DNA of 64,000 nucleotides, taken from NCBI RefSeq assembly GCF_964355755.1, contig NC_092673.1, forward strand, positions 16,526,948 through 16,590,947, read 5' to 3'. This stretch comes from Antedon mediterranea (taxonomy: Eukaryota > Animalia > Echinodermata). The notes under the pieces are model-generated. The model was not told the origin of the DNA and did not search any database. It saw nothing but the letters and a program-made list of their open reading frames with translations. Below, piece after piece: positions 1-64,000 of this stretch (position 1 is the stretch's first letter; the number at the start of each line of letters is the position of its first letter). A program made the position numbers and the translations under genes.

Positions 1-1189
1 GACAGTCAAGGACTGAAATGAAATGTATTACAAATGACTAAAAATTAGTTAAAATTGCTATAAAAATAGAAACATCTTAATAAAATTAGATATTGTACCA
101 TACAATTAAAAACATTCTTCAAAACATTTTAGGAAATAATATTGTATAGAATATTTATCAAGTATCTATTAAAAAGAAAGTCTAAATATAATTTTCAAAA
201 TGATCTTTATACTGGAATTTGTCATAACCATTTAAATAACAATATTCAAGATCATAATTTCATCTTTTATATATGTTGCCATTGTTTTATTTATAATTAT
301 TACTAAATACTGACCTAATAATTGACAAAATTCCTGATAATTGCTTAGTTTTTTTTCGTGCCACTATCGAATAACATTGTTTTTAAAACATGCACAAAAA
401 TAATAGAAAAAAGTATACTTTGTATAATTATTTATTATTACATCAATTAATATGAATTTATATATGTAACATTTATTTATATTCTCTACACTGAATTACC
501 AAAAAGTGTTATTTACTAAAACAATTGATGCTGTTAAAGACCAAAATAATGTTGGTAATAAATACATACATACATATTACAAAAACTGAATAGGATTTCA
601 TTAAAAAAAATCTGATTAACACTAATTTTTAAAGCTCAAAACCCTGGCAAGTAATAATGGTATTGTTGACAAAAAACCCAAATCAGTCCTGCTTATAAAC
701 TTGCACGATCATGGTGAAATTGTTTACATGCCTGACAACGAATTACTAAGCAATAAAGCAGTGTTAGATCCAATGAGACTGGTTGAAATTGTTACGACAT
801 TTGTAACTGTGGTTCCCCCAAAAAAACATGTAAGTAGACTCATGTAATGTCTTGCATTTGAAAAACGTGTTGCAGTAACATAATTACTCCTGTTCTGTGC
901 TAAATTTCTTGCTGTTCTATATATAAGTATGCTGGAAGACATCATTTGCAATTGACTAAAGTTTTAATTATCTTACTTTCATTGTATTATAATTGAAAAA
1001 GTGAAAAGCACAGCAACAAACTACTGTAATTTCACAACTGCATTATACACATAACATTCATATTATTTATTTATTCATATTATAAAAGTTTACTATATTT
1101 GTTGACTATTTCCAACATCCTTCCTGCCTCCCTCTTGATTCCCTCCTGCCACTCTGTAATAACAACACAAAATATCAATTTTTTTTTAG

Positions 1190-1384
1190 TTCGGTATGTT
1201 TAATGAATCTTTTGATAAGCTTGACAAAGGCATACTGGAAGAAAGGTTGTTGCGAAAATTATGGAAAAAGCGTAAAATTGACGACGGAAAGAATTTTGAG
1301 TTTCTTGTAGCACTGATGATCCAATTGGGTTTCATTTGTGAAAGGAAGACAACCAGCAGCCAAAATATGGCAAGTACATCTACA
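1190..1384 (+). CDS. Host gene internal exon, COR (C-terminal of Roc) domain of a ROCO-like protein
   Basis: polyT-AG acceptor at 1188-89, GTAGGT donor at 1385 (phase 0). Peptide KLDKGILEERLLRKLW...FLVALMIQLGFIC resembles the COR-A pattern. Confidence 0.7.
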
Positions 1385-1572
1385 GTAGGTTTTGTTCAGT
1401 TATCATTTCTAACATGTTATATTTTGCATGCAAGCATATGTGAAAAAAAGATTTTTTATATGATACCTAATTGGTGAAATTTAAAAAAAAAGATGTTTCT
1501 AATATACAGGAAATAATCTTTAGTTTTCTTTTTAAAATTAATCTAAATAGCATTTTACAAATCAAATTTCAG

Positions 1573-1875
1573 GAATCAGTTGTGAAGCGATCTTTTTTTG
1601 TGCCACTACGCCTTGCTTTCAAGACATCAAGTGAAGTGAAACCAGTGCCTGATGAATTTCCAGCTATCAGTATCTATTACGACTTTAAGGGATATCTTCC
1701 AGATGTATTGTTTCCATATATGATTATTGATTTCCTCAACAAATTTCAAAAGAACGGTGTTGACCCAATACTGTCATATAATCATGCTGAACTTTACTTT
1801 GACCAATATCATCATGTGACCTTATCTCTTGTCAAATTTGTGACTACGGAAGATGAAAGAAATTTCTTGTTAAAG
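1573..1875 (+). CDS. Host gene exon, COR domain
   Basis: TTTCAG acceptor, AAG/GTAGGT donor, in frame with previous exon. FFVPLRL...YYDFKGYLPDVLFPYMI resembles COR-A/COR-B motifs. Confidence 0.75.
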
Positions 1876-1979
1876 GTAGGTCTACTGTATCATATATTTT
1901 CTTGTGATTATGTCATAATTTAGTCTAAGTATAAACTCAAATTCAGATATCAAAACATAAATTTTTTTTTTTTTTTCAG

Positions 1980-2051
1980 GTGACTATTAAAAGAACAAAT
2001 GCTCTTAATAAAACAAGTAATGAGGAACCCTCTTCTGAAGCATGTAAAGAG
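1980..2051 (+). CDS. Host gene exon (VTIKRT...EACKE)
   Basis: polyT-CAG acceptor, GAG/GTATGT donor, 72 nt, phase 0-0, open frame. Confidence 0.75.
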
Positions 2052-2722
2052 GTATGTTATTTCATCAGTTTAGACAACTATATGCTTTTGTTATAGATAT
2101 TTGTGTTGATATTTGGTTAATAAAGTTAATAACTTTAATATTCAAAATCATTTTTGTGGAGTGCTTTTAGAGGTTTCGTCATTGTATTTTGATTTTTTCA
2201 ATAATAAAAAACAGTCTATAGCTAAAATGAAAATCTACCAATTATAGAATTAAACTTGATGTGTAATTTCAGTTATTAATAATTATAATATTAAATAAAT
2301 TAACAATATTCAATAATAACAATTGATTTATGGAAACTTCTATATTAAAAAAAATTACAATGATATAATCTTAATATAATATCAATTTAAAGTGTGAGCA
2401 ACTTAAGGTACAGTTGTTAAAACTAGTTGCATTGGCTTTTCATTGCAATAGATGCAGATCAATAGCACAGCAAAATTGAATGAATATTTTATTTTATCTT
2501 TGTTAAAGATTTTGTATGTACAATTTTGATAGTGATAATTCACCTAAGATGTTTATTTTATTTATTGTTGTACTTTTCCCTCTTGTAGACCCAACTGTTG
2601 TTATATTGAAAGAGTTAATAAACACAACATTTTAAAAATGTGTGTTGCTGATTCAAAGGTTGCTACATTGGGTTATATTGGTCAATTGCAGTTCTTAATC
2701 AACATTTAATTAATATCTTTAG

Positions 2723-2936
2723 GTTTTGTTAACAATCCAGAAGTCATTTGAACCTACTAAAGATGGTGGTAGAAGAGGGATTCAATATGAGAGATGCATA
2801 CTTTGTGAATGTAGTAATACATCAGAAAAGAAGCACATTCAAAATCTTGAAGATTTCCAGCATGAGAAGTTGACATGCTCCAAAACTGGCGTTTTTTTTA
2901 CGATGGATGTTACACGTTACAAGCGGCTATTAGGAG
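2723..2936 (+). CDS. Host gene exon, end of COR region with Cys/His cluster
   Basis: TTTAG acceptor, GAG/GTAAC donor, phase 0-1, lies within ORF 2726..3133. Confidence 0.7.
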
Positions 2937-3654
2937 GTAACAATAATAATAGTGACATAAGGTTAGGAAGAGATTCAGCAGTAGCAATAAATAATAATAC
3001 AATTAGGGCCTGTCCACACGTACGGCGTGACGTCAGCGGTGGTGCCAGGATCTTTCCGGGAGCTAAATACCCCGACGGGGGGGGGGGGGGGGGGGCGAAG
3101 CCCCCAGAAGCAACGCATTATAGTGTAATTTGAGGCCGTTTTAATCAGATTTAGGGTAGCCAACTTTTTTCCATTTTTTATGGTACATAAATAAAATACT
3201 GTGTGAAAAACACATTGCACGAGATCCGATGCGATGACTGTGTAAATCCATTCTTTCAAATTTAAAAATGAAGTTTTTAAAGTTCAATATGCCTATCATA
3301 GAAAATATATGCGAACGTAAAACCAACCCACGGGCCAAGAGGTATCGTTATAATCGCAGAGACGTAGGCAGGTTGCTGTATGAAGGTGCGAAAATTGTAA
3401 AGGCGCGAGACTCAACACCCATAGGCTGATCTGTAAGAACATTTTGAAAAATAGACCTGCTAGGTACCTGGAAATTTCACTTATATAGGTCCATATTGAT
3501 AAATGAAACGAAACTATAAGTCTACAGAACCAGACCGCCATGGATGGTTGGGTGGAGCTAAGAAAATTGTCAAAAATAGAGCTGCTAGGTCCCTGCAAAA
3601 CATTGAAATATGAAACGAAATTATAGGTCCAGCCCACCATGGTTGGGGGGGGGG

Positions 3655-5723
3655 GGGGGGTAGTAACAAAGTGCGAGGCAGCGAGGCACGCGAGGCAGGG
3701 AAGGCATGCGAGGCAAGTCAGAAATTTATGCGAGGCATCGTTTTACCATCATCAAAAAATGCGAGGCATCATTTTATCATTTCTCAAAATTGCAAGGCAG
3801 GAAATCACCGAAATTGAAGTAGCCTAGGCCTAGGCCCGCTAGGCTAGTTTCCTTTTGCACCTGCCTTGTAATTTAACCAATGCTTTATCCTGAATACCAC
3901 AGCTTAGAATTAGTAGGCCTACTTTAATGAAGAAAAATCACATAAAAGTAACAATAAATCCATTAAATTGGTGATTTTACAGACGTTGTTTTTCTCGCAT
4001 TTCGCACACTCAATGTTCAATATTTTGGTTTCTATGGAACGCCAAAAGAGCAAAATTAATTAGAGGGCTAAAAACTCTGTGGAATCCATTTATATTTAAC
4101 GCATTATTTGGTGAAAATCAAGTACAATTTCAATAGATTTTGTCACTGTCAGTAAGGAAAAATGTTACTGTTGATAATGTACACGGTTTCGTTAACCTTT
4201 TAAAGAATAAAATAGAAAAATTCATCATAATATCCTTAGTAGGATGTCCTAGGTCTAGACTAGGTAGTGATGTTGATTTAGGATCGATTATTATTCTTTG
4301 AAAACAGAACAGTATCAGCAGTAACATATTACAACATTTTTATTGACAAATTAACAAATATATTGAAATAAAACGTGTTTTTCACCAATAAATGCATGAG
4401 AAATTGACGCATTCCACTGAGTTTTAGTCCTCTATTATCGTTGCTCTTTTGGCGCTCCATAGAAACAAAAATATTGAACATTGAATAAGTGAAATTCGCG
4501 AACAGTGTGCGAGAAACACGCCTGTAAAATCATTAATTTAAGGATTTATTTGTTACTTTTTATGTGATTCTTTCATTAAAGTACTCATGAGGTATACTTC
4601 TAAGGTGTGGTATTCACACGATAAAGTCAGTTATCAAATTTGGAGTAAAAATACAAGCGAAGGAAACTAGCGCCAGGTTTATTAGTACGTACATGGACAA
4701 CAATAAATAAAAATCGTTCGTAATATACCTAGCTTACTAAAACAGGAATAGTGTATCATTATTAAATATTACACCAATTATTATTTTATCAAAATTGATT
4801 AAATTATTTTCTACATAGGCCTCTTATCTAGGTTAGGGCTAAGAATATTAGCTAAAGTTTAATTTTAGGCCTAGTATTACAATTGTCGGACGTAAGTTTT
4901 TTTTCACACGCGCTCCAGAATTCTGTCGCAATTTTTTTCTTTGCGGCATGTTATTGGATCGGCATATCAGTTACCTTTTATTCACCGCCAGTTATTAAAC
5001 TTGTCCTGGCAATCGCTGTTCACCTTATTTGCGAGAGAGGTACACGTGTTGTTCCTAGAGAATGGAATGTCAAAAATGTCTTTGGCACGCCGCTCAGAGA
5101 GAAGTCTGTGCGTTGCTGCTGAAACCACGTGCTATAGGAGGGGAATGCACCACAATCCTCTGAGCTGAGGGCTGAATCATTCCGCTACCTGCTAAATAGT
5201 AAAGAGGGATTGTCCATCTCTCGGGTCTACCGGATCTAGGCGCAGGGGTGTGACAAAATATTATTTTCACTCTGCTATGTTCGAGAGACATGTGAGTGAA
5301 CACGCTCGAAATGCCAACAAACATTGCAGTCATTTGATGAGTGTGTCGCTATAACAATTATTGTTTATCGAAAGTTGAAGACTGTCGTTCAGATTTTTTA
5401 ACCGTAGTTTGGGCACTTTTGTAAAAGTAAAATTTGACACGATATGACTTGAATGAAAAAACAATCGTTACATAAAAATAAACAACATGATGAGTGTATA
5501 CACGAATCTTTTTAGATACGCTTGTATCGATTGATTATTACGCCTATAATATATCATAATAGCACGTTAAGATATGCCTCGCACCTTTTTGAAATTGTAA
5601 ACTATATGCCTCGCATGCCTCGCACTTTTGGAAATGATAAATATAAGGGATAAATATTTGGCATGCCGCGCATGCCTCGCTTGCCTCGCGTGCCTCGCTG
5701 CCTCGCACTTTGTCAACACTCTG
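3655..5723. mobile_element. Nested non-autonomous DNA transposon with GCGAGGCA subterminal repeats
   Basis: ACAAAGTGCGAGGCAGCGAGGCACGCGAGGC near 3667 is the reverse complement of about 5682-5713; gttggggg on both flanks; left end degenerate. Confidence 0.65.
3840..4674. mobile_element. MITE, same family as 22115-22713
   Basis: Long imperfect inverted arms GCTAGTTTCCTTTTGCAC... / ...GCGAAGGAAACTAGCGCC. Confidence 0.65.
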
Positions 5724-6430
5724 GTTGGGGGGGGGAGCTAAGAACATTTTGAAAAATAGAGTTGCTAGGTCCCGGAAATTTAACTTATTACACTTCGAAA
5801 CATAAAACAAAATATATACCGGTACGTCTCCAGAACCAGCCATACCATGGAAATAAAAAAAAATTGAAAAAATATAGCTCTAGGTTCCCAGACAATGCAC
5901 TAACTGTATATTGTACATCGGAATATCAAACGAAATGTATCCTTGACAAGCTCTATAATTTGGGACGGTTGAGCTAATTTTGAAAACTAGAGCTGTAGGT
6001 CTTCAAAAATTACACTTATACTTTTAAAAAATTCAGGCCTTAGAGGCCTAAAAAAGTAACCCTTTTTACCTTTTATTTGGAGGGGAATGCGTCCGCAAGC
6101 GTAGACCATTTTCCGTCGGGGAAATCAGTTTATTTCCCAGATGTGAATCTGGAATTTCAATGTACGATGAGCAGTTTATGACATACAGGACATTGGAAAT
6201 GTAATAACTTAGCTATAAGATGTTGGCTAAACGAAAATAGCATGTTTTTTGTTTAGTAATGTAGGCGAGCCTACAGTGAAACGTCTATTTCAGGTACCCC
6301 ACGGTACAGAGGGTTAATCGTAAATTAGGCTCCCCGACGAGGGGGGCTACAGCCCCGTAACCCCCCCGCTGGCGCCACCACTGCCTGACGTACGCCTTGC
6401 GTAGCCTAGGCAGTGGCGTTATTAAAGACA

Positions 6431-6743
6431 GCTGCATACCCCACCTTAACTAGCACCATGGAGCTAACTCCAGTGATTTCAAGATATTTACCAATTACTT
6501 CATGTTTTTACTGTATCTATTGTAAATGTTATTGCTGCATACCCCACCTTAACTAGCACCATGGAGCTAACTCCAGTGATTTCAAGATATTTACCAATTA
6601 CTTCATGTTTTTACTGTATCTATTGTAAATGTTATTGCTGCATACCCCACCTTAACTAGCACCATGGAGCTAACTCCAGTGATTTCAAGATATTTACCAA
6701 TTACTTCATGTATTTACTGTATCTATTGTAAATGTTATTGCTG
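6431..6743. repeat. Tandem repeat, ~103-bp unit x3
   Basis: gctgcataccccaccttaactagcaccatgg recurs at about 6431, 6534 and 6637. Confidence 0.9.
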
Positions 6744-6947
6744 ATATAAAAACAAGCTACTCAGCTGCTCTTGGCACATCGACACAAATGCCTTTTACTT
6801 ATTATAGTATTTGAGGTCATTTATTTTGAAATGGATTCTATGAGAATTATTTGTATATTATAGTTTATTGTATATTGTAAATATTTTTTATAACATTTTT
6901 TACAATTTTTCCTAAATTTTGATTGTCTATTTCTTTTTCTTTTCAAG

Positions 6948-6986
6948 ATGAAACAAAACCTTCAAAGAAGGAAGAATCAAACCAAG
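6948..6986 (+). CDS. Host gene 39-nt linker exon (DETKPSKKEESNQ)
   Basis: Polypyrimidine-AAG acceptor, AAG/GTAAAG donor, phase 1-1, links flanking exons in frame. Confidence 0.7.
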
Positions 6987-8003
6987 GTAAAGTAGACATT
7001 AATTATGTGTGCCAACAGTGGTTCAAAGGTCAAGGTGATCTAGAGACTAAAAAATTTCCCAAAACATCACCAGCCATTAGTTTAGAATAATGTTAGCAGC
7101 TAAATAAGAAATGATAAACAAAAACAACTGTTATAAATGGTCAATGGTCTGCCTTTCTTAAACATTCTCTATTTTCTATTTTAACTATTTTGTTTGATAT
7201 TTGTTAAAGATGTATAAAAACATGAATAATTTATTAGTCCATTTTACAGTTTCAATACATTTTTTTCACTTCCATAGAAAAAAAAAAACAAGCGAACATA
7301 ATTATTTATTCAAGTAAAATAATTTTGTTTTCGATTTTTGGTCAAAGTGAATAAATATATATATTTTTTTTTATTTATTTAGGTTTAACACATACAAAAC
7401 AGCAGCCATTGGCTGATAACGTTTGTTTACAATCAATATACATATATAATTAAAAGTAAAAGAGGCACAATTACAAACAGCATAGAAAAATAACTATATA
7501 TTATAAAACACAAAATACAATATTATTCGTTCATAAAATTGAGCACGTCATTATTATTATTATTATTTAAGATTATTATTAATATATACATTATTAAAAT
7601 ATGTGATACTATGGCACAAAAAAAAAATGTTTAAACATTGTTTTTGTGAGACAATATATCTTTAATAATATCTGTTTTTTAAAGATTTTTTTAGAACTTG
7701 TTACATCTTATTCTTCTTGTAATGATATAGATTTACGATGTCAATATGCGTACTTCTAATTTCTTACATCACATTTTAATCATTAGCTCAAGGCTAGCAG
7801 GTGTGACTTCATTAGTCTAAAATTGATAAAAATGTGTAAATTTGAGAAATGTATATGTTTATTTGTTATGTGTCTATACTTTAACAAATATATGTTGCTG
7901 TAACTCTATCTATCAAAATAAATATTAATTTCATTTTCAGAGAAAAAAATAATAATTTTAAAAACTTCGATGAAAAAATTAATATATCATTTTTGCCTTA
8001 CAG

Positions 8004-8531
8004 AAATTTCAGAGAATAATTTCCGGCAACTGTTAACTGATACAGCAGCATGGTTTGATATGCTTGGATATCTCAAAATATTGAAAGTTTTATACAAAGA
8101 CCTTCTTTCAAAATCTAACGTTGAGGTGGAAAGAGCTAGAAGTGTTTGGGATCTGCTACAGGATTTAAGAGCTTCAGGAAGTTTGAGTCCATCAAATCTT
8201 ACTCTTCTATATGACACAATAACAGTAACCAAGCAATTTGGCTTTAAATCAAAGCTTGAGAATCAACCTCCAGAAGATATTAAGGATCATGTAGTATCAA
8301 TGTTAACACCTTACAGACAGAAGGTTTATCAACTGGGAGTAGAACTTACGAAGGATGAAGTATCAAAACTTGACGGGTTATTTAACAATATGGTAAAGAA
8401 ATATCAAGACAGCTGGAGTATGATTATGGACTTTGAACATAAAGGGATCATTGATGAGGATTGCATGATCAAATTTCTTGATGTTTTAGAAAGAAATGGA
8501 ATGACATGGGCCAGGAAGATTTTCTTTGATG
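8004..8531 (+). CDS. Host gene exon, tandem death-fold (DED-like) domains
   Basis: TACAG acceptor, G/GTTGGT donor, phase 1-1. Two helical units (FRQLL...SVWDLLQDL...NLTLLYD; YRQKVYQLGVELTKDEVSKL...WSMIMDFEHKGII) typical of DEDs. Confidence 0.7.
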
Positions 8532-9249
8532 GTTGGTTGGCTTTTGTTTGTATTTGTTGTTTAAATCATGGTTCATTTGTTAAAACATATAGTACATACT
8601 GTAGTACACTTCAATCAAGTAAGAGTACTGTAACAAATTAAACATTTTAGGATTCAAATTATTATGATGTCCCTGTCTGTCTGCTATTATAGTTGATTAA
8701 GGATATCAACCAACATTCGGTTAAATGGCAATTCAGCTGAATTGAATGACAAGTTAAATAGTAAAATAACAATAATATGCTCAATGAGTCCAATGGAAAA
8801 TGAGCTGAACCGAAAAGTATGTGTGTATTCCATGATATTATCCCTATAAATCAGAATGACCCAAACCTTTGGAACATAATAATAATCTGCATTTTAAAAT
8901 TGCGAATGACTCATAATTCCTGTAAGGCTCAGCATACCATTTGAGGGTCAAAGTACCGACTCTAAGGCTGATTCAGACCTTTACTATTGCAAGAGGATCA
9001 TTAAGTTGTATAAGAAAGCCACAGGTTGAGAGCGTACCCATCACCACCTCCATGCTAATTTATACAGCCGGACACCAGTTTATTTACATTTCCTAATTAA
9101 GAGTTTGTTTCAATGACAATTAGCTTACTGAAACACTTCTTTTAATCATCATCCATCCTAGGTGGATTGAAAAATCCAGAAGTCATCCAGTAGTCATATT
9201 CTACATAATTATATGTATTCTAAATAAGTATATATGTCTTCTGGTACAG

Positions 9250-9735
9250 GCATGTCTTTTGGTACTGGCACATCTGGATCTTCTGGTGCAGGTGTGTCGT
9301 CTGGTGCAGGTGCATCTTCTGGTGCAGGTGTGTCTTCTGGTGCAGGTGTGTCTTCTGGTGCAGACGCATCTTCTGGTGCAGGTGTGTCGTCTGGTGCAGG
9401 TGTGTCTTCTGGTGCAGACGCATCTTCTGGTGCAGGTGTGTCTTCTGATGCAGGCGCATCTTCTGGTGCAGGTATGTCTTCTGGTGCAGGTGTGTCTTCT
9501 GGTGCAGGTGTTTCTTCTGGTGCAGGTGTGTCTTCTGATGCAGGTGCATCTTCTGGTGCAGGTGTGTCTTCTGGTGCAAGCGCATCTTCTGGTGCAGGTG
9601 TGTCTTCTGGTGCAGGTGTGTCTTCTGATGCAGGCGCATCTTCTGGTGCAGGTGTGTCTTCTGGTGCAGGTGCATCTTCTGGTGCAGGTGTGTCTTCTGA
9701 TGCAGTTGTGCCGTCAGGTGCAGTTGTGTCTTCAG
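9250..9735 (+). CDS. Host gene exon made of an 18-bp minisatellite encoding (SSGAGV/A)n linker
   Basis: TACAG acceptor, CAG/GTGAAT donor, 486 nt, phase 1-1; unit TCTTCTGGTGCAGGTGTG about 25 times. Confidence 0.65.
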
Positions 9736-10157
9736 GTGAATATCAAGGCATTAGAACAAGGCTTTATTAACTTTCAATGTTAAGTGAATGTAGTTGTTTA
9801 TGCAGTTAAAATCTGTATTTATTAGGCAACCTTAAAATAACTTGAGTTTAAGTTTTTCTTTGACTTTCTCCAAATCTATTCCGTTCATTTCTTTTTTAGG
9901 TAGACATTATACATTAATCCTGTTTGTTGCTTAAACATTCGTTCCACTCTGTGGTTCACACAATATCAGCTTAGATATTTGAACTTTCCAAAAACTTTTA
10001 TTTATTAAATATTTCACTGTTATTTAACAGTTTATATTAATTTTTAATAGTCAGTAGTTATCGTTTAGCATACTTAAAATAACATCTTGTAGCTAGTTGT
10101 ACTAATAATAAATGTAATTTAATGATTTTACAACATTCCAAAAACTTTTTTCTACAG

Positions 10158-10196
10158 ATGGGGAAGATGAAAATGAATCGCTCATCAAGAAACCAG
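10158..10196 (+). CDS. Host gene 39-nt exon (DGEDENESLIKKP)
   Basis: TTTTTTCTACAG acceptor, CAG/GTATGA donor, phase 1-1. Confidence 0.7.
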
Positions 10197-10237
10197 GTAT
10201 GATCCATCTGTAACCTTTTTTCTGTTAATAACATGTG

Positions 10238-12698
10238 ACGTTGTGAGGTAAATTCCCGATTGATCGTAATCAAAACGGTACTGGGTATGGTCTACTAGAT
10301 TTTCTGCTCCCAACCAGTACATCCATTCATAGAAGCCTTGATGAGCAAGCCTACCTGGTGGTAACCATAGGACGGTTCCGAGATAACGACTATACTTCAG
10401 CTTTAGTCGATAGAAGATTGAAATATTGTTAGAGATAGAGTATACGATGCTTGAATATGTGTAGATGTATGATTTGTTCTATTATCCAAATGATGTTCCG
10501 CATATAGGAGATGAAGATAGTAGGCGTGGTTGGGTGTAATGATTTTGTATATTAAATAATTATCCTACACTGCATATTATGCGATAAATAATATTTTATA
10601 TATTTTTAAAATATTTATTGTTATGATTATAATATTAATAAAAATATATTTGTTAGTATAAATTAAAAAAAAAAATAAATAAAAAAAAAATAAAATAAAT
10701 TATAGATATAAAGAAGAAAAGCAAAGAGATTATGGAGCGGCTATTCCTGAATATACAATAATAAGTATCGTAAGTTTAATTTATAAATTTTAGGCGATCT
10801 TGTCAAAGGTCAAGCGCCTATAGCCTGCCACGTTTCGATATTCAATATTGAACTTGACCTGACGTGGTTCCACAATATCTTTATATGAATATGGTAGAGT
10901 GGATAGAAACATAAATTAATTTAAATTTCAAAAGTTTACCTTAATAACTGGTTTTGAACTGAATCGGTTGATGTCTTATCGTTGTATGTATGATTTGGTT
11001 TGTTTTAAAATTATGTTCGATAAAGTGCGTATGCGTATAGAATGAAATGCTTGCGTTACGATGTACGCGTGTAATGTTGTTTATATCGTATAACAGATAA
11101 AGTATGAACATATAGAAGAATATTGAATATCGAAACGTGGCAGGCTATTAGACTTGCCCCAAGTCTGTATTATCTTTTTATTTATTTATTTGTTTTTATT
11201 TCGACCGCGATTTTTGTCTGAAAATACAGACTTGTGAAACACGTATAGAAGTCGATTTGCAGACCGCAAACGTCCGATAAGAATGACGTAGGTTATCATA
11301 CCGTATTTGGCTATATGGGGCGGGCGGTATGTAAATATGGATTTCGAATCAACCAATGATCATTTCGTTTCAAAATGAAAAAGATCGAGTACGTACAGTG
11401 CTGAATGTACGATCGAGACTGTTGAAATATAAAATCGTAATGCCAAGTTGTTTTGTTTATTAATTGTTTAGTCCTCTTAGCCTAGGCCTCCTTCGTAGGT
11501 CCTACTCAACTCGCACGTAATGACCTGCCAAATAAAACGCCAATAAAGTAGGTCTACATACCACCACCGGCACACAACAGGGCTACAAACACCACCGCAC
11601 ACAGAACAGAACAGGATAGGGTCTGGGTGGGAATTAAATCAAAATTATCTCCGCGCAATAAATGATCCATTCAATGTTTGATTTGCGGAGAAGCTATCCT
11701 ATCATATCAAGACGAGTTTTCATTTTCTTGGGAAAAATCCCATCAAATGTTTACCAGACTACTATAGGCATATACAATAATTTCTAGCCTTCAGAAACTT
11801 TCATCAATGTACACCCAAGTACATACGTAACATAGCGCATGCGCATCATCTTAGTTGTTGAGTCTTTGAAATTCTGAAATATGAATATTAAAACGGTGTA
11901 CGAGTGAGTAGCCAATCGCATGCAGCTGAAACTAGTCAACCGGATACTCGTATGCACCAAGAATTCTTGGTGTCAAACCACGTGACTTGTGCGTGTTTCC
12001 CCAGACGGAGTATCCAAAATCAAGTAGTATACGTATGAAACGCCATATGTGCCAAAATATTTATCTTTTTACTAATATTAAGACAAAACTCCGTCTGGAA
12101 CCCAGACTAGGCAGGCTATAGGCGCTTGACCTTTGACAAGATCGCCTAAAATTTATAAATTAAACTTACGATACTTATTATTGTATATTCAGGAATAGCC
12201 GCTCCATAATCTCTTTGCTTTTCTTCTTTATATCTATAATTTATTTTATTTTTTAAAATTTTTTATTTTTTTAATTTATACTAACAAATATATTTTTATT
12301 AATATTATAATCATAACAATAAATATTTTAAAAATTAATAAAATATTATTTATCGCATAATATGCAGTGTAGGATAATTATTTAATATACAAAATCATTA
12401 CACCCAAAAAACTACTATCTTCATCTCCTATATGCGGAACATCATTTGTATAATAGAACAAATCATACATCTACACATAATCAAGCATCGTATACTCTAT
12501 CTCTAACAATATTTCAATCTTCTATCGACTAAAGCTGAAGTATAGTCGTTATCTCGGAACCGTCCTATGGTTACCACCAGGTAGGCTTGCTTCATCAAGG
12601 CTTCTATGAATGGATGTACTGGTTGGGAGCAGAAAATCTAGTAGACCATACCCAGTACCGTTTTGATTACGATCAATCGGGAATTTACCTCACAACGT
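10238..12698. repeat. Long inverted repeat (foldback), arms ~590 bp: 10238-10829 and 12110-12698
   Basis: ACGTTGTGAGGTAAATTCCCGATTGATCG... matches the reverse complement ending ...TTACCTCACAACGT; near-identical along the arms. Confidence 0.9.
10821..11148. mobile_element. Small MITE at the inner end of the left foldback arm
   Basis: TAGCCTGCCACGTTTCGATATTCAATATT / AATATTGAATATCGAAACGTGGCAGGCTA perfect TIR, TA flanks. Confidence 0.7.
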
Positions 12699-13490
12699 AT
12701 AGATACTTGTTTTATTTATCTTTTTTTTTAATGACCTGATGAAAATTATTGTTAAATGTCATTGTGACCTTATGTGTATTAGTGTATTAATCGGCAATTT
12801 GAGATTAGTATAGTAGTTGTTTTTTATATAGATAAATGTTGTATCATTCATTGTAAATTTGATATCATTATATAGTATTATTTGTATGTACAAAGGCCAG
12901 CAGAGTTTCCCTGCTAGATAATAACATTTTTAATGAATTGAAATATCCATGCCTTTTGATTAAAACAACAAAATAATACTGTATACTGTACATGCCATTC
13001 AAACTATATATTTTTTATTTAATCAAGGCTTTGGTACACATTTTAACATAAAATTAAAATGGTTTATGTTTAACATTTAAACATTTATTTACTTTCAATA
13101 ACATAGTAACAAAATAAAAGGAGATAAATAATATGACAAAGTAACATTGAAGGAGGACTTGTGTTGAGCAAGCCTGAAACAAATAAATAAATAAAGTTAC
13201 TGTGTTCATACTTTGTTAACCTAAATAGTGCATACTATTACACACCATGTGACCCACAATAGTCCAATCAAATGACAGGAATTATTTAGGTGTTATATAA
13301 CACTGTATACTGTACTGTACACATTCAAACTATATATTTTTTATTTAATCAAGGCTTTGATCCACATTTTAACATAATATTAAATGTTTTAGGTTTAACT
13401 GTGTTTATACTTTGGGGTTAGGGTGTTTAATTGTTTAATTATTTCTCACCATATCTATTACTTAATGAGCTTGCTTTGTTGTTATTTCAG

Positions 13491-13506
13491 GTACGCATCA
13501 TGGCAG
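13491..13506 (+). CDS. Putative 16-nt microexon of host gene
   Basis: TTATTTCAG acceptor and perfect CAG/GTAAGT donor; phase 1-2. Confidence 0.55.
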
Positions 13507-14081
13507 GTAAGTATTTTCCACATATGTACTGTTTTATTTGATCAAATTAAAATATATTTTTTGTTAATAAATGGGCCTTTTTTCATTTCATTTATTTTGC
13601 CACATAAAATTTATCATAACAATACAATTACAAAAAAACAAAATAAAAAAGAGATTACTCCGGTCATCGCCGACACGTACGAACAATTGTAGAAATAATT
13701 TATCCCTACTATGATAAGATATTATAAATAACATTTTCAGAGATAATCTGTTTTATGTATTTACTTTGTTAGTTAAGTTTCCAATATCATCACCTTGAAC
13801 TGTTACCATGTAAATTTCCTGTGAAGAATGAAATAAAGTTTATCTGTATCTGTACTCTCCACCTCCGCACAAAGGCCAGCAGGATTACCAAAAGCGTCTT
13901 GTGGCTCTCCACAAAGTCAGTACAGGCGATAATCAACTAAAGCCTGTCTGTTATTCGATGCATCATCGTTAAAAGTTCAACTACGGTCATTTGAAAGCAA
14001 TCAGATTGAAAGAAACAACAATTTTAATGTTAATACTTGATTTAGAATTTTAATTATTTAATTGTACTTTTTTAATTCTAG

Positions 14082-14127
14082 TCGAAAGCAAAAGAAACGT
14101 AGCAAATGTGGTTGCAAGTTGTTATAA
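14082..14127 (+). CDS. Putative terminal coding exon ...RKQKKRSKCGCKLL* (polybasic + CaaX)
   Basis: TTCTAG acceptor; in phase 2 after the microexon it reads SRKQKKRSKCGCKLL-TAA; donor AAG/GTATAG at 14129. Confidence 0.55.
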
Positions 14128-14378
14128 GGTATAGTATTTAACTTGTGTATATAACAGTTTAAAAAATTGAATTTGTTTCTAAAGTCATGCACTGTCTTTA
14201 TATTAAAAGACTTCTGTAGATTCAAAATGTAAGAAATCCTTTGTTTTCCTATAAAATGCTTTTTTTTGTAGATTAAATTATGTAAATTACAGAAATTTAA
14301 TAAAAAAAAATATAGAAAGCTCTCAAGAATATTTCTAAAAAGATGAGGATTTATGAAACATTTTCATTTTGATTACAG

Positions 14379-14608
14379 CTCACTGGTGGATAGTTACTGT
14401 AATTTGGTTTATTCTATTCGCGACCTTTGTCATCTTAATTATTATATATGACGGCTTAGCAGCAAGAATTGGCAATGGTATTGGATTGTTGGTAACTGTT
14501 GGTGGCTGTATCTGGTATGTGCATAAGAAATTCACCAAGTCTCGTACTTGGTCAACATACACAACAAAAGAGGGAAAGAATGTACGCTATCAAGTAGTTT
14601 CCCTTTGA
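14379..14608 (+). CDS. Putative last exon encoding two hydrophobic (TM) segments and a basic tail
   Basis: TTTTGATTACAG acceptor, phase 1; WWIVTVIWFILFATFVILIIIY...IGNGIGLLVTVGGCIWYV. Confidence 0.55.
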
Positions 14609-14741
14609 GAACAATTAATGATCACAAGGAAGATACTGTTAACAGCCCGTATGTAGAATATGAAAGATAGATGTGAAATGAAAAATATGTGAAAATATAA
14701 TGGGAGTTTTGCCACAATGTAATGAATGACTAAAGGGAGTT

Positions 14742-15433
14742 AACTAGAAAGATACTCCGAGAGTGCATACCTCCGCCTACTGTGAAATTCTCCTACATAA
14801 GATTTCTCCGGTAAAAAAGAAATATATATATATATTTGTGTGTGTCTTAATGCTGTTTGTGATTTAGGCTAATTTCACTACAAGCATGTGTATGCGAGTT
14901 TGGTGTAATGGTTATGCAACAAGCCTTTCAATTAACAATAGCTTCAGTTGACTAACAATAGAACAGCCTCACGAAAATCAAACGAGTGAATTTGAAAAGA
15001 AATAGGTTTTTTAAACTACTCGCATTAAAAAACGTGCACATTAAATCGAATTATGTTTTAAATTTACAAATCACAAGTTATAACTCTTGCCTCTTGTACA
15101 AAAATGAAGTTTTTTGGAAAAGTAGTTCTCGAGAAAATGCAATTTTAGTTTATTTGTTACTTTAAGACTGCTCGCCGGCTTTTGGAAAATTCTGTCCTAT
15201 CTTTTAACACTAGCAGGTCTGAATAGTATACTAAAAAAGTGGTCCAGAATTGGGACCATGGTCCCAAATGGTCCCAAAATTTAATGGAATGGTCCTTGAC
15301 CACATATCTATCCGTATATTCATTTTGGTAAAGATCTTGTAATTAATTTTTGAGTAATCCTGCTAACAAACAAACAAAAAACAAACAGACAGACAGACAG
15401 ATTGATTACATATACCTCCTTGGCGGAGGTAAA
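14742..15433. mobile_element. Short non-autonomous element (HINE/Helentron-like architecture)
   Basis: Starts AACTAG with subterminal ACCTCCGCC, has an ACAA/ACAG microsatellite, ends in palindrome TACCTCCTTGGCGGAGGTA. Confidence 0.5.
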
Positions 15434-16044
15434 TTAAATATTGCCATCAAAATGTCAAAACTTTATAAGTTATTAAAGGATCAAATAAAAAGAAATCATT
15501 AAATGAAATTAAGTGAGTAATGCAAGGCCAGAATTATGTATGTAAATATTATCTCTTGTTTAATATTTAGATTTATTAAGCTTGACATGTCGTAGTGGTT
15601 ATATTGAAAACCAATTCTCTTATTACATTACATTACCTACATCAGTTACATAATTAACATACACATTCTGATTGGTAGGATATGGGAAAAACTTTTTTTT
15701 TTTATAATATTGATAAGTAGTTAGATGGTCAATTAGAGATGTCCTTACAGTCTTATTGTTTTTTCAAAGTGCATATTGTAGCTATAAACATGTTAAAGTA
15801 AAATAATAATTCGATAAATAAAGAAAATTCAAATTAATAAGGGGACAGGGTATGAGGGCAGCAAATATGTGTTTGATGGTGATATAATGATACTGATGAT
15901 AATAATGTTGTTATTTGTTTGTATTAATAACTACAGTAGTTATGATTAATGATGCTAAATTGTATTTTAAATCAAGAAATCATGTAATAATTAGACTCAT
16001 GACAATCTAAATGTTTTGTAACCAAGACAATAATATTTTCCACC

Positions 16045-18625
16045 CAACAACACAATTTGTTGGGGATAAATCTAAAAGCTGTAGGAATCAATCCCTGTAT
16101 TTATAGTACAGGGATTTTAACAACACAATTTGTTGTGAATAATATCCAAAAGCTGTAGGAATCACTGTATTTATAGTACAGGGATTTTAACAACACAATT
16201 TGTTGTGAATAATATCCAAAAGCTGTAGGAATCACTGTATTTATAGTACAGGGGATTTTAACAACACAATTTGTTGTGAATAATATCTAAAAGCTGTAGG
16301 AATCACTGTATTTATAGTACAGGGATTTTAACAACACAATTTGTTGTGGATAAATCTAAAAGCTGTAGGAATCACTGTGTTTATAGTAATTAGTACAGGG
16401 ATTTTAACAACACAATTTGTTGTGGATAAATCTAAAAGCTGTAGGAATCACTGTATTTATAGTACAGGGATTTTAACAACACAATTTGTTGTGAATAAAT
16501 CTAAAAGCTGTAGGAATCCCTGTATTTATAGTACAGAGATTTTAACAACACAATTTGTTGTGGATAAATCCAAAAGCTGTAGGAATCCCTGTATTTATAG
16601 TACAGGGATTTTAACAACACAATTTGTTGTGGATAAATCCAAAAGCTGTAGGAATCCCTGTATTTATAGTACAGGGATTTTAACAACACAATTTGTTGTG
16701 GATAAATCTAAAAGCTGTAGGAATCACTGTGTTTATAGTACAGGGATTTTAACAACACAATTTGTTGTGGATAAATCTAAAAGCTGTAGGAATCCCTGTA
16801 TTTATAGTACAGGGATTTTAACAACGCAATTTGTTGTGGATAAATAAAAAAGCTGTAGGAATCCCTGTATTTATAGTACAGGGATTTTAACCACACAATT
16901 TGTTGTGGATAAATCTAAAAGCTGTAGGAATCACTGTATTTATAGTACAGGGATTTTAACAACACAATTTGTTGTGGATAAATCTAAAAGCTGTAGGAAT
17001 CACTGTATTTATAGTACAGGGATTTTCACAACACAATTTGTTGTGAATAAATCTAAAAGCTGTAGGAATCCCTGTATTTATAATACAGGGATTTTCACAA
17101 CACAATTTGTTGTGGATAAATCCAAAAGCTGTAGGAATCACTGTATTTATAGTACAGGGATTTTCACAACACAATTTGTTGTGAATAAATCTAAAAGCTG
17201 TAGGAATCCCTGTATTTATAGTACAGGGATTTTAACAACACAATTTGTTGTGGATAAATCCAAAAGCTGTAGGAATCACTGTATTTATAGTACAGGGATT
17301 TTAACAACACAATTTGTTGTGGATAAATCTAAAAGCTGTAGGAATCCCTGTATTTATAGTAAAGGGATTTTAACAACACAATTTGTTGTGGATAAATCTA
17401 AAAGCTGTAGGAATCCCTGTATTTATAGTACAGGGATTTTAACAACACAATTTGTTGTGGATAAATCTAAAAGCTGTAGGAATCACTGTATTTATAGTAC
17501 AGGGATTTTAACAACACAATTTGTTGTGGATAAATCCAAAAGCTGTAGAAATCCCTGTATTTATAGTACAGGGATTTTAACAACACAATTTGTTGTGGAT
17601 AAATCTAAAAGCTGTAGGAATCCCTGTATTTATAGTACAGGGATTTTAACAACACAATTTGTTGTGGATAAATCCAAAAGCTGTAGGAATCACTGTATTT
17701 ATAGTACAGGGATTTTAACAACACAATTTGTTGTGGATAAATCCAAAAGCTGTAAGAATCCCTGTATTTATAGTACAGGGATTTTAACAACACAATTTGT
17801 TGTGGATAAATCCAAAAGCTGTAGGAATCCCTGTATTTATTATAGTACAGGGATTTTAACAACACAATTTGTTGTGGATAAATCTAAAAGCTGTTGGAAT
17901 CCCTGTATTTTTAATACAGGGATTTTAACAACACAATTTTTTGTGGATAAATCCAAAAGCTGTAGGAATCCCTGTATTTATAGTACAGGGATTTTAACAA
18001 CACAATTTGTTGTGGATAAATCTAAAAGCTGTAGGAATCACTGTGTTTATAGTACAGGGATTTTAACAACACAATTTGTTGTGGATAAATCTAAAAGCTG
18101 TAGGAATCCCTGTATTTATTGTACAGGGATTTTAACAACACAATTTGTTGTGGATAAATCCAAAAGCTGTAGGAATCCCTGTATTTATAGTACAGGGATT
18201 TTAACCACACAATTGGTTGTGGATAAATCTAAAAGCTGTAGGAATCACTGTATTTATAGTACAGGGATTTTAACAACACAATTTGTTGTGGATAAATCCA
18301 AAAGCTGTAGGAATCCCTGTATTTATAGTACAGGGATTTTAACAACACAATTTGTTGTGGATAAATCCAAAAGCTGTAGAAATCCCTGTATTTATAGTAC
18401 AGTGATTTTAACAACACAATTTGTGGTGGATAAATCTAAAAGCTGTTGGAATCCCTGTATTTTTAATACAGGGATTTTAACAACACAATTTGTTGTGGAT
18501 AAATCCAAAAGCTGTAGGAATCCCTGTATTTATAGTAGTTAGTACAGGGATTTTAACAACACAATTTGTTGTGGATAAATCCAAAAGTTGTAGGAATCAC
18601 TGTATTTATAGTACAGGGATTTTCA
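16045..18625. repeat. 69-bp satellite, about 37 copies
   Basis: Unit caacacaatttgttgtggataaatc(c/t)aaaagctgtaggaatc(c/a)ctgtatttatagtacagggattttaa. Confidence 0.95.
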
Positions 18626-19708
18626 AAAAATGACCAAATTGATAATTATATTAATGATGTGCAATTAGTCAGTCTGTGAATTAACTGTCACCCTTTTTAA
18701 TTCATATTTTGCGATATCAATGTTGTCATCCTTCATACTGAATTTTGGTTAAAGTGTGGCCTACTGTACTTAATAGGCCTATAATAAATATAATAAGTCA
18801 ATTCACATTAAAATTTTGTTCTTTCTTTTCTAAGTTGGCAAAATTACAAAACAAAACATGACAAACACATATGTGTGTTTTTCTGTTTTGTTTTTGTAAT
18901 TTTGAACATATTTACATTAATTATAAATAACTAACATGTGCATATTATGCAAATTAGACCGGAGGTAAACGGAAGTACAGAACGATGTTTAAATATGATT
19001 TGAATAAATAAATGTTTTTGTACAGAACTGAATTATATCTTTTATATGAATGAATTTTCTAATATCTATTTGTTAAAAATGAAATGTTTTATATTTTGAT
19101 ATTTTTCACTTTTAATTCAATTTTGTAAATTAAAACTCAATTAAGTATTTATGCTGCTGTGTTTTAATGTTTATATTCATATATTTTTAAATAAATACTA
19201 ATGAATGAAAAGCTTTTTTTTTGTTTGTAAGGATTGTGTGGTTGTTTGGAAGGGGGAGATTTTAACATCGAGGATATCATTATACTGTATCAAAATGTAC
19301 GTGGTTTGCTATTCATTGTATATTATACAAAATATCCATTCCACCAATCCAGAGAGTAATAAAATTCTTCGATATTATACATTACACAGCGATGTTAAGT
19401 CGTAGACAAAAATGGTGATTGCGCCCTCTATAAAATATAAAAGTTTATTCACCCAACAAACCACTCAACAACATGCATGGGATGCCGAAGAATGTCAAAC
19501 ACAAGAAGTAAGTTTTTGTTTCATTATCATTACTGTATCCTAGGTCTACAAACTTAGTACTATATTATATCGGCCTAGATAGGCCTAGCTAGGCTAGTTC
19601 TAACTAGCTAGGGCAGGCCCTACCTCTAGCTATCAAAGGCTTTTACTAATTTAGCCCTTATAGCTAGGCCTATTCTATATACTATATTATAGTGGGCCTA
19701 AAATAGGC

Positions 19709-21935
19709 GGAGTATGGTCGAAGCGGCCGCCAACCAAAGCGGCCGCCAGTTTAATATCGTCATTTGTATGGAACGCCATGTGCGCTTTAATCTTTGATTG
19801 TCGTTGTCAACGCCATGGCCTATGGCGAGTTGAGTTACAGCTAAATAAATATAAGCCAACTCATGTACTATCAAATCTTTATATTTCTATAAAAATTAAG
19901 TTTGCCTGCCGATAAATCAATGTATATTTTATTTGTATTACTATTAAACTAATACATATATCGAAATATATTTTGCCGAACCTTTATATCTCGTTTACAT
20001 ACTATTGAATCCTTATACAGTATTGCAATAATAATTTACGTATACGGTATTGCCGAATCTTTATATCTCATTTACATACTATCAAATTTTATACACAGTA
20101 TTGCAATAATAATTTACGTACGGTATTGCCGAATATTTATATCTCATTTACATTTAACTATCGAATTTTATACAGTATTGCAATAATTTACGTACGGTAT
20201 TGCCGAATATTTATATCTCATTTACATTTAACTATCAAATTTTATACAGTATTGCAATAATAATTTACGTACGGTATTGCCGAATATTTATATCTCATTT
20301 ACATACTATCGAATTTTATACAGTATTGCATTAATAATTTACGTACGGTATTGCCGAATCTTTATATCTCGTTTACATACTATCAAATCTTTATACAGTA
20401 TTGCATTAATAATTTACGTACGGTATTGCCGAATATTTATATCTTGTTTACATACTATCGAATCTTTATACATTATTGCAATAATAATTTACGTACGGTA
20501 TTGCCAAATATTTATATCTCGTTTATACACTATCGAATCTTTATACAGTATTGCATTAATAATTTACGTATACGGTATTGCCAAATCTTTATATCTCGTT
20601 TACATACTATCAAATCTTTATACAGTATTGCATTAATAATTTACGTACGGTATTGCCGAATATTTATATCTTGTTTACATACTATCGAATCTTTATACAG
20701 TATTGCAATAATAATTTACGTACGGTATTGCCGAATCCTTATATCTCATTTTTACATACTATCGAATCTTTATACAGTATTGCATTAATAATTTACGTAC
20801 GGTATTGCCGAATCTTGATATCTCATTTGACATATGTACTATTGAATCTTTATACAGTATTGCATTAATAATTTACGTACGGTATTGCCGAATCTTGATA
20901 TCTCATTTGACATACTATCGAATCTTTATACAGTATTGCATTAATAATTTACGTACGGTATTGCCGAATCTTTATATCTCGTTTACATACTATTGAATCT
21001 TTATACAGTATTGCATAATAATTTACGTATGGTATTGCCGAATATTTATATCTTGTTTACATACTATCGAATCTTTATACATTATTGCAATAATAATTTA
21101 CGTACGGTATTGCCGAATATTTATATCTCATTTACATACTGTACTATCGAATCTTGGTTTTTATTATTAGTATTAGGGTGTGTTATACATTTAAGTGTTA
21201 TTCCATTGTAATACATTGTTTGTGTTTTCAATAAAGCAACATGGGACGCGCACCTAATGTGCAGCAGCACTATTGCTGGCCGTCAGTCGAGTTATTAGCA
21301 GAAATTCGCGTAATTAATTACCGTATCAAACAGACACTTTCATCTTATTTTAGTATTTAAAACTCATTTTCAATTGATCAATATTTAAATATCTGAAGTA
21401 ATAAAATAGTGTAGGGATATTAAATAAATTGCTGTCATCATGTTATTGTAATTAAATTATGATTGCGAACACTACTAGTTACTTTATTAATTAATTAATA
21501 TACAATAACAAATATTTTTAAATTAATTATTAATATATTTATATATTTTGATTTACTTTATTGATTGGTTTATTTATATATAATTCTTAATAATTGGCTT
21601 ATTATTATATTATATTAATATACAATATAAACACCACAATGTATTTTATAGACTTTATTAAACATATATCATTTAGAACAGTTAAAATAAGTAATCATCG
21701 ACTCGCCATTTCGTTTAAAAGAAGGTACGCGTATCACATTCAATCTGTAAAAAAAGAGAATAAATTACATAATAATGTAGATTGTTATTTACGTCCGAGG
21801 TAAAGAAAACCTGTCGAAACAATGACAATCAAAGATTACAAAACAACGACAATCAAAGCGCACACGGCGTTCCATACAGATTACCGTTATTGAACTAGCG
21901 GCCGCTTTAGTTGGCGGCCGCTTCGACCGTAATCC
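19709..21935. mobile_element. Non-autonomous DNA transposon (GG termini, 8-bp TSD; Merlin-like) carrying an internal tandem array
   Basis: TIR GGAGTATGGTCGAAGCGGCCGCCAAC / GTTGGCGGCCGCTTCGACCGTAATCC, about 85 bp; perfect TSD aaataggc. Confidence 0.8.
19975..21150. repeat. ~75-bp tandem repeat, about 15 copies
   Basis: tacgtacggtattgccgaat...catactatcgaatctttatacagtattgcattaataatt recurs. Confidence 0.9.
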
Positions 21936-22114
21936 AAATAGGCTAGGCCCCTAGTAGAATAAAGACAGGCCTGCTGAGGGAGTCTCCACAACTTGTCGTT
22001 AGAGAACAGACATCAACTGCATTGTGATTGGTCCTAAGACGAACATAAACACATGGATGGATGAGGATGTAGAGGGATTCTGGGTTTATAATTGTTTTTA
22101 AATATCGTTTTTTA

Positions 22115-22713
22115 GGCGCTAGTTCCGTTTTGCACCTGTCGTTTATTTCTACTCAAAATTGGTTAAGTAACTTTATCGTGAGTTCCACACCTTAGAATTA
22201 GGCCTCAAAAATACTTTTACGAAGGAGATCACACAAAAAGTAAAAAATAAATCCTTTAAATTGATGAATTTACAGACATGTTTCTCGCACATCGGTTTGT
22301 GAATTTCGCATACTCCATGTTGCTATTTGAAAACAGCAAATTATTAGCAGTAAAATGTTACAGCATTTTTATTGACAAAATATATTAAAATTAAACGTGT
22401 ATTTCAATAATAAATGCATTAAAAAAAGACGCATTCCACTGAGTTTTTAACCATCTATTGTTGTTGCTCTTTTGGCGCTCCATAGAAACGAAAATATTGA
22501 ACTTCGAGTATGCTAAATTCGCGAACGGTATGCGAGAATCATGTCTGTAAAATCATCAATTGAAGGATTTATTTGTTACTTTTTATGTGATTCTTCTTCA
22601 TTAAAGTACTTATGAGGCCCAATTTTAAGGTGTGGTATTCACAATAAGTTGCTTAACAATTTCGAGTCAAAAGGAAGTCGAAATAAAAACAGGTGCGAAA
22701 CGGAACTAGCGCC
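22115..22713. mobile_element. MITE with long TIRs and 8-bp TSD
   Basis: GGCGCTAGTTCCGTTTTGCACCTG / CAGGTGCGAAACGGAACTAGCGCC; TSD gtttttta on both sides. Confidence 0.8.
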
Positions 22714-22865
22714 GTTTTTTATTAAATAAAAAATATTATAACTAGGCTAAGCCTATATAGACATGTCAGAATGAAGAAGTAATATTAATAACGAGAAATT
22801 TAAACAATTAAATTTCATATACATTTTAGGGTAAATTCATGGAGAGTCTGTTTTTCAGCAGCTTA

Positions 22866-24414
22866 AGCCTGGTTTCCAGTCAACGTAAGATTTGTTTCTG
22901 CTTACGATTGCGTCGTTTTCTTACGATTACGCTTGCGTTCCGATCAGTTGACCAAAAACTAACGTCGACACAAAATTGTCATAATCACGTTGGACCGCAA
23001 AAATTTAATGTGCTGATTCCGTCGTTACGAAAGTTGAATTTATCGCAAAGTCTGTCCTTCTTGCCCTTACGTCGAGTTGAAATTTTTCCTTGCGATTACA
23101 ACACATGACGTGATAACAAGAAATGATTTCTGATTGGCTCATAAATTCCGCGCGAAAAGAGGAGGCCATTTTCCAAAACATAAACAGTGCAGTGAGGCTA
23201 TGACATATTTTTTACATAATCTTAATTTTTATTAATTAAAATGTTTTATCAGTTCTTCTTTTGATAGTCGCCGACAAATTTAGTCTTTTTATTCTGAGAA
23301 TTATTTTATGAGCGGCTTAAACAATCCCATGATTTTACCCACCCGAGAGAGCTTGTTTATCGGAGTTTTAATTTTGTGTCTGCCGCCTTTTGTTTTGATT
23401 TTCTTTGTACCACCCTGCATGGCTTAATTATTGTTTATGATTAGACTGTTGTTATAACGTTGAATATCATGACTTGCCTACGATGTTATTTACATAAATA
23501 CATTTTATCTATTGGTTTTTTTTACCCGGTTTTCATTTTTTTATAAATAGATAATTCAAATGATGTAGGCTAATAATTATTTATTTTCATCATCAAATTA
23601 TCATAGGCCTATAAATTTCAAACACTACGGTGAATTTAATAAATATATATTATTAATTTATTACCTAACCTACCTTCATCCTACAATTAAAACAAAATCA
23701 TTACGTAATTTTTCCCCACCTGCTTTTTAATGCAAACTATATGCCAGGTGAACGTACAGTATTGTTCCTGATGATCCTGATGATGACACTGTTCTCTAAC
23801 ATTTTATGACATTTTATTGCCATATAGTTTTTAATTTAGTCCGCCTATGTGTATTATTTTTACCCATTATATTGTATACTATGTTTATATAATTATATTT
23901 AAGTAACAAGCAAGACAATTTTGTATAGTTCTCACATCTATTTTGTATTTCATCCACCTAAATTATTACATTCTATTACGAATTGAACAACATCGTGGTT
24001 CAGGTTTATTTACGTATCATTTATTGTCAACAATATTCTTATATACATACGGTACTTTCTACTTTATTTCACCTTTCCAAGCTTTGACCTTCTTGACAAC
24101 GTCACATAATCCTCGTCACTGATTGGCTGGTTCTCAAGTCAACTTTCGTAAGCGTAAGCGGAAGGGTATAAAATCGCATCGTAAGGCATGTTCATCCAGA
24201 AATTCACCGGTTTCCTGTCGAACAGTCGAATATCGACGTAACAGACGGAAGCTTCAGTCACCGGTTTCCTGTCAAACACTTGTACTACGGCGATTTCTAC
24301 TTGCGTTACGTCGTTTTGACATTTAGCTTTTTTCAACCGGTTTCCTGTCGATTTTCAATTTCCAATGTAAAAACGACGCAATCGTAAGAAATTCTAATTT
24401 CTGGAAACCAGGCT
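22866..24414. mobile_element. Non-autonomous PIF/Harbinger-like element
   Basis: TIR AGCCTGGTTTCCAG / CTGGAAACCAGGCT with 3-bp TTA TSD. Confidence 0.75.
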
Positions 24415-27400
24415 TTAGGAAAGCTCATTAATATTCATGAGATAATTCACAAAATCACGTCATCAGTGGATTCCAAACTCGCGACGTCATGTACGTTGTG
24501 TTTGTCGACTAATTTACATCTTTCTCCCCTGTCAAACGACGACCACCCGATCATTGTGAAATACATTTTTTGTAGATTTTCTAAGCTAGAAGGCCTAAAG
24601 TGTAATAATAACAGTAGTAGCATATATTTATTTGACATTTAATGAATACAAAATTTAGTACAGATCATAGAGTCATAAATTGTACTATTTTTACACCTCT
24701 ATAGTACAGATTGTATTATCGGCTTCACGTACTAGGCCTAGCCTAAATCATTTTTTTTTATGGGTGAGAGCCATTCTGACTACCGTAGGGATTCCATGTC
24801 ATGATGGCTACGTTAAAACATTGGGGCCCGTGGGCCTAGCTAGCCTACTAGACGATTGGCCCATAAATAACAAAACTCAGTGGATTCCAAACCCATCCTA
24901 TCAACCAAACTCCTAAACAATTAAATCTAAACCTAAAACGTTCTACAAAATCGGCTGTATGTCAATATTGAGGCAAAACAAGGTCCGATCGCCGTCCGCA
25001 CGTTATGGTGTCCCGCGATCGTCTAAGTAGGCCTAAAATACTCTCCAAAAAAGCGGATACTGCATCAAGCAAGTTGACCTAGTAGTAGGAAGGAGACCTA
25101 GCCGATCCGGCCCAGTTAAAAATTGAGCTAGCTAGTGTAGTAGACCCTATGCGAATTGATACTACCAGGCCTTTATAGGCTACATTTGTTAAAATTAGCA
25201 ATACTATGTTCACCAATATTCCAACTCTCTCATTCGATCTCTATTATCTATAAGATACCACTCCGGTAGGTCGAGTCGACCTTCAATCAAATACTGTACA
25301 TCGTTCATGTAGTGATTATAGACGGGGTATACTCGACCCGACCAGTTTGGTATTTTATACTGTATCTGCTTATCATGTGACGATGTCAACCATGGGCAGA
25401 GAGCATGTGTATTGCTCCTCAGCAGCAGGAATGTACAGTATAAGTTACGCTTCATTGATTTTGAAGGCTTTTCCCTAAGTCAGTGCGAAAATCGGCAAAC
25501 GTAAACTGAGTCTCCAAATGATTTTACACAATTGTGATGAATTTTCATAGAAAATTGACTTTATAAATGGGAAGACCGACTAAAATTACATCAGATAAGT
25601 ATAATTTTACAAAAGTAATTGATATGGTTAATGATAACGAGTCGTCGGAAGATTGACCATTTCACGAATTTCCTATTCTGTAACCACAGTGTGATTTTGC
25701 CGTAGCTGCACTTGTAATCTGGCCTCATTTCACAGCCTTCGTTCTGCTTCACTGGGTGCTTATATAAATTGAAACTTTTACCGTTCAAGAGACAAACAAA
25801 TATATTTTTTACTATTAATTTTAAAAGTTCATGCTCGACTGATTATTGAGGAGATCGGGCCTCCAGCCCTTGTAACCAAACATTTTTAAAAACCTATAAA
25901 AAAGAATTGACAAGCAGAGAGTCGACCCCTGCAACCCTGCCTCTAGGCCTATACCCTCATCAATACACCACCGATCCATCCAGCTTGTTGATCGAATCAG
26001 GTTTTACTTTGTATAATATTAATAGAGAACAAATGTATTATATTTGTAAGCATTTTAACCAACCAATCAGAACTGAGTTGACGTTGTTTCTATACTGGTG
26101 TCACCACATAACAAACAGGCCTTCCATGGGGTTTCCCTGATCTCACAACATGCATTCAAACACACCGTTGTGGTCTTTCATTTTCAGAAAACACAGTGTG
26201 GTGGTCTTTTGTTTTCATGATGCATCAAACAACTACAATGCACTGCAAGTTTGATGTGATGCGTAAAAAAACTTTTTTATTTAAATGTAACGGTAGTCGT
26301 GTCGAGGGCCAAGACAATAACGATGGCACAAAATTATTCAATGTACAAAATATAATATTTATTCAATCAAAAGTAATATAATAAAACAATGTGAAAATGT
26401 AGTGATTCTGACTGATGTTATAGTCTCAAGAATCAATACGCAAACTAACTAACTTAACTACAAAACATATATTTATATTAAGGGGACAAAAGTATGACTA
26501 ATTAAATGGTACCACATCCTGATTGACTTTCCTTGGAATACCCTCCTCAGGAATGTAGTGTTCCAAGTTTAGTAGGCATCGGGGAGAGTAAGGGGTGAAT
26601 AGCCTGTGTGACTAATAGGGTTTGGTCCCACCATGTTACATTCCCCCGCTCGTCAATTCGAAGCCATGTCTTCGAAACCAACGAGTCACTGAGCCAAAAA
26701 TGTATTGACAAACAAACAAACTTAACTACGAACATCTTAAATCTAAACAAAAAGAAAAAGTAATGCAAATCGTCACAAATCAATAAATGGGCAAACGTGG
26801 CAAAATATACAAAATTAAAAGTAAAATTGTTCAAAGTTCCCAATTTAAAAGTCATAATAATAATATAAAGTGTTCAGCTCAGCAATGCTCGATTAAAATA
26901 AAAGTCAGTTGGTCATAAATTCAGTATTAACTCCCGAATGGATACATCAATCAGCAGTCTATCAGTCCGTTGCCTGGAAACAGTTTGTATTTTTGTAACA
27001 AAAAAAATCTGTAAACAACATAACTGCAGTTGACTGCTCATTATATCTTGAAGAAAATGTTTAAAAAATGTACATTTCTGGACTCAAGTTTATCATTAAA
27101 GTGAAACAGTTTATCAATAAGTAATTATCATGTAAGTGTTAAAAGTTTCTTGTGATCCATTGTAAACTTCATTCAGGGAACATAGTTGTGAAAAGCTTCT
27201 TATATCTAGTGGGCAGGAGGGGAGAACCAATAAAACACAATTCAACATACACATCATCATGAAAGTTGCAGTAAACTTAATACTACATTTAACTAAATCC
27301 AATTTGATAAGCAAATATTAGCGTATTATATTTAAGATTATACATTACAAACATGAAAGTGATTTTACAAAATTATTGAAAAAGGCACTCTTAACTACTG

Positions 27401-27912
27401 TACTGTACATAAGATAAAATACGTAGTGATCCATCAGGTTTGGGGACAGAAGCAATGGAGGCAGACCATGGGATTGTCAATGGTTCAATAATACCATTAT
27501 CATGCATGTGTTGTAGGCCTATTTGTAATTTGACTTTGTCTTCTAATGCATAAGGGATTCTATAGGCTTTTTGTCTTACTGGGGTATCTGTTGTTGTACA
27601 GTACGTACTTCATGTTTAACCATATCTGTTCTACCTGGGATATCTGTAAACATAAATCGTTTTGAGTCATGATATGGTGAAGGTCGCCTTTCTGGGAAGG
27701 AGTAAAGGTAGCCCGGGATTTCAATATCTTTATAGGATTGGGCTTCGGAAGTGGCGGGGCCTGGTGGCTCGGGAGGGAACCAGTCGTCTGGATCTGGGTC
27801 ACGTGCAGTGTACATACAATCATTGTTTCGTTTCTGTGGACGTTCGTTATATAACCGTAGTGAATTAATGTGGTATGTTTTGTGTTTGTTACCAACTAGT
27901 ATTTCATAATTA

Positions 27913-29172
27913 GCACTCAAATACACTCAAATATTCTTTATTCATCCTCTATCATGAAAATATACAACAACAATATATGAGAACATAAAAAAGATGAAAA
28001 GGAAACACATAAAAACTCAAAAGAGCTTGATTAGTTGTGTCCCCCTATGTCCCTAACTAGCCTAAAAAACTAAAACATAAATAATAAAAAAGCTAAATCC
28101 TGCAACAAGTATAATTTTTAAAATTATTTGTAAAATGATAATAAATGTTCTTTAAACAATGATTTAAATATATATATTGATTTGGTACTTTGTAGTTCGT
28201 AATTCAAGTCATTCCACAATTTGGGTCCCACACATGACACAGTAAAACTAGTAGAAGTACGATTACGTTTTCTGAGTCTCATTTTGTCTTTAGATCTTGT
28301 ATTATAATTATGGTAAGAACCATTTTAATAAAGAGCGATGAAAAACGCACGTCCTGATTAGTAGTAACATTATACATGAAAAGCCCAATTTGGTACTTAT
28401 TGATATCCGCAATTTTAAGAAGTTTAAATTTATAGAAACATTCAGTCATTGAATCATTAAACTTTGACCATGTTATAGCTCGTAATGCCCTTTTCTGGAG
28501 TTTAAATAACTCATCTAAATAACTTGGAAATGTGCTACACCATATTATGTTGCAATAATTTAATACTGGTTCAATGAGTGATTTGTATATTGTCCAGAGA
28601 GAATAGGTTGGTAAAAAATGTCTTACTTTATATAGTATGCCTACATATCGAGATATTTTCCTAGCTGTAACATTGATGTGGTTCTTATATGTGAGAAATT
28701 CATCAATATGTACTCCAAGGAATTTAGTCGATTTAACTCTATCTATTCTTTTATTGTTGACATAAATATTTACATTCTCTAAATTACTTGGATTTCGCTG
28801 ATTGCGGAAAATTATGTAATTAGTTTTTTTAACGTTGATTGATAGTTTATTGCACATGAACCAATCCGAAACATTTTTTAGTTCACCATTAACTAGTTCT
28901 ATGAGCGTATCCAAGTTTTCGTGAGATGCAGATATGTTTGTGTCGTCAGCAAATAAAACAAAAGATAACGAGTTTGAGCAATTAAATACATCGTTAATGT
29001 ACAAAATAAAAAGTAGAGGCCCCAGAATTGAACCCTGTGGTACTCCGCAATTTATATCCATCAAACACGAACTTGTGTTATCAATAGACGTAAATTGTTT
29101 CCTTCCACTAATATAGTTTCTAAACCATTTAAGGGCCGTGCCTCTTATGCCATAGTGTTCCAATTTTTTAAT
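27913..29172 (-). mobile_element. 5'-truncated non-LTR retrotransposon (CR1/L2-like RT) inserted in the Gypsy integrase tail
   Basis: KLEHYGIRG, GVPQGSILGPLLF, FADDT, FLGVHID motifs; TTTGAGTG repeat tail; Gypsy sequence SKVLSDV resumes as NYEILV...YHINSLRLY at ~27912. Confidence 0.85.
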
Positions 29173-29938
29173 AACATCACTTAAAACTTTAGAGATAGGA
29201 TAGGGACCTTGCCATTTAGATTTAACTTTCGATGTGTCATCTGGGAGGAGAATTAATACTTTCTGTCCAACCTTAAATTTTCGAGGCAATGTTTTCTTAT
29301 TATAATAATGTTTCTGTTTCACTTGGGCTTGTTTAAGGTTGGTTCTAGCAATGTCATTTTTCTTGGGAAAGGTTTAAGTGGTAGGGCATCAGTGATTGGG
29401 AACGTTTTAACGTTAAGGGCAGCAGCTAAATTAATAGCCTCTTGTCTTTCTTGGTCACGGGCTTGTTTTCTGGTAATAGCTAATATAGAAGGGGCCATGT
29501 GACGTCGTTTGGGTTACCGGTCATAACTTTGTTGCCAAGTAATAAGTCTTTAGGGGTGTCATTACACACGGCTGCCTTTAATTTTCCTTTATAAGCCTTA
29601 CAATCAATATGTACGTGTACAACTGGGAGGGTTATGCATTGACCAGTAAAGCCTTGTACGGTAACAGTTTCACTGGTATAATCCTTGTGTTTAACAAAAG
29701 TACTTTTTACAATGCTTTGGGAGCACCCAGTGTCTCTACGTATTTCGGCCTGTCTGTTGTTAATTGTACCAGACAGTAACCATGGGTTTGTCCCACAATT
29801 GTGTTCAATATACAGGCCTAGTAATTGATCTTTTGCAGGGTTGTTGTTAAGGGGGCATTGTCAATGAAATGTGGCCTGGTTTATTACATTTGTAGCACAT
29901 AATGTTTTGTGTAGTGTAGTGGTGATTGGTGTAGGTAC

Positions 29939-32900
29939 TGTTTCGATATTCAAACTGATAAAAACTCGTGAACTCAGATTGACTTGAATAGTGGATTTAT
30001 TGTGTCCCAACTGATTATCTCAAGTAGGTTGTTCGAACCTATCAATAAAAATACAATACTATACGTAAATCCTAGAACGTTTAACTCAGTAACAAATGTA
30101 TAATCTAAGCTATTTATAATTAAAATTAAAGTTCAGCTCATGATCAAAGTGTATACGCAAACTTACACTTTTCGACATCCAAAACTCAACTCAAATTACT
30201 CAACAGCTTGAACATTGAAATGTTAAATATCACCTAAAAAAAACACAAGAACGTTTATACATGTTAAATCATTCCGTAAAATTGTAAGCTCAAAACTAAT
30301 AAAAGTAGATCAAATCAAAGTAATAAAATCTCTCCTTATCTTTCTACACTCAAAAACTTCTAACCACAAAATACCATTAATCAGGGATCAACATTCACGA
30401 GCCGAACCCCAACCTCAGCACAATAGAAACTCAAAATGATATCAATCCGCGTTATGTACTTGTACAGAACATTACTAACATTTTACTCTTACATTAATAC
30501 ACGGATAGAATATAGTTCCAATAATATAATGTTCTTAAACATCTACAACTAACATGCATTACTAATACATATGCCGTATCATTCAATCCACAACTTAGTT
30601 CAACCATAAGCTATAATGTTGATTAAGTAATTAAACATACAGTCAACTCTCTTTCAAACTTTAAGTTCACTAACTATCTATACTGTTACCGTATTTATAG
30701 ACTATGATTTCGGCATTTAAATCGTTCTAATATAACTAATACTTTTATAATCACGTTTAATACAATAAAATAGATTAACTCACCGATCGTTTCTTAAAAT
30801 ACTCTTAAACAACGGCGTTAATTTACTCAATTATTTCTCTTAATGTTTTCACGTTTTCTCAGAAAAGTATGCAGTCTTCTCACGTGTATTACTGTAAAAC
30901 CACAACTTTGTAGAGGGCGTTAATTCCTTTCTCTAACGAAACACTCCCCCCACCTTAATACAATTACTAAAATTACATATGTTTATTTTTTGTTTGTTTG
31001 TTTGTTTGTTTTAACTCTCTTCAACAGGTAGTAATAATACCAATCTCTGAATTGCTCTTCTCAATCTTGTTATAGCTCCAGTATTTGTTGTCGATCGTAC
31101 AATCACGTTGCGCACTCTATCATCATTGCTAACAATTGCTTCTTCAACTACTCCTGTCTTCCATTTACCTCGCTTAATTCCTTCTTCTTGTATTAATACT
31201 ACGTCGCCAACTTTCAAGTTCCTACATTCCGTTCTCCATTTCTTTTTCACAATCAATGACGTAAAATAACATTTGGTCCATTTCTGCCAGAACTCCTCTA
31301 TCAGACACTGCATGTATCTCATCCTTCTCGCATGACCTCCCCTGTCATTCCATGGTCCCATAGGTGCCGCTTTATCAGATCTACCCAGCAACAAGTCGTT
31401 CGGACAAAGATACGTGCCATCTTCCGGACTAGTAGGATGTTGACCTATCGGTCTACTATTTAGCAGATCCGATATTTCAAATAACACGGTCTGTAGCTCC
31501 TCAAATGACAACACTTGTTCACCTACTGTATGAAATAGTGCTTTCTTTATGCCTTTAATTAAAGACTCAGTAACCCCATTTTGCCAAGGAGCATCCGGCG
31601 TACTATATGTCCACTTAACATTATACTCCAGCGACGATTTCTTGAGTGTCTCATGCATCGCTGCCAACTGTGACCCACAGTCCGTAAATACCTCTGCTGG
31701 ATATCCTCTTATCGCAGAAAACCTCCTAAATACTTTCTGCACTGCACCCTCACTGTAGTCAACCGCCAAATCGAGATGCACAGCTCTAGTCACTAGACAG
31801 TTTAGTATCACTCCATACGCCTTGCCGTGAGTCCTCTTCTGGACTTCACCTCTTACTCTGAATGGGCCGAACAGATCACACCCTACATAAGTCCACGGGG
31901 GTGACGGTTTTAGTCTTTGGATAGGTAGTGATCCCATAATTTGTTCCTGCACTTTCCCTTCAAGGCGTCTGCAACCCATACACTTGTTTCTTACTGATGA
32001 TACTATGCGCCTTAATCGGATTATCCAATATTTTGCTCTAACCTTTGCCATAGTAGCGCTCACTCCACTGTGAGATAATTTATGTACCTTCTCGGTATAC
32101 AACTTAGAAAACGTATGATCTGTTGGAAGTAGAGGTACTAGTTTGTTATTGTAACTGAAATGAACATGGTTCTTGATTCTCTCTCCCACTACCACAATTC
32201 CATCTTCGTCTATCATCGGTCCTAAGCTACCATATTTGTTCGTAAATGCTACTGGCGTTTTAATCTTTAAGTCTCTTATCGGGCGTTGTACAGTCTTGAT
32301 CCAATACCGTTCGGCTTCATATATGTCGTTCTCGTTCAGATCTATTCCAGCGGACTTAAAGCTTTTTTGCTTTGCTATGCGCTTAACCATGGCGGTTGTT
32401 TTTAACAATTTGTCGAAGCTTCCAAATCTTTTAATGTTAATAGGGCTTTCTATCACTTCCTCTACGTCTGCCACCATGATCACTCCAACTCTTTCTGGTA
32501 TGTCCGAAACGCTACAACTCTGAGAGATTGGCCATTGCTCTAAAGGATTTCTCATGAATTCTGGCCCCTGGAACCACTGTTTATTCTCTTCTAAACATTT
32601 GCTCGTAATACTCCTAGAAATAATATCTGCAATGTTATCTTTGCCGGCAACCCAGAACCAGTCTGTAGAGTCACTAAACTGCTGAATTTCTCCTATCCTG
32701 GTCGCAGCAAATGTTTTAAAACCATAGCTCTCTTTCTGTATCATGGATCGGACAATTTCGCTGTCTACTAGGTATAAAACCCTCACAAACGGGATTCTGC
32801 TCTCTTCTCTGATTGTTTTTGCTAGTCGCACACTCATTACTGCCGCGCTCAACTCCAACCTGACTATACTTGTTATTCTCACGGGGGCAACTCTACTTTT

Positions 32901-35900
32901 AGCAGCCATCAAGCGAGATTCGAATACCCCAAGATTCGTCTCATATCTGATGTAGGCAACTGTCCCCATAGCTTCTTTTGAGGCATCTGAGAACATTATC
33001 AACGTAGGGTTTTCGCTTTGTTTGCTTGGTTTTACACTTCGAGGTATTGACACCTTTTCGCAATTTTTAACATCCTTTAGAAAGCTGCGCCATTCGTCTA
33101 AGTCTCCCGGCTCAATTTCTTGATCCCAATCCACCTTCTTTCCCCACAAATTTCTCAGTAGTATCTTTGCTCTTACGGTCACCGGAGATAGTAACCCCAA
33201 TGGATCATATATGGAATTGGCTGCACCTAAGCATTTTCTCTTAGTCAGGCTTCCTATTTCTTCGCAGTACGTTGGTACTGGTACCTTTAGCTTATCGTCT
33301 CGGGGGTTCCATTCTAACCCTAAAAATTTGGTAGTGTCCATGTTTACACCTGAGATGGTCCATTCTTTTACATTGAAACTTCCTTTGCTCAGTATAGCGT
33401 TGATCTCTTCGGATCTCTCGTAGGCCTTTTCTACGGTCTGTAGATTATCGGCTATGTCGTCCATATACACGTTTTCCTGTAGCGTTTGTGCTGCTTCCGG
33501 AAACAGTTCTGCCGAAAGCTCTGCTGTCCTTTGTAGTGCTCTTATAGCCATAGTAGCAGATGGTCCATCTCCAAAATTCACCGCTGTGACACAATAAGTG
33601 TGAATTGGACGATCTATCTCCATATTCCTCCAAAGAAAGCGATGGGTATGCTGGTCCAACATTGAAATATCAATACTGTGGTACATTTTCTTGATATCTC
33701 CTACTAAAGCAACTTGTTCTCTTCTAAATCGAAATAGAACGGCCAACAAGTTATTGTTAACGTCTGGTCCTTTGGCCCAATATTCGTTCAGCACATGGCC
33801 CTTATAGTTTGCACTACTGTTAAAAACAATTCTTAAAGGTGTACTTTTACTGTCCGGTTTTGCTATTCCGTGATGTGATATGTAGTGAACAGGTCCTTTA
33901 TAGCTCCTCATCTCACTGTCAGATAACTTACGAGCAACTTTCCGCTGTAACATATCATCTATCTGTGAAGCATAGCACTCTGCATATTTCTCATTTTTCT
34001 GCAATCTCTTTTCGGTTGCTCTCAGTTTCGCTTCCGCAACTAATCGGTTGTCCGGTAAATCTTTAGGATCTCTGATCCATGGATATTTGGCTGTCCATTT
34101 ACCATCTGAATAACTCAAACCTTCGTCAATAAGATTCAGTTCTCTTTCTTCCTTTAGGGTAAATCGTTTTGACCCAATGGGACAATTGCCACACTTGCAA
34201 CTTCCGCACTTCGGATTGCAAGCAACTCCCATACTTTCTATATCAAGGAATTGCGAAGAAACCTGTTTTTCTATGTACGTAAGGTTGGTTGCGTTAGACT
34301 CACTCCGACACACAGGATGTTTACCAAAAACCATTACTCCAAACGTCCCTTCACATAGAGCCAATTCCCCTTCAGTCCGCAGAATGTTCGGAAATAGACT
34401 TGCATTGTCTGCTCCTATCAACAATTCTACCGCACCTGTAGGTCTCTCTATCAGATGCTTTTCCACCTTAAAGATGTCAGCTAACTTCTCAGTGTCTTGA
34501 GGGAGTAGTCTGTTTGTAATGCGTGGCATCCCAAATACTTCTATTTTAATATATCCATTATACTTCGTCTTTAGCGGCAATGTATAACTGAATGTCTCGA
34601 TTTGCTCAGTTTCACCGCCAAATTTTGTCACAGAGACTGTCAGCGGCTTTCCTTTCAACTTTAGTTTTTCAGCTACGTCTGCCAATATAACGGATGACGT
34701 ACTTGCCGTATCAAACATCGCGTTGACTTTGGTGCCCCCTTTCGTTATCACGCTCTTGGCCATTAAGATACACGGCGCGTCAGTGCCGGTACTAGTCTGT
34801 TGCGACGTTGCGGTGTTCTGAGTATTTGAAGCTGGCTCTTTTTTCGGTGGAAAATGAATTAACGGGTGATGCTTCCTACTGCATCCATCCTTTCCACAAT
34901 TTCCCAACTTACATGTTTTCACTTGATGCCCATGTTTGAGGCATCTGAAACAAACTCTTTTCTGTTTGATGACCTCTATTCGTTCTTGCATTGACATGGC
35001 CTTAAAACCTTTGCAGTCTTGCGTTTGGTGTTTAGCATTGTCATGTAAGATACAAGCAGCAATATCTGTGGGCTTCTCTGTAAATACCGTGTTGACAATG
35101 CTGCGTTGCTGTTTTGGTCTCTGATTAGTTTCGTGTAAGCTAGTCATCATATATTTCAAACTTTTGGCTTCTTCTTCTAGGTAGTCCAAAAGAATCTTCA
35201 GTTTACCGTCTTTTTCTATTTTATCCTTCGATTGAGGATCATGTATTAGTCTGACCCATCTTCTCTTTTGATCGTCGGGTAATCTACTCTCAATTTCACT
35301 TATTACTCTGGTATTGTTCATCTCGTGCTCTATTGCCATCCGCTTCAGATTTCGATGGCATGCTGAAATTAGATCTATGAACTCAACAAATTGTTTCTCT
35401 TCTCCTTCCTTTAAAGGATTTTGCTTCAGAATGTCCCCTATGAGCGCATTGACCAGCTTGTGTCTATCGCCATATTTCTCGTCTAGTAGGGTCCACATTT
35501 GCTCATAATCGTCTTCAGCTGCTTGTACAACAACTTTATTCACCTCGTTACCTAAACAAGACCGGAGTCTGAAAGGCAACTGCTCTGGATGTGTAGCCTT
35601 TTCCACAAATTTCTTAAAGTCCGTCTTAAACCTCGTGTATGTCTTTATGTCCCCATTGAATTTCGGCAACTCCATTTTCTTTAGCTCAATTTTATGTGTT
35701 TCGGTTTGTCTCATTCCGTCTTTGGAGTCCTTTTGTACCGCCTCTTCTTGATCTTTTCTATGTTTATAAAAGAGTAGTCTGATCGAGCTATGAACGTCTA
35801 TCCGTGGTAGCATCCATGCGTCTTCTTCCGCTTCTTTGTCAGCCTCAGTCAGATCTAGTATCTTCTCGTGCGCAATCTTTAAATTTTGGAATGACTCGTC

Positions 35901-37065
35901 CAACTCTTCATACAAATCTTTTAACAACTCCGGTGGATGATTTGCGTGTACCGATGTTTTCATCTCCTCTGCCTTTGTTTTAAAGCTCCGTTCTCTCCTC
36001 CGTCTGTGCCTTTTTGCATCCTCCATCTCTGTGCGTTGACAATCTTGCCAAGTGTTCGAATGTTTCGATATTCAAACTGATAAAAACTCGTGAACTCAGA
36101 TTGACTTGAATAGTGGATTTATTGTGTCCCAACTGATTATCTCAAGTAGGTTGTTCGAACCTATCAATAAAAATACAATACTATACGTAAATCCTAGAAC
36201 GTTTAACTCAGTAACAAATGTATAATCTAAGCTATTTATAATTAAAATTAAAGTTCAGCTCATGATCAAAGTGTATACGCAAACTTACACTTTTCGACAT
36301 CCAAAACTCAACTCAAATTACTCAACAGCTTGAACATTGAAATGTTAAATATCACCTAAAAAAAACACAAGAACGTTTATACATGTTAAATCATTCCGTA
36401 AAATTGTAAGCTCAAAACTAATAAAAGTAGATCAAATCAAAGTAATAAAATCTCTCCTTATCTTTCTACACTCAAAAACTTCTAACCACAAAATACCATT
36501 AATCAGGGATCAACATTCACGAGCCGAACCCCAACCTCAGCACAATAGAAACTCAAAATGATATCAATCCGCGTTATGTACTTGTACAGAACATTACTAA
36601 CATTTTACTCTTACATTAATACACGGATAGAATATAGTTCCAATAATATAATGTTCTTAAACATCTACAACTAACATGCATTACTAATACATATGCCGTA
36701 TCATTCAATCCACAACTTAGTTCAACCATAAGCTATAATGTTGATTAAGTAATTAAACATACAGTCAACTCTCTTTCAAACTTTAAGTTCACTAACTATC
36801 TATACTGTTACCGTATTTATAGACTATGATTTCGGCATTTAAATCGTTCTAATATAACTAATACTTTTATAATCACGTTTAATACAATAAAATAGATTAA
36901 CTCACCGATCGTTTCTTAAAATACTCTTAAACAACGGCGTTAATTTACTCAATTATTTCTCTTAATGTTTTCACGTTTTCTCAGAAAAGTATGCAGTCTT
37001 CTCACGTGTATTACTGTAAAACCACAACTTTGTAGAGGGCGTTAATTCCTTTCTCTAACGAAACA
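29939..37065 (-). mobile_element. Intact BEL/Pao LTR retrotransposon
   Basis: 1005-bp LTRs 29939-30943 and 36061-37065, TG..CA, no differences seen by eye; 5-bp TSD GGTAC; PPT GGTGGGGGGAG. Confidence 0.97.
31011..36026 (-). CDS. BEL/Pao Gag-Pol polyprotein (Gag zinc knuckles, protease, RT, RNase H, integrase)
   Basis: 1671-aa uninterrupted ORF: CFRCLKHGH..C..C..KHH, FDTAS, GDIKKMY, YMDD, FSDAS, D-D-E integrase (CDLFGP, TDCG, NGVTE). Confidence 0.97.
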   Translation of the reverse strand: MEDAKRHRRRRERSFKTKAEEMKTSVHANHPPELLKDLYEELDESFQNLKIAHEKILDLTEADKEAEEDAWMLPRIDVHSSIRLLFYKHRKDQEEAVQKDSKDGMRQTETHKIELKKMELPKFNGDIKTYTRFKTDFKKFVEKATHPEQLPFRLRSCLGNEVNKVVVQAAEDDYEQMWTLLDEKYGDRHKLVNALIGDILKQNPLKEGEEKQFVEFIDLISACHRNLKRMAIEHEMNNTRVISEIESRLPDDQKRRWVRLIHDPQSKDKIEKDGKLKILLDYLEEEAKSLKYMMTSLHETNQRPKQQRSIVNTVFTEKPTDIAACILHDNAKHQTQDCKGFKAMSMQERIEVIKQKRVCFRCLKHGHQVKTCKLGNCGKDGCSRKHHPLIHFPPKKEPASNTQNTATSQQTSTGTDAPCILMAKSVITKGGTKVNAMFDTASTSSVILADVAEKLKLKGKPLTVSVTKFGGETEQIETFSYTLPLKTKYNGYIKIEVFGMPRITNRLLPQDTEKLADIFKVEKHLIERPTGAVELLIGADNASLFPNILRTEGELALCEGTFGVMVFGKHPVCRSESNATNLTYIEKQVSSQFLDIESMGVACNPKCGSCKCGNCPIGSKRFTLKEERELNLIDEGLSYSDGKWTAKYPWIRDPKDLPDNRLVAEAKLRATEKRLQKNEKYAECYASQIDDMLQRKVARKLSDSEMRSYKGPVHYISHHGIAKPDSKSTPLRIVFNSSANYKGHVLNEYWAKGPDVNNNLLAVLFRFRREQVALVGDIKKMYHSIDISMLDQHTHRFLWRNMEIDRPIHTYCVTAVNFGDGPSATMAIRALQRTAELSAELFPEAAQTLQENVYMDDIADNLQTVEKAYERSEEINAILSKGSFNVKEWTISGVNMDTTKFLGLEWNPRDDKLKVPVPTYCEEIGSLTKRKCLGAANSIYDPLGLLSPVTVRAKILLRNLWGKKVDWDQEIEPGDLDEWRSFLKDVKNCEKVSIPRSVKPSKQSENPTLIMFSDASKEAMGTVAYIRYETNLGVFESRLMAAKSRVAPVRITSIVRLELSAAVMSVRLAKTIREESRIPFVRVLYLVDSEIVRSMIQKESYGFKTFAATRIGEIQQFSDSTDWFWVAGKDNIADIISRSITSKCLEENKQWFQGPEFMRNPLEQWPISQSCSVSDIPERVGVIMVADVEEVIESPINIKRFGSFDKLLKTTAMVKRIAKQKSFKSAGIDLNENDIYEAERYWIKTVQRPIRDLKIKTPVAFTNKYGSLGPMIDEDGIVVVGERIKNHVHFSYNNKLVPLLPTDHTFSKLYTEKVHKLSHSGVSATMAKVRAKYWIIRLRRIVSSVRNKCMGCRRLEGKVQEQIMGSLPIQRLKPSPPWTYVGCDLFGPFRVRGEVQKRTHGKAYGVILNCLVTRAVHLDLAVDYSEGAVQKVFRRFSAIRGYPAEVFTDCGSQLAAMHETLKKSSLEYNVKWTYSTPDAPWQNGVTESLIKGIKKALFHTVGEQVLSFEELQTVLFEISDLLNSRPIGQHPTSPEDGTYLCPNDLLLGRSDKAAPMGPWNDRGGHARRMRYMQCLIEEFWQKWTKCYFTSLIVKKKWRTECRNLKVGDVVLIQEEGIKRGKWKTGVVEEAIVSNDDRVRNVIVRSTTNTGAITRLRRAIQRLVLLLPVEES

Positions 37066-37570
37066 GGTACCGCTAGGGGCTGAATAATTATCAAAAGGGA
37101 TCGAGAGCAAGGGTTCTGGGGAATAACTCGATGTAGGTTGGGGAGGGCCTTGGGATGCGGGACTGTAACTAGGAAACGGCGGAGCTATTGATTGAATGGT
37201 GGATATTCTCGGGGAAGGTCTGGTGTTGGGTTTAGAGATAGATTCCATCCAGGGTTTACCTTTAATTTCAATCAGGGTATCGGCAATTCGGGAAAATTCA
37301 TGGGACGTTTTAGGCTCTCTTTCTTTGATTAGGGAAGCAAGTGGGAAGGGGAGTTTTTGGATCGCCTGATCTAAAAGAAAAAAGTCAAGAATTTCCTTGG
37401 GGTCTTGTAGGTTAACTTTTGCACTTCGGAGCCACCTCGTCATGTCTCGATCAAGTTTTCCAACCCACACTCTAGTGGACACTGAAAGGGGTTTTGGGGT
37501 TTGTCTAAATTGTTTCCGATATGTTTCAGCTGTGAGGTGGTACTTCAGGATAGCATCTTTAAGGTCGTTG

Positions 37571-38758
37571 CAGACCTTAATTTATAAATATAAGAGGAGA
37601 GCTCCTAATGGCCTTGTTGAGGCCATTAGGAGAGCCATTATTTATCCGAGGCACAGGCCCACCATGGTTGGGCCTGTGGCGAGCCGAATTTTGATAAATG
37701 ACACCTCTAGATGGCCGGAAATGGTACTCTCGCACGTAAAATTCATCGTAGGTCATTGTTCTCTGAACGTAGTCTACGATGTATTGTTATGATAATTATC
37801 TACGCGTCGATCGTAGGGTGGTTCGTAGGGTTAGTAAACACCATTGTCATCGCCTTTAGAAGCATGGACAATGCAAACAAACAATGTATTGTTTGCTAAT
37901 TAAAATCATATCTAAAGATAGTAGACGTCAATTTTTGTAGCCACCCTAGCTAGGCCTACGCATCGGTTATCCTAATTTGGACGGAAATCCGCCGACGAGA
38001 CGACATCGGGTCCCGTGGACCTCAGCTCACGCAGAGAGAGTCGAGGCTATCTAGTCTAGTTTCGGCGGCCTACACTATAAATTATTTAATCCTACCTTGG
38101 GTTAGCGAATTATAAAAAGAACGACACCTAGCCTAGGCTAGGACACCAACAAAATATATGCAAAATAAATATATATTCCATATTATTATTAATTACTATA
38201 AGATTTAACATAAAGGCTTAAGCCTTTTAAAATGATTACGACCAGAATTTGGAGGGGAAAACATGTGAGCAGTTAAGATCAGAGAGTATTATGTTTCATG
38301 TCATGTGACACAAAATCCAGGTACACGATCTTAATTACTGTTTATCGTCGGCAGCCACCCTCCAAAAAAACATGTGAGATGTTGCGGTAAAGCAGAGAGT
38401 ATCGCGTTTCATGCCATGTGACCAAAAAAACTAGGTCTGTATAATTACGGTCTTCTGTCGGCAGTCTTTTTGAGCGACCGATTGAACGTTCTGATACTAT
38501 ATTTAGAATGAATTGTTTACGATATTTTTCTCGCAACATCAAAGATCGTAGGCGCGCCTAGCCTATCGGGGGTAGCCATAACAAAGATCGTTTGCGCGAC
38601 TATATATAGACTGTGTGTTGTATTCGGGGTTAATATTCTTATTATTTTTATGACGCACTGTAACAGGTTGGGGAGCGCTATTTTAGGCGCTCCTTTGATC
38701 GTTTTCAGGAGCGCCAAGGAGCGTCAGCGCCATGGCGCTCCTTTTAAATCAAGGTCTG
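37571..38758. mobile_element. Non-autonomous DNA transposon inserted in Gypsy gag
   Basis: TIR CAGACCTTAATTTA / TAAATCAAGGTCTG; 6-bp duplication tcgttg; removing it rejoins gag ...NFTYNDLKDAILKY. Confidence 0.75.
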
Positions 38759-39594
38759 TCGTTGTATGTGAAGTTCTGTAAGGGCATATCGTTGTAGGCC
38801 TCTCTGGCTTTACCAGTTAATTTTGGGAGAAGAAGGTGTAGAGTCCAATTTTCAGGGGGAATTTGGCACTGTCTTGCAATACGCTCAAAGCATGACAAGT
38901 AAATATCAATTTCATCCTTATCTGTGATTTTAGGGATCTTATTAATGAAGCAATCTCCTTCAGTGCGATCCAGTCAAGGAAGCCCTTCAACAGTCGGACC
39001 CAGCATATATTTGGATGCTACTGATGTTATAGTCTCAAGAATCAATACCCAAACTAACTAACTTAACTACAAAACAGTATTTATATTAAGGGGACAAAAG
39101 TATGACTAATTAAATGGTACCACATCCTGATTGACTTTCCTTGGAAGACCCTCCTCAGGAATGTAGTGTTCCAAGTTAAGTAGGCATCGGGGAGAGTAAG
39201 GGGTGAATAGCCTGTGTGACTAATAGGGTTTGGTCCCACCATGTTACACTAATACTGAAATTTATTACAAAAATTTGAGAACTAATAAAGAAATTGGTAC
39301 ACTATTTAAAAAGTGTAATAAGGGATCATCTCACAGTGTGTTGATTGACTTGGTACTTTGGAGGGAACATAAAGTTGTGAACAACCTAAATACACATTTT
39401 ATATGTCAAGGAGAATAATAATAATAATGCTGTATTATGGCTACTGTAAATCTGATTCAAGCTTCGCCGTCAAAAATACTTATTCTTTTTTGTTTTTATT
39501 GACATTAATTTATTGTGACTTAAAAGTTTAATTTGTTTAAAAGAATATTAGTATTTCTAATCTAGAGTATACTACAAAGGATTGTGTTGTTTTG

Positions 39595-40428
39595 TGTGTT
39601 AGATTGTGTACATAAGGCATGTGCATTGTTAGATTGTACACATAAGGCATGTGCAGTGTTAGATTGTACACATAAGGCATGTGCATTGTTAGATTGTACA
39701 CATAAGGCATGTGTATTGTTAGATTGTACACATAAGGCATGTGCATTGTTAGATTGTACACATAAGGCAGTGTATTGTTAGATTGTGCACATAAGGCATG
39801 TGTATTGTTAGATTGTACACATAAGGCATGTGTATTGTTAGATTGTGCACATAAGGCATGTGCATTGTTAGATTGTACACATAAGGCAGTGTATTGTTAG
39901 ATTGTACACATAAGGCATGTGTATTGTTAGATTGTACACATAAGGCATGTGCATTGTTAGATTGTACACATAAGGCATGTGTATTGTTAGATTGTACACA
40001 TAAGGCATGTGCATTGTTAGATTGTACACATAAGGCATGTGCATTGTTAGATTGTACACATAAGGCATGTGTATTGTTAGATTGTGCACATAAGGCATGT
40101 GCATTGTTAGATTGTACACATAAGGCATGTGCATTGTTAGATTGTACACATAAGGCATGTGTATTGTTAGATTGTACACATAAGGCATGTGCATTGTTAG
40201 ATTGTACACATAAGGCAGTGTATTGTTAGATTGTGCACATAAGGCATGTGTATTGTTAGATTGTACACATAAGGCATGTGCATTGTTAGATTGTACACAT
40301 AAGGCATGTGTATTGTTAGATTGTACACATAAGGCATGTGTATTGTTAGATTGTACACATAAGGCATGTGTATTGTTAGATTGTGTACATAAGGCATGTG
40401 TATTGTTAGATTGTACACATAAGGCATG
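39595..40428. repeat. 30-bp satellite, about 28 copies, abutting the virus-like island
   Basis: Unit tgttagattgtacacataaggcatgtg(c/t)at. Confidence 0.95.
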
Positions 40429-40530
40429 TACCCCACCTCCACCACCACCACCACCACCATCACAGACAGTGGATGCATCGTTTGCGTTCAAAGACGACGG
40501 ATTCAATTATTGGCAAGCTACTCATCAGAA

Positions 40531-40863
40531 TTACATAATGCGATAGTTGACACTGAACCACGTTCGTTTTCCTTTCATCGAACGCTCCAGTTCATCGAAC
40601 CAATACGGTATCTGCATCTCAGCCAGTGGCGGTGGTGATGCAAGATGATCAACATTCAACGATGATGATGATGATGATGGTGGTGCTGGTGATGTAACTT
40701 TAACTGTTGCATTTCGCTGACATTTCAAGTTCTTCAAAGAAGCGCATAGACTGTCAACACTCTTAACGTATCGATCGGTGGCCATAGACACGACTCCGTT
40801 CACATCGTTCTCTACAAAGTCATCTACTCTGTACTTTTCCGAAAAGAATCTGCATACATCCAT
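40531..40863 (-). CDS. Hypothetical protein (from first plausible ATG), possibly truncated
   Basis: Part of ORF 40531..41106 not overlapped by the + ORF; head-to-head with ATG 40916. Confidence 0.35.
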   Translation of the reverse strand: MDVCRFFSEKYRVDDFVENDVNGVVSMATDRYVKSVDSLCASLKNLKCQRNATVKVTSPAPPSSSSSSLNVDHLASPPPLAEMQIPYWFDELERSMKGKRTWFSVNYRIM

Positions 40864-40915
40864 TTGCGTACATCGATTCATCACAAACACACAGGCGCAC
40901 ACACACACTTTAGAA

Positions 40916-41635
40916 ATGTCCACACTGCGTATACCCTTACTGCGATTGCCTATTTCTGACGACGACAATGATGATGATGATGATGATAATGATAATGATA
41001 CTACTTTAACAGATTCACGATTTACAGAGTTGAGTGAGAGGTACGCTAAGCTGATTAACAGTTTTAGATTGACCAGCGATGAGAACGCGAGGCTATCGAA
41101 CGTCAACCGACAGTTGAAAAGTCAACTGGAAAGTGTTAGCGACGAACGAGACGAACTTCAAAATCGACTTGAAACCGATGCACACGTTCGAGATTTGCAA
41201 GAGGATCCATCGCCCATCGAGCAGTTGGTCGAAATGTACGCCAGCGTTGTGAACGTGCCCATAACCGAATTGAGGAACGAACGTACAATCAACGGACTGT
41301 CAAGTTACTACGGCGTTGCTTTCTGGTTCCGCCTGTTGGTCGAAGAAACGTTCAATTTCCTCGATAATAAACTCAAAAAGCAACTGACAAATGAATACAA
41401 TCTAAATTGCCACAAATTTGTCACCATTGTCGTCGAAAATGGAGTGACCGGTTCGCTGTGTCAAATGATTCGACAGTTGCAATTGTTCAACTTAAACAAA
41501 AACAAACTAACCACCGAAATCAATCACAAAATAATTGCCAAGAATCTCTCTGATGAATATCAACGGTTCACCGTTCTGATTGTTCCCATCGTTGTCAAGG
41601 AGGACGCGGCTCGTCGTACACAAACGTCACTGTAA
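40916..41635 (+). CDS. Orphan protein with acidic tract and coiled coil
   Basis: First ATG of ORF 40778..41635; heptads LTSDENARLSNVNRQLKSQLESVSDERDEL. Confidence 0.65.
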   Translation: MSTLRIPLLRLPISDDDNDDDDDDNDNDTTLTDSRFTELSERYAKLINSFRLTSDENARLSNVNRQLKSQLESVSDERDELQNRLETDAHVRDLQEDPSPIEQLVEMYASVVNVPITELRNERTINGLSSYYGVAFWFRLLVEETFNFLDNKLKKQLTNEYNLNCHKFVTIVVENGVTGSLCQMIRQLQLFNLNKNKLTTEINHKIIAKNLSDEYQRFTVLIVPIVVKEDAARRTQTSL

Positions 41636-42597
41636 GAAAATACGTCAAAGTAATGCACATCGTCCACGATGCATTCATGGAACTTGACAAACGGAGGTAT
41701 GGACAGTGGAAACATCGTGGAAGCTTCTCTCGTGCACGCTTCCTTGATTTCAGGCGGCACTGCTTTTCCGTTCCATAGTACGCATTCTCTTGTCTTCCAA
41801 AGAACGATTCCTTCTACGCCCACGCGCTGTCGGTGATTATCGCCCGTGAACACTAGGTTTTGTTGCGGATCGTACAGACCGACATTGTATTCATCGTTTG
41901 AAACGTCCACGCACGGACGCCATCTCTGGAACGTTTCGCAAAATCCACTGTATTCGGCTGCATCCAACAGTATTCCAACGCTTAACAAAAGACGAACGTC
42001 CCGGCGCACAAGCATCAACGATGGAATCAAGCGTATCAATCGCAACAGTCTGTGCTCTCTATTACTACTCGGAGAAACTGTCGAATCGATTGCCAGCTTG
42101 TTGTCCAGAAACTTGTTGTACTGGAAGAAATCGTCTCGTTCTTTTTCGTTACAACACAGCGCAGTCATTTTCCATAACGGAAACATACAAGTCTGTGTTT
42201 TCACCATGTCCGAACGTGAAGCGAGTAGTTGATCTTCGTCGACAACAAGACGAGTGCGATGGCGTCGTTCCGCTTCTATCACTGTCAAAACAATGGAAAC
42301 TCCGTCATCGTACAACCGTTGGTTTTCACAGAAATTGTACACACGTGCGCCAAAGTTATGCCTACCGTCTCGAAGCTCTAACGCGATGGCAATTCGTCGA
42401 ATCTCTTTAGGCGAGCACGTTCGAAACCAAAGTTCGAATTCATACGTATCCTGTTGGCTTTGATGAAATGATGCAGTGCTAGTGATCGTTCTCGACGTAC
42501 CGCTGAAATCGGAAGCTATCAAATGCGCCTTTGTTGGAACGTGTGGCGATTTCAAACTGAGCGCAAACATAATTCCATAATTCACATAAAAAGGCAT
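41560..42597 (-). CDS. Orphan protein, 345 aa
   Basis: Long ATG-initiated ORF tiling with neighbours; no motif recognised. Confidence 0.7.
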   Translation of the reverse strand: MPFYVNYGIMFALSLKSPHVPTKAHLIASDFSGTSRTITSTASFHQSQQDTYEFELWFRTCSPKEIRRIAIALELRDGRHNFGARVYNFCENQRLYDDGVSIVLTVIEAERRHRTRLVVDEDQLLASRSDMVKTQTCMFPLWKMTALCCNEKERDDFFQYNKFLDNKLAIDSTVSPSSNREHRLLRLIRLIPSLMLVRRDVRLLLSVGILLDAAEYSGFCETFQRWRPCVDVSNDEYNVGLYDPQQNLVFTGDNHRQRVGVEGIVLWKTRECVLWNGKAVPPEIKEACTREASTMFPLSIPPFVKFHECIVDDVHYFDVFSYSDVCVRRAASSLTTMGTIRTVNR

Positions 42598-42658
42598 ACT
42601 AATAATGATTGACGTTCAGATTGCACTCTGACGACTTGTGGTTAAATTACTAAATAAA

Positions 42659-43468
42659 ATGAACAGATCAGACAAGAAAAAATTGCGTCAAAATCGTCTC
42701 TATTTTATTCGTAACATAAACAGCATTAGAGAAGTAATGGAGAAATTGGTACAGAAAGGCGTGTATTCGACCAAGAAGATGGATGCAATTTTATCTAACA
42801 CGAACGCTCGTGAACGATTGTTGATCGACATCGAAACACGAGGTAGTTTTGCGTACAATGCATTTATCGATTCTATCCATGATGGCGGATTGAACGAGTA
42901 CAAGATGACTTCAAATCCGCGCGGTTTCACAGTAATCATCAACAATTATGATGATGATGATGATGATGATGATGATTGTGCAGCGCTTGAAAATGTCTTC
43001 AATTATCTCGGCTTCCAACTGTCTGTTAATCACAATCTGACGTCCATAGAAACGAAGACGTTGCTCACACGTCTAAGTGAATACGATCACTCTAGACTAG
43101 ATTGCATTGCCGTGTGCATTCTCACTCACGGTACTGTCAATGTCACTGAAATCGTCGACTGTTTCGAAAAATGTGAAACGTTGAACGGAAAACCTAAACT
43201 CTTTTTCATACAAGCTTGTCAAGTAGACGAAACAATTGTCGTGCAGCCTCAATCGTTGCCGAGAGGCTGTGACGTATCCATTACGTATTCGACCCTGGAC
43301 CGTCAGTATAAGTTTATTCAGTCACTCTGTAAAGTGTTTCATTCGTATTCAACAAAACACGATTTAATGTCCATGTTGACTCTTGCCAACGGAACAATTA
43401 AAAGCAATCAGGTGGCCGCAACCCAGCACGGTCTTTGTAAGAAACTCTTTCTACGTCCCGTGCACTAA
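42659..43468 (+). CDS. CARD-containing caspase-like protein
   Basis: CARD (LRQNR...LLIDIETRGSFAYNAFIDSI); YKMTSNPRGFTVIINN, ILTHG, LNGKPKLFFIQACQ, FIQSLCKVF, LCKKLFL. Confidence 0.9.
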   Translation: MNRSDKKKLRQNRLYFIRNINSIREVMEKLVQKGVYSTKKMDAILSNTNARERLLIDIETRGSFAYNAFIDSIHDGGLNEYKMTSNPRGFTVIINNYDDDDDDDDDCAALENVFNYLGFQLSVNHNLTSIETKTLLTRLSEYDHSRLDCIAVCILTHGTVNVTEIVDCFEKCETLNGKPKLFFIQACQVDETIVVQPQSLPRGCDVSITYSTLDRQYKFIQSLCKVFHSYSTKHDLMSMLTLANGTIKSNQVAATQHGLCKKLFLRPVH

Positions 43469-43471
43469 AAC

Positions 43472-45712
43472 ATGCATGCCTACTTTACACGAGTGAAATA
43501 CTGCCAGAAAAAACTGACAATTCGTTGTACAGACCCGATCGGACGACGTTTGTCGCTGCAGACAAGCAATGTTGAATTCGTCGAATACGTTGAAGATGAC
43601 GTGTGCGGTGACTGTGTAATGAGCAGAGGTGACAAATACGTAGCATCGAATCGAAAATACAGAAAAGTTGTATCAAACAACAGAAAGAGAATGATAAACG
43701 CTTTCGGCAATCTTCCATCTGTCGACGACGATCTGGACGCTCAGTGTGCAGTCGGTGTACACGGATGTGCATGGCATCGATACTCGTTGAATGAGCATGG
43801 ATTCGTTTCGAACGTACACTATGATGAGCAAGTGCACTTTGAATGCGAAAAAATACATCCTGTAAAACTGTCCGTTCTCTACTTGATCATTAGATTGAAC
43901 GTATACGGACGAATCATTGCGGCACTGTCTTACGACGGTACGAGTGTTGTACAAGCAGCAACAACAGACGACAATGAACGAAGCATACTGCTTGGAATCA
44001 TAAAATCTTTCGATTCAGTTGACGTGCTCGTCTATCACGGAGAATGGGTGAGAGCGAGCATACGAGCACGATGTAAGACATTGAACGTGCCGATCGATAG
44101 CATGCCCATTTGTCTAGACACCACGAACGATGCGCGCACGTTATGTTGTGATCCAAACTCCCTGTACGAGTACGTTGGTAGACGATCCTGTTTCGAGTTG
44201 ATGGCCAGCGTATCGGACGGGGCCATGCAAGACGACGCGTCTCTTTTGCCAGAATATTGCAAACAGGTAGAATCGAAAAAATTGATTGATACACTGATGA
44301 ACGTGTCTAGACTCGTCGGAGTGTTCCCGAACGCATCGAGAACGCAGGTGCTCTCATCCCTGCTTTGCCGCGAGGCTATACGTCGACAAACTGTTTTCCC
44401 AAACACTCGTCGTAGAAAATCGACGCGAGACGTTAAAGGTGGTCTTGTACTGGAAACTGTACCCGATATTCACGAACACGTAGAAGTGTACGATTTCAAA
44501 TCCTACTATCCACGCTTTATAGTAGACAAGAATGTAGACTATTCAACAATGTGTGAGGACGGTTCTTTTGTCGATCGGAACGTACGCGAAGGTCTTTTGC
44601 CGTCTATCATGAAGAGACTGGTGTTGGGGCGAGATGCTCATCCGCAGCACGCGACTGCCTACAAACGAGCCGCCAACGAATGCATAGGGTGTCTAGTAAT
44701 TACCGGCAGTGTTCAACTGTACAACTACGTGACCTCGAAATGCAGACAGCAACTTTGTCGTCTAAAGAAATGCGCCGAAGATAACGGAGCTCGCGTTCTG
44801 TACGGAGACACGGATTCATTGTTTGTGAAACTAGCTGATGATTGTTGCAGCAGCAGAAAACGTTTGGAAGAAAGATTTGCGCAGGTTATAGGCGGCGGCG
44901 GCGGCGGCGGTGATAGCTGGCAGAAATTTGTACACAGAGAGACACTCTGTCGATTGTTATTGACCAACAAGAAGAAAAGGTACGCGTGTTTGCACGCCGA
45001 CGGGAACATCAGCACCACTGGCATGTTCACCTTAAAATGTGACGTTGAACCATTACTTACAGAACTGGATAAAAACTTTGTTGAAACTGCTCTGAAGGAA
45101 CGCGATTGCAACGCGGCCATAGATACGTGCATCGACATCATGCAAACACTTGTCTGTAAACTGAAAGACTCGCAGCAAGTAGACGAGCTAATGATGCGTA
45201 GAGTGTCCAAGAAAGAGACTAGCTCTGCCGCGTACAAGCAAATGTGCATCGCCTTTGGACTGTATCGACAAGTGCCCTACTACATCCGACATAACGGAGT
45301 GGCGTATCATCCGTTGGCTGCTGCCTGTTGCAATTCGACAGTGGACGCAACCGATCTACTAAGAGGTCTAAGAAAACGTTGTCGCATTGATACAGATTCC
45401 GTGCTGGGCGTTCTCGTTTCTTCTTCTTACAACAACAATATCATAAGTATACAAGAACGAATGGATAAGATGTACGCTATGATTGCAAACGTTCCATTGC
45501 ATCTCTCTCGCGCGAAAACATATGAGCAGCAGCAGCAGACAACAAATGTGGACTGTTGCGCTAAAGTTGTATGCACAACGAGCCAAGAAGAACGTCAGGT
45601 TAGAAAGAACGAGCACGTTTTTAGCAGCGTGCAAGAAGAAGATAAAAGAATACTGTTTATTGTACGCTGTCACGATGCCCTTTGTAAACGGGCACATGCT
45701 TTCTGCGCTTGA
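43472..45712 (+). CDS. Family B DNA polymerase, Pol alpha-like
   Basis: GGLVLE, DFKSYYP (motif A), KRAANECIGCL (B), YGDTDSLFV (C), KKKRYA; C-terminal Cys cluster. Confidence 0.9.
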   Translation: MHAYFTRVKYCQKKLTIRCTDPIGRRLSLQTSNVEFVEYVEDDVCGDCVMSRGDKYVASNRKYRKVVSNNRKRMINAFGNLPSVDDDLDAQCAVGVHGCAWHRYSLNEHGFVSNVHYDEQVHFECEKIHPVKLSVLYLIIRLNVYGRIIAALSYDGTSVVQAATTDDNERSILLGIIKSFDSVDVLVYHGEWVRASIRARCKTLNVPIDSMPICLDTTNDARTLCCDPNSLYEYVGRRSCFELMASVSDGAMQDDASLLPEYCKQVESKKLIDTLMNVSRLVGVFPNASRTQVLSSLLCREAIRRQTVFPNTRRRKSTRDVKGGLVLETVPDIHEHVEVYDFKSYYPRFIVDKNVDYSTMCEDGSFVDRNVREGLLPSIMKRLVLGRDAHPQHATAYKRAANECIGCLVITGSVQLYNYVTSKCRQQLCRLKKCAEDNGARVLYGDTDSLFVKLADDCCSSRKRLEERFAQVIGGGGGGGDSWQKFVHRETLCRLLLTNKKKRYACLHADGNISTTGMFTLKCDVEPLLTELDKNFVETALKERDCNAAIDTCIDIMQTLVCKLKDSQQVDELMMRRVSKKETSSAAYKQMCIAFGLYRQVPYYIRHNGVAYHPLAAACCNSTVDATDLLRGLRKRCRIDTDSVLGVLVSSSYNNNIISIQERMDKMYAMIANVPLHLSRAKTYEQQQQTTNVDCCAKVVCTTSQEERQVRKNEHVFSSVQEEDKRILFIVRCHDALCKRAHAFCA

Positions 45713-45783
45713 AAAAAAAATAAATAAAATTCAATAATAAATAAACAACTTGTTTGTTTTTTTTTCTTTGTGGTTTTTTATTC

Positions 45784-46920
45784 TCACAATACATTGCAAT
45801 TACACGAGTAACTTGCGTCCATGTCTTCTACACCGAGTGTAACATTGTCCAACAGTCTACGTCGGCCAATAAACGATGGTGGGTTCACGACTTCATCGCC
45901 GGTACGCAGACAACGTCTAAGTCTGTCTCGTTTGATTTTGTTCTCGTCAATACACAAATCATCACTATCATCACATTCGTTGTGCCGGCCCAAAAATAGA
46001 GAAAACACACTCTCGGTGCTTGCTCTGTCCGGTTCGTGTAACACGGTTGATTCGGTTACGCACGGAGGCAACGTGATTCCAATGGCACCTAATCGTTTCC
46101 ATACACTCGGTTGAAATATGTCGGCACTTGACGTGAACGCCGTACTGCGATCATTCACTTCTGTGAGTAATCGTAACGGACATACAAACTGCGAGAATAC
46201 TGTATCGATGTACTGACGATACTGATACCAATTTCGTAACGGATTGCGCCTATTCAACGACACGTCTGAAATGAACGCTCGAACGTCAGTGTCGGCCAAT
46301 TCGAAATCTAATACAGTCCGGTTACCGTCATCCTCCTCCTCCTCCTCCTCCTCATTCTCTTGACCAAGAAAAACCAAGTCTCGAGATCGATTGGCAAGAT
46401 CTACAAACATGTCGTTCATCGTTTGCAACGAGAAAACGGCTGTAAGAAAGTCAGCGTTTAACCATCGAATCGGTTCGTTGACTCGAGCTTTAAGAAATTT
46501 CGGCCGATTACCCGTTTGTATATCACCTCCTACGTACAATTGATCGAGACACGTCTTCAGAATGCGCGCACAATCAGACGCTTGCGAGCCCTGATTGTAC
46601 GATAAACACAAGTGTCGGAATATTCTCATGAGAAGCTCAAAGTAAGGATTGTCCGAACCGTAACGTTTACCATCAAAGTACCATTGAAACGTTGCAACAG
46701 TGTCTATAGTGTACGATCCAACGAACATTCGCCAATCGTGCATCGAGTCTAGCGTACGAAATAGATCCATAAATTGTGTAAAATCGTCTAATCTAGCCAT
46801 CCATAAACGTTCAGTTTTTTTGTCATCATCGTCTACAGTCAAAAGTTTCGACCAAGAAACGTGCACGGCAGGTGATGGAAGTCCGAGTCTCAACACACAC
46901 ACTGTCTTTAACAATTCCAT
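45784..46920 (-). CDS. Putative highly divergent eukaryotic primase small subunit (PRIM1/AEP-like)
   Basis: Colinear weak matches to PRIM1: ELLK, LDDF, YTIDTVATF, VLDFELADTDVR, IDTVF, IDEN..RTG; first ATG at 46920. Confidence 0.5.
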   Translation of the reverse strand: MELLKTVCVLRLGLPSPAVHVSWSKLLTVDDDDKKTERLWMARLDDFTQFMDLFRTLDSMHDWRMFVGSYTIDTVATFQWYFDGKRYGSDNPYFELLMRIFRHLCLSYNQGSQASDCARILKTCLDQLYVGGDIQTGNRPKFLKARVNEPIRWLNADFLTAVFSLQTMNDMFVDLANRSRDLVFLGQENEEEEEEEDDGNRTVLDFELADTDVRAFISDVSLNRRNPLRNWYQYRQYIDTVFSQFVCPLRLLTEVNDRSTAFTSSADIFQPSVWKRLGAIGITLPPCVTESTVLHEPDRASTESVFSLFLGRHNECDDSDDLCIDENKIKRDRLRRCLRTGDEVVNPPSFIGRRRLLDNVTLGVEDMDASYSCNCNVL

Positions 46921-46972
46921 AATACACACAACAACAAACAAACAAAAAAACACTGTATTACATAAACATTTA

Positions 46973-47155
46973 TTATTTATTTCTTATACACATTTTCGTA
47001 AATGTTGAAAGTAAATGTTTTTCGTGTTTGTATTCTGCTAAAATCTCTTCTACTCTACAAACTAATTGTTTGTTTACGTCAGTTTTTTGGTGAAGTTGTT
47101 CCAATACACGATACAGGTCATGCACTGGCATCTGAATACATGCTTCCAAGTTCAT
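46973..47155 (-). CDS. Small hypothetical helical protein, 60 aa
   Basis: ATG-initiated, co-oriented, fills the gap between genes, AATAAA at the stop. Confidence 0.4.
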   Translation of the reverse strand: MNLEACIQMPVHDLYRVLEQLHQKTDVNKQLVCRVEEILAEYKHEKHLLSTFTKMCIRNK

Positions 47156-47352
47156 TTTTTTTCCTAATTTTTTTTTTCTACTTCATCATAAATATCATCA
47201 TATGATTTTTTTGTTTTTATTTTGTTTTTGCATTCTTCTCTTGTAGAGTAGCGATGATCCGAGTTGTATAATGAATACGTCGTTCATGACACATTTTCCA
47301 CCACCACCACCACCACCACCACCACCACCAACAACAACAACAACGGCTTGAG

Positions 47353-48132
47353 TCATTTCAATTGATAGCGTTTTCGTTTGCTGCCAGATCGTTTACGGCA
47401 CATGTAATGGAATGCTACATTGATTTGCAACAGTTTCTGATCAGTCAACGGTTTACCGTACTGCAGTTCATGTTCCATAGACAGTCGACAGTCAACTGAA
47501 TCGAAATCGTTGATGTGTCTTAGAATTGTATCGAGAAATATGCGGCCGGTACGTTTGAGTGAATCGACCGTTTGAAATTGCGTGTTGCAACGGAGTGACG
47601 GTGAAAACAGTTGAAACTTTCGATTGCGTCCGTCTCCTCCGTCCTTGCGATCGTTTGAGATTGTAAACTTGATGGATGGGAAACGATCGTTACTGTCCAC
47701 CGACTGAGATTCGTTCAACTTGAGGCGTTCCACAACAACCGATGGATTGTCTCGAATTCCATAAATTCTTCCCGCGTGATTCAGGTTATTTGTAGACGTG
47801 TGCATCGGAACGCTCTTGAACTTTCCCCATAACAGTGTCTGATGAAATTGATAATTCAATGACGTTTTTGTTCGTACGTTGAAATTTCCTCTCGTCGTAA
47901 TGTTTGTCGAGCCGGTGGATGCAAACGACAAGGCGGTGGATCCTCGACATAACGGCGATTGAAATTCTACCATGTCGTCTTGTAATTTGGTTCCTCGCAT
48001 GTGTATGGAATGTGTCTTTTCACGTTTGTCGTACGCGTATCGATGAGCAATGTTCTGCGACGACACCACGTTCACTAGGAAGAAATTGATGGCAGCTGTT
48101 TTACACGTAGATTCGACTTGGACGTGCACCAT
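47353..48132 (-). CDS. Divergent TATA-binding-protein-like fold
   Basis: Two half-repeats: YDKREKTHSIHMR..STALSFASTGSTNIT and DRFPSIKFTI..FQLFSPS, resembling TBP YNPKRFAAVIMR..TTALIFSSGK and ELFPGLIYRM..LLIFVSG. Confidence 0.5.
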   Translation of the reverse strand: MVHVQVESTCKTAAINFFLVNVVSSQNIAHRYAYDKREKTHSIHMRGTKLQDDMVEFQSPLCRGSTALSFASTGSTNITTRGNFNVRTKTSLNYQFHQTLLWGKFKSVPMHTSTNNLNHAGRIYGIRDNPSVVVERLKLNESQSVDSNDRFPSIKFTISNDRKDGGDGRNRKFQLFSPSLRCNTQFQTVDSLKRTGRIFLDTILRHINDFDSVDCRLSMEHELQYGKPLTDQKLLQINVAFHYMCRKRSGSKRKRYQLK

Positions 48133-49739
48133 GAGTTTTCTCGTATAGGCGTGTGTATCGATTTTATTTTGTTTCCTAACATCTCTTTGAAAACCCTATC
48201 GGTGACCGTTTGCTGCTTCACTCCAAGAGGAAGAATGATTGACGAATCCTTTTCAATCTCGACAACTAAATGACCGTCTGTCGTTTGTCGATGCGTTGGA
48301 AACAATGACACCAAGAATCGACGTTCTCTGTCGTTGTAAACTCTAAACTCTACCGACGACGACGATGACGACGACGACGATGACGAAGGTTTTCGATACA
48401 GATTCAATGCTGATCGAACAAACACGACCGCTAACGTGCCGTCTGCGTTGTCAATCAACAGGTTCATATGATCAACTGTTATGTTTGCGCCACTTTCTTG
48501 AAACACCACATCTCCAACTAGCGTTTGAAAGTCTCTGTAAAACAAATGAACGACATTCTGCGCAACCATCTTCACCGATAACATGTCCATAGATTCGATG
48601 TTGGTGCGCTGTGATTGAACGTCGTTCTTCAACACTAGAAACGACTTTCTGTTCTCCGGTATTGGATTTAAATTGTCAACAAGCCGATCGATAAAACGTT
48701 CACCGAGAACACTTCGATATCGATCCAGTATAGGCAGTTCATCGGACGGCTGGCATTCCAGAGCCTTACATATGTTCATGTCAGAGTTTACGTACGTGTA
48801 CCAGTAAGCCGTTTCGAATTTTGTCATACCACCTCTTATCTTCACAAATTGTCTGCAGAGGCCGACAAGAGTGTGTAATATCTTCGACTTTTGCCCAGTG
48901 TCTCCAAGTCTTTTCATGTCTGTGTATTGCACCTCATCAAATTGTTGGCATTCGTTGTACATTGTGGCCGTCACCACGGTCATTGCGGCAGAAAACACGT
49001 CCGATTCACTATTCAGCAGTTTCACCACTCTGTCTGTCATCACGTGACTGATATCTCGATACCCTATGGACACTAGTCTTTCTACGCTGCGCACTCCTCC
49101 GAATCCAGTGTCAACGTCCATTGTGTAGATCGGCATGTCCGATGGTATGTACGCGGAGGCTATCGATTCTCCGTGAACGCATCCAACACCTCCAAATAAG
49201 CCGACCTTTTTGCTCGATTCAAATTCGATCATTTTTCGACGATGTACTTCGGCCGAACCAAAATCAATAAACTTGAATCGGCCCTGCCGTCTGTTGTACG
49301 TCACATTCCTGATGGTTATGTCGTTATGTGCGACTCCTATCTTGTCCAGAAAAGCAAGCCCCTCGCCAACATGTCGATAAAGTGTAAGCACGCACGGCAA
49401 CATTTGCATTGTCATCCGTATTGTAAACAAGTCAAAACCTTCGTTTGTCATGCGCAGACATTGAGTCACTCCTGAATCGACGACTGCCTGACATATCTGC
49501 GGCGTGTACCGTTTCAATCTGTCAAAGTAGTTTGCGTAAGCTAAAATGAAAGTTTCCTTGTTGAATGTTAAACGTACTCGTGCATCGCTGCTATTCTGAT
49601 TGCCACAATGTAATTTTTCAACTAAACCAGACTCTATCGAATGGACAACGCCAAAAGAACCTCGGCTGTTCACAGTCACCAACGGATCGATTGTATTATC
49701 CAATTTGCCAAACGATAAAATCTTTTTTTGACCGTGCAT
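48075..49739 (-). CDS. Divergent Ser/Thr protein kinase with C-terminal extension (paralog 1)
   Basis: RGSFGVV, VEK, E of helix C, HNDITIRN, DFG, SDVFS; first ATG at 49739. Confidence 0.85.
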   Translation of the reverse strand: MHGQKKILSFGKLDNTIDPLVTVNSRGSFGVVHSIESGLVEKLHCGNQNSSDARVRLTFNKETFILAYANYFDRLKRYTPQICQAVVDSGVTQCLRMTNEGFDLFTIRMTMQMLPCVLTLYRHVGEGLAFLDKIGVAHNDITIRNVTYNRRQGRFKFIDFGSAEVHRRKMIEFESSKKVGLFGGVGCVHGESIASAYIPSDMPIYTMDVDTGFGGVRSVERLVSIGYRDISHVMTDRVVKLLNSESDVFSAAMTVVTATMYNECQQFDEVQYTDMKRLGDTGQKSKILHTLVGLCRQFVKIRGGMTKFETAYWYTYVNSDMNICKALECQPSDELPILDRYRSVLGERFIDRLVDNLNPIPENRKSFLVLKNDVQSQRTNIESMDMLSVKMVAQNVVHLFYRDFQTLVGDVVFQESGANITVDHMNLLIDNADGTLAVVFVRSALNLYRKPSSSSSSSSSSSVEFRVYNDRERRFLVSLFPTHRQTTDGHLVVEIEKDSSIILPLGVKQQTVTDRVFKEMLGNKIKSIHTPIRENSWCTSKSNLRVKQLPSISS

Positions 49740-49765
49740 TGCCGTCGTGTGCGTCAATCGAATGA

Positions 49766-50998
49766 TTAAGAGAGAATGGCTTTCTGACGTTTATCTATTT
49801 TACCTCGACAAATCGGACACAACAGCAAACTGTTTGAACACGACCAGCAGGCGACCAAATGCGAACATGGAATGAAAAGAACACAAACGTCAGCGTCCAT
49901 GCATATCTTACATGTTTTTTTTTCGCGTAAATCGCGCACAACAGATTGCAAATCTTCTTCTTCCTCCACTTCTTCCTCTTCTACCACTGTTGGTTTATCG
50001 TTCACTGGAATCGTGACAGCGTTCAGAAGCTCAAGGCTAGACGTAAAGTTTCCACCGGTTCTCTTCACGTGATCGTTTACAGTAGTCGATACATGTTGCA
50101 TGTCAAAACCCATTTCTAAAACTTTCACAACGATTTCAGAGCGCATTGCAATATCAAACGGACTTTTTGACGAAATAAGAGCCGTCTCGATGAAAGGAAA
50201 ACCTTTTTCGATTCTCAACCAATTGCAGAACGGAAACCACTTTGCATGCTCGATCCAAGGATTATCGTCTAATTGCCAGTCTTTCAGTCCACCGCCGCAA
50301 TGGAAACACATTGCCTGGCTCCGATTGATTGCAAAGAATCCGGCCTCGGCTATTCCGTTCGGCGTATGATCGGTAGCCCATACTGTAGTAAACGTCATTT
50401 TTCGAACATTCAAAAGAGCGTATTGTGGATGCATTGCCCGTTGCCTATTGGTGGTGGTGGTGGTGGGGGTCGCCACGGTGGCCGCGGTGGATAACATGAA
50501 CTTACACAACGGAAAATGTTTTCTATGCTCTTCGTCGACATTCACTCCTCTTTTCCATCGCTCAAGTAAACCGTTGCAAGAGAAGCATTCGACTACGTCA
50601 CAGCATGACCTGTAATAAAATCCAGACTTTGCTAAAGTGCACGCCGATACGATGTGTCCAAATGGCCAGTTTTTAAAAGTCGACAATCTGACCATATGCG
50701 AGTTTGAGTCGACCAAATGTGTTTTACTGCCGATTAAAGGACTGCTGTTACCACATGACATCAGTTTGCACAACGGGAAGTGTTTCTTGTGCTCTGTATC
50801 GGCATCTGCTCCGGCGTTCCATCTCGAAAGTTTACCGTGACAACGGTAACATTCTACCCGGTCGTCTTGCCCCGTATAAAAGAAGCCCGACATTGCTAAC
50901 GATGTAGGCGATATCACGTGTCCCGCAATCCAAAACTCATACGTGGCCAATCGTCTTTCATAACATTCCATCGCGCCTGTATGCACTATTTTATTCAT
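49766..50998 (-). CDS. Inhibitor of apoptosis: 3 BIR + UBA-like + RING
   Basis: Three Cx2C-x16-H-x6-C BIR domains; VLEMGF UBA-like; CKICMD...PCSHLVAC..C...CPICR RING; intronless; ATG at 50998. Confidence 0.95.
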   Translation of the reverse strand: MNKIVHTGAMECYERRLATYEFWIAGHVISPTSLAMSGFFYTGQDDRVECYRCHGKLSRWNAGADADTEHKKHFPLCKLMSCGNSSPLIGSKTHLVDSNSHMVRLSTFKNWPFGHIVSACTLAKSGFYYRSCCDVVECFSCNGLLERWKRGVNVDEEHRKHFPLCKFMLSTAATVATPTTTTTNRQRAMHPQYALLNVRKMTFTTVWATDHTPNGIAEAGFFAINRSQAMCFHCGGGLKDWQLDDNPWIEHAKWFPFCNWLRIEKGFPFIETALISSKSPFDIAMRSEIVVKVLEMGFDMQHVSTTVNDHVKRTGGNFTSSLELLNAVTIPVNDKPTVVEEEEVEEEEDLQSVVRDLREKKTCKICMDADVCVLFIPCSHLVACWSCSNSLLLCPICRGKIDKRQKAILS

Positions 50999-51095
50999 TT
51001 CTGTCTGTGTGCGCGAGCGGGTGTGTGTGTGTGTGTGTGTGTGGCCCGAAGAGTATATATTATAGCAATTTGTAAATTCAGATTCACCACACACG

Positions 51096-51458
51096 ATGGA
51101 GGATTCGATCGCAAAAGAAATGAACACTGTTGTGGAAAATCTGAAATCGATATATTTTAAACAATTCTCTGATATTTTGAATACGATGATTAGAAACGGA
51201 TGCAACGGATGTATTCACGAGCATCCTTCTCAGATCGAACATGATCTATGTTTGATGGCTCCGGATAGAGAGAATATAGAACGTTTCTTTGACAACATTG
51301 TTATCGATAAAGAGGTACTGTTCATAGAATGGTGTCATCAAAATGCTGATTTTCTGGAAAGTTGCTCTAATGTCAACGCCTGGTTCGAAGTTCTATTGTC
51401 GGAAATAAAAGATAGCAACAATTTAATCGATCAAATATACCGTTATAGATTAATTTAA
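51096..51458 (+). CDS. Small protein with CxGC-HPSQ-H-C putative metal-binding motif
   Basis: ATG ORF of 120 aa containing CNGCIHEHPSQIEHDLC. Confidence 0.65.
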   Translation: MEDSIAKEMNTVVENLKSIYFKQFSDILNTMIRNGCNGCIHEHPSQIEHDLCLMAPDRENIERFFDNIVIDKEVLFIEWCHQNADFLESCSNVNAWFEVLLSEIKDSNNLIDQIYRYRLI

Positions 51459-51590
51459 TTTCTCTTGCGCCGGTATTTTCTTCGGTAGATTTGATATGAA
51501 TTTTTACTCGACATACAACTTGTAATATAGAAACAACTGAATGTATTCTCCTTCATTCATAAGCAAGTCAAACACGAGTGTAGGTGCAGA

Positions 51591-53021
51591 ATGATTTCAT
51601 CCAATGATCTGGTGAAAACGACCGCAGAGAAGGTTATGCCTAAGTCAGATGATTTGTTACAGGACGAAAACGCTTCGTTGAAGAAAAGTGTAAAATGTAT
51701 ACACCTTCTAGAACAGTTGTTGAAAGACCGTGATAAATCGTTGAACCACTTAGAGAAGACGGTAAAAAACTATAAATTATGTATTGAACATCTACAATGG
51801 CGCTTACACAAACACAACTTGGACTCATCAGTTGATTTGAAAGAACATGAAATATTCGAGCCTGGTCACGATAAACCGATTTTAATAAGCTTGTTGAATG
51901 ACGCTATACGATATAAAAGATTTCTTGACGAGAAGTTTAGCTCCGAAGAGGTAAGACGAAACTAAGTGTGAGAATATTTGTCATGAATTCGTTAAAATTA
52001 TCATAGTGGTGTGAGTGTGTGATTTATTATTATTTTTTTTTAATGTTCAGGTTGCCGAAGCAAAAGAAACCATTTCTGTTCTTGAGAAAGAAGTTAGTAA
52101 GCTGTGTGTACAGTTGAAACGGAAAGAGAACGAACTCATTGTTGTTTTAACTAAAATGAGATCCTCAGACGACGAGAAAGATGTAGTAATTAGTAAGTTA
52201 AAATGTCAGCTACGAGATTATTTTTCACAGCGTAACAATGATGACGCTGTTCGTGACACGTTGAGCTCCGAAATAAGAACATTAAAATCAAATACTGAAC
52301 AGTTTGTTGAAGAGAAAAAGAAGATAACAAATGAACTAAAAGCATATGCGCAAAGAGAGAAGGTATGGGTACAGGAAAGAAATATGTGTTTTGCTCACGC
52401 TAGAATTTTACATTCAGAATCAAAGTTCGAAGATGAATGTAAAACGTTGCAAGAACAGGTTCGAAATTTAAGTCGTGAAAATACAGATTTATGTAGGCAA
52501 TTAAAAGAGATAATTGTTATGAACACTCGCTGGCAAAAGTACTCTGAACAAAGAGAAGCACACGTTGTGCAGTTGAAACAACAATTGAAAGTATCTGAAA
52601 ACAAAGTTTTCAAGAATCATTGCCTTATTTCTGAACTTGAGCGGATGGAAAAAGAGAAACGAAAAAAAGAAATCGATACTGCTGTTCTTAGTTTGGCCAG
52701 GGAGTTGTTATTGGCAACAGATTTGGGAAAGACATGCGAATTGAATTGACTAAACACAATAACAGACTTGATGAAATAATTGGTCAATATCAAGAGACGT
52801 ATGCGTCACTTCAACAATCTTACTTACCTTCTTCTAATACTCCCGATATTCTTGAATTAGTTTGTGATGATGATGATTATGCAGCTGTAGAAGACGGTAA
52901 TTTGGATGAATTATTACAATGTCCTCGTTTTCTGAAAGAGTTTAATATCATAGAACATGTTCAGTTAGTTGATCATTTAGATACATGTGATGTTGATGAA
53001 TACAATAATTCTATCTTATAA
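51591..53021 (+). pseudogene. TNIP2(ABIN-2)/CEP55-like coiled-coil gene, one intron (51951-52050), apparent frameshift near 52700-52750
   Basis: GTAAGA..TTCAG phase-0 intron joins two ORFs; EABR-like LKEIIVMNTRWQKYSEQREAHV; C-terminal zinc-finger-like LQCPRFLKEF...HLDTC in a shifted frame. Confidence 0.7.
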
Positions 53022-53179
53022 AATCTGTGCTGTTTTTTGTTTTTATTTTTGTTTTTTTTGTTTCTTGCTAACAATCATTAATCAATAATAAAAGAAATTA
53101 ACATAATCTATAGTACGATCTATTCGATAACAATAAAGTGCATTTGGTAATCTAGACGGGTATGTATGCTTTTAATATA

Positions 53180-53850
53180 AATGATGGCGTGTTTTTCTCT
53201 AACACGATGTTCTCAATAAAGGAATAATAAATTGATAATAAAGTGTGTATTTTGTAAACTAAACAGTATACAGAATTAAAAGTGTATTCGAAGTTATACT
53301 AAACGTAGAAGACGGCGTGTTTGTTCTCGATAAAGGGATACTGAATTAAACGGCGTATAGTACTAATATTGTAGTCCTGATAACGAAGAAAATAAGTATT
53401 GCGCCCTCTATTGACAGATAATATGACTATTATTATTATATCGTGACAGACAATATACTGTTTTTTTTTAAACGGGTATAATATTCTTTTATTATAGAAG
53501 ACGGCGTGATGTTCTGTAACGCGATGTTGTCGATAAAGGGATAATGAATTGATAAAGGGATAATGAATTGATAATATTGAGTGAGAAGTATAAGGAAAGA
53601 TCTAGAAGATTATAAACATATTTTGTATAACAGGATGTATGTTCTCTCTTGTGTGTGTGTAAACTGAATGCTTAAACATTGATGCACACTGTCATTGAGG
53701 TCGAAGTAATCAAAGGCTGTTTTCTAATTGTTGATAATCTATTGAATTCGAAAGTAATCTATTGAATTCGGAAGTGATTTGTTGAAATCGGGTCATATCT
53801 TAATTGCCTTGAAAGAAATATAAAGCAAGTTACATATTTTTGGAAAGCTT
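53180..53850. repeat. Diverged copy of the non-coding block repeated at 59.2 and 60.9 kb
   Basis: Shared aaagtgtattcgaagttatactaaacg, gtagtcctgataacgaa, cgccctctattgaca, gataaagggataatgaatt x2; 53713-53850 matches 60725-60860. Confidence 0.85.
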
Positions 53851-54685
53851 AGAGAGTATAAACGTGTACTGCCCTTGGTGAAGAAAGTCTTGAAGATGAG
53901 TTTTTCATAAATTTTTAATGTCCCAATGTATTATGTACATCGAACGAATACCCATTGAAAAGTTAAACAATCAAATGCTTTGACTTCTTACCGAAGTAAA
54001 AAAAAAAGATTTTAATTGATTTACTCATCATTATACAACATGCGACGAATGCACGACATGTTATGCCTCTTCAGTTCTCTCTTTGTTGTAAACTGAATGT
54101 TTAAATATTGACGCGCGCTGTCATTGGCGTCGATGTAAAGCTTTTATTTTTCTAAAACATTATCGACTGAACGCTATGCGTACTATCACATGTTGAATGC
54201 TTTAACAATAAATGGGCACTGTCCTTGAGAGGGAGGTCTTGAATATGAGTTTTTCATAACACAAAGTTTATTCGAGTTTATAGTAACGGACTTTCTATTT
54301 AGAAACAAATGAGAGAAGATTTGTTAATTGCGTAATACTTTTATTGATTTTTACTTTACCTATATAAAATACAATGTAAACAAAACTAATGCCCATGATT
54401 CAGTGACAACAAAGTATTGCACCCTATATCTATAATTTATAAAATCGAATTCAATCAATTCACGTTTTATTTCAGAACAAAGTCCATATCATAACACACA
54501 ACAATATTCAATAAATTAATGTAAGTAAGTAAAAAAAAATATATAAAACAAGTCGCACAAAAATGCCGTCGGAAAACCGTCGGTTTTAAATTAGGAGTGA
54601 AAAAAACATTTTAATGGCTATACTGTTACGTAAAAAGTATACATGAAATTATGTATACAGAAGTTCAATCCATTTTCTGTGCAAT

Positions 54686-54717
<32 letters not shown>

Positions 54718-54742
54718 ATTTATTTTAAAAAAAAACCAAAAA

Positions 54743-56383
54743 TCATCTACATGGTCGTTTAGCAGATGAAACCTCTTCTTCATCATCGGCCACCACCACC
54801 GTATTATATTCGGATCTGGATTTTTCGACGCTTACTATGAGCGGTACGTCGTCGTTGACTTTCACATACATTCGGCGTATTCCATCATGTAATTTTAATT
54901 TAGCGTTGGTGCCGAATGAATTCGACAAATGTTTAATGTCCTCGTCGCTGAACACGCAGAATTCTACTGTAGTTGCAATATATTGACTCAGTCTGAGAGC
55001 CGACATGAGAAACGACATGATCAGTTTCCGATCGTTTGACATGATGTGCATATGTTCCACCACCACAACGTTTCGATTCGGGCTTTCGTTGCCAAATTTG
55101 ATGTCTCCAATCGAAATGTCATGTTCGTGTACTAGATACACCAATCTATCTTCAACGCGTTTCAACGAAAACTGTTTACCGCCAAACAATACAGTTGAGT
55201 CGTGTAGTTTCGAAGCCGCCTTTTCTAGTTTCGATACACATCGACGTTCCGGTACAGGGTTCAAACATTCTTTTAAAGCGTCCGTAAACTCGACTCCCAA
55301 GAACGGACTGAATCTATCGATGTATGAATTGTATTTCTTGCTGCTGGAACAATGCGACAGTGAAAATGCGTCGGTCAGTGATCTATCCGGATTCACGTGC
55401 GTGTACCAAAACTGGAGATCACGTTCGTTCATCGGACCACGTAGTTCTACCGAATGTCTACACACCTTAATCAAATTGTTGTACGCAAATTTGTCCTTTT
55501 TTAAATCACAATAGTCGCTTTGCGTCTCAAACTTATTCCGATTGTTGTCATCATAAAACATTAAAGCCACACTCATCGAGGCGCTGTAAACGTCCGAATT
55601 TCGACGCAACATCTTCACTCGTCTGTCTGACATCACATGACTTATGTCCCTGAAAGGTATCCTTGTCAGTTTCTCCTCACTCCTGACGCACGAATAGTTT
55701 GGTTCGGTGTCGGAAAAGCGTAGTCGACTTCCCGGTGGCAAGTACTTTGACGCCATGGAACCGGTTCGAACGATACCCAAACACCGATGGCCATGTCTCT
55801 CTTTCACAGAAACGCCAAACGTGCTTGCACCGTGCTTTGTAAACTCGGCAGAACCAAAGTCTATTATACGAAATCGATTATCTAATCGACTATACGCCAC
55901 GTTCTCGATTGTTATGTCGTTGTGAACCACACCTGCGTTTTCGAGAAACGTCAACGCTTTGCAAACATGTAACGAAAGCGTTTTCACGCAAGGCAGAAGC
56001 TTGTAACAATAGCGTACCCTGTACAGATTACATCCTTCGTTTCTCATTGTGATTGATATTGCGATGTTACGCCGATAAGAAACTTCGAGCAGACGAGGCG
56101 TACACATTCGAGCCGCGTCCGTTTGTTTTAAGTGTGCAAGAACCAAAACTTCCTTGTTTCCCGACAAGTTCACGTCTTCATGCTCGAGCGTAGACGTGTG
56201 GCTGGCCGTGAAATCATACAATGTCTTTATCACAACGTGCACGTTTTCTTTAGCTGTCTTCACTTTGCCATGTTTCCCACTTTCTTGAATTCGAATAGCG
56301 CCGTACTTGCCGTTTACAGCCGGTAAACTTTCATACTTTCTCGTTGTTATTTGCGTCTTGTACAGGGGTAGAAATTCAACCAT
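54743..56383 (-). CDS. Divergent Ser/Thr protein kinase (paralog 2)
   Basis: NGKYGAI, VVIK, HNDITIEN, DFG, RDISHVMSDR, SDVYS, LNPVPERR colinear with paralog 1; first ATG at 56383. Confidence 0.85.
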   Translation of the reverse strand: MVEFLPLYKTQITTRKYESLPAVNGKYGAIRIQESGKHGKVKTAKENVHVVIKTLYDFTASHTSTLEHEDVNLSGNKEVLVLAHLKQTDAARMCTPRLLEVSYRRNIAISITMRNEGCNLYRVRYCYKLLPCVKTLSLHVCKALTFLENAGVVHNDITIENVAYSRLDNRFRIIDFGSAEFTKHGASTFGVSVKERHGHRCLGIVRTGSMASKYLPPGSRLRFSDTEPNYSCVRSEEKLTRIPFRDISHVMSDRRVKMLRRNSDVYSASMSVALMFYDDNNRNKFETQSDYCDLKKDKFAYNNLIKVCRHSVELRGPMNERDLQFWYTHVNPDRSLTDAFSLSHCSSSKKYNSYIDRFSPFLGVEFTDALKECLNPVPERRCVSKLEKAASKLHDSTVLFGGKQFSLKRVEDRLVYLVHEHDISIGDIKFGNESPNRNVVVVEHMHIMSNDRKLIMSFLMSALRLSQYIATTVEFCVFSDEDIKHLSNSFGTNAKLKLHDGIRRMYVKVNDDVPLIVSVEKSRSEYNTVVVADDEEEVSSAKRPCR

Positions 56384-56395
56384 AGCAGCAGCACA

Positions 56396-58876
56396 ATGTC
56401 GGCGATTTACAGATGGCAAGACACAAATTCAAAGAAATTGTACGCGGCACTGATCGTTGAACGTAAATGGATAATACTGGAACGTTTCTCCCCTAGTGAT
56501 GAATGGAGTCCACCGTTGCCTACACTCGACGTTACACCGGACACATTGGAAATCGAAATGATAACAAAGCCAAGCTGGAACGGTGTTGTGTTCGGAGACT
56601 ATAATCCGCATCCGTTGCGTGAGCGAGGAGTCGCAATGAGACCGACGCTAAATTTAGCTTCGAATCTGTCGATGGCGCAGATATCCGAATGGCCAACGCA
56701 TGTCGGTAAGTTCACCGATACCGATATGACGTACGAGAAGAGAACCGATGTTCTTGTGATTAACGGCTGTAGGGTAAACAGATCATATCCGACAATTTCG
56801 AGAATCATCAATCATCATCTTCACCACCACCGTCCCAATGTGAAAACTAAAAACAAACGTCGACTCATCACGCATATTACACCACCACCACCATCACCAC
56901 CACCACCACCACCACCATCATCATCAGAAGAAGAAGACTTTATGCACACGCCTCGAATGTTGAAGCTGTTCACGTCGATGACAAGCGATCCGAACGTAGC
57001 TCTATTGGCACTCTCATTTGAGCTGTTCACCGCGTCTACCAAAAATGTGCACGCGCTACGACGGCTGCTCTCGAACATATGCGAGAGAACATCGGCATCA
57101 GATCACATACTGACGCAATCGAAACAGTTTTGGTTTCATATGCGATCGCATGGAATCAATCAACACAACTGGCATTCAAAATCTCCATCGAATGTCGTTG
57201 CAAAGGCGAGAGAGTATCATCGTCCGCCAGTACAAGACGAATTGATTCTGGCCAGCGTTCTGTTGTGGGAAACGGCCACGTTTGCGCGTGGTAGACGTAC
57301 CCCGTTCACTTTTGAAGCAGTAAAGATGCAGTGTTATTTGAACGAAGCGCGTGCTGCTGCTGCTGCTGCTGCTGTTGAAGAAGAAGAAATCCTACGCAGA
57401 GCGTTGAATGAAGTCGCCAAGAAAAGAGAACGCACGACGTTCGCGTTAGAAGCTGAGAAGATGGGTCTAGAGAACTACGCAGTTATGAACGGTGTCTACA
57501 TCGATCTTGAAACAGTTTTGTTCAATCTTCCAAAATTACGCGCTACTCTCTACAAAGAAATCGGAAAAAGATTGTTACTGTTTGAGGATTTTGAAACGAC
57601 GATTCAATGTCTGTGCCTGGACGTGCTTCGACAAGCTTCTTCCTTCTTGAGCAGTTTCGAACTCATCAAATCCATCGCTCCTTTGTATCCGAAAAAACGC
57701 AGACGAATCACACAGAAACGCATCGAAGGAATCGACAGGTTTCTTACGAATTTTGAGCGACGCGTTGACGGCAAACGAAGAAAACGTTTTGTCAAGTACC
57801 TGCAAACTTGGATTCCGAAATTTCCTGTTCCGGAACACGACGGTTACGCTTCCTTACAACAAAGATGCGATCAAAACGAGGCGCTTCGACTGTTTGCAAT
57901 TGCCTATCCGGCCATAACATTCTCGTTCGCCGTTCCCGAAGTAAAAAACGACGCCCAGCTTATGTTTGCTCTCGCCAACTGCACATCACACCTGGGTAGA
58001 CTGATGTGGTTTGACTTTGATCCGGTGACGGTACGCATCAGATCATCCGTGATCGGTCTCACGCCCCTACAAGAACAACGCCTCGAAATGGCTTCTCTTC
58101 AACCAGCGTATGACGCGTACGAAGAGTCTATCCGCGTCACTCAGCACATTAGACACAGTATACCTTTCATGCACGCATCGATATTCGAAGGCGTTCAAGC
58201 CAACGTGGTTTGCCGACAGAACGAACGCTACGTAACTCGTCTCTCGGCATATCCTCTTATCTTGGCCTCGTATGACGTTATAGACGCGAATGAAGGTAAT
58301 CGGCAACCTCCACAACCCAAACACGGAGAATGTACATCCTATTACCAGAACGTTGTCACTGTCGACAATGCTGGAGTGGTTAAATGGAATCATACATCGC
58401 CATGTTTTGCGCGATTCATTCAATGTGCAAACGTTTTGCTTTTATGTCATAAGAAATCAGACTTTGTTCGTGGCCCTATTCATTCCCCTGAAGATAGCGT
58501 TCACGTACTTTGTCAACTTGCACTCGATCACAAGGACGACGATAACGATGACGGAGAACTTGCGTCACCGAGATCGTTTCCTTGTCATCTACCTCGACCG
58601 TTTGATGACAATATAGTATTGATAAACGATGACAGTGGTGGTGATGGCGAGGAGAAAATACGGTTCTGTATCGTCAGCCCGGACGATATGAGGCCTTTTT
58701 TCCCAAAAGATTTCATCGAAAGTATCATTGCCGATCCCCATCGGACGCCCGTTATACAGAAAAAGATGGTGTTTTACTTGAGGGCCGATCTTACCAATGA
58801 ATACACAGAAAATCACTTTCTCTCCGACAAGGACAGAAGTGTTCTTGTAGCCGGTTCAATCATAAGACGTCGGTGA
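56396..58876 (+). CDS. Orphan protein, 826 aa
   Basis: Long uninterrupted ATG ORF with poly-H, poly-P and poly-A tracts; no family recognised. Confidence 0.8.
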   Translation: MSAIYRWQDTNSKKLYAALIVERKWIILERFSPSDEWSPPLPTLDVTPDTLEIEMITKPSWNGVVFGDYNPHPLRERGVAMRPTLNLASNLSMAQISEWPTHVGKFTDTDMTYEKRTDVLVINGCRVNRSYPTISRIINHHLHHHRPNVKTKNKRRLITHITPPPPSPPPPPPPSSSEEEDFMHTPRMLKLFTSMTSDPNVALLALSFELFTASTKNVHALRRLLSNICERTSASDHILTQSKQFWFHMRSHGINQHNWHSKSPSNVVAKAREYHRPPVQDELILASVLLWETATFARGRRTPFTFEAVKMQCYLNEARAAAAAAAVEEEEILRRALNEVAKKRERTTFALEAEKMGLENYAVMNGVYIDLETVLFNLPKLRATLYKEIGKRLLLFEDFETTIQCLCLDVLRQASSFLSSFELIKSIAPLYPKKRRRITQKRIEGIDRFLTNFERRVDGKRRKRFVKYLQTWIPKFPVPEHDGYASLQQRCDQNEALRLFAIAYPAITFSFAVPEVKNDAQLMFALANCTSHLGRLMWFDFDPVTVRIRSSVIGLTPLQEQRLEMASLQPAYDAYEESIRVTQHIRHSIPFMHASIFEGVQANVVCRQNERYVTRLSAYPLILASYDVIDANEGNRQPPQPKHGECTSYYQNVVTVDNAGVVKWNHTSPCFARFIQCANVLLLCHKKSDFVRGPIHSPEDSVHVLCQLALDHKDDDNDDGELASPRSFPCHLPRPFDDNIVLINDDSGGDGEEKIRFCIVSPDDMRPFFPKDFIESIIADPHRTPVIQKKMVFYLRADLTNEYTENHFLSDKDRSVLVAGSIIRRR

Positions 58877-59196
58877 ATGAACACACACGCACACAATTCA
58901 AAACTCGGTGTTCAATTTAGTTATTATTAAGCATTGGCAATTTGGAACAGGACAGTGTAGAAATTGAAACATCATCATCCATTTAAGTTTAGTACTTTTT
59001 TTACGTATGGTGTTTGTTAGCACGCGATTAATAGCGCCTACAATTTTCGGTGAAGATATATACTTATTGTCAAACCTGCTAATGATAAAATAATTTTCAT
59101 AAAGCCCGGCGAGCAGTCTTGTCCAAAAAAAAAAAAGAGAGCAAAAGGGTTTAATTTGTGATTGTGAGATTAATATTAAAATAATAATTAAAAAAA

Positions 59197-60142
59197 ATTT
59201 AATTTCAACACAAGGCTCCTTTTGTGGTGACACGAGCCATATTTTCTTTTATTATCCCTAACACAATGTTCTCGAAAAAAAAAATTGACCATAACGTGTC
59301 ACTTTGTAAACTAAACGGTATACATTCTTTTAGTTATAGTTGTTCACTAACACGAATTATTCGATAATGAACCTTAATTAAAAAAAAACAAACAAAAGTG
59401 TATTCGAAGTTATACTAAACGGTATATTAATAGAAGACAAAGTATTTGTTATCGATGAAGGGATAATGAAATTGATATTATTATAATTTAAACGGCGTGT
59501 TTAGTATTTTGTAGTCCTGATAACGAATACAATAAGTAGTTCGCCCTCTATTGACAAATAATATACCTGCGTTATACGCCGCGTGACAGACAATAATTAT
59601 ACTAGGCCTACTGTGTTTCTTAATGGGTATATTTTAGTTTTATTATAGAAGTTCTGTAACGCGATGTTGTCGATAAAGGGATAATGAATTGATAAAGGGA
59701 TAATGAATTGATGATTGAGTGAGAAGTATAAGGAATGATCTAGAAGGTTAAGAACATAATATTTTGTATAAGGGGATGTATGTTCTGTCTTGTGTGTAAA
59801 CTGAATGCTTAAACATTGACGCACACTGCCATTGAGGTCGAAGTAATCTTTGCATACGGATGCGTGTTACTGCTCTATCAAGATCAGGACTGCATTATTC
59901 ACACACATAAAACACTGAGAGTAATAAAGAGAATCTATGCTTGATTGTTTTACACTCGAAAAATGTATTAGTATTTTGTAATAAAATAAAGGTAATTCAA
60001 ATTGTCACATGATGCATTAATAAATTAATTAATGTTCATAAACGTCCAAATACTAGTTTTCTAGCATTTGTATTAAAATAATGCCTGCTATCTGTCTATA
60101 TAGCAGATATATTTTCATGTTTCGTTCTGCTCTGCATACGGG

Positions 60143-60181
<39 letters not shown>

Positions 60182-62022
60182 TGTGTCTTCTACTGACTGA
60201 CTGACTGACGTTCACGATCTAACGTTACCGCTCCAAGAATTCAATACTACAATACATTGTTTCTTGTAATATTGATATTGCTATACCTTTCAATGTTCAT
60301 AAATGTCAATATGCTGGTGTCTCCTATTCCATCTATCTTTGGTACAGTTCTTGAGGATGAGGATACTAAAGACTGGATGGGGATAGACAAAGGTTCTGAC
60401 GGCGAGGATAGTTATTGAAAACGAAGAAGAATGTGTAAGAATTTGTATAGGCCTAATCATGATCTAGAGTAGAAGTGAGTTATGTTAACAGATTGTGTGT
60501 GCTCAAAATAATCCATTAATCAAAATAATTATGCATTTTTAATTGTTGATTTTATATATGAAGATGATAATAAAATTGAAAGAAATTAAAGTGTATTCTT
60601 TATTCGTATTCATTGTTTAAGTGTGTAAAATTTCATGTAGATCCAGTAATAATAACTAATGGTATCCAATGCGAATGTGTTGTGGTTATTGAATAGAACC
60701 AATGTAATGGTCCACTGAACTTCAAAGGCTGCTTTCTAATTGTTGATAATCTATTGAATTCGGAAGTAATCTATTGAATTCGGAGGTGATTTGTTGAAAT
60801 CGGGTCATATTTAATTGCCTTGAAAGAAATATAAAGCAAGTTACATATTTTTTTGGAAAGTTTAAAGAATGGAGATTAATATAATAATAATAATAATAAA
60901 ATTTTAATTTCAACACAAGGCTCCTTTTGTGGTGACACTAGCCATATTTTCTTTTATTATCCCTAACACGATGTTCTCTAAAAAAAAAAATTGACCATAA
61001 CATGTCACTTTGTAAACTAAACGGTATACATTCTTTTAGTTATAGTTGTTCACTAACACGATTTATTCGATAATGAACCCTAATTAAAAAAAACAAACAA
61101 AAGTGTATTCGAAGTTATACTAAACGGTATATTAATAGAAGACAAAGTATTTGTTATCGATGAAGGGATAATGAAATTGATATTATTATAATTTAAACGG
61201 CGTGTTTAGTATTTTGTAGTCCTGATAACGAATACAATAAGTAGTTCGCCCTCTATTGACAAATAATATACCTGCGTTATATGCCGCGTGACAGACAATA
61301 ATTATAGGCCTATTGTGTTTCTAAATGGGTATATTTTAGTTTTATTATAGAAGCTCTGTAACGCGATGTTGTCGATAAAGGGATAATGAATTGATAAAAG
61401 GATAATGAATTGATGATTGAGTGAGAAGTATAAGGAATGATCTAGAAGGTTATGAACATAATATTGTATAAGGCGATGTATGTTCTCTCTTGTGTGTAAA
61501 CTGAATGCTTAAACATTGACGCACACTGTCATTGAGGTCGAAGTAATCATTGGATACGGATGCGTGTTACTGCTATATCAGGATCAGGACTGCATTATTC
61601 AAACACATAAAACACTGAGAGTAATAAAGAGAATCTATGCTTGATTGTTTTACACTCGAAAAATTTATTAGTATTTTGTAATAAAATAAAGGTAATTCAA
61701 ATTGTTACATGATGCATTAATAAATTAATTAATGTTCATAAACGTCCAAATACTAGTTTTCTAGAATTTGTATTAAAATAATGTCTGCTATCTGTCTATG
61801 TAGCAGATATATGTTCATGTTTCGTTCTGTTCTGCATACGGGATGTGTGTGTGTGTGTCTTCTACTGACTGGCTGACGTTCACGATTTAACGTTACCGCT
61901 CCAAGAATTCAATACTACAATACATTGTTTGTTGTAATATTGATATTGCTATACCTTTCAATGTTCATAAATGTCAATATGCTGGTGCTTCCTATTCCAT
62001 CTATCTTTGGTACAGTTCTTGA
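59197..62022. repeat. Direct repeat ~1.15 kb: 59197-60354 and 60902-62022
   Basis: Near-identical from tttaatttcaacacaaggctcc to ggtacagttcttga; includes the 3' end of the AlkB-like gene. Confidence 0.9.
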
Positions 62023-62628
62023 CCATTCATTGATTGTTTCAGAATTTATTACCAGCATCGAACCGTGCTCCATTTTTATGTTCACAGGTTTAATGTTTTT
62101 GTTGGTGCGGTGTTCGAATCTACAGATTCTAGTAGGTCCCAGAGACATAATGCATACAGGACTTATTTTGCTCCTTTGTACATCATTAAGATAGCATTCC
62201 GCTGAATCCTCTGCTCTTGTCAAAGTTACCATATTGTAAAAATGACCAGTCGCAATGTGTATCCATTCACGCATTTCGAGTAGAAACTTTGGCCAGTAAC
62301 ACAGAGGACTTCTCGCTGTGTCGTCGATGTTTGTGTGAACTCCTATTTGGAATGACAACTCCAAATCACCGTACGCTGCACATCTAATGTGATCTACTTC
62401 AGTGATCACATCGCGTAACTTATATAGAGAATCGAATAAATGTGTTTTCCTACATTGTTTTAAAATAGTGTCTGCTATCAGTCTATGTAGCAGATGTACA
62501 CGAACGCATTTCATGTTATCTTCCGGTCTGCATACGGTGTGTGAATGAAAGCCGAAATAAAACTCATCTTCTGACTGGCTGACGTTCATGATTACTTTAT
62601 TGCTACAAGAATTCACTACAACTTCCAA
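61915..62628 (-). CDS. AlkB (ALKBH2/3)-like 2OG-Fe(II) fold protein, predicted inactive
   Basis: TGHFYN, IMSLGPTRICRF, MEHGSMLVI, EWSRTVPK, LTF follow the ALKBH2/3 pattern; HxD, distal H and RxxxxxR absent; ORF start is non-ATG, so true start uncertain. Confidence 0.75.
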   Translation of the reverse strand: MEVVVNSCSNKVIMNVSQSEDEFYFGFHSHTVCRPEDNMKCVRVHLLHRLIADTILKQCRKTHLFDSLYKLRDVITEVDHIRCAAYGDLELSFQIGVHTNIDDTARSPLCYWPKFLLEMREWIHIATGHFYNMVTLTRAEDSAECYLNDVQRSKISPVCIMSLGPTRICRFEHRTNKNIKPVNIKMEHGSMLVINSETINEWSRTVPKIDGIGSTSILTFMNIERYSNINITTNNVL

Positions 62629-62680
62629 TTAAAGTTTGAAACTAAAACTCCATACTGGTCGATTTTTATACTTTGCGATG

Positions 62681-63624
62681 AAGGTTAACTACACGCGTTG
62701 TCAACAAACAACGAAACCGATGAATGATTGTCGATTATACTGATGTGTATGTGTGGTGCGCGCTTTAAAATTCGTATTGAATATATCGTGCCTTCTCTTC
62801 CTCCTACCCGGCTTAATTTGCGTATGGTTTTCGAATGATGATCATGAAACACACAAACGGGTGTAATTCCATCGTTAGTTACTTTAGTGTTACAATAAAA
62901 CCGTCTCTCGGCAATATGATGGAAATAAGCGTCACTGTCGGTAAATGTATACACCGGTCCCAAAGAGTCAGGGTCAATTACTTTTTTTTAAGAAATATGT
63001 TTAATGTGTATTATTATTATTATAGTTTAATATAAGCGTATTTTATAAATTTAATCTCCATTGATTCTATCATCATATTTTAAAATCAAAATGCTATGTT
63101 TTAAATTCTATTTGGGTTTCTCTCTCTCTCTCTCTCTCTCTCCCTCTCCCTCTCCTTCTCTCCTTATTAATTTAGATTCGACTATGTAGAAACGGAATTT
63201 AATTTCCAAATTAAAACACTGCATTGTAACAATATTATAATCGGTCTGCTTTTCTTTTATCGATGATGACAATAGAAATAAGGGTAGGGCGTGTGTATGT
63301 ATCACCGCCGGTCAGTGTACACACCAGGTCACAAAGCTTTAAAGAAATATTTTTAATTGTTATCCCGAATATGTGTGTTAGAGTAATTCGTTTTGGTATA
63401 TAATCATTTTGGTATACTAACAATTTGAACAAGCTGCCTCTACGCGCCTAGTCGTAAATCCAATCCTAGATTCTATATTTACCGATATTGCGCCCCCTAT
63501 ATAGTTTTTGATAAATTACTAATAATGTTATGGTATCGATAGATTGTAAGCCAGCTGAATGGTTAGTTCTTGAGTCTCGTAATGTAACGCTGTAGCATTA
63601 GGCTAGGGTTCGAGAATTGATTTG

Positions 63625-63659
<35 letters not shown>

Positions 63660-64000
63660 TAATATTTGTTTTACTCACCATCTTCTTTATTGACCATAGT
63701 TAAGGTTAACTACACGCGATTTGTCAACAAACAACGAAACCGATGAATGATTGTCGATTACACTGATGTGTATGTGTGGTGCGCGCTTTTAAATTCGTAT
63801 TGAATATATCGTGCCTCCTCTTCCTCCTACCCGGCTTAATTTGCGTATGGTTTTCGAATGATGATCATGAAATACACAAACGGGTGTAATTCCATCGTTA
63901 GTTACTTTAGTGTTTCAATAAAACCGTCTCTGCAATATCATGGAAATAAGCGTCACTGTCGGTAAATGTATACACCGGTCCCAAAGAGTCAGGGTCAATT
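62681..64000. repeat. Direct repeat ~300 bp: 62681-62978 and ~63702-64000 (runs off window)
   Basis: aaggttaactacacgcg...ccaaagagtcagggtcaatt present twice with few indels. Confidence 0.9.

Follow-up and report, generated by a model that had tools for sequence, protein, structure and literature searches.

Introduction

Among DNA viruses of invertebrates, the Malacoherpesviridae carry BIR/IAP genes, and WSSV has homologous-region (hr) repeats. An endogenous nimavirus of shrimp occupies a microsatellite, and its captured host genes, which contain introns, include an IAP (PMC7016691); Teratorn is a herpes-like giant integrated element in fish (PMC10175614); and ascoviruses are invertebrate DNA viruses with their own caspase and/or IAP (PMC12655742).

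Here we examine a 64,000-nt window of the Antedon mediterranea genome (GCF_964355755.1, NC_092673.1, positions 16,526,948-16,590,947, forward strand), the right-hand part of which, 40.4-64 kb, was described in an initial annotation as a virus-like island of unrecognised lineage. By examining its coding density and composition, the relatives of its genes, its repeats, and contigs from other sequencing runs, we conclude, with somewhat better than even confidence, that 40.5-58.9 kb is a germline-integrated piece of an undescribed, nucleus-replicating large DNA virus.

Results

Extent and composition of the coding block

The dense coding block spans 40531-58876 and contains ten ORFs, read from ATG to stop, that reach 200 aa or more (Table 1). 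ORFs of at least 100 aa occupy 0.83 of its bases, against a mean of 0.019 and a maximum of 0.078 in 200 shuffles (longest ORF 183 aa, none of 200 aa or more); the cover in the host part at 1-30000 is 0.09. The CpG observed/expected ratio is 1.33-1.44 in all five 4-kb bins of 40001-60000, versus 0.30-0.92 in nine of the ten bins of 1-40000 (the remaining bin, at 1.65, is a tandem array), and GC content is 0.41-0.46 in the coding bins versus 0.28-0.39 in 1-30 kb. Genes lie on both strands and are either 3-97 bp apart (61 bp between o345 and the caspase, 71 bp between the polymerase and o378, 26 bp between kinase-1 and the IAP; others in Table 1) or overlapping (o239 and o345 by 76 bp), the one outlier being o378 and o259, with 432 bp between them. 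Triplet runs are found in or beside coding sequence: poly-D (o239 and caspase), poly-S (kinase-1), poly-P (o826) and poly-E (o378). The annotation's description of dense intact ORFs with small gaps or overlaps, of abundant CpG unlike the host part, and of triplet microsatellites in coding sequence is thus borne out.

Other parts of that description need narrowing. Our count is about 14 genes (15-16 ORFs), so the more than 15 ORFs proposed are not clearly reached; the genes are almost free of introns, as stated, but the coiled-coil gene has a GT..AG intron. The island is not uniformly compact, given this intron, the frame break in the same gene, and the scarcity of ORFs in 53.0-54.7 kb (non-coding) and 58.9-64 kb: at 58877-64000, which is mostly repeats, ORFs of at least 100 aa cover 0.13 and one ORF reaches 200 aa. 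The proposed extent of 40.4-64 kb therefore holds for 40.5-58.9 kb, apart from 53.0-54.7 kb, and not for the repeats at 58.9-64 kb.

Table 1. Features of the island and its left boundary (window coordinates)
Feature	Position	Strand	Description
30-bp tandem array, 27.9 copies	39597..40429	.	left boundary (TRF)
Orphan o116, 116 aa	40531..40881	-	no Pfam match; divergent from o239, 34-bp gap with (CA)n run
Orphan o239, 239 aa	40916..41635	+	acidic, poly-D, coiled-coil-like middle; only sub-threshold coiled-coil families
Orphan o345, 345 aa	41560..42597	-	no Pfam match; no IMG/VR relative
CARD + caspase (C14), 269 aa	42659..43468	+	Pfam CARD 38.9 bits (cut-off 23.9), Peptidase_C14 74.9 (cut-off 21.4)
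Family-B DNA polymerase, 746 aa	43472..45712	+	PF00136 73.6 bits; starts 3 bp past caspase stop
Orphan o378, 378 aa	45784..46920	-	tail-to-tail with polymerase
Lineage-specific conserved gene o259, 259 aa	47353..48132	-	overlaps kinase-1 end by 58 bp
Kinase-1, 554 aa	48075..49739	-	divergent kinase core and family-specific C-terminal region; Pkinase 23.8 bits, below cut-off 31.7
IAP, 410 aa	49766..50998	-	three BIR, weak UBA, C-terminal RING; BIR 159.6 bits, zf-C3HC4_3 46.3
Orphan o120, 120 aa	51096..51458	+	divergent from IAP, 97-bp spacer
Coiled-coil gene	51591..53021	+	GT..AG intron 51951-52050, phase 0; frame break near 52.70-52.75 kb
hr-like non-coding repeat, copy A	53150..53860	+	partial further copy 54083-54289
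Kinase-2, 546 aa	54743..56383	-	Pkinase 32.4 bits, cut-off 31.7
Orphan o826, 826 aa	56396..58876	+	divergent from kinase-2, 12-bp gap; three basic NLS-like runs
Two tandem ~1.7-kb units	59189..62600	+	94-100% alike over matched blocks; hr-like copies B and C, one each
ORF, 224 aa	61915..62589	-	weak AlkB-type 2OG-Fe(II) oxygenase match PF13532, 19.9 bits, below cut-off 31.2
Direct repeat	62691..64000	.	62691-62979 and 63714-64000, spacing ~1022 bp; runs off window end

The family-B DNA polymerase

The polymerase contains the motifs YGDTDS, KKRYA and DFKSYYP and a cysteine-rich C-terminus (38 Cys in the whole protein), and has no exonuclease Pfam domain. Among 5.8 billion proteins it has one close homolog, an unnamed protein (P0001) that is 47% identical over the full length (E 1e-213). 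The search yielded 262 proteins at E <= 0.001 out of 6462 candidates; the second-best match has an E-value of 1.1e-13 and 40% coverage. Everything below P0001 is archaeal or bacterial, archaeal matches coming first, and the weaker ones include archaeal PolB and bacterial Pol II. A search of longer proteins returned a single archaeal match only, and the JGI metagenome contigs no relative. In PDB, its profile matches Pyrobaculum PolB (1e-24), Pol delta (1e-14), Pol alpha (9e-14) and herpes simplex polymerase (0.024). At the Exo I and Exo II positions, both the window polymerase and P0001 seem to carry substitutions, as read from the P0001 alignment and from a non-significant N-terminal alignment (i-Evalue 210); since both known members carry these substitutions, the enzyme is, on this weak alignment, probably proofreading-dead. 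The element may copy its own DNA with this polymerase.

Kinases and a conserved gene pair

The two kinases are paralogs (33% identical, about 470 aa aligned), and kinase-2 is 50% identical (86/172) to a partial Anneissia japonica protein (P0122). A kinase profile run against 1.84 billion representatives found nine specific proteins (E 6e-47 to 1e-19) that align well past the kinase core; generic kinases start at E 7e-9. One of ten proteins looked up was named, a partial feather-star protein from a 1.1-kb contig. The kinase tree has three deep clades; in it, both window paralogs group with the feather-star fragment (support 100/99). Such kinases might reprogram host or viral proteins.

Overlapping the end of kinase-1 is o259, which has no match in Pfam, PDB or Atlas. 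With a kinase relative (P0129) as query, a contig (L001) was recovered from the JGI metagenome contigs, in which a 240-aa ORF (L001:6916-7638), 44% identical to o259, overlaps the end of a kinase gene (5328-6929) in the same arrangement as in the window. The pair is conserved, because the L001 kinase is likewise followed by an o259 homolog; a secreted metzincin adjoins this module in L001.

Apoptosis genes, orphans and predicted expression

Both residues of the caspase dyad, His (ILTHG) and Cys (QACQ), are present, and the small-subunit loop region is shorter than in caspase-3 in an alignment to the caspase-3 chain. The closest solved structure to the IAP is cIAP1 (E 4e-36). Both genes are intronless and probably represent captured host cDNAs; the short CARD-caspase would act with the IAP to keep apoptosis at bay.

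The coiled-coil gene gives a sub-threshold match to CEP55 EABR (21.4 bits, cut-off 25). The largest orphan, o826, has no homolog in protein searches, no P-loop and no hydrophobic segment, and its structure model (pLDDT 35) is unusable; throughout the island ORFs no P-loop was found, and no hydrophobic segment except one inside the IAP RING. Of the two 1.7-kb units, the one without the 224-aa ORF holds a fragment of it at 60247-60411. The 71-bp spacer between the polymerase and o378 contains AATAAA on both strands, and the 97-bp spacer between the IAP and o120 contains a (TG)n run and a TATA-like sequence. The AATAAA signals, the TATA-like bidirectional spacers and the NLS-like runs suggest that host RNA polymerase II would transcribe these genes in the nucleus.

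Hallmark searches and lineage

Above the curated Pfam cut-offs, the island ORFs carry CARD and Peptidase_C14, DNA_pol_B, three BIR domains with a RING and, in kinase-2, Pkinase. A wider Pfam scan took in every frame between stops that is 60 aa or longer and overlaps 40.4-64 kb, 126 in all. Seven of them had a match at E <= 0.001: the caspase, the polymerase, the two kinases, the IAP, the sub-threshold EABR match and a spurious satellite match. No capsid, terminase, packaging ATPase, PIF, integrase or transposase was found among the 126, in agreement with the annotation, which had recognised none of the first five. Nothing in the window was recognised as a gene for virion structure, packaging, helicase-primase, PIF or transcription, and no island ORF matched the protein-primed polymerase family PF03175. 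The gene content reported earlier stands for replication, signalling (kinases), apoptosis control and orphans; its TBP-like component, of which o259 is the likely source, gained no support from any search.

IMG/VR scans gave no relative, and none of nine island proteins looked up is present in a 15-billion-protein collection. Relatives of the polymerase, the kinases and o259 are confined to a few mostly unnamed sequences, scattered across sources of very different composition. With one close polymerase homolog, none for o826, and eight of the nine specific kinase relatives unnamed, the view that the lineage is unrecognised is well supported by these sequence searches.

Repeats, left boundary and copies in other runs

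A (CCA)n-type run at about 40430-40465 directly follows the 30-bp array. No contig among four runs crosses this 830-bp satellite at the host junction, and no terminal inverted repeat was seen at the left end (the right end lies outside the window). A non-coding repeat of about 500 bp, with an iterated 17-nt motif, is present in three copies; the motif occurs 10 times versus 0.37 expected, always inside the repeats and on one strand. By analogy with the homologous regions of other invertebrate DNA viruses, the dispersed repeats may act as origins or enhancers.

Copies of the island, near-identical to 97-98% identical, are found in contigs from runs that carry three organism labels and come from at least three studies. 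In one run (X1) the island contigs are nearly identical to the window, with 0-4 differences per piece, whereas the flank contigs of this run depart from it in many positions. The copies in X5 (organism B) and X8 (organism C) differ by about 1.2-3.3% and share a 1000-bp indel in the coiled-coil gene (51746 joined to 52747); X5 also has a 39-nt indel, of in-frame length, in o378. Per-contig depth in X1 is 97-207 for the island and, of the same order, 123-171 for single flank contigs, a weak hint, as depth is not copy number.

Discussion

The gene content, the compact two-strand layout, the dispersed repeats, the conserved kinase/o259 pair and the scatter of relatives across compositionally very different sources agree with the earlier term virus-like, while the lack of a virion or packaging gene weighs against it. 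The accessory set (intronless IAP, CARD-caspase and hr-like repeats, with a metzincin in L001) favours an integrated virus; against it, the flank contigs of X1 differ from the window, and integration is read from the assembly. The word endogenous accordingly reflects the assembly and the contigs of other runs, with the junction satellite uncrossed. Large is an extrapolation, because dense coding is in view over no more than about 18 kb (about 18-24 kb in all); the block probably continues across the repeats and past the window's end at 64 kb. Since the ORFs are intact and CpG is undepleted, the copy would be recent or maintained.

It is unlikely, in our judgement, that the island is instead a giant self-replicating DNA transposon, with its own family-B polymerase for copy-out, captured IAP, caspase and kinases, and with both its ends and its transposase or integrase lying beyond the window. 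Such an element would fit the absence of capsid and packaging genes from the 126 frames, the multiple internal repeats, the boundary at a satellite/microsatellite, and the copies under three organism labels at genome-like contig depths; composite virus-transposon elements do exist, as Teratorn exemplifies (PMC10175614). However, no integrase, transposase or PF03175 match was found in the island ORFs, the left end has no terminal inverted repeat, and the per-contig depths, weak as they are, do not point to many copies. Self-synthesising transposons use the protein-primed type of polymerase, whereas the closest enzymes to the one in the window are of the RNA-primed kind, archaeal and Pol delta/alpha.

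Quite improbable is a virus-derived gene set domesticated by the host, as opposed to a recent or autonomous provirus. The intact ORFs and the in-frame length of the o378 indel in X5 would agree with domestication, and copies that differ by 1.2-3.3% and share an indel, under two further organism labels, would be expected of an old orthologous insertion. If the host methylates such DNA, however, a long-resident insertion would not be expected to keep its high CpG ratio beside a flank of 0.3-0.9, and the island retains both the polymerase and hr-like repeats, which domestication usually loses (as in polydnavirus-type cases).

We find it very doubtful that an episomal or exogenous virus genome of the specimen was misjoined to host DNA in assembly via the 30-bp satellite. 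The join lies exactly at the uncrossed array, composition differs sharply across it, and in X1 the flank diverges where the island is nearly identical; against this, the island recurs under three organism labels in runs from no fewer than three studies, with contig depths similar to those of nearby host repeats (a weak argument), and it contains a gene with an intron as well as microsatellites that resemble the host's. An ordinary host gene cluster is barely credible: IAP, caspase and kinase domains are common in animals and a host DED-domain exon lies at 7922-8641, but none of nine island proteins is in the 15-billion-protein collection, the polymerase has one homolog and o826 none, and intronless genes lie 3-97 bp apart on both strands with CpG unlike the flank.

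The integrated virus that we favour differs from each system with which it can be compared. Palm, fingers and thumb motifs of archaeal PolB, Pol alpha/delta and bacterial Pol II align to residues ~280-590 of the window polymerase, which is nonetheless only ~25-30% identical to RNA-primed family-B polymerases over 40% of its length and, unlike them, is without an exonuclease Pfam domain. As for malacoherpesviruses and herpes-like elements such as Teratorn, the match of the polymerase to herpes simplex polymerase is only E 0.024 (1e-24 for archaeal PolB and 1e-14 for Pol delta), and no terminase, HK97 capsid or piggyBac transposase was found in the window. In contrast to the apoptosis genes of ascoviruses and baculoviruses, the caspase of the window bears a CARD prodomain and its small subunit is shortened, and the rest of the island has no match to those virus families. 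As for nimaviruses, no PIF or nimaviral family match was found in the island, none of the nine specific kinase relatives is a named virus protein, and the nimaviral DNA polymerase, ~2455 aa (PMC7016691), compares with 746 aa here, with no long relative found. Yet the endogenous nimaviruses of decapod crustaceans, for example Nimav-1_LVa, resemble the island as large DNA virus genomes integrated at simple repeats of an invertebrate genome, with an IAP, protein kinases and captured host genes that contain introns (PMC7016691).

Extent and composition of the island

The window splits at about 40.4 kb into a host-like left part and a gene-dense right part (the island), the boundary being a 30-bp tandem array. 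The stretch from 40531 to 58876 holds ten open reading frames (ORFs) that run from ATG to stop over 200 aa or more, and 0.83 of its bases lie in ORFs of 100 aa or longer. Shuffled sequence (200 replicates) reached a mean cover of 0.019 and at most 0.078, without any ORF of 200 aa, and in the first 30 kb of the window the cover is 0.09. The initial annotation had described dense ORFs over the whole of 40.4-64 kb, a description that stands for about 40.5-58.9 kb and is limited to that stretch because 53.0-54.7 kb is without a long ORF and 58.9-64 kb consists mostly of repeats (cover by ORFs of at least 100 aa only 0.13). Both strands carry genes, and neighbors overlap or are separated by 3-97 bp except at one 432-bp gap, with spacers of 12, 34, 61 and 97 bp between divergent pairs and AATAAA present in convergent or terminal spacers. 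The same annotation saw almost no introns, and here the exception is the coiled-coil gene, whose GT..AG intron is followed by a frame that resumes at 52051 and breaks near 52.70-52.75 kb. The CpG o/e ratio stays at 1.33-1.44 in every 4-kb bin between 40 and 60 kb (five bins); left of the island it is 0.30-0.92 in nine of ten bins, the tenth (20-24 kb), a tandem array, reaching 1.65.

Runs of (CA)n/(TG)n are found in or beside the divergent spacers of o116/o239 (40885-40912) and IAP/o120 (51008-51043), where they may be part of promoters; a further run (60144-60186) lies beside copies of an AlkB-like ORF.

The first 30 kb of the window are AT-rich (GC 0.28-0.39) and hold large tandem arrays. 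The long frame at 31-36 kb looks, from its translation, like a complete gag-protease-RT-RNaseH-integrase polyprotein of a BEL/Pao-type LTR retrotransposon, and suggests a young element. A host gene of apoptosis-adaptor type, with a death-effector domain, is situated about 30 kb from an island that has its own IAP and caspase, which is probably a coincidence.

Features of the window and of a related metagenome contig (L001)
Feature	Position	Strand	Remarks
Host exon, death-effector domain	7922-8641	+	35.3 bits, just under cut-off 35.9
Tandem array	9279-9738		18 bp x 26; open in several frames
Tandem array	16046-18623		69 bp x 37
Tandem array	19973-21140		75/227 bp x 15
Retroelement pieces	28279-29860, 37042-37581	-	RVT_1 57.4 bits; gag aspartyl-protease fragment; SCAN-domain ORF 33.3 bits
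Retrotransposon polyprotein frame	31011-36071	-	1686 aa; read from translation
Tandem array, left boundary of island	39597-40429		30 bp, 27.9 copies, then (CCA)n-type run
o116	40531-40881	-
o239	40916-41635	+
o345	41560-42597	-
CARD + caspase (C14)	42659-43468		both Pfam domains above cut-offs
Family-B DNA polymerase	43472-45712	+	746 aa; PF00136 73.6 bits, cut-off 23
o378	45784-46920	-
o259	47353-48132	-
Kinase-1	48075-49739	-
IAP	49766-50998	-	3 BIR stretches 159.6 bits; RING 46.3 bits; cIAP1 E 4e-36
o120	51096-51458	+
Coiled-coil gene	51591-53021	+	GT..AG intron 51951-52050; exon 1 ends in phase 0 at 51950
Non-coding unit, about 500 bp	53.15-53.86, 59.29-60.13, 61.0-61.83 kb		three copies
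Kinase-2	54743-56383	-
o826	56396-58876	+
Metzincin with signal peptide (L001)	7603-8292	-	adjoins kinase/o259 pair; HEMGHLLGLRH; Matrixin 26.6 bits, cut-off 24

Gene content

Fifteen island ORFs were scanned for Pfam domains at curated cut-offs, and a further scan of every stop-to-stop frame that overlaps 40.4-64 kb and is 60 aa or longer (n = 126) gave nothing beyond the first: seven frames had a match at E <= 0.001, one of them spurious on the satellite and one a sub-threshold CEP55-EABR. The earlier failure to recognise a capsid, terminase, PIF or integrase gene was thus borne out, as none of the 126 frames matched a Pfam capsid, terminase, ATPase, PIF, integrase or transposase family. The island ORFs contain no P-loop, and their sole hydrophobic stretch is inside the RING; the proteins with basic runs resembling nuclear localization signals include the polymerase, o826 and o259. 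Scans of the window for tRNA and Rfam families gave no matches, and an exact look-up of nine window proteins in a large protein collection found none present.

Two genes are predicted to act in apoptosis. The first encodes a predicted caspase (C14) with a CARD: its dyad His (ILTHG) and Cys (QACQ) align to caspase-3 and the p10 part is present, with the small-subunit loop region shortened relative to caspase-3. The second, with its BIR and RING domains, is a predicted IAP (BIR-RING E3 ligase family). One ORF weakly matches the AlkB-type 2OG-Fe(II) oxygenases (PF13532, E 9e-4), but its 19.9 bits fall short of the 31.2-bit cut-off for that family.

Several ORFs are orphans, a label that refers to Pfam alone for o239 and o120 and to Pfam and IMG/VR for o378 and o345. 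The largest, o826, had no homolog among 7982 scored candidates and none in the ESM Atlas, and its single-sequence AlphaFold2 model (pLDDT 35) was unusable; o826, o378 and o345 had no relatives in IMG/VR.

A DNA polymerase with one close homolog

Assignment to family B was judged by motif A (DxxSxYP), a KxY in the B region, motif C (YGDTDS) and a Pfam score above cut-off. The island polymerase is accordingly a predicted family-B enzyme (PF00136), with the motifs DFKSYYP, KKRYA and YGDTDS conserved in P0001, its one close homolog (738 aa, unnamed, on a 5.5-kb contig), to which it is 47% identical over the full length. P0001 emerged from a search of 5.8 billion proteins that yielded 6462 candidates and 262 matches at E <= 0.001; the next match has an E-value of 1.1e-13 over 40% of the query, and those matches that have names belong to archaeal PolB or bacterial Pol II. 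In the length range expected for nimavirus or malacoherpesvirus polymerases (1307-3730 aa), a single archaeal protein matched. No relative was found among JGI metagenome contigs queried with the polymerase, or in IMG/VR queried with the polymerase and P0001 as a pair.

Against solved structures, a two-sequence profile of the polymerase and P0001 matched Pyrobaculum PolB (1e-24), human Pol delta (1e-14) and yeast Pol alpha (9e-14), and, lower, Thermococcales PolB (about 1e-12), E. coli Pol II (1.5e-11) and the herpes simplex polymerase (0.024). The exonuclease domain PF03104, carried by most of the other matches listed (P0002 onward), is absent by Pfam from both proteins. At the position of the Exo I motif FDIE in 5mdn they read LIIR and LSIR, and the residues at Exo I and at Exo II alike seem to be replaced in an N-terminal alignment that is itself non-significant (domain i-Evalue 210). 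The polymerase has 38 cysteines, and a C-terminal CC...C...C..C pattern is kept in P0001; we take this pattern to resemble the zinc modules of eukaryotic replicative polymerases.

A kinase family and a conserved gene pair

The two kinases of the island are 33% identical over about 470 residues; kinase-2 scores above the Pkinase cut-off (32.4 bits against 31.7) and kinase-1 below it (23.8 bits). A two-kinase profile searched against all 1.84 billion representatives matched 62 proteins at E <= 0.001, nine of which are specific relatives (E 6e-47 to 1e-19), generic kinases starting at 7e-9. Eight of the nine are 479-639 aa long and match far outside the kinase core; the ninth, P0122, is a partial protein of 180 aa matched along its whole length. 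P0122 is also the only one of ten looked up that has a name: it comes from a 1.1-kb contig of the feather star Anneissia japonica, and is 50% identical to kinase-2 (86/172). H-x-D...N and DFG are invariant in the alignment of 11 family members, the tree of which has three deep clades, with kinase-1, kinase-2 and P0122 grouped (support 100/99). Within this group P0122 is nearer kinase-2 than kinase-1 (88/88), and therefore the kinase duplication predates the split of the window and feather-star elements. About 150 C-terminal alignment columns after the kinase core are common to all full-length members and match nothing in Pfam. The kinase pair had no match in IMG/VR, where a scan for the kinase family retrieved 13 giant-virus loci sharing the generic catalytic loop only (20-48% identity over 42-163 residues), and prokaryote genome contigs queried with the relative P0128 yielded none.

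The metagenome contig L001 (8440 bp) encodes the relative P0129 as a kinase gene at 5328-6929, the end of which is overlapped by a 240-aa ORF (6916-7638) that is 44% identical to o259; in the island, o259 shares such an overlap, likewise oriented, with the end of kinase-1. The recurrence of the pair establishes o259 as a real gene and the two genes, kinase and o259, as a module of the lineage. Positions 1-5300 of L001 are without long ORFs and have a CpG o/e of 1.2-1.4.

o259 is probably the ORF that the initial annotation had called TBP-like. To the eye it may have two half-repeats with TBP-like spacing. A TATA-box-binding protein would have two PF00352 repeats and a saddle fold, and the label drew no support from Pfam (E <= 5), from the PDB by two-sequence profile (E <= 10) or from the Atlas, none of which gave a match. 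The o259 pair had no match in IMG/VR, and a two-sequence AlphaFold2 model (pLDDT 30) was unusable.

Repeats within the island

Three copies of a non-coding unit of about 500 bp are present, the second and third inside a 1.7-kb tandem duplication; aligning all three leaves 475 columns of the 711-nt first copy unchanged. A 17-nt motif occurs ten times with at most 3 mismatches, always within these units and always on one strand, against an expectation of 0.37 and at most three occurrences in any of 100 shuffles. Dispersed "homologous regions" (hr) are a hallmark of several invertebrate DNA virus groups, and by analogy the units may act as an origin or enhancer.

Copies in other sequencing runs

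Parts of 42659-50998 were found in ten runs carrying four organism labels from five studies, and contigs of runs were placed on positions 36001-56000 of the window. Those of run X1 (organism A) differ from the window at 0-4 positions per piece, those of X5 (organism B) by about 1.4-3.1% and those of X8 (organism C) by about 1.2-3.3%. Contigs of both X5 and X8 join 51746 to 52747, omitting 1000 bp of the coiled-coil gene. The X5 contigs have two other letters at this join, a 39-nt skip inside o378 (46512-46552) and a 65-nt replacement at 51518-51584; X5 has no cover over 43566-45757 (the polymerase gene) and no contig joining across it, which is not evidence of absence. Per-contig depth on the island is of the same order as on single flank contigs of the same run, such depths not being copy numbers. 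A very high-copy repeat lies at 37335-38668, with a summed contig depth of 6400-8500 (X1) and 30000-41000 (X5); on the island it is about 150-250. None of the ten runs is listed as RNA; run X9, which may be RNA, has a few short pieces on the island at depths of 2.8-21, which were not counted toward expression.

Interpretation

We consider it probable, by a modest balance, that the island derives from a large DNA virus of an undescribed lineage that replicates in the nucleus, and is a piece of its genome integrated in the germline. This reading is favored by the private polymerase; by lineage-specific conserved genes in conserved order; by accessory genes that, as a set, typify invertebrate DNA viruses (IAP, caspase and kinases, with a metalloprotease in the relative L001); by hr-like repeats and undepleted CpG; by a compact two-strand layout with eukaryotic-type signals; and by relatives scattered over sources of very different composition. 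More tentatively, and as a whole at rather less than an even chance, the island may reveal genomically, for the first time, a lineage of family rank or deeper among the large nuclear DNA viruses of marine animals, with two markers (a polymerase that is short, proofreading-dead and placed in a tree beside those of archaea and Pol delta/alpha, and the kinase/o259 pair), the present copy being a young, near-intact provirus whose remainder, including an unknown virion module, would lie just beyond the window.

With no virion gene in view, the main rival is a giant transposon that replicates itself; we regard it as unlikely, given that the polymerase is of the RNA-primed type and that integrase and transposase are absent from the 24 kb, although the right end of the element is outside the window. 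That the island is a domesticated gene set seems to us improbable. An assembly chimera with an episomal virus is decidedly improbable. No contig among the placed runs crosses the satellite at the left boundary, and for this reason integration is not independently confirmed. An ordinary host cluster is hardly to be entertained.

Some ten public sequences, scattered as they are, attest to a lineage that is real and old; the polymerase, the kinases and most other genes are without a named relative. If the rest of the element has virion genes, it defines a new virus group, and the polymerase, kinase and o259 would serve as a marker set for finding that group in other genomes and metagenomes; if it has none, the element would be a giant transposon that copies itself with an RNA-primed-type polymerase, likewise a new kind. 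In the intronless IAP and the short CARD-caspase there is, besides, a natural example of a mobile element capturing apoptosis genes.

Comparison with known viruses and elements

Invertebrates are known to harbor integrated genomes of large DNA viruses, so that what is new here is the lineage and not the kind; to our knowledge the polymerase or virion genes nearly always place such viruses in a known group. In full-text literature searches we found no description of such an element.

Polintons/Mavericks, adintoviruses and adenoviruses are recognized by a PF03175 polymerase, an rve integrase, a double jelly-roll capsid, a packaging ATPase and a cysteine protease, none of which occurs in the 15 ORFs or the 126 frames; their PolB is protein-primed, whereas the island polymerase is nearest to RNA-primed enzymes. 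The hallmarks of the Nucleocytoviricota (double jelly-roll capsid, A32 ATPase, D5 primase-helicase, VLTF3 and a delta-like PolB with exonuclease) are all absent within the window. The Herpesvirales have a terminase ATPase, an HK97-fold capsid protein and a UL30-type polymerase; terminase and capsid are absent within the window, beyond which they may lie, and the herpes simplex polymerase matches at 0.024 as against 1e-24 for archaeal PolB. Membership of baculovirus or nudivirus types (PIF, LEF) was likewise rejected. The Nimaviridae, defined by a wsv514-like giant polymerase (about 2400 aa), PIFs and wsv-type capsid and envelope genes, differ from the island, on published features, in having PIFs, a family absent here, and a far longer polymerase. 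The nearest precedent in form is nevertheless an endogenous shrimp nimavirus which, as described in PMC7016691, has a polymerase of about 2455 aa as against 746 aa here, sits in a microsatellite, and carries intron-bearing captured genes that include an IAP.

Follow-up and report, generated by a model that had tools for sequence, protein, structure and literature searches.

A CARD-caspase gene predicted to have lost its normal aspartate pocket borne by a probable endogenous large-DNA-virus element of the feather star Antedon mediterranea

What can a caspase do when it keeps the residues of catalysis and has lost much of the groove that should hold its substrate? The question is raised by an intron-less open reading frame (ORF) of the feather star Antedon mediterranea, which lies in a virus-like block just upstream of a DNA polymerase gene. 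The original prediction, made from the letters of the window (the whole stretch of 64,000 nucleotides that was analysed), described the product as a CARD-caspase that has the catalytic dyad, lacks the arginines binding the substrate aspartate, and possibly acts as a decoy. The ORF and its relevant neighbors are the following.

42659–43468, plus strand: intron-less ORF encoding a CARD and a caspase fold, 269 amino acids from ATG to TAA, open throughout
42659–42886, plus strand: CARD (amino acids 1–76), with helices 1–5 in the model; helix 6 and a linker of ~100 amino acids are absent
40430–58876, no strand assigned: virus-like block of intron-less ORFs with high CpG; the edges are approximate and the right edge is not fixed
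41560–42597, minus strand: ORF of 345 amino acids without a family match, divergently oriented, 61 nucleotides upstream of the caspase ORF
43472–45712, plus strand: divergent family-B DNA polymerase of 746 amino acids, with the polymerase motifs kept and no exonuclease-domain match
49766–50998, minus strand: IAP with three BIR domains, a weak UBA match, and a RING domain; a second apoptosis-control gene, 6 kb from the caspase ORF

The caspase ORF is a real, intact, derived gene. Pfam recognizes a CARD (PF00619, amino acids 7–75, E 9e-10, 38.9 bits) and a Peptidase_C14 domain (PF00656, amino acids 90–259, E 1e-20, 74.9 bits) and finds no DED; the prodomain is a CARD. Both catalytic residues are present as originally described, the histidine in THG (amino acids 156–158) and the cysteine in QACQV (amino acids 185–189). 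The distance of 3 nucleotides reported between the caspase stop codon and the polymerase ATG is correct for the copy in the window, while it is 2 nucleotides in runs X5, X8, and X9, the last of which (guessed to be RNA) touches just the final bases of the ORF. An unspliced intron or an assembly error behind the missing loops was ruled out, because the ORF is reduced in length rather than extended, and because its layout recurs in P0001, another A. mediterranea copy with 98% identity, and in one contig of X5 that covers the stretch in full. The automatic annotation of P0001 as caspase-7-like was rejected; the annotated protein starts at Met27, and part of the CARD was missed.

The residues and loops around the active site are placed as follows.

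42950–42976, plus strand: (GAT)9, a poly-Asp run at the former Arg179 loop (L1), differing in length between copies
43124–43132, plus strand: THG, with the catalytic His157 and the oxyanion Gly158, by alignment
43133–43144, plus strand: remnant of the hairpin after His-Gly, 4 residues against a median of 15
43211–43225, plus strand: QACQV, with Gln185 (equivalent of Gln283 in S1) and the catalytic Cys187, by alignment
43220–43258, plus strand: inter-subunit linker reduced to 13 residues (median of homologues, 32), with D190 as its sole Asp
43295–43312, plus strand: shortened loop L3, 6 residues against 15; the S, W, and GSW are gone and Arg215 lies inside
43394–43411, plus strand: shortened loop L4, 6 residues against 15

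For the loop counts, the ORF was compared with 159 caspase domains from homology searches, after removal of two near-identical copies and of the 14 among 160 proteins in which no usable Cys motif was present. In-frame shortening or loss affects all five loops of the active site as well as helix 6 of the CARD and the linker of ~100 amino acids. L1, with 10 residues against a median of 17, and the hairpin after His-Gly are shorter than in any comparable homologue (as short in 0 of 151 and 0 of 156, respectively), and the lengths of the inter-subunit linker, L3, and L4 are matched in 4 of 153, 3 of 148, and 1 of 129 homologues. The original prediction had noticed neither the deletions in the hairpin, the inter-subunit linker, L4, and CARD helix 6 with its linker nor a substitution beside the catalytic cysteine, where valine stands in place of the glycine found in 147 of the 159 other domains; the QACxG motif of C14A caspases is therefore lost in the ORF, which reads QACQV. 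Among 41 highly conserved columns (at least 80%), 33 are kept, 4 are changed, and 4 are deleted.

The S1 pocket that accepts aspartate is composed of Arg179, Gln283, and Arg341, and the S2–S4 sites are lined by residues of L3 (PMC10088814, PMC2064784). In the ORF, the equivalent of Gln283 is kept as Q185. That of Arg179 is absent: amino acids 88–138 contain no Arg at all, whereas 143 of the 151 domains that can be compared have R-x-G in this loop. Four of the 159 domains also lack both arginine patterns when these are searched as regular expressions, yet their L1 has at least 13 residues. L3 reads LDRQYK between YST and FIQ (amino acids 210–221, YSTLDRQYKFIQ), and its Arg215 falls on the Arg341 column in two of four alignments (one by MAFFT and that by BLAST) and off it in the other two (phmmer and another by MAFFT), so Arg215 may be the equivalent of Arg341. 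The claim that the aspartate-binding arginines are missing thus stands for Arg179 and is ambiguous for Arg341; similarly, the small-subunit SxR..GS segment, said to be deleted, has indeed lost its motif with the contraction of L3 from 15 to 6 residues, but an arginine still sits in the loop. Because Arg179 is lost and the walls of the groove are deleted, the ORF is predicted from its sequence to lack a normal aspartate pocket and to have lost Asp-specific cleavage.

The poly-Asp run had been regarded as a replacement for the first arginine-bearing loop and had been counted as eight residues. The copy in the window has nine GAT codons, and the last Asp of the run, D106, is the conserved Asp of 99% of homologues. 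The run comprises seven residues in P0001 and six in runs X5 and X8, the latter length being deduced from a 9-nucleotide gap in a repeat bin. Triplet runs number 10 in the 18.5-kb virus-like block versus 5 in the remaining 45.5 kb, and a single-residue run of at least five is found in 8 of the 11 block ORFs checked. Given this variable length and the block-wide occurrence of triplet runs, the idea of a purposeful acidic loop was discarded, and the run is best read as slippage within a loop whose sequence no longer matters. The polymerase at 43472–45712 and its relative P0012 both give no exonuclease-domain match, and poor proofreading by the enzyme might be why triplet runs are roughly five times as frequent in the block as elsewhere in the window.

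The core caspase fold is predicted to survive these losses. An AlphaFold model built from a 64-row alignment, in which 62 of the 63 aligned rows are normal caspases, shows a caspase core of six strands and five helices and a five-helix CARD with a mean pLDDT of 88.6. It matches caspase-9 with a Z score of 24.6 and an rmsd of 2.1 over 184 residues; the matches to caspase-8, caspase-9, and c-FLIPL are tied at Z 24–25, and that to MALT1 is lower (Z 16.7 against about 25). The caspase domain did not fold in a single-sequence prediction, which is uninformative for that domain. In the alignment-based model, the deletions fall in loops, linkers, and helix 6 of the CARD and spare the core strands and helices.

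Where the gene came from can be stated with more detail. Its best nonself match among 1.84 billion representatives is P0132 (XP_071945631.1), a CARD-caspase of 462 amino acids from A. mediterranea itself, which has two annotated isoforms and the automatic name caspase-3-like and belongs to the CARD-initiator class with a caspase-9-like CARD. P0001 and P0132 are the only two of those representatives that score under 1e-30. Among 164 proteins, P0132 is the best match of the CARD alone (60 bits versus 44 for the next) and, narrowly, of the catalytic domain alone (112 versus 110 bits). In a tree of 26 CARD-caspases, P0132 is sister to the ORF with support of 99/93 under LG+G4 and 95/89 under the LG+C20 mixture model, and the pair also appears in a CARD-only tree (99/94). 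Catalytic-domain-only trees leave the ORF unplaced; a quick one took 62 rows, with 47 of the 109 eligible rows left out. In AU tests, one of four alternative placements was rejected (with P0196, p 0.019), and those with an urchin group (p 0.065), with a lamprey caspase-9 group (p 0.081), and outside the echinoderm/hemichordate set (p 0.057) were not. The two proteins share the CARD plus C14 layout and 45% identity over 248 columns in addition to their sister position, and they differ in that P0132 possesses loops of full length, helix 6 of the CARD, and long linkers, in contrast to the intron-less, pruned product of 269 amino acids. Judged from these comparisons, the ORF is most closely related to a feather-star CARD-caspase, and since P0132 keeps R-x-G, QACRG, SWR..GSW, and both S1 arginines, the losses of arginine and loops are derived. 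The original description of a derived caspase without a normal aspartate pocket is strengthened in this respect. It had also counted homologous copies that retain both arginines as contrary evidence; the near-identical copies covering the site instead share the loss, namely P0001 and run X5, for which no other letter is listed in these loops.

Has the gene been maintained since its divergence from the host caspase? The branch of the ORF is about four times as long as that of P0132 (1.04 versus 0.27, and 1.0–1.2 changes per site across models), and eight deletions relative to P0132 leave a single open frame. If each deletion is taken as one random event, the rough chance of keeping the frame is (1/3)^8. 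No stop codon or frameshift inside the ORF is listed in runs X1, X5, and X8 or seen in P0001. The in-frame character of the eight deletions, the sparing of the core, and the 33 of 41 conserved columns kept argue for selection for a folded product. Within the ORF, one X5 contig differs by 11 substitutions, of which 5 are synonymous and 6 nonsynonymous, and the resulting pN/pS of 0.32 (P 0.064, not significant) is suggestive only as a sign of constraint. The contig depth of ~900 in run X1 was not taken as copy number. The composition of the ORF, with a GC3 of 0.45 and a CpG o/e of 1.42, is like that of the neighboring genes, and the match with the block speaks for a long residence in the element. 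Constraint seems to have been uneven along the protein. Identity to P0132 is 45% in the CARD and 54% in the large subunit, compared with 34–45% and 46–54% among host–host pairs, respectively, and it falls to 34% in the small subunit versus 54–79% among host relatives; the region of the last strand, which is the dimer strand, shows 38% versus 44–88%. By this comparison of identities, the part most released from constraint is the small subunit, the carrier of Arg341 and L4. The small subunit also forms most of the dimer contact of caspases (PMC11121540).

The CARD, on the other hand, has 44–45% identity to that of P0132 and folds in a single-sequence prediction, without an alignment. It is basic, with a net charge of +6 over amino acids 1–78, and its Arg10, Arg13, and DxExRG are common to P0132 and most of the caspase-9-like rows shown. 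In caspase-9, arginines of helix 1 contact Apaf-1. The CARD model fits the caspase-9 CARD with Z 12.2 and an rmsd of 1.7 over 79 aligned residues at 27% identity, more than in any other CARD row, and the Z score is tied with those of the Apaf-1 and ARC CARDs (~12). The bundle has five helices and not six, helix 6 being missing in the alignment and in both models, and docking could be weakened by its absence.

The block around the gene is likely an endogenous large-DNA-virus element, whose family we leave open. It is 92.5% coding over 40.5–52 kb, with GC3 of 0.41–0.49 and CpG o/e of 1.3–1.4 in its ORFs, compared with 0.26 in a host-type exon, and it is flanked by retroelements, satellites, and that exon. 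Among 5.8 billion proteins, P0012 (47% identity) is the single close relative of the polymerase; the rest of the best 120 of its 262 matches are 21–34% identical. The 345-amino-acid ORF at 41560–42597 likewise has one relative, the unnamed P0287 (43% identity). No loci related to the caspase, the polymerase, or this upstream ORF were found in viral contigs, nor were any found in metagenome contigs, and protein searches that included viral contigs and the 1.84 billion representatives yielded no ortholog of the caspase from another virus. The libraries tried gave no family for 56396–58876, 45784–46920, 47353–48132, and 41560–42597, and searches of ESM Atlas, PHROGs, and PDB sequences gave no identity for the ORFs of 345, 378, 259, and 826 amino acids. 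We infer the term "virus" here, given that no capsid, terminase, or packaging gene was recognized within the window.

Several other features of the region deserve mention. Two divergent protein kinases, with motifs similar by eye, lie at 48075–49739 and 54743–56383. A coiled-coil gene at 52015–53021 consists of overlapping ORF pieces, with a weak Pfam match to the CEP55/TSG101-ALIX-binding (EABR) family and a C-terminal Cys/His motif; presumably it resembles CEP55/TNIP2-type proteins, and it is possibly another captured host regulator, broken in the copy of the window. At the left edge of the block is a tandem array of 28 copies of a 30-bp unit (39597–40429), preceded by a Bel/Pao retrotransposon with one intact ORF of 1671 amino acids (31011–36026). 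The host-type exon at ~8005–8532 (AG...GT, CpG o/e 0.26) encodes a death-effector-domain sequence and may be part of a host death-pathway gene near the insertion. On the right, an ORF at 61915–62589 gives a weak match to 2OG-Fe(II) oxygenases (AlkB-like), with its end partly duplicated at ~60247–60411, and short repeats are common to 53.5, 59.7, 60.7, and 61.4 kb, which suggest that the element continues past 59 kb. Contigs of runs X1 and X8 fit only short conserved polymerase motifs (43729–43776, 44967) and are unlike the window on both sides, and joints in runs X1, X5, and X7 link such motifs; these raise the possibility that the runs contain a further, more distantly related element.

What, then, might the protein do? 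The reading we tentatively prefer, at a probability of roughly 45%, is that it has no Asp-specific activity and serves as a CARD decoy occupying a host platform of the apoptosome type. A host mRNA would have been captured to give an intron-less CARD-caspase in the element, which would later have been pruned under selection to stay folded, with loss of the S1–S4 groove. Its five-helix basic CARD would still dock on an Apaf-1-like CARD disk and displace the host initiator caspase, and the attached caspase domain would be mainly a folded spacer, without forming a productive dimer. The decoy and the IAP might then keep infected cells alive during virus replication by delaying apoptosis. Inhibition of apoptosis by a viral CARD protein has been described (PMC4457926). 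The suggestion of a dominant negative for CARD platforms in the original prediction gains from the location of the ORF beside an IAP in a virus-like block, while its strict form, a FLIP-like heterodimer, is less well supported. Against the decoy, the His, Gly, Gln, Ala, and Cys of the active site have all been kept over 1.0–1.2 changes per site, and a pure decoy needs none of them. However, by hand arithmetic the chance that His and Cys alone survive is ~0.29 at the 54% identity of the large subunit, which makes their retention only a mild objection.

Alternatively, the ORF might encode a CARD-recruited protease with a narrowed or changed specificity, confined to self-cleavage, accepting a P1 residue other than Asp, or preferring a basic P1 with the help of the acidic run. 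This is a doubtful alternative to which we nevertheless give some weight. His-Gly and Gln-Ala-Cys have been preserved, and conservation of the large subunit equals that seen among host relatives. In clan CD, the residues for specificity lie on plastic surface loops (PMC11121540), an ascovirus caspase with a deviant QSCLG is active (PMC12655742), and an acidic S1 defines the enzymes that cut after Arg or Lys (PMC2064784). All five loops of the groove have been cut, however, two of them to lengths without precedent among the homologues, and Val replaces the Gly after Cys. The residue at the Gln283 position is Gln185, not the Asp of meta- and paracaspases, and the variable length of the Asp run fits slippage throughout the block. 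Caspases need dimers for activity, and the dimer strand region of the ORF is eroded.

Less probable is that the captured gene drifts under relaxed selection in an element prone to deletion and slippage and is functionless or has a role outside apoptosis. The roughly fourfold longer branch, the richness of the block in triplet runs together with a polymerase lacking an exonuclease-domain match, a pN/pS not significantly below 1, and the fragmented state of another host-like gene at 52.0–53.0 kb would all fit that case, and in an ascovirus a caspase-like gene that is inactive has a role outside apoptosis (PMC12655742, PMC10583209). The frame is nevertheless open after about one change per site and eight deletions, the catalytic core has been avoided by the deletions, and the copies are free of listed stops and frameshifts.

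We consider it unlikely that the protein is a FLIP-like pseudocaspase, whose caspase domain would pair with a host initiator caspase and inhibit or retune it. The whole caspase core is kept, including the final strand at E254–257; the model fits the protease-like domain of c-FLIPL (Z 23.9, rmsd 1.8 over 174 residues) as well as it fits true caspases, and cFLIPL does work by a heterodimer (PMC11121540). The small subunit and last-strand region nevertheless fall below the host range in identity, and because the subunit bearing the dimer surface is the most eroded, the CARD decoy is favored over a heterodimer. In addition, cFLIP lost catalytic residues, not loops, and uses DEDs.

Bolder, and quite improbable, is the proposal that a captured initiator caspase was rebuilt in a crinoid-infecting lineage of large DNA viruses that has yet to be described; loop deletions and a GAT microsatellite would have created an open acidic pocket and a CARD-recruited protease of Arg/Lys or otherwise new specificity, cutting host proteins at the apoptosome. 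Least probable of all, the product could be a compact enzyme with ordinary Asp specificity, comparable to the executioner caspase of an ascovirus, in which Arg215 would serve S1. In spite of the dyad, Gln185, and a possible Arg341 equivalent, L1 has no Arg, the S2–S4 walls are deleted, and the single R341K carried by mouse caspase-12 is already taken to disable that protein (PMC11121540).

Comparison with known systems sets the CARD decoy in context. Virus-encoded caspases had been called rare in the original prediction, with ascoviruses as the one example; a viral fold search has the SfAV caspase as the top match of the ORF (E 3e-12, 18% identity), and its list extends to entries from entomopoxviruses and baculoviruses and to many metacaspases of giant viruses, so the statement was too narrow. 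Such viral homologues are discussed in PMC10583209, and PMC7823800 adds nothing on viral caspases. In ascoviruses, SfAV-1a ORF073 is an active caspase and HvAV-3e ORF165 and TnAV-6a ORF072 are inactive (PMC12655742). These resemble the present ORF as caspase homologues of large DNA viruses that include degenerate forms; in the inactive ones, however, catalytic residues are missing, and TnAV-Casp2 has no CARD, whereas the ORF keeps His, Cys, and the CARD and loses loops. It appears to be a separate capture, made from an echinoderm. The 91-amino-acid GIV-CARD of grouper iridovirus, a ranavirus vCARD, is likewise a virus-encoded CARD that blocks apoptosis, but it is ICEBERG-like and consists of a CARD only, with no caspase domain (PMC4457926). 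Insect caspase-like decoys are mentioned in PMC3141678. In meta- and paracaspases, which accept a basic P1, Asp replaces Gln283 and an acidic residue replaces Arg341 (PMC2064784); the ORF keeps Q185. Among host proteins, cFLIPL and caspase-12 are similar in combining a recruitment domain and a caspase fold with impaired catalysis (PMC11121540). They differ in that they are host genes altered by point changes, with their loops at full length, and cFLIP has DEDs and acts as a heterodimer; the ORF has neither the tandem DED nor the mutated catalytic His and Cys of the FLIP type. Mouse caspase-12 has a CARD and keeps the catalytic dyad.

Both viral caspases in degenerate form and viral CARD decoys were thus already known, and neither a virus-borne CARD-caspase with pruned loops nor this element was found in the literature searched, which was mostly open-access and had supplementary tables outside its scope. 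If the decoy reading is true, the ORF would represent a viral antiapoptotic device reached by a route not met in these searches. The locus also draws attention to a large-DNA-virus-like element, as yet unclassified, in an echinoderm, and because the donor is identifiable, the ORF and P0132 form a natural pair for testing which loops folding, dimerization, and catalysis require. In the known cases, the dyad is mutated, as in cFLIP and the inactive ascovirus caspases, or a CARD alone is kept, as in the ranavirus vCARD, while the present ORF keeps both its CARD and its catalytic residues and is predicted to have lost the substrate groove.
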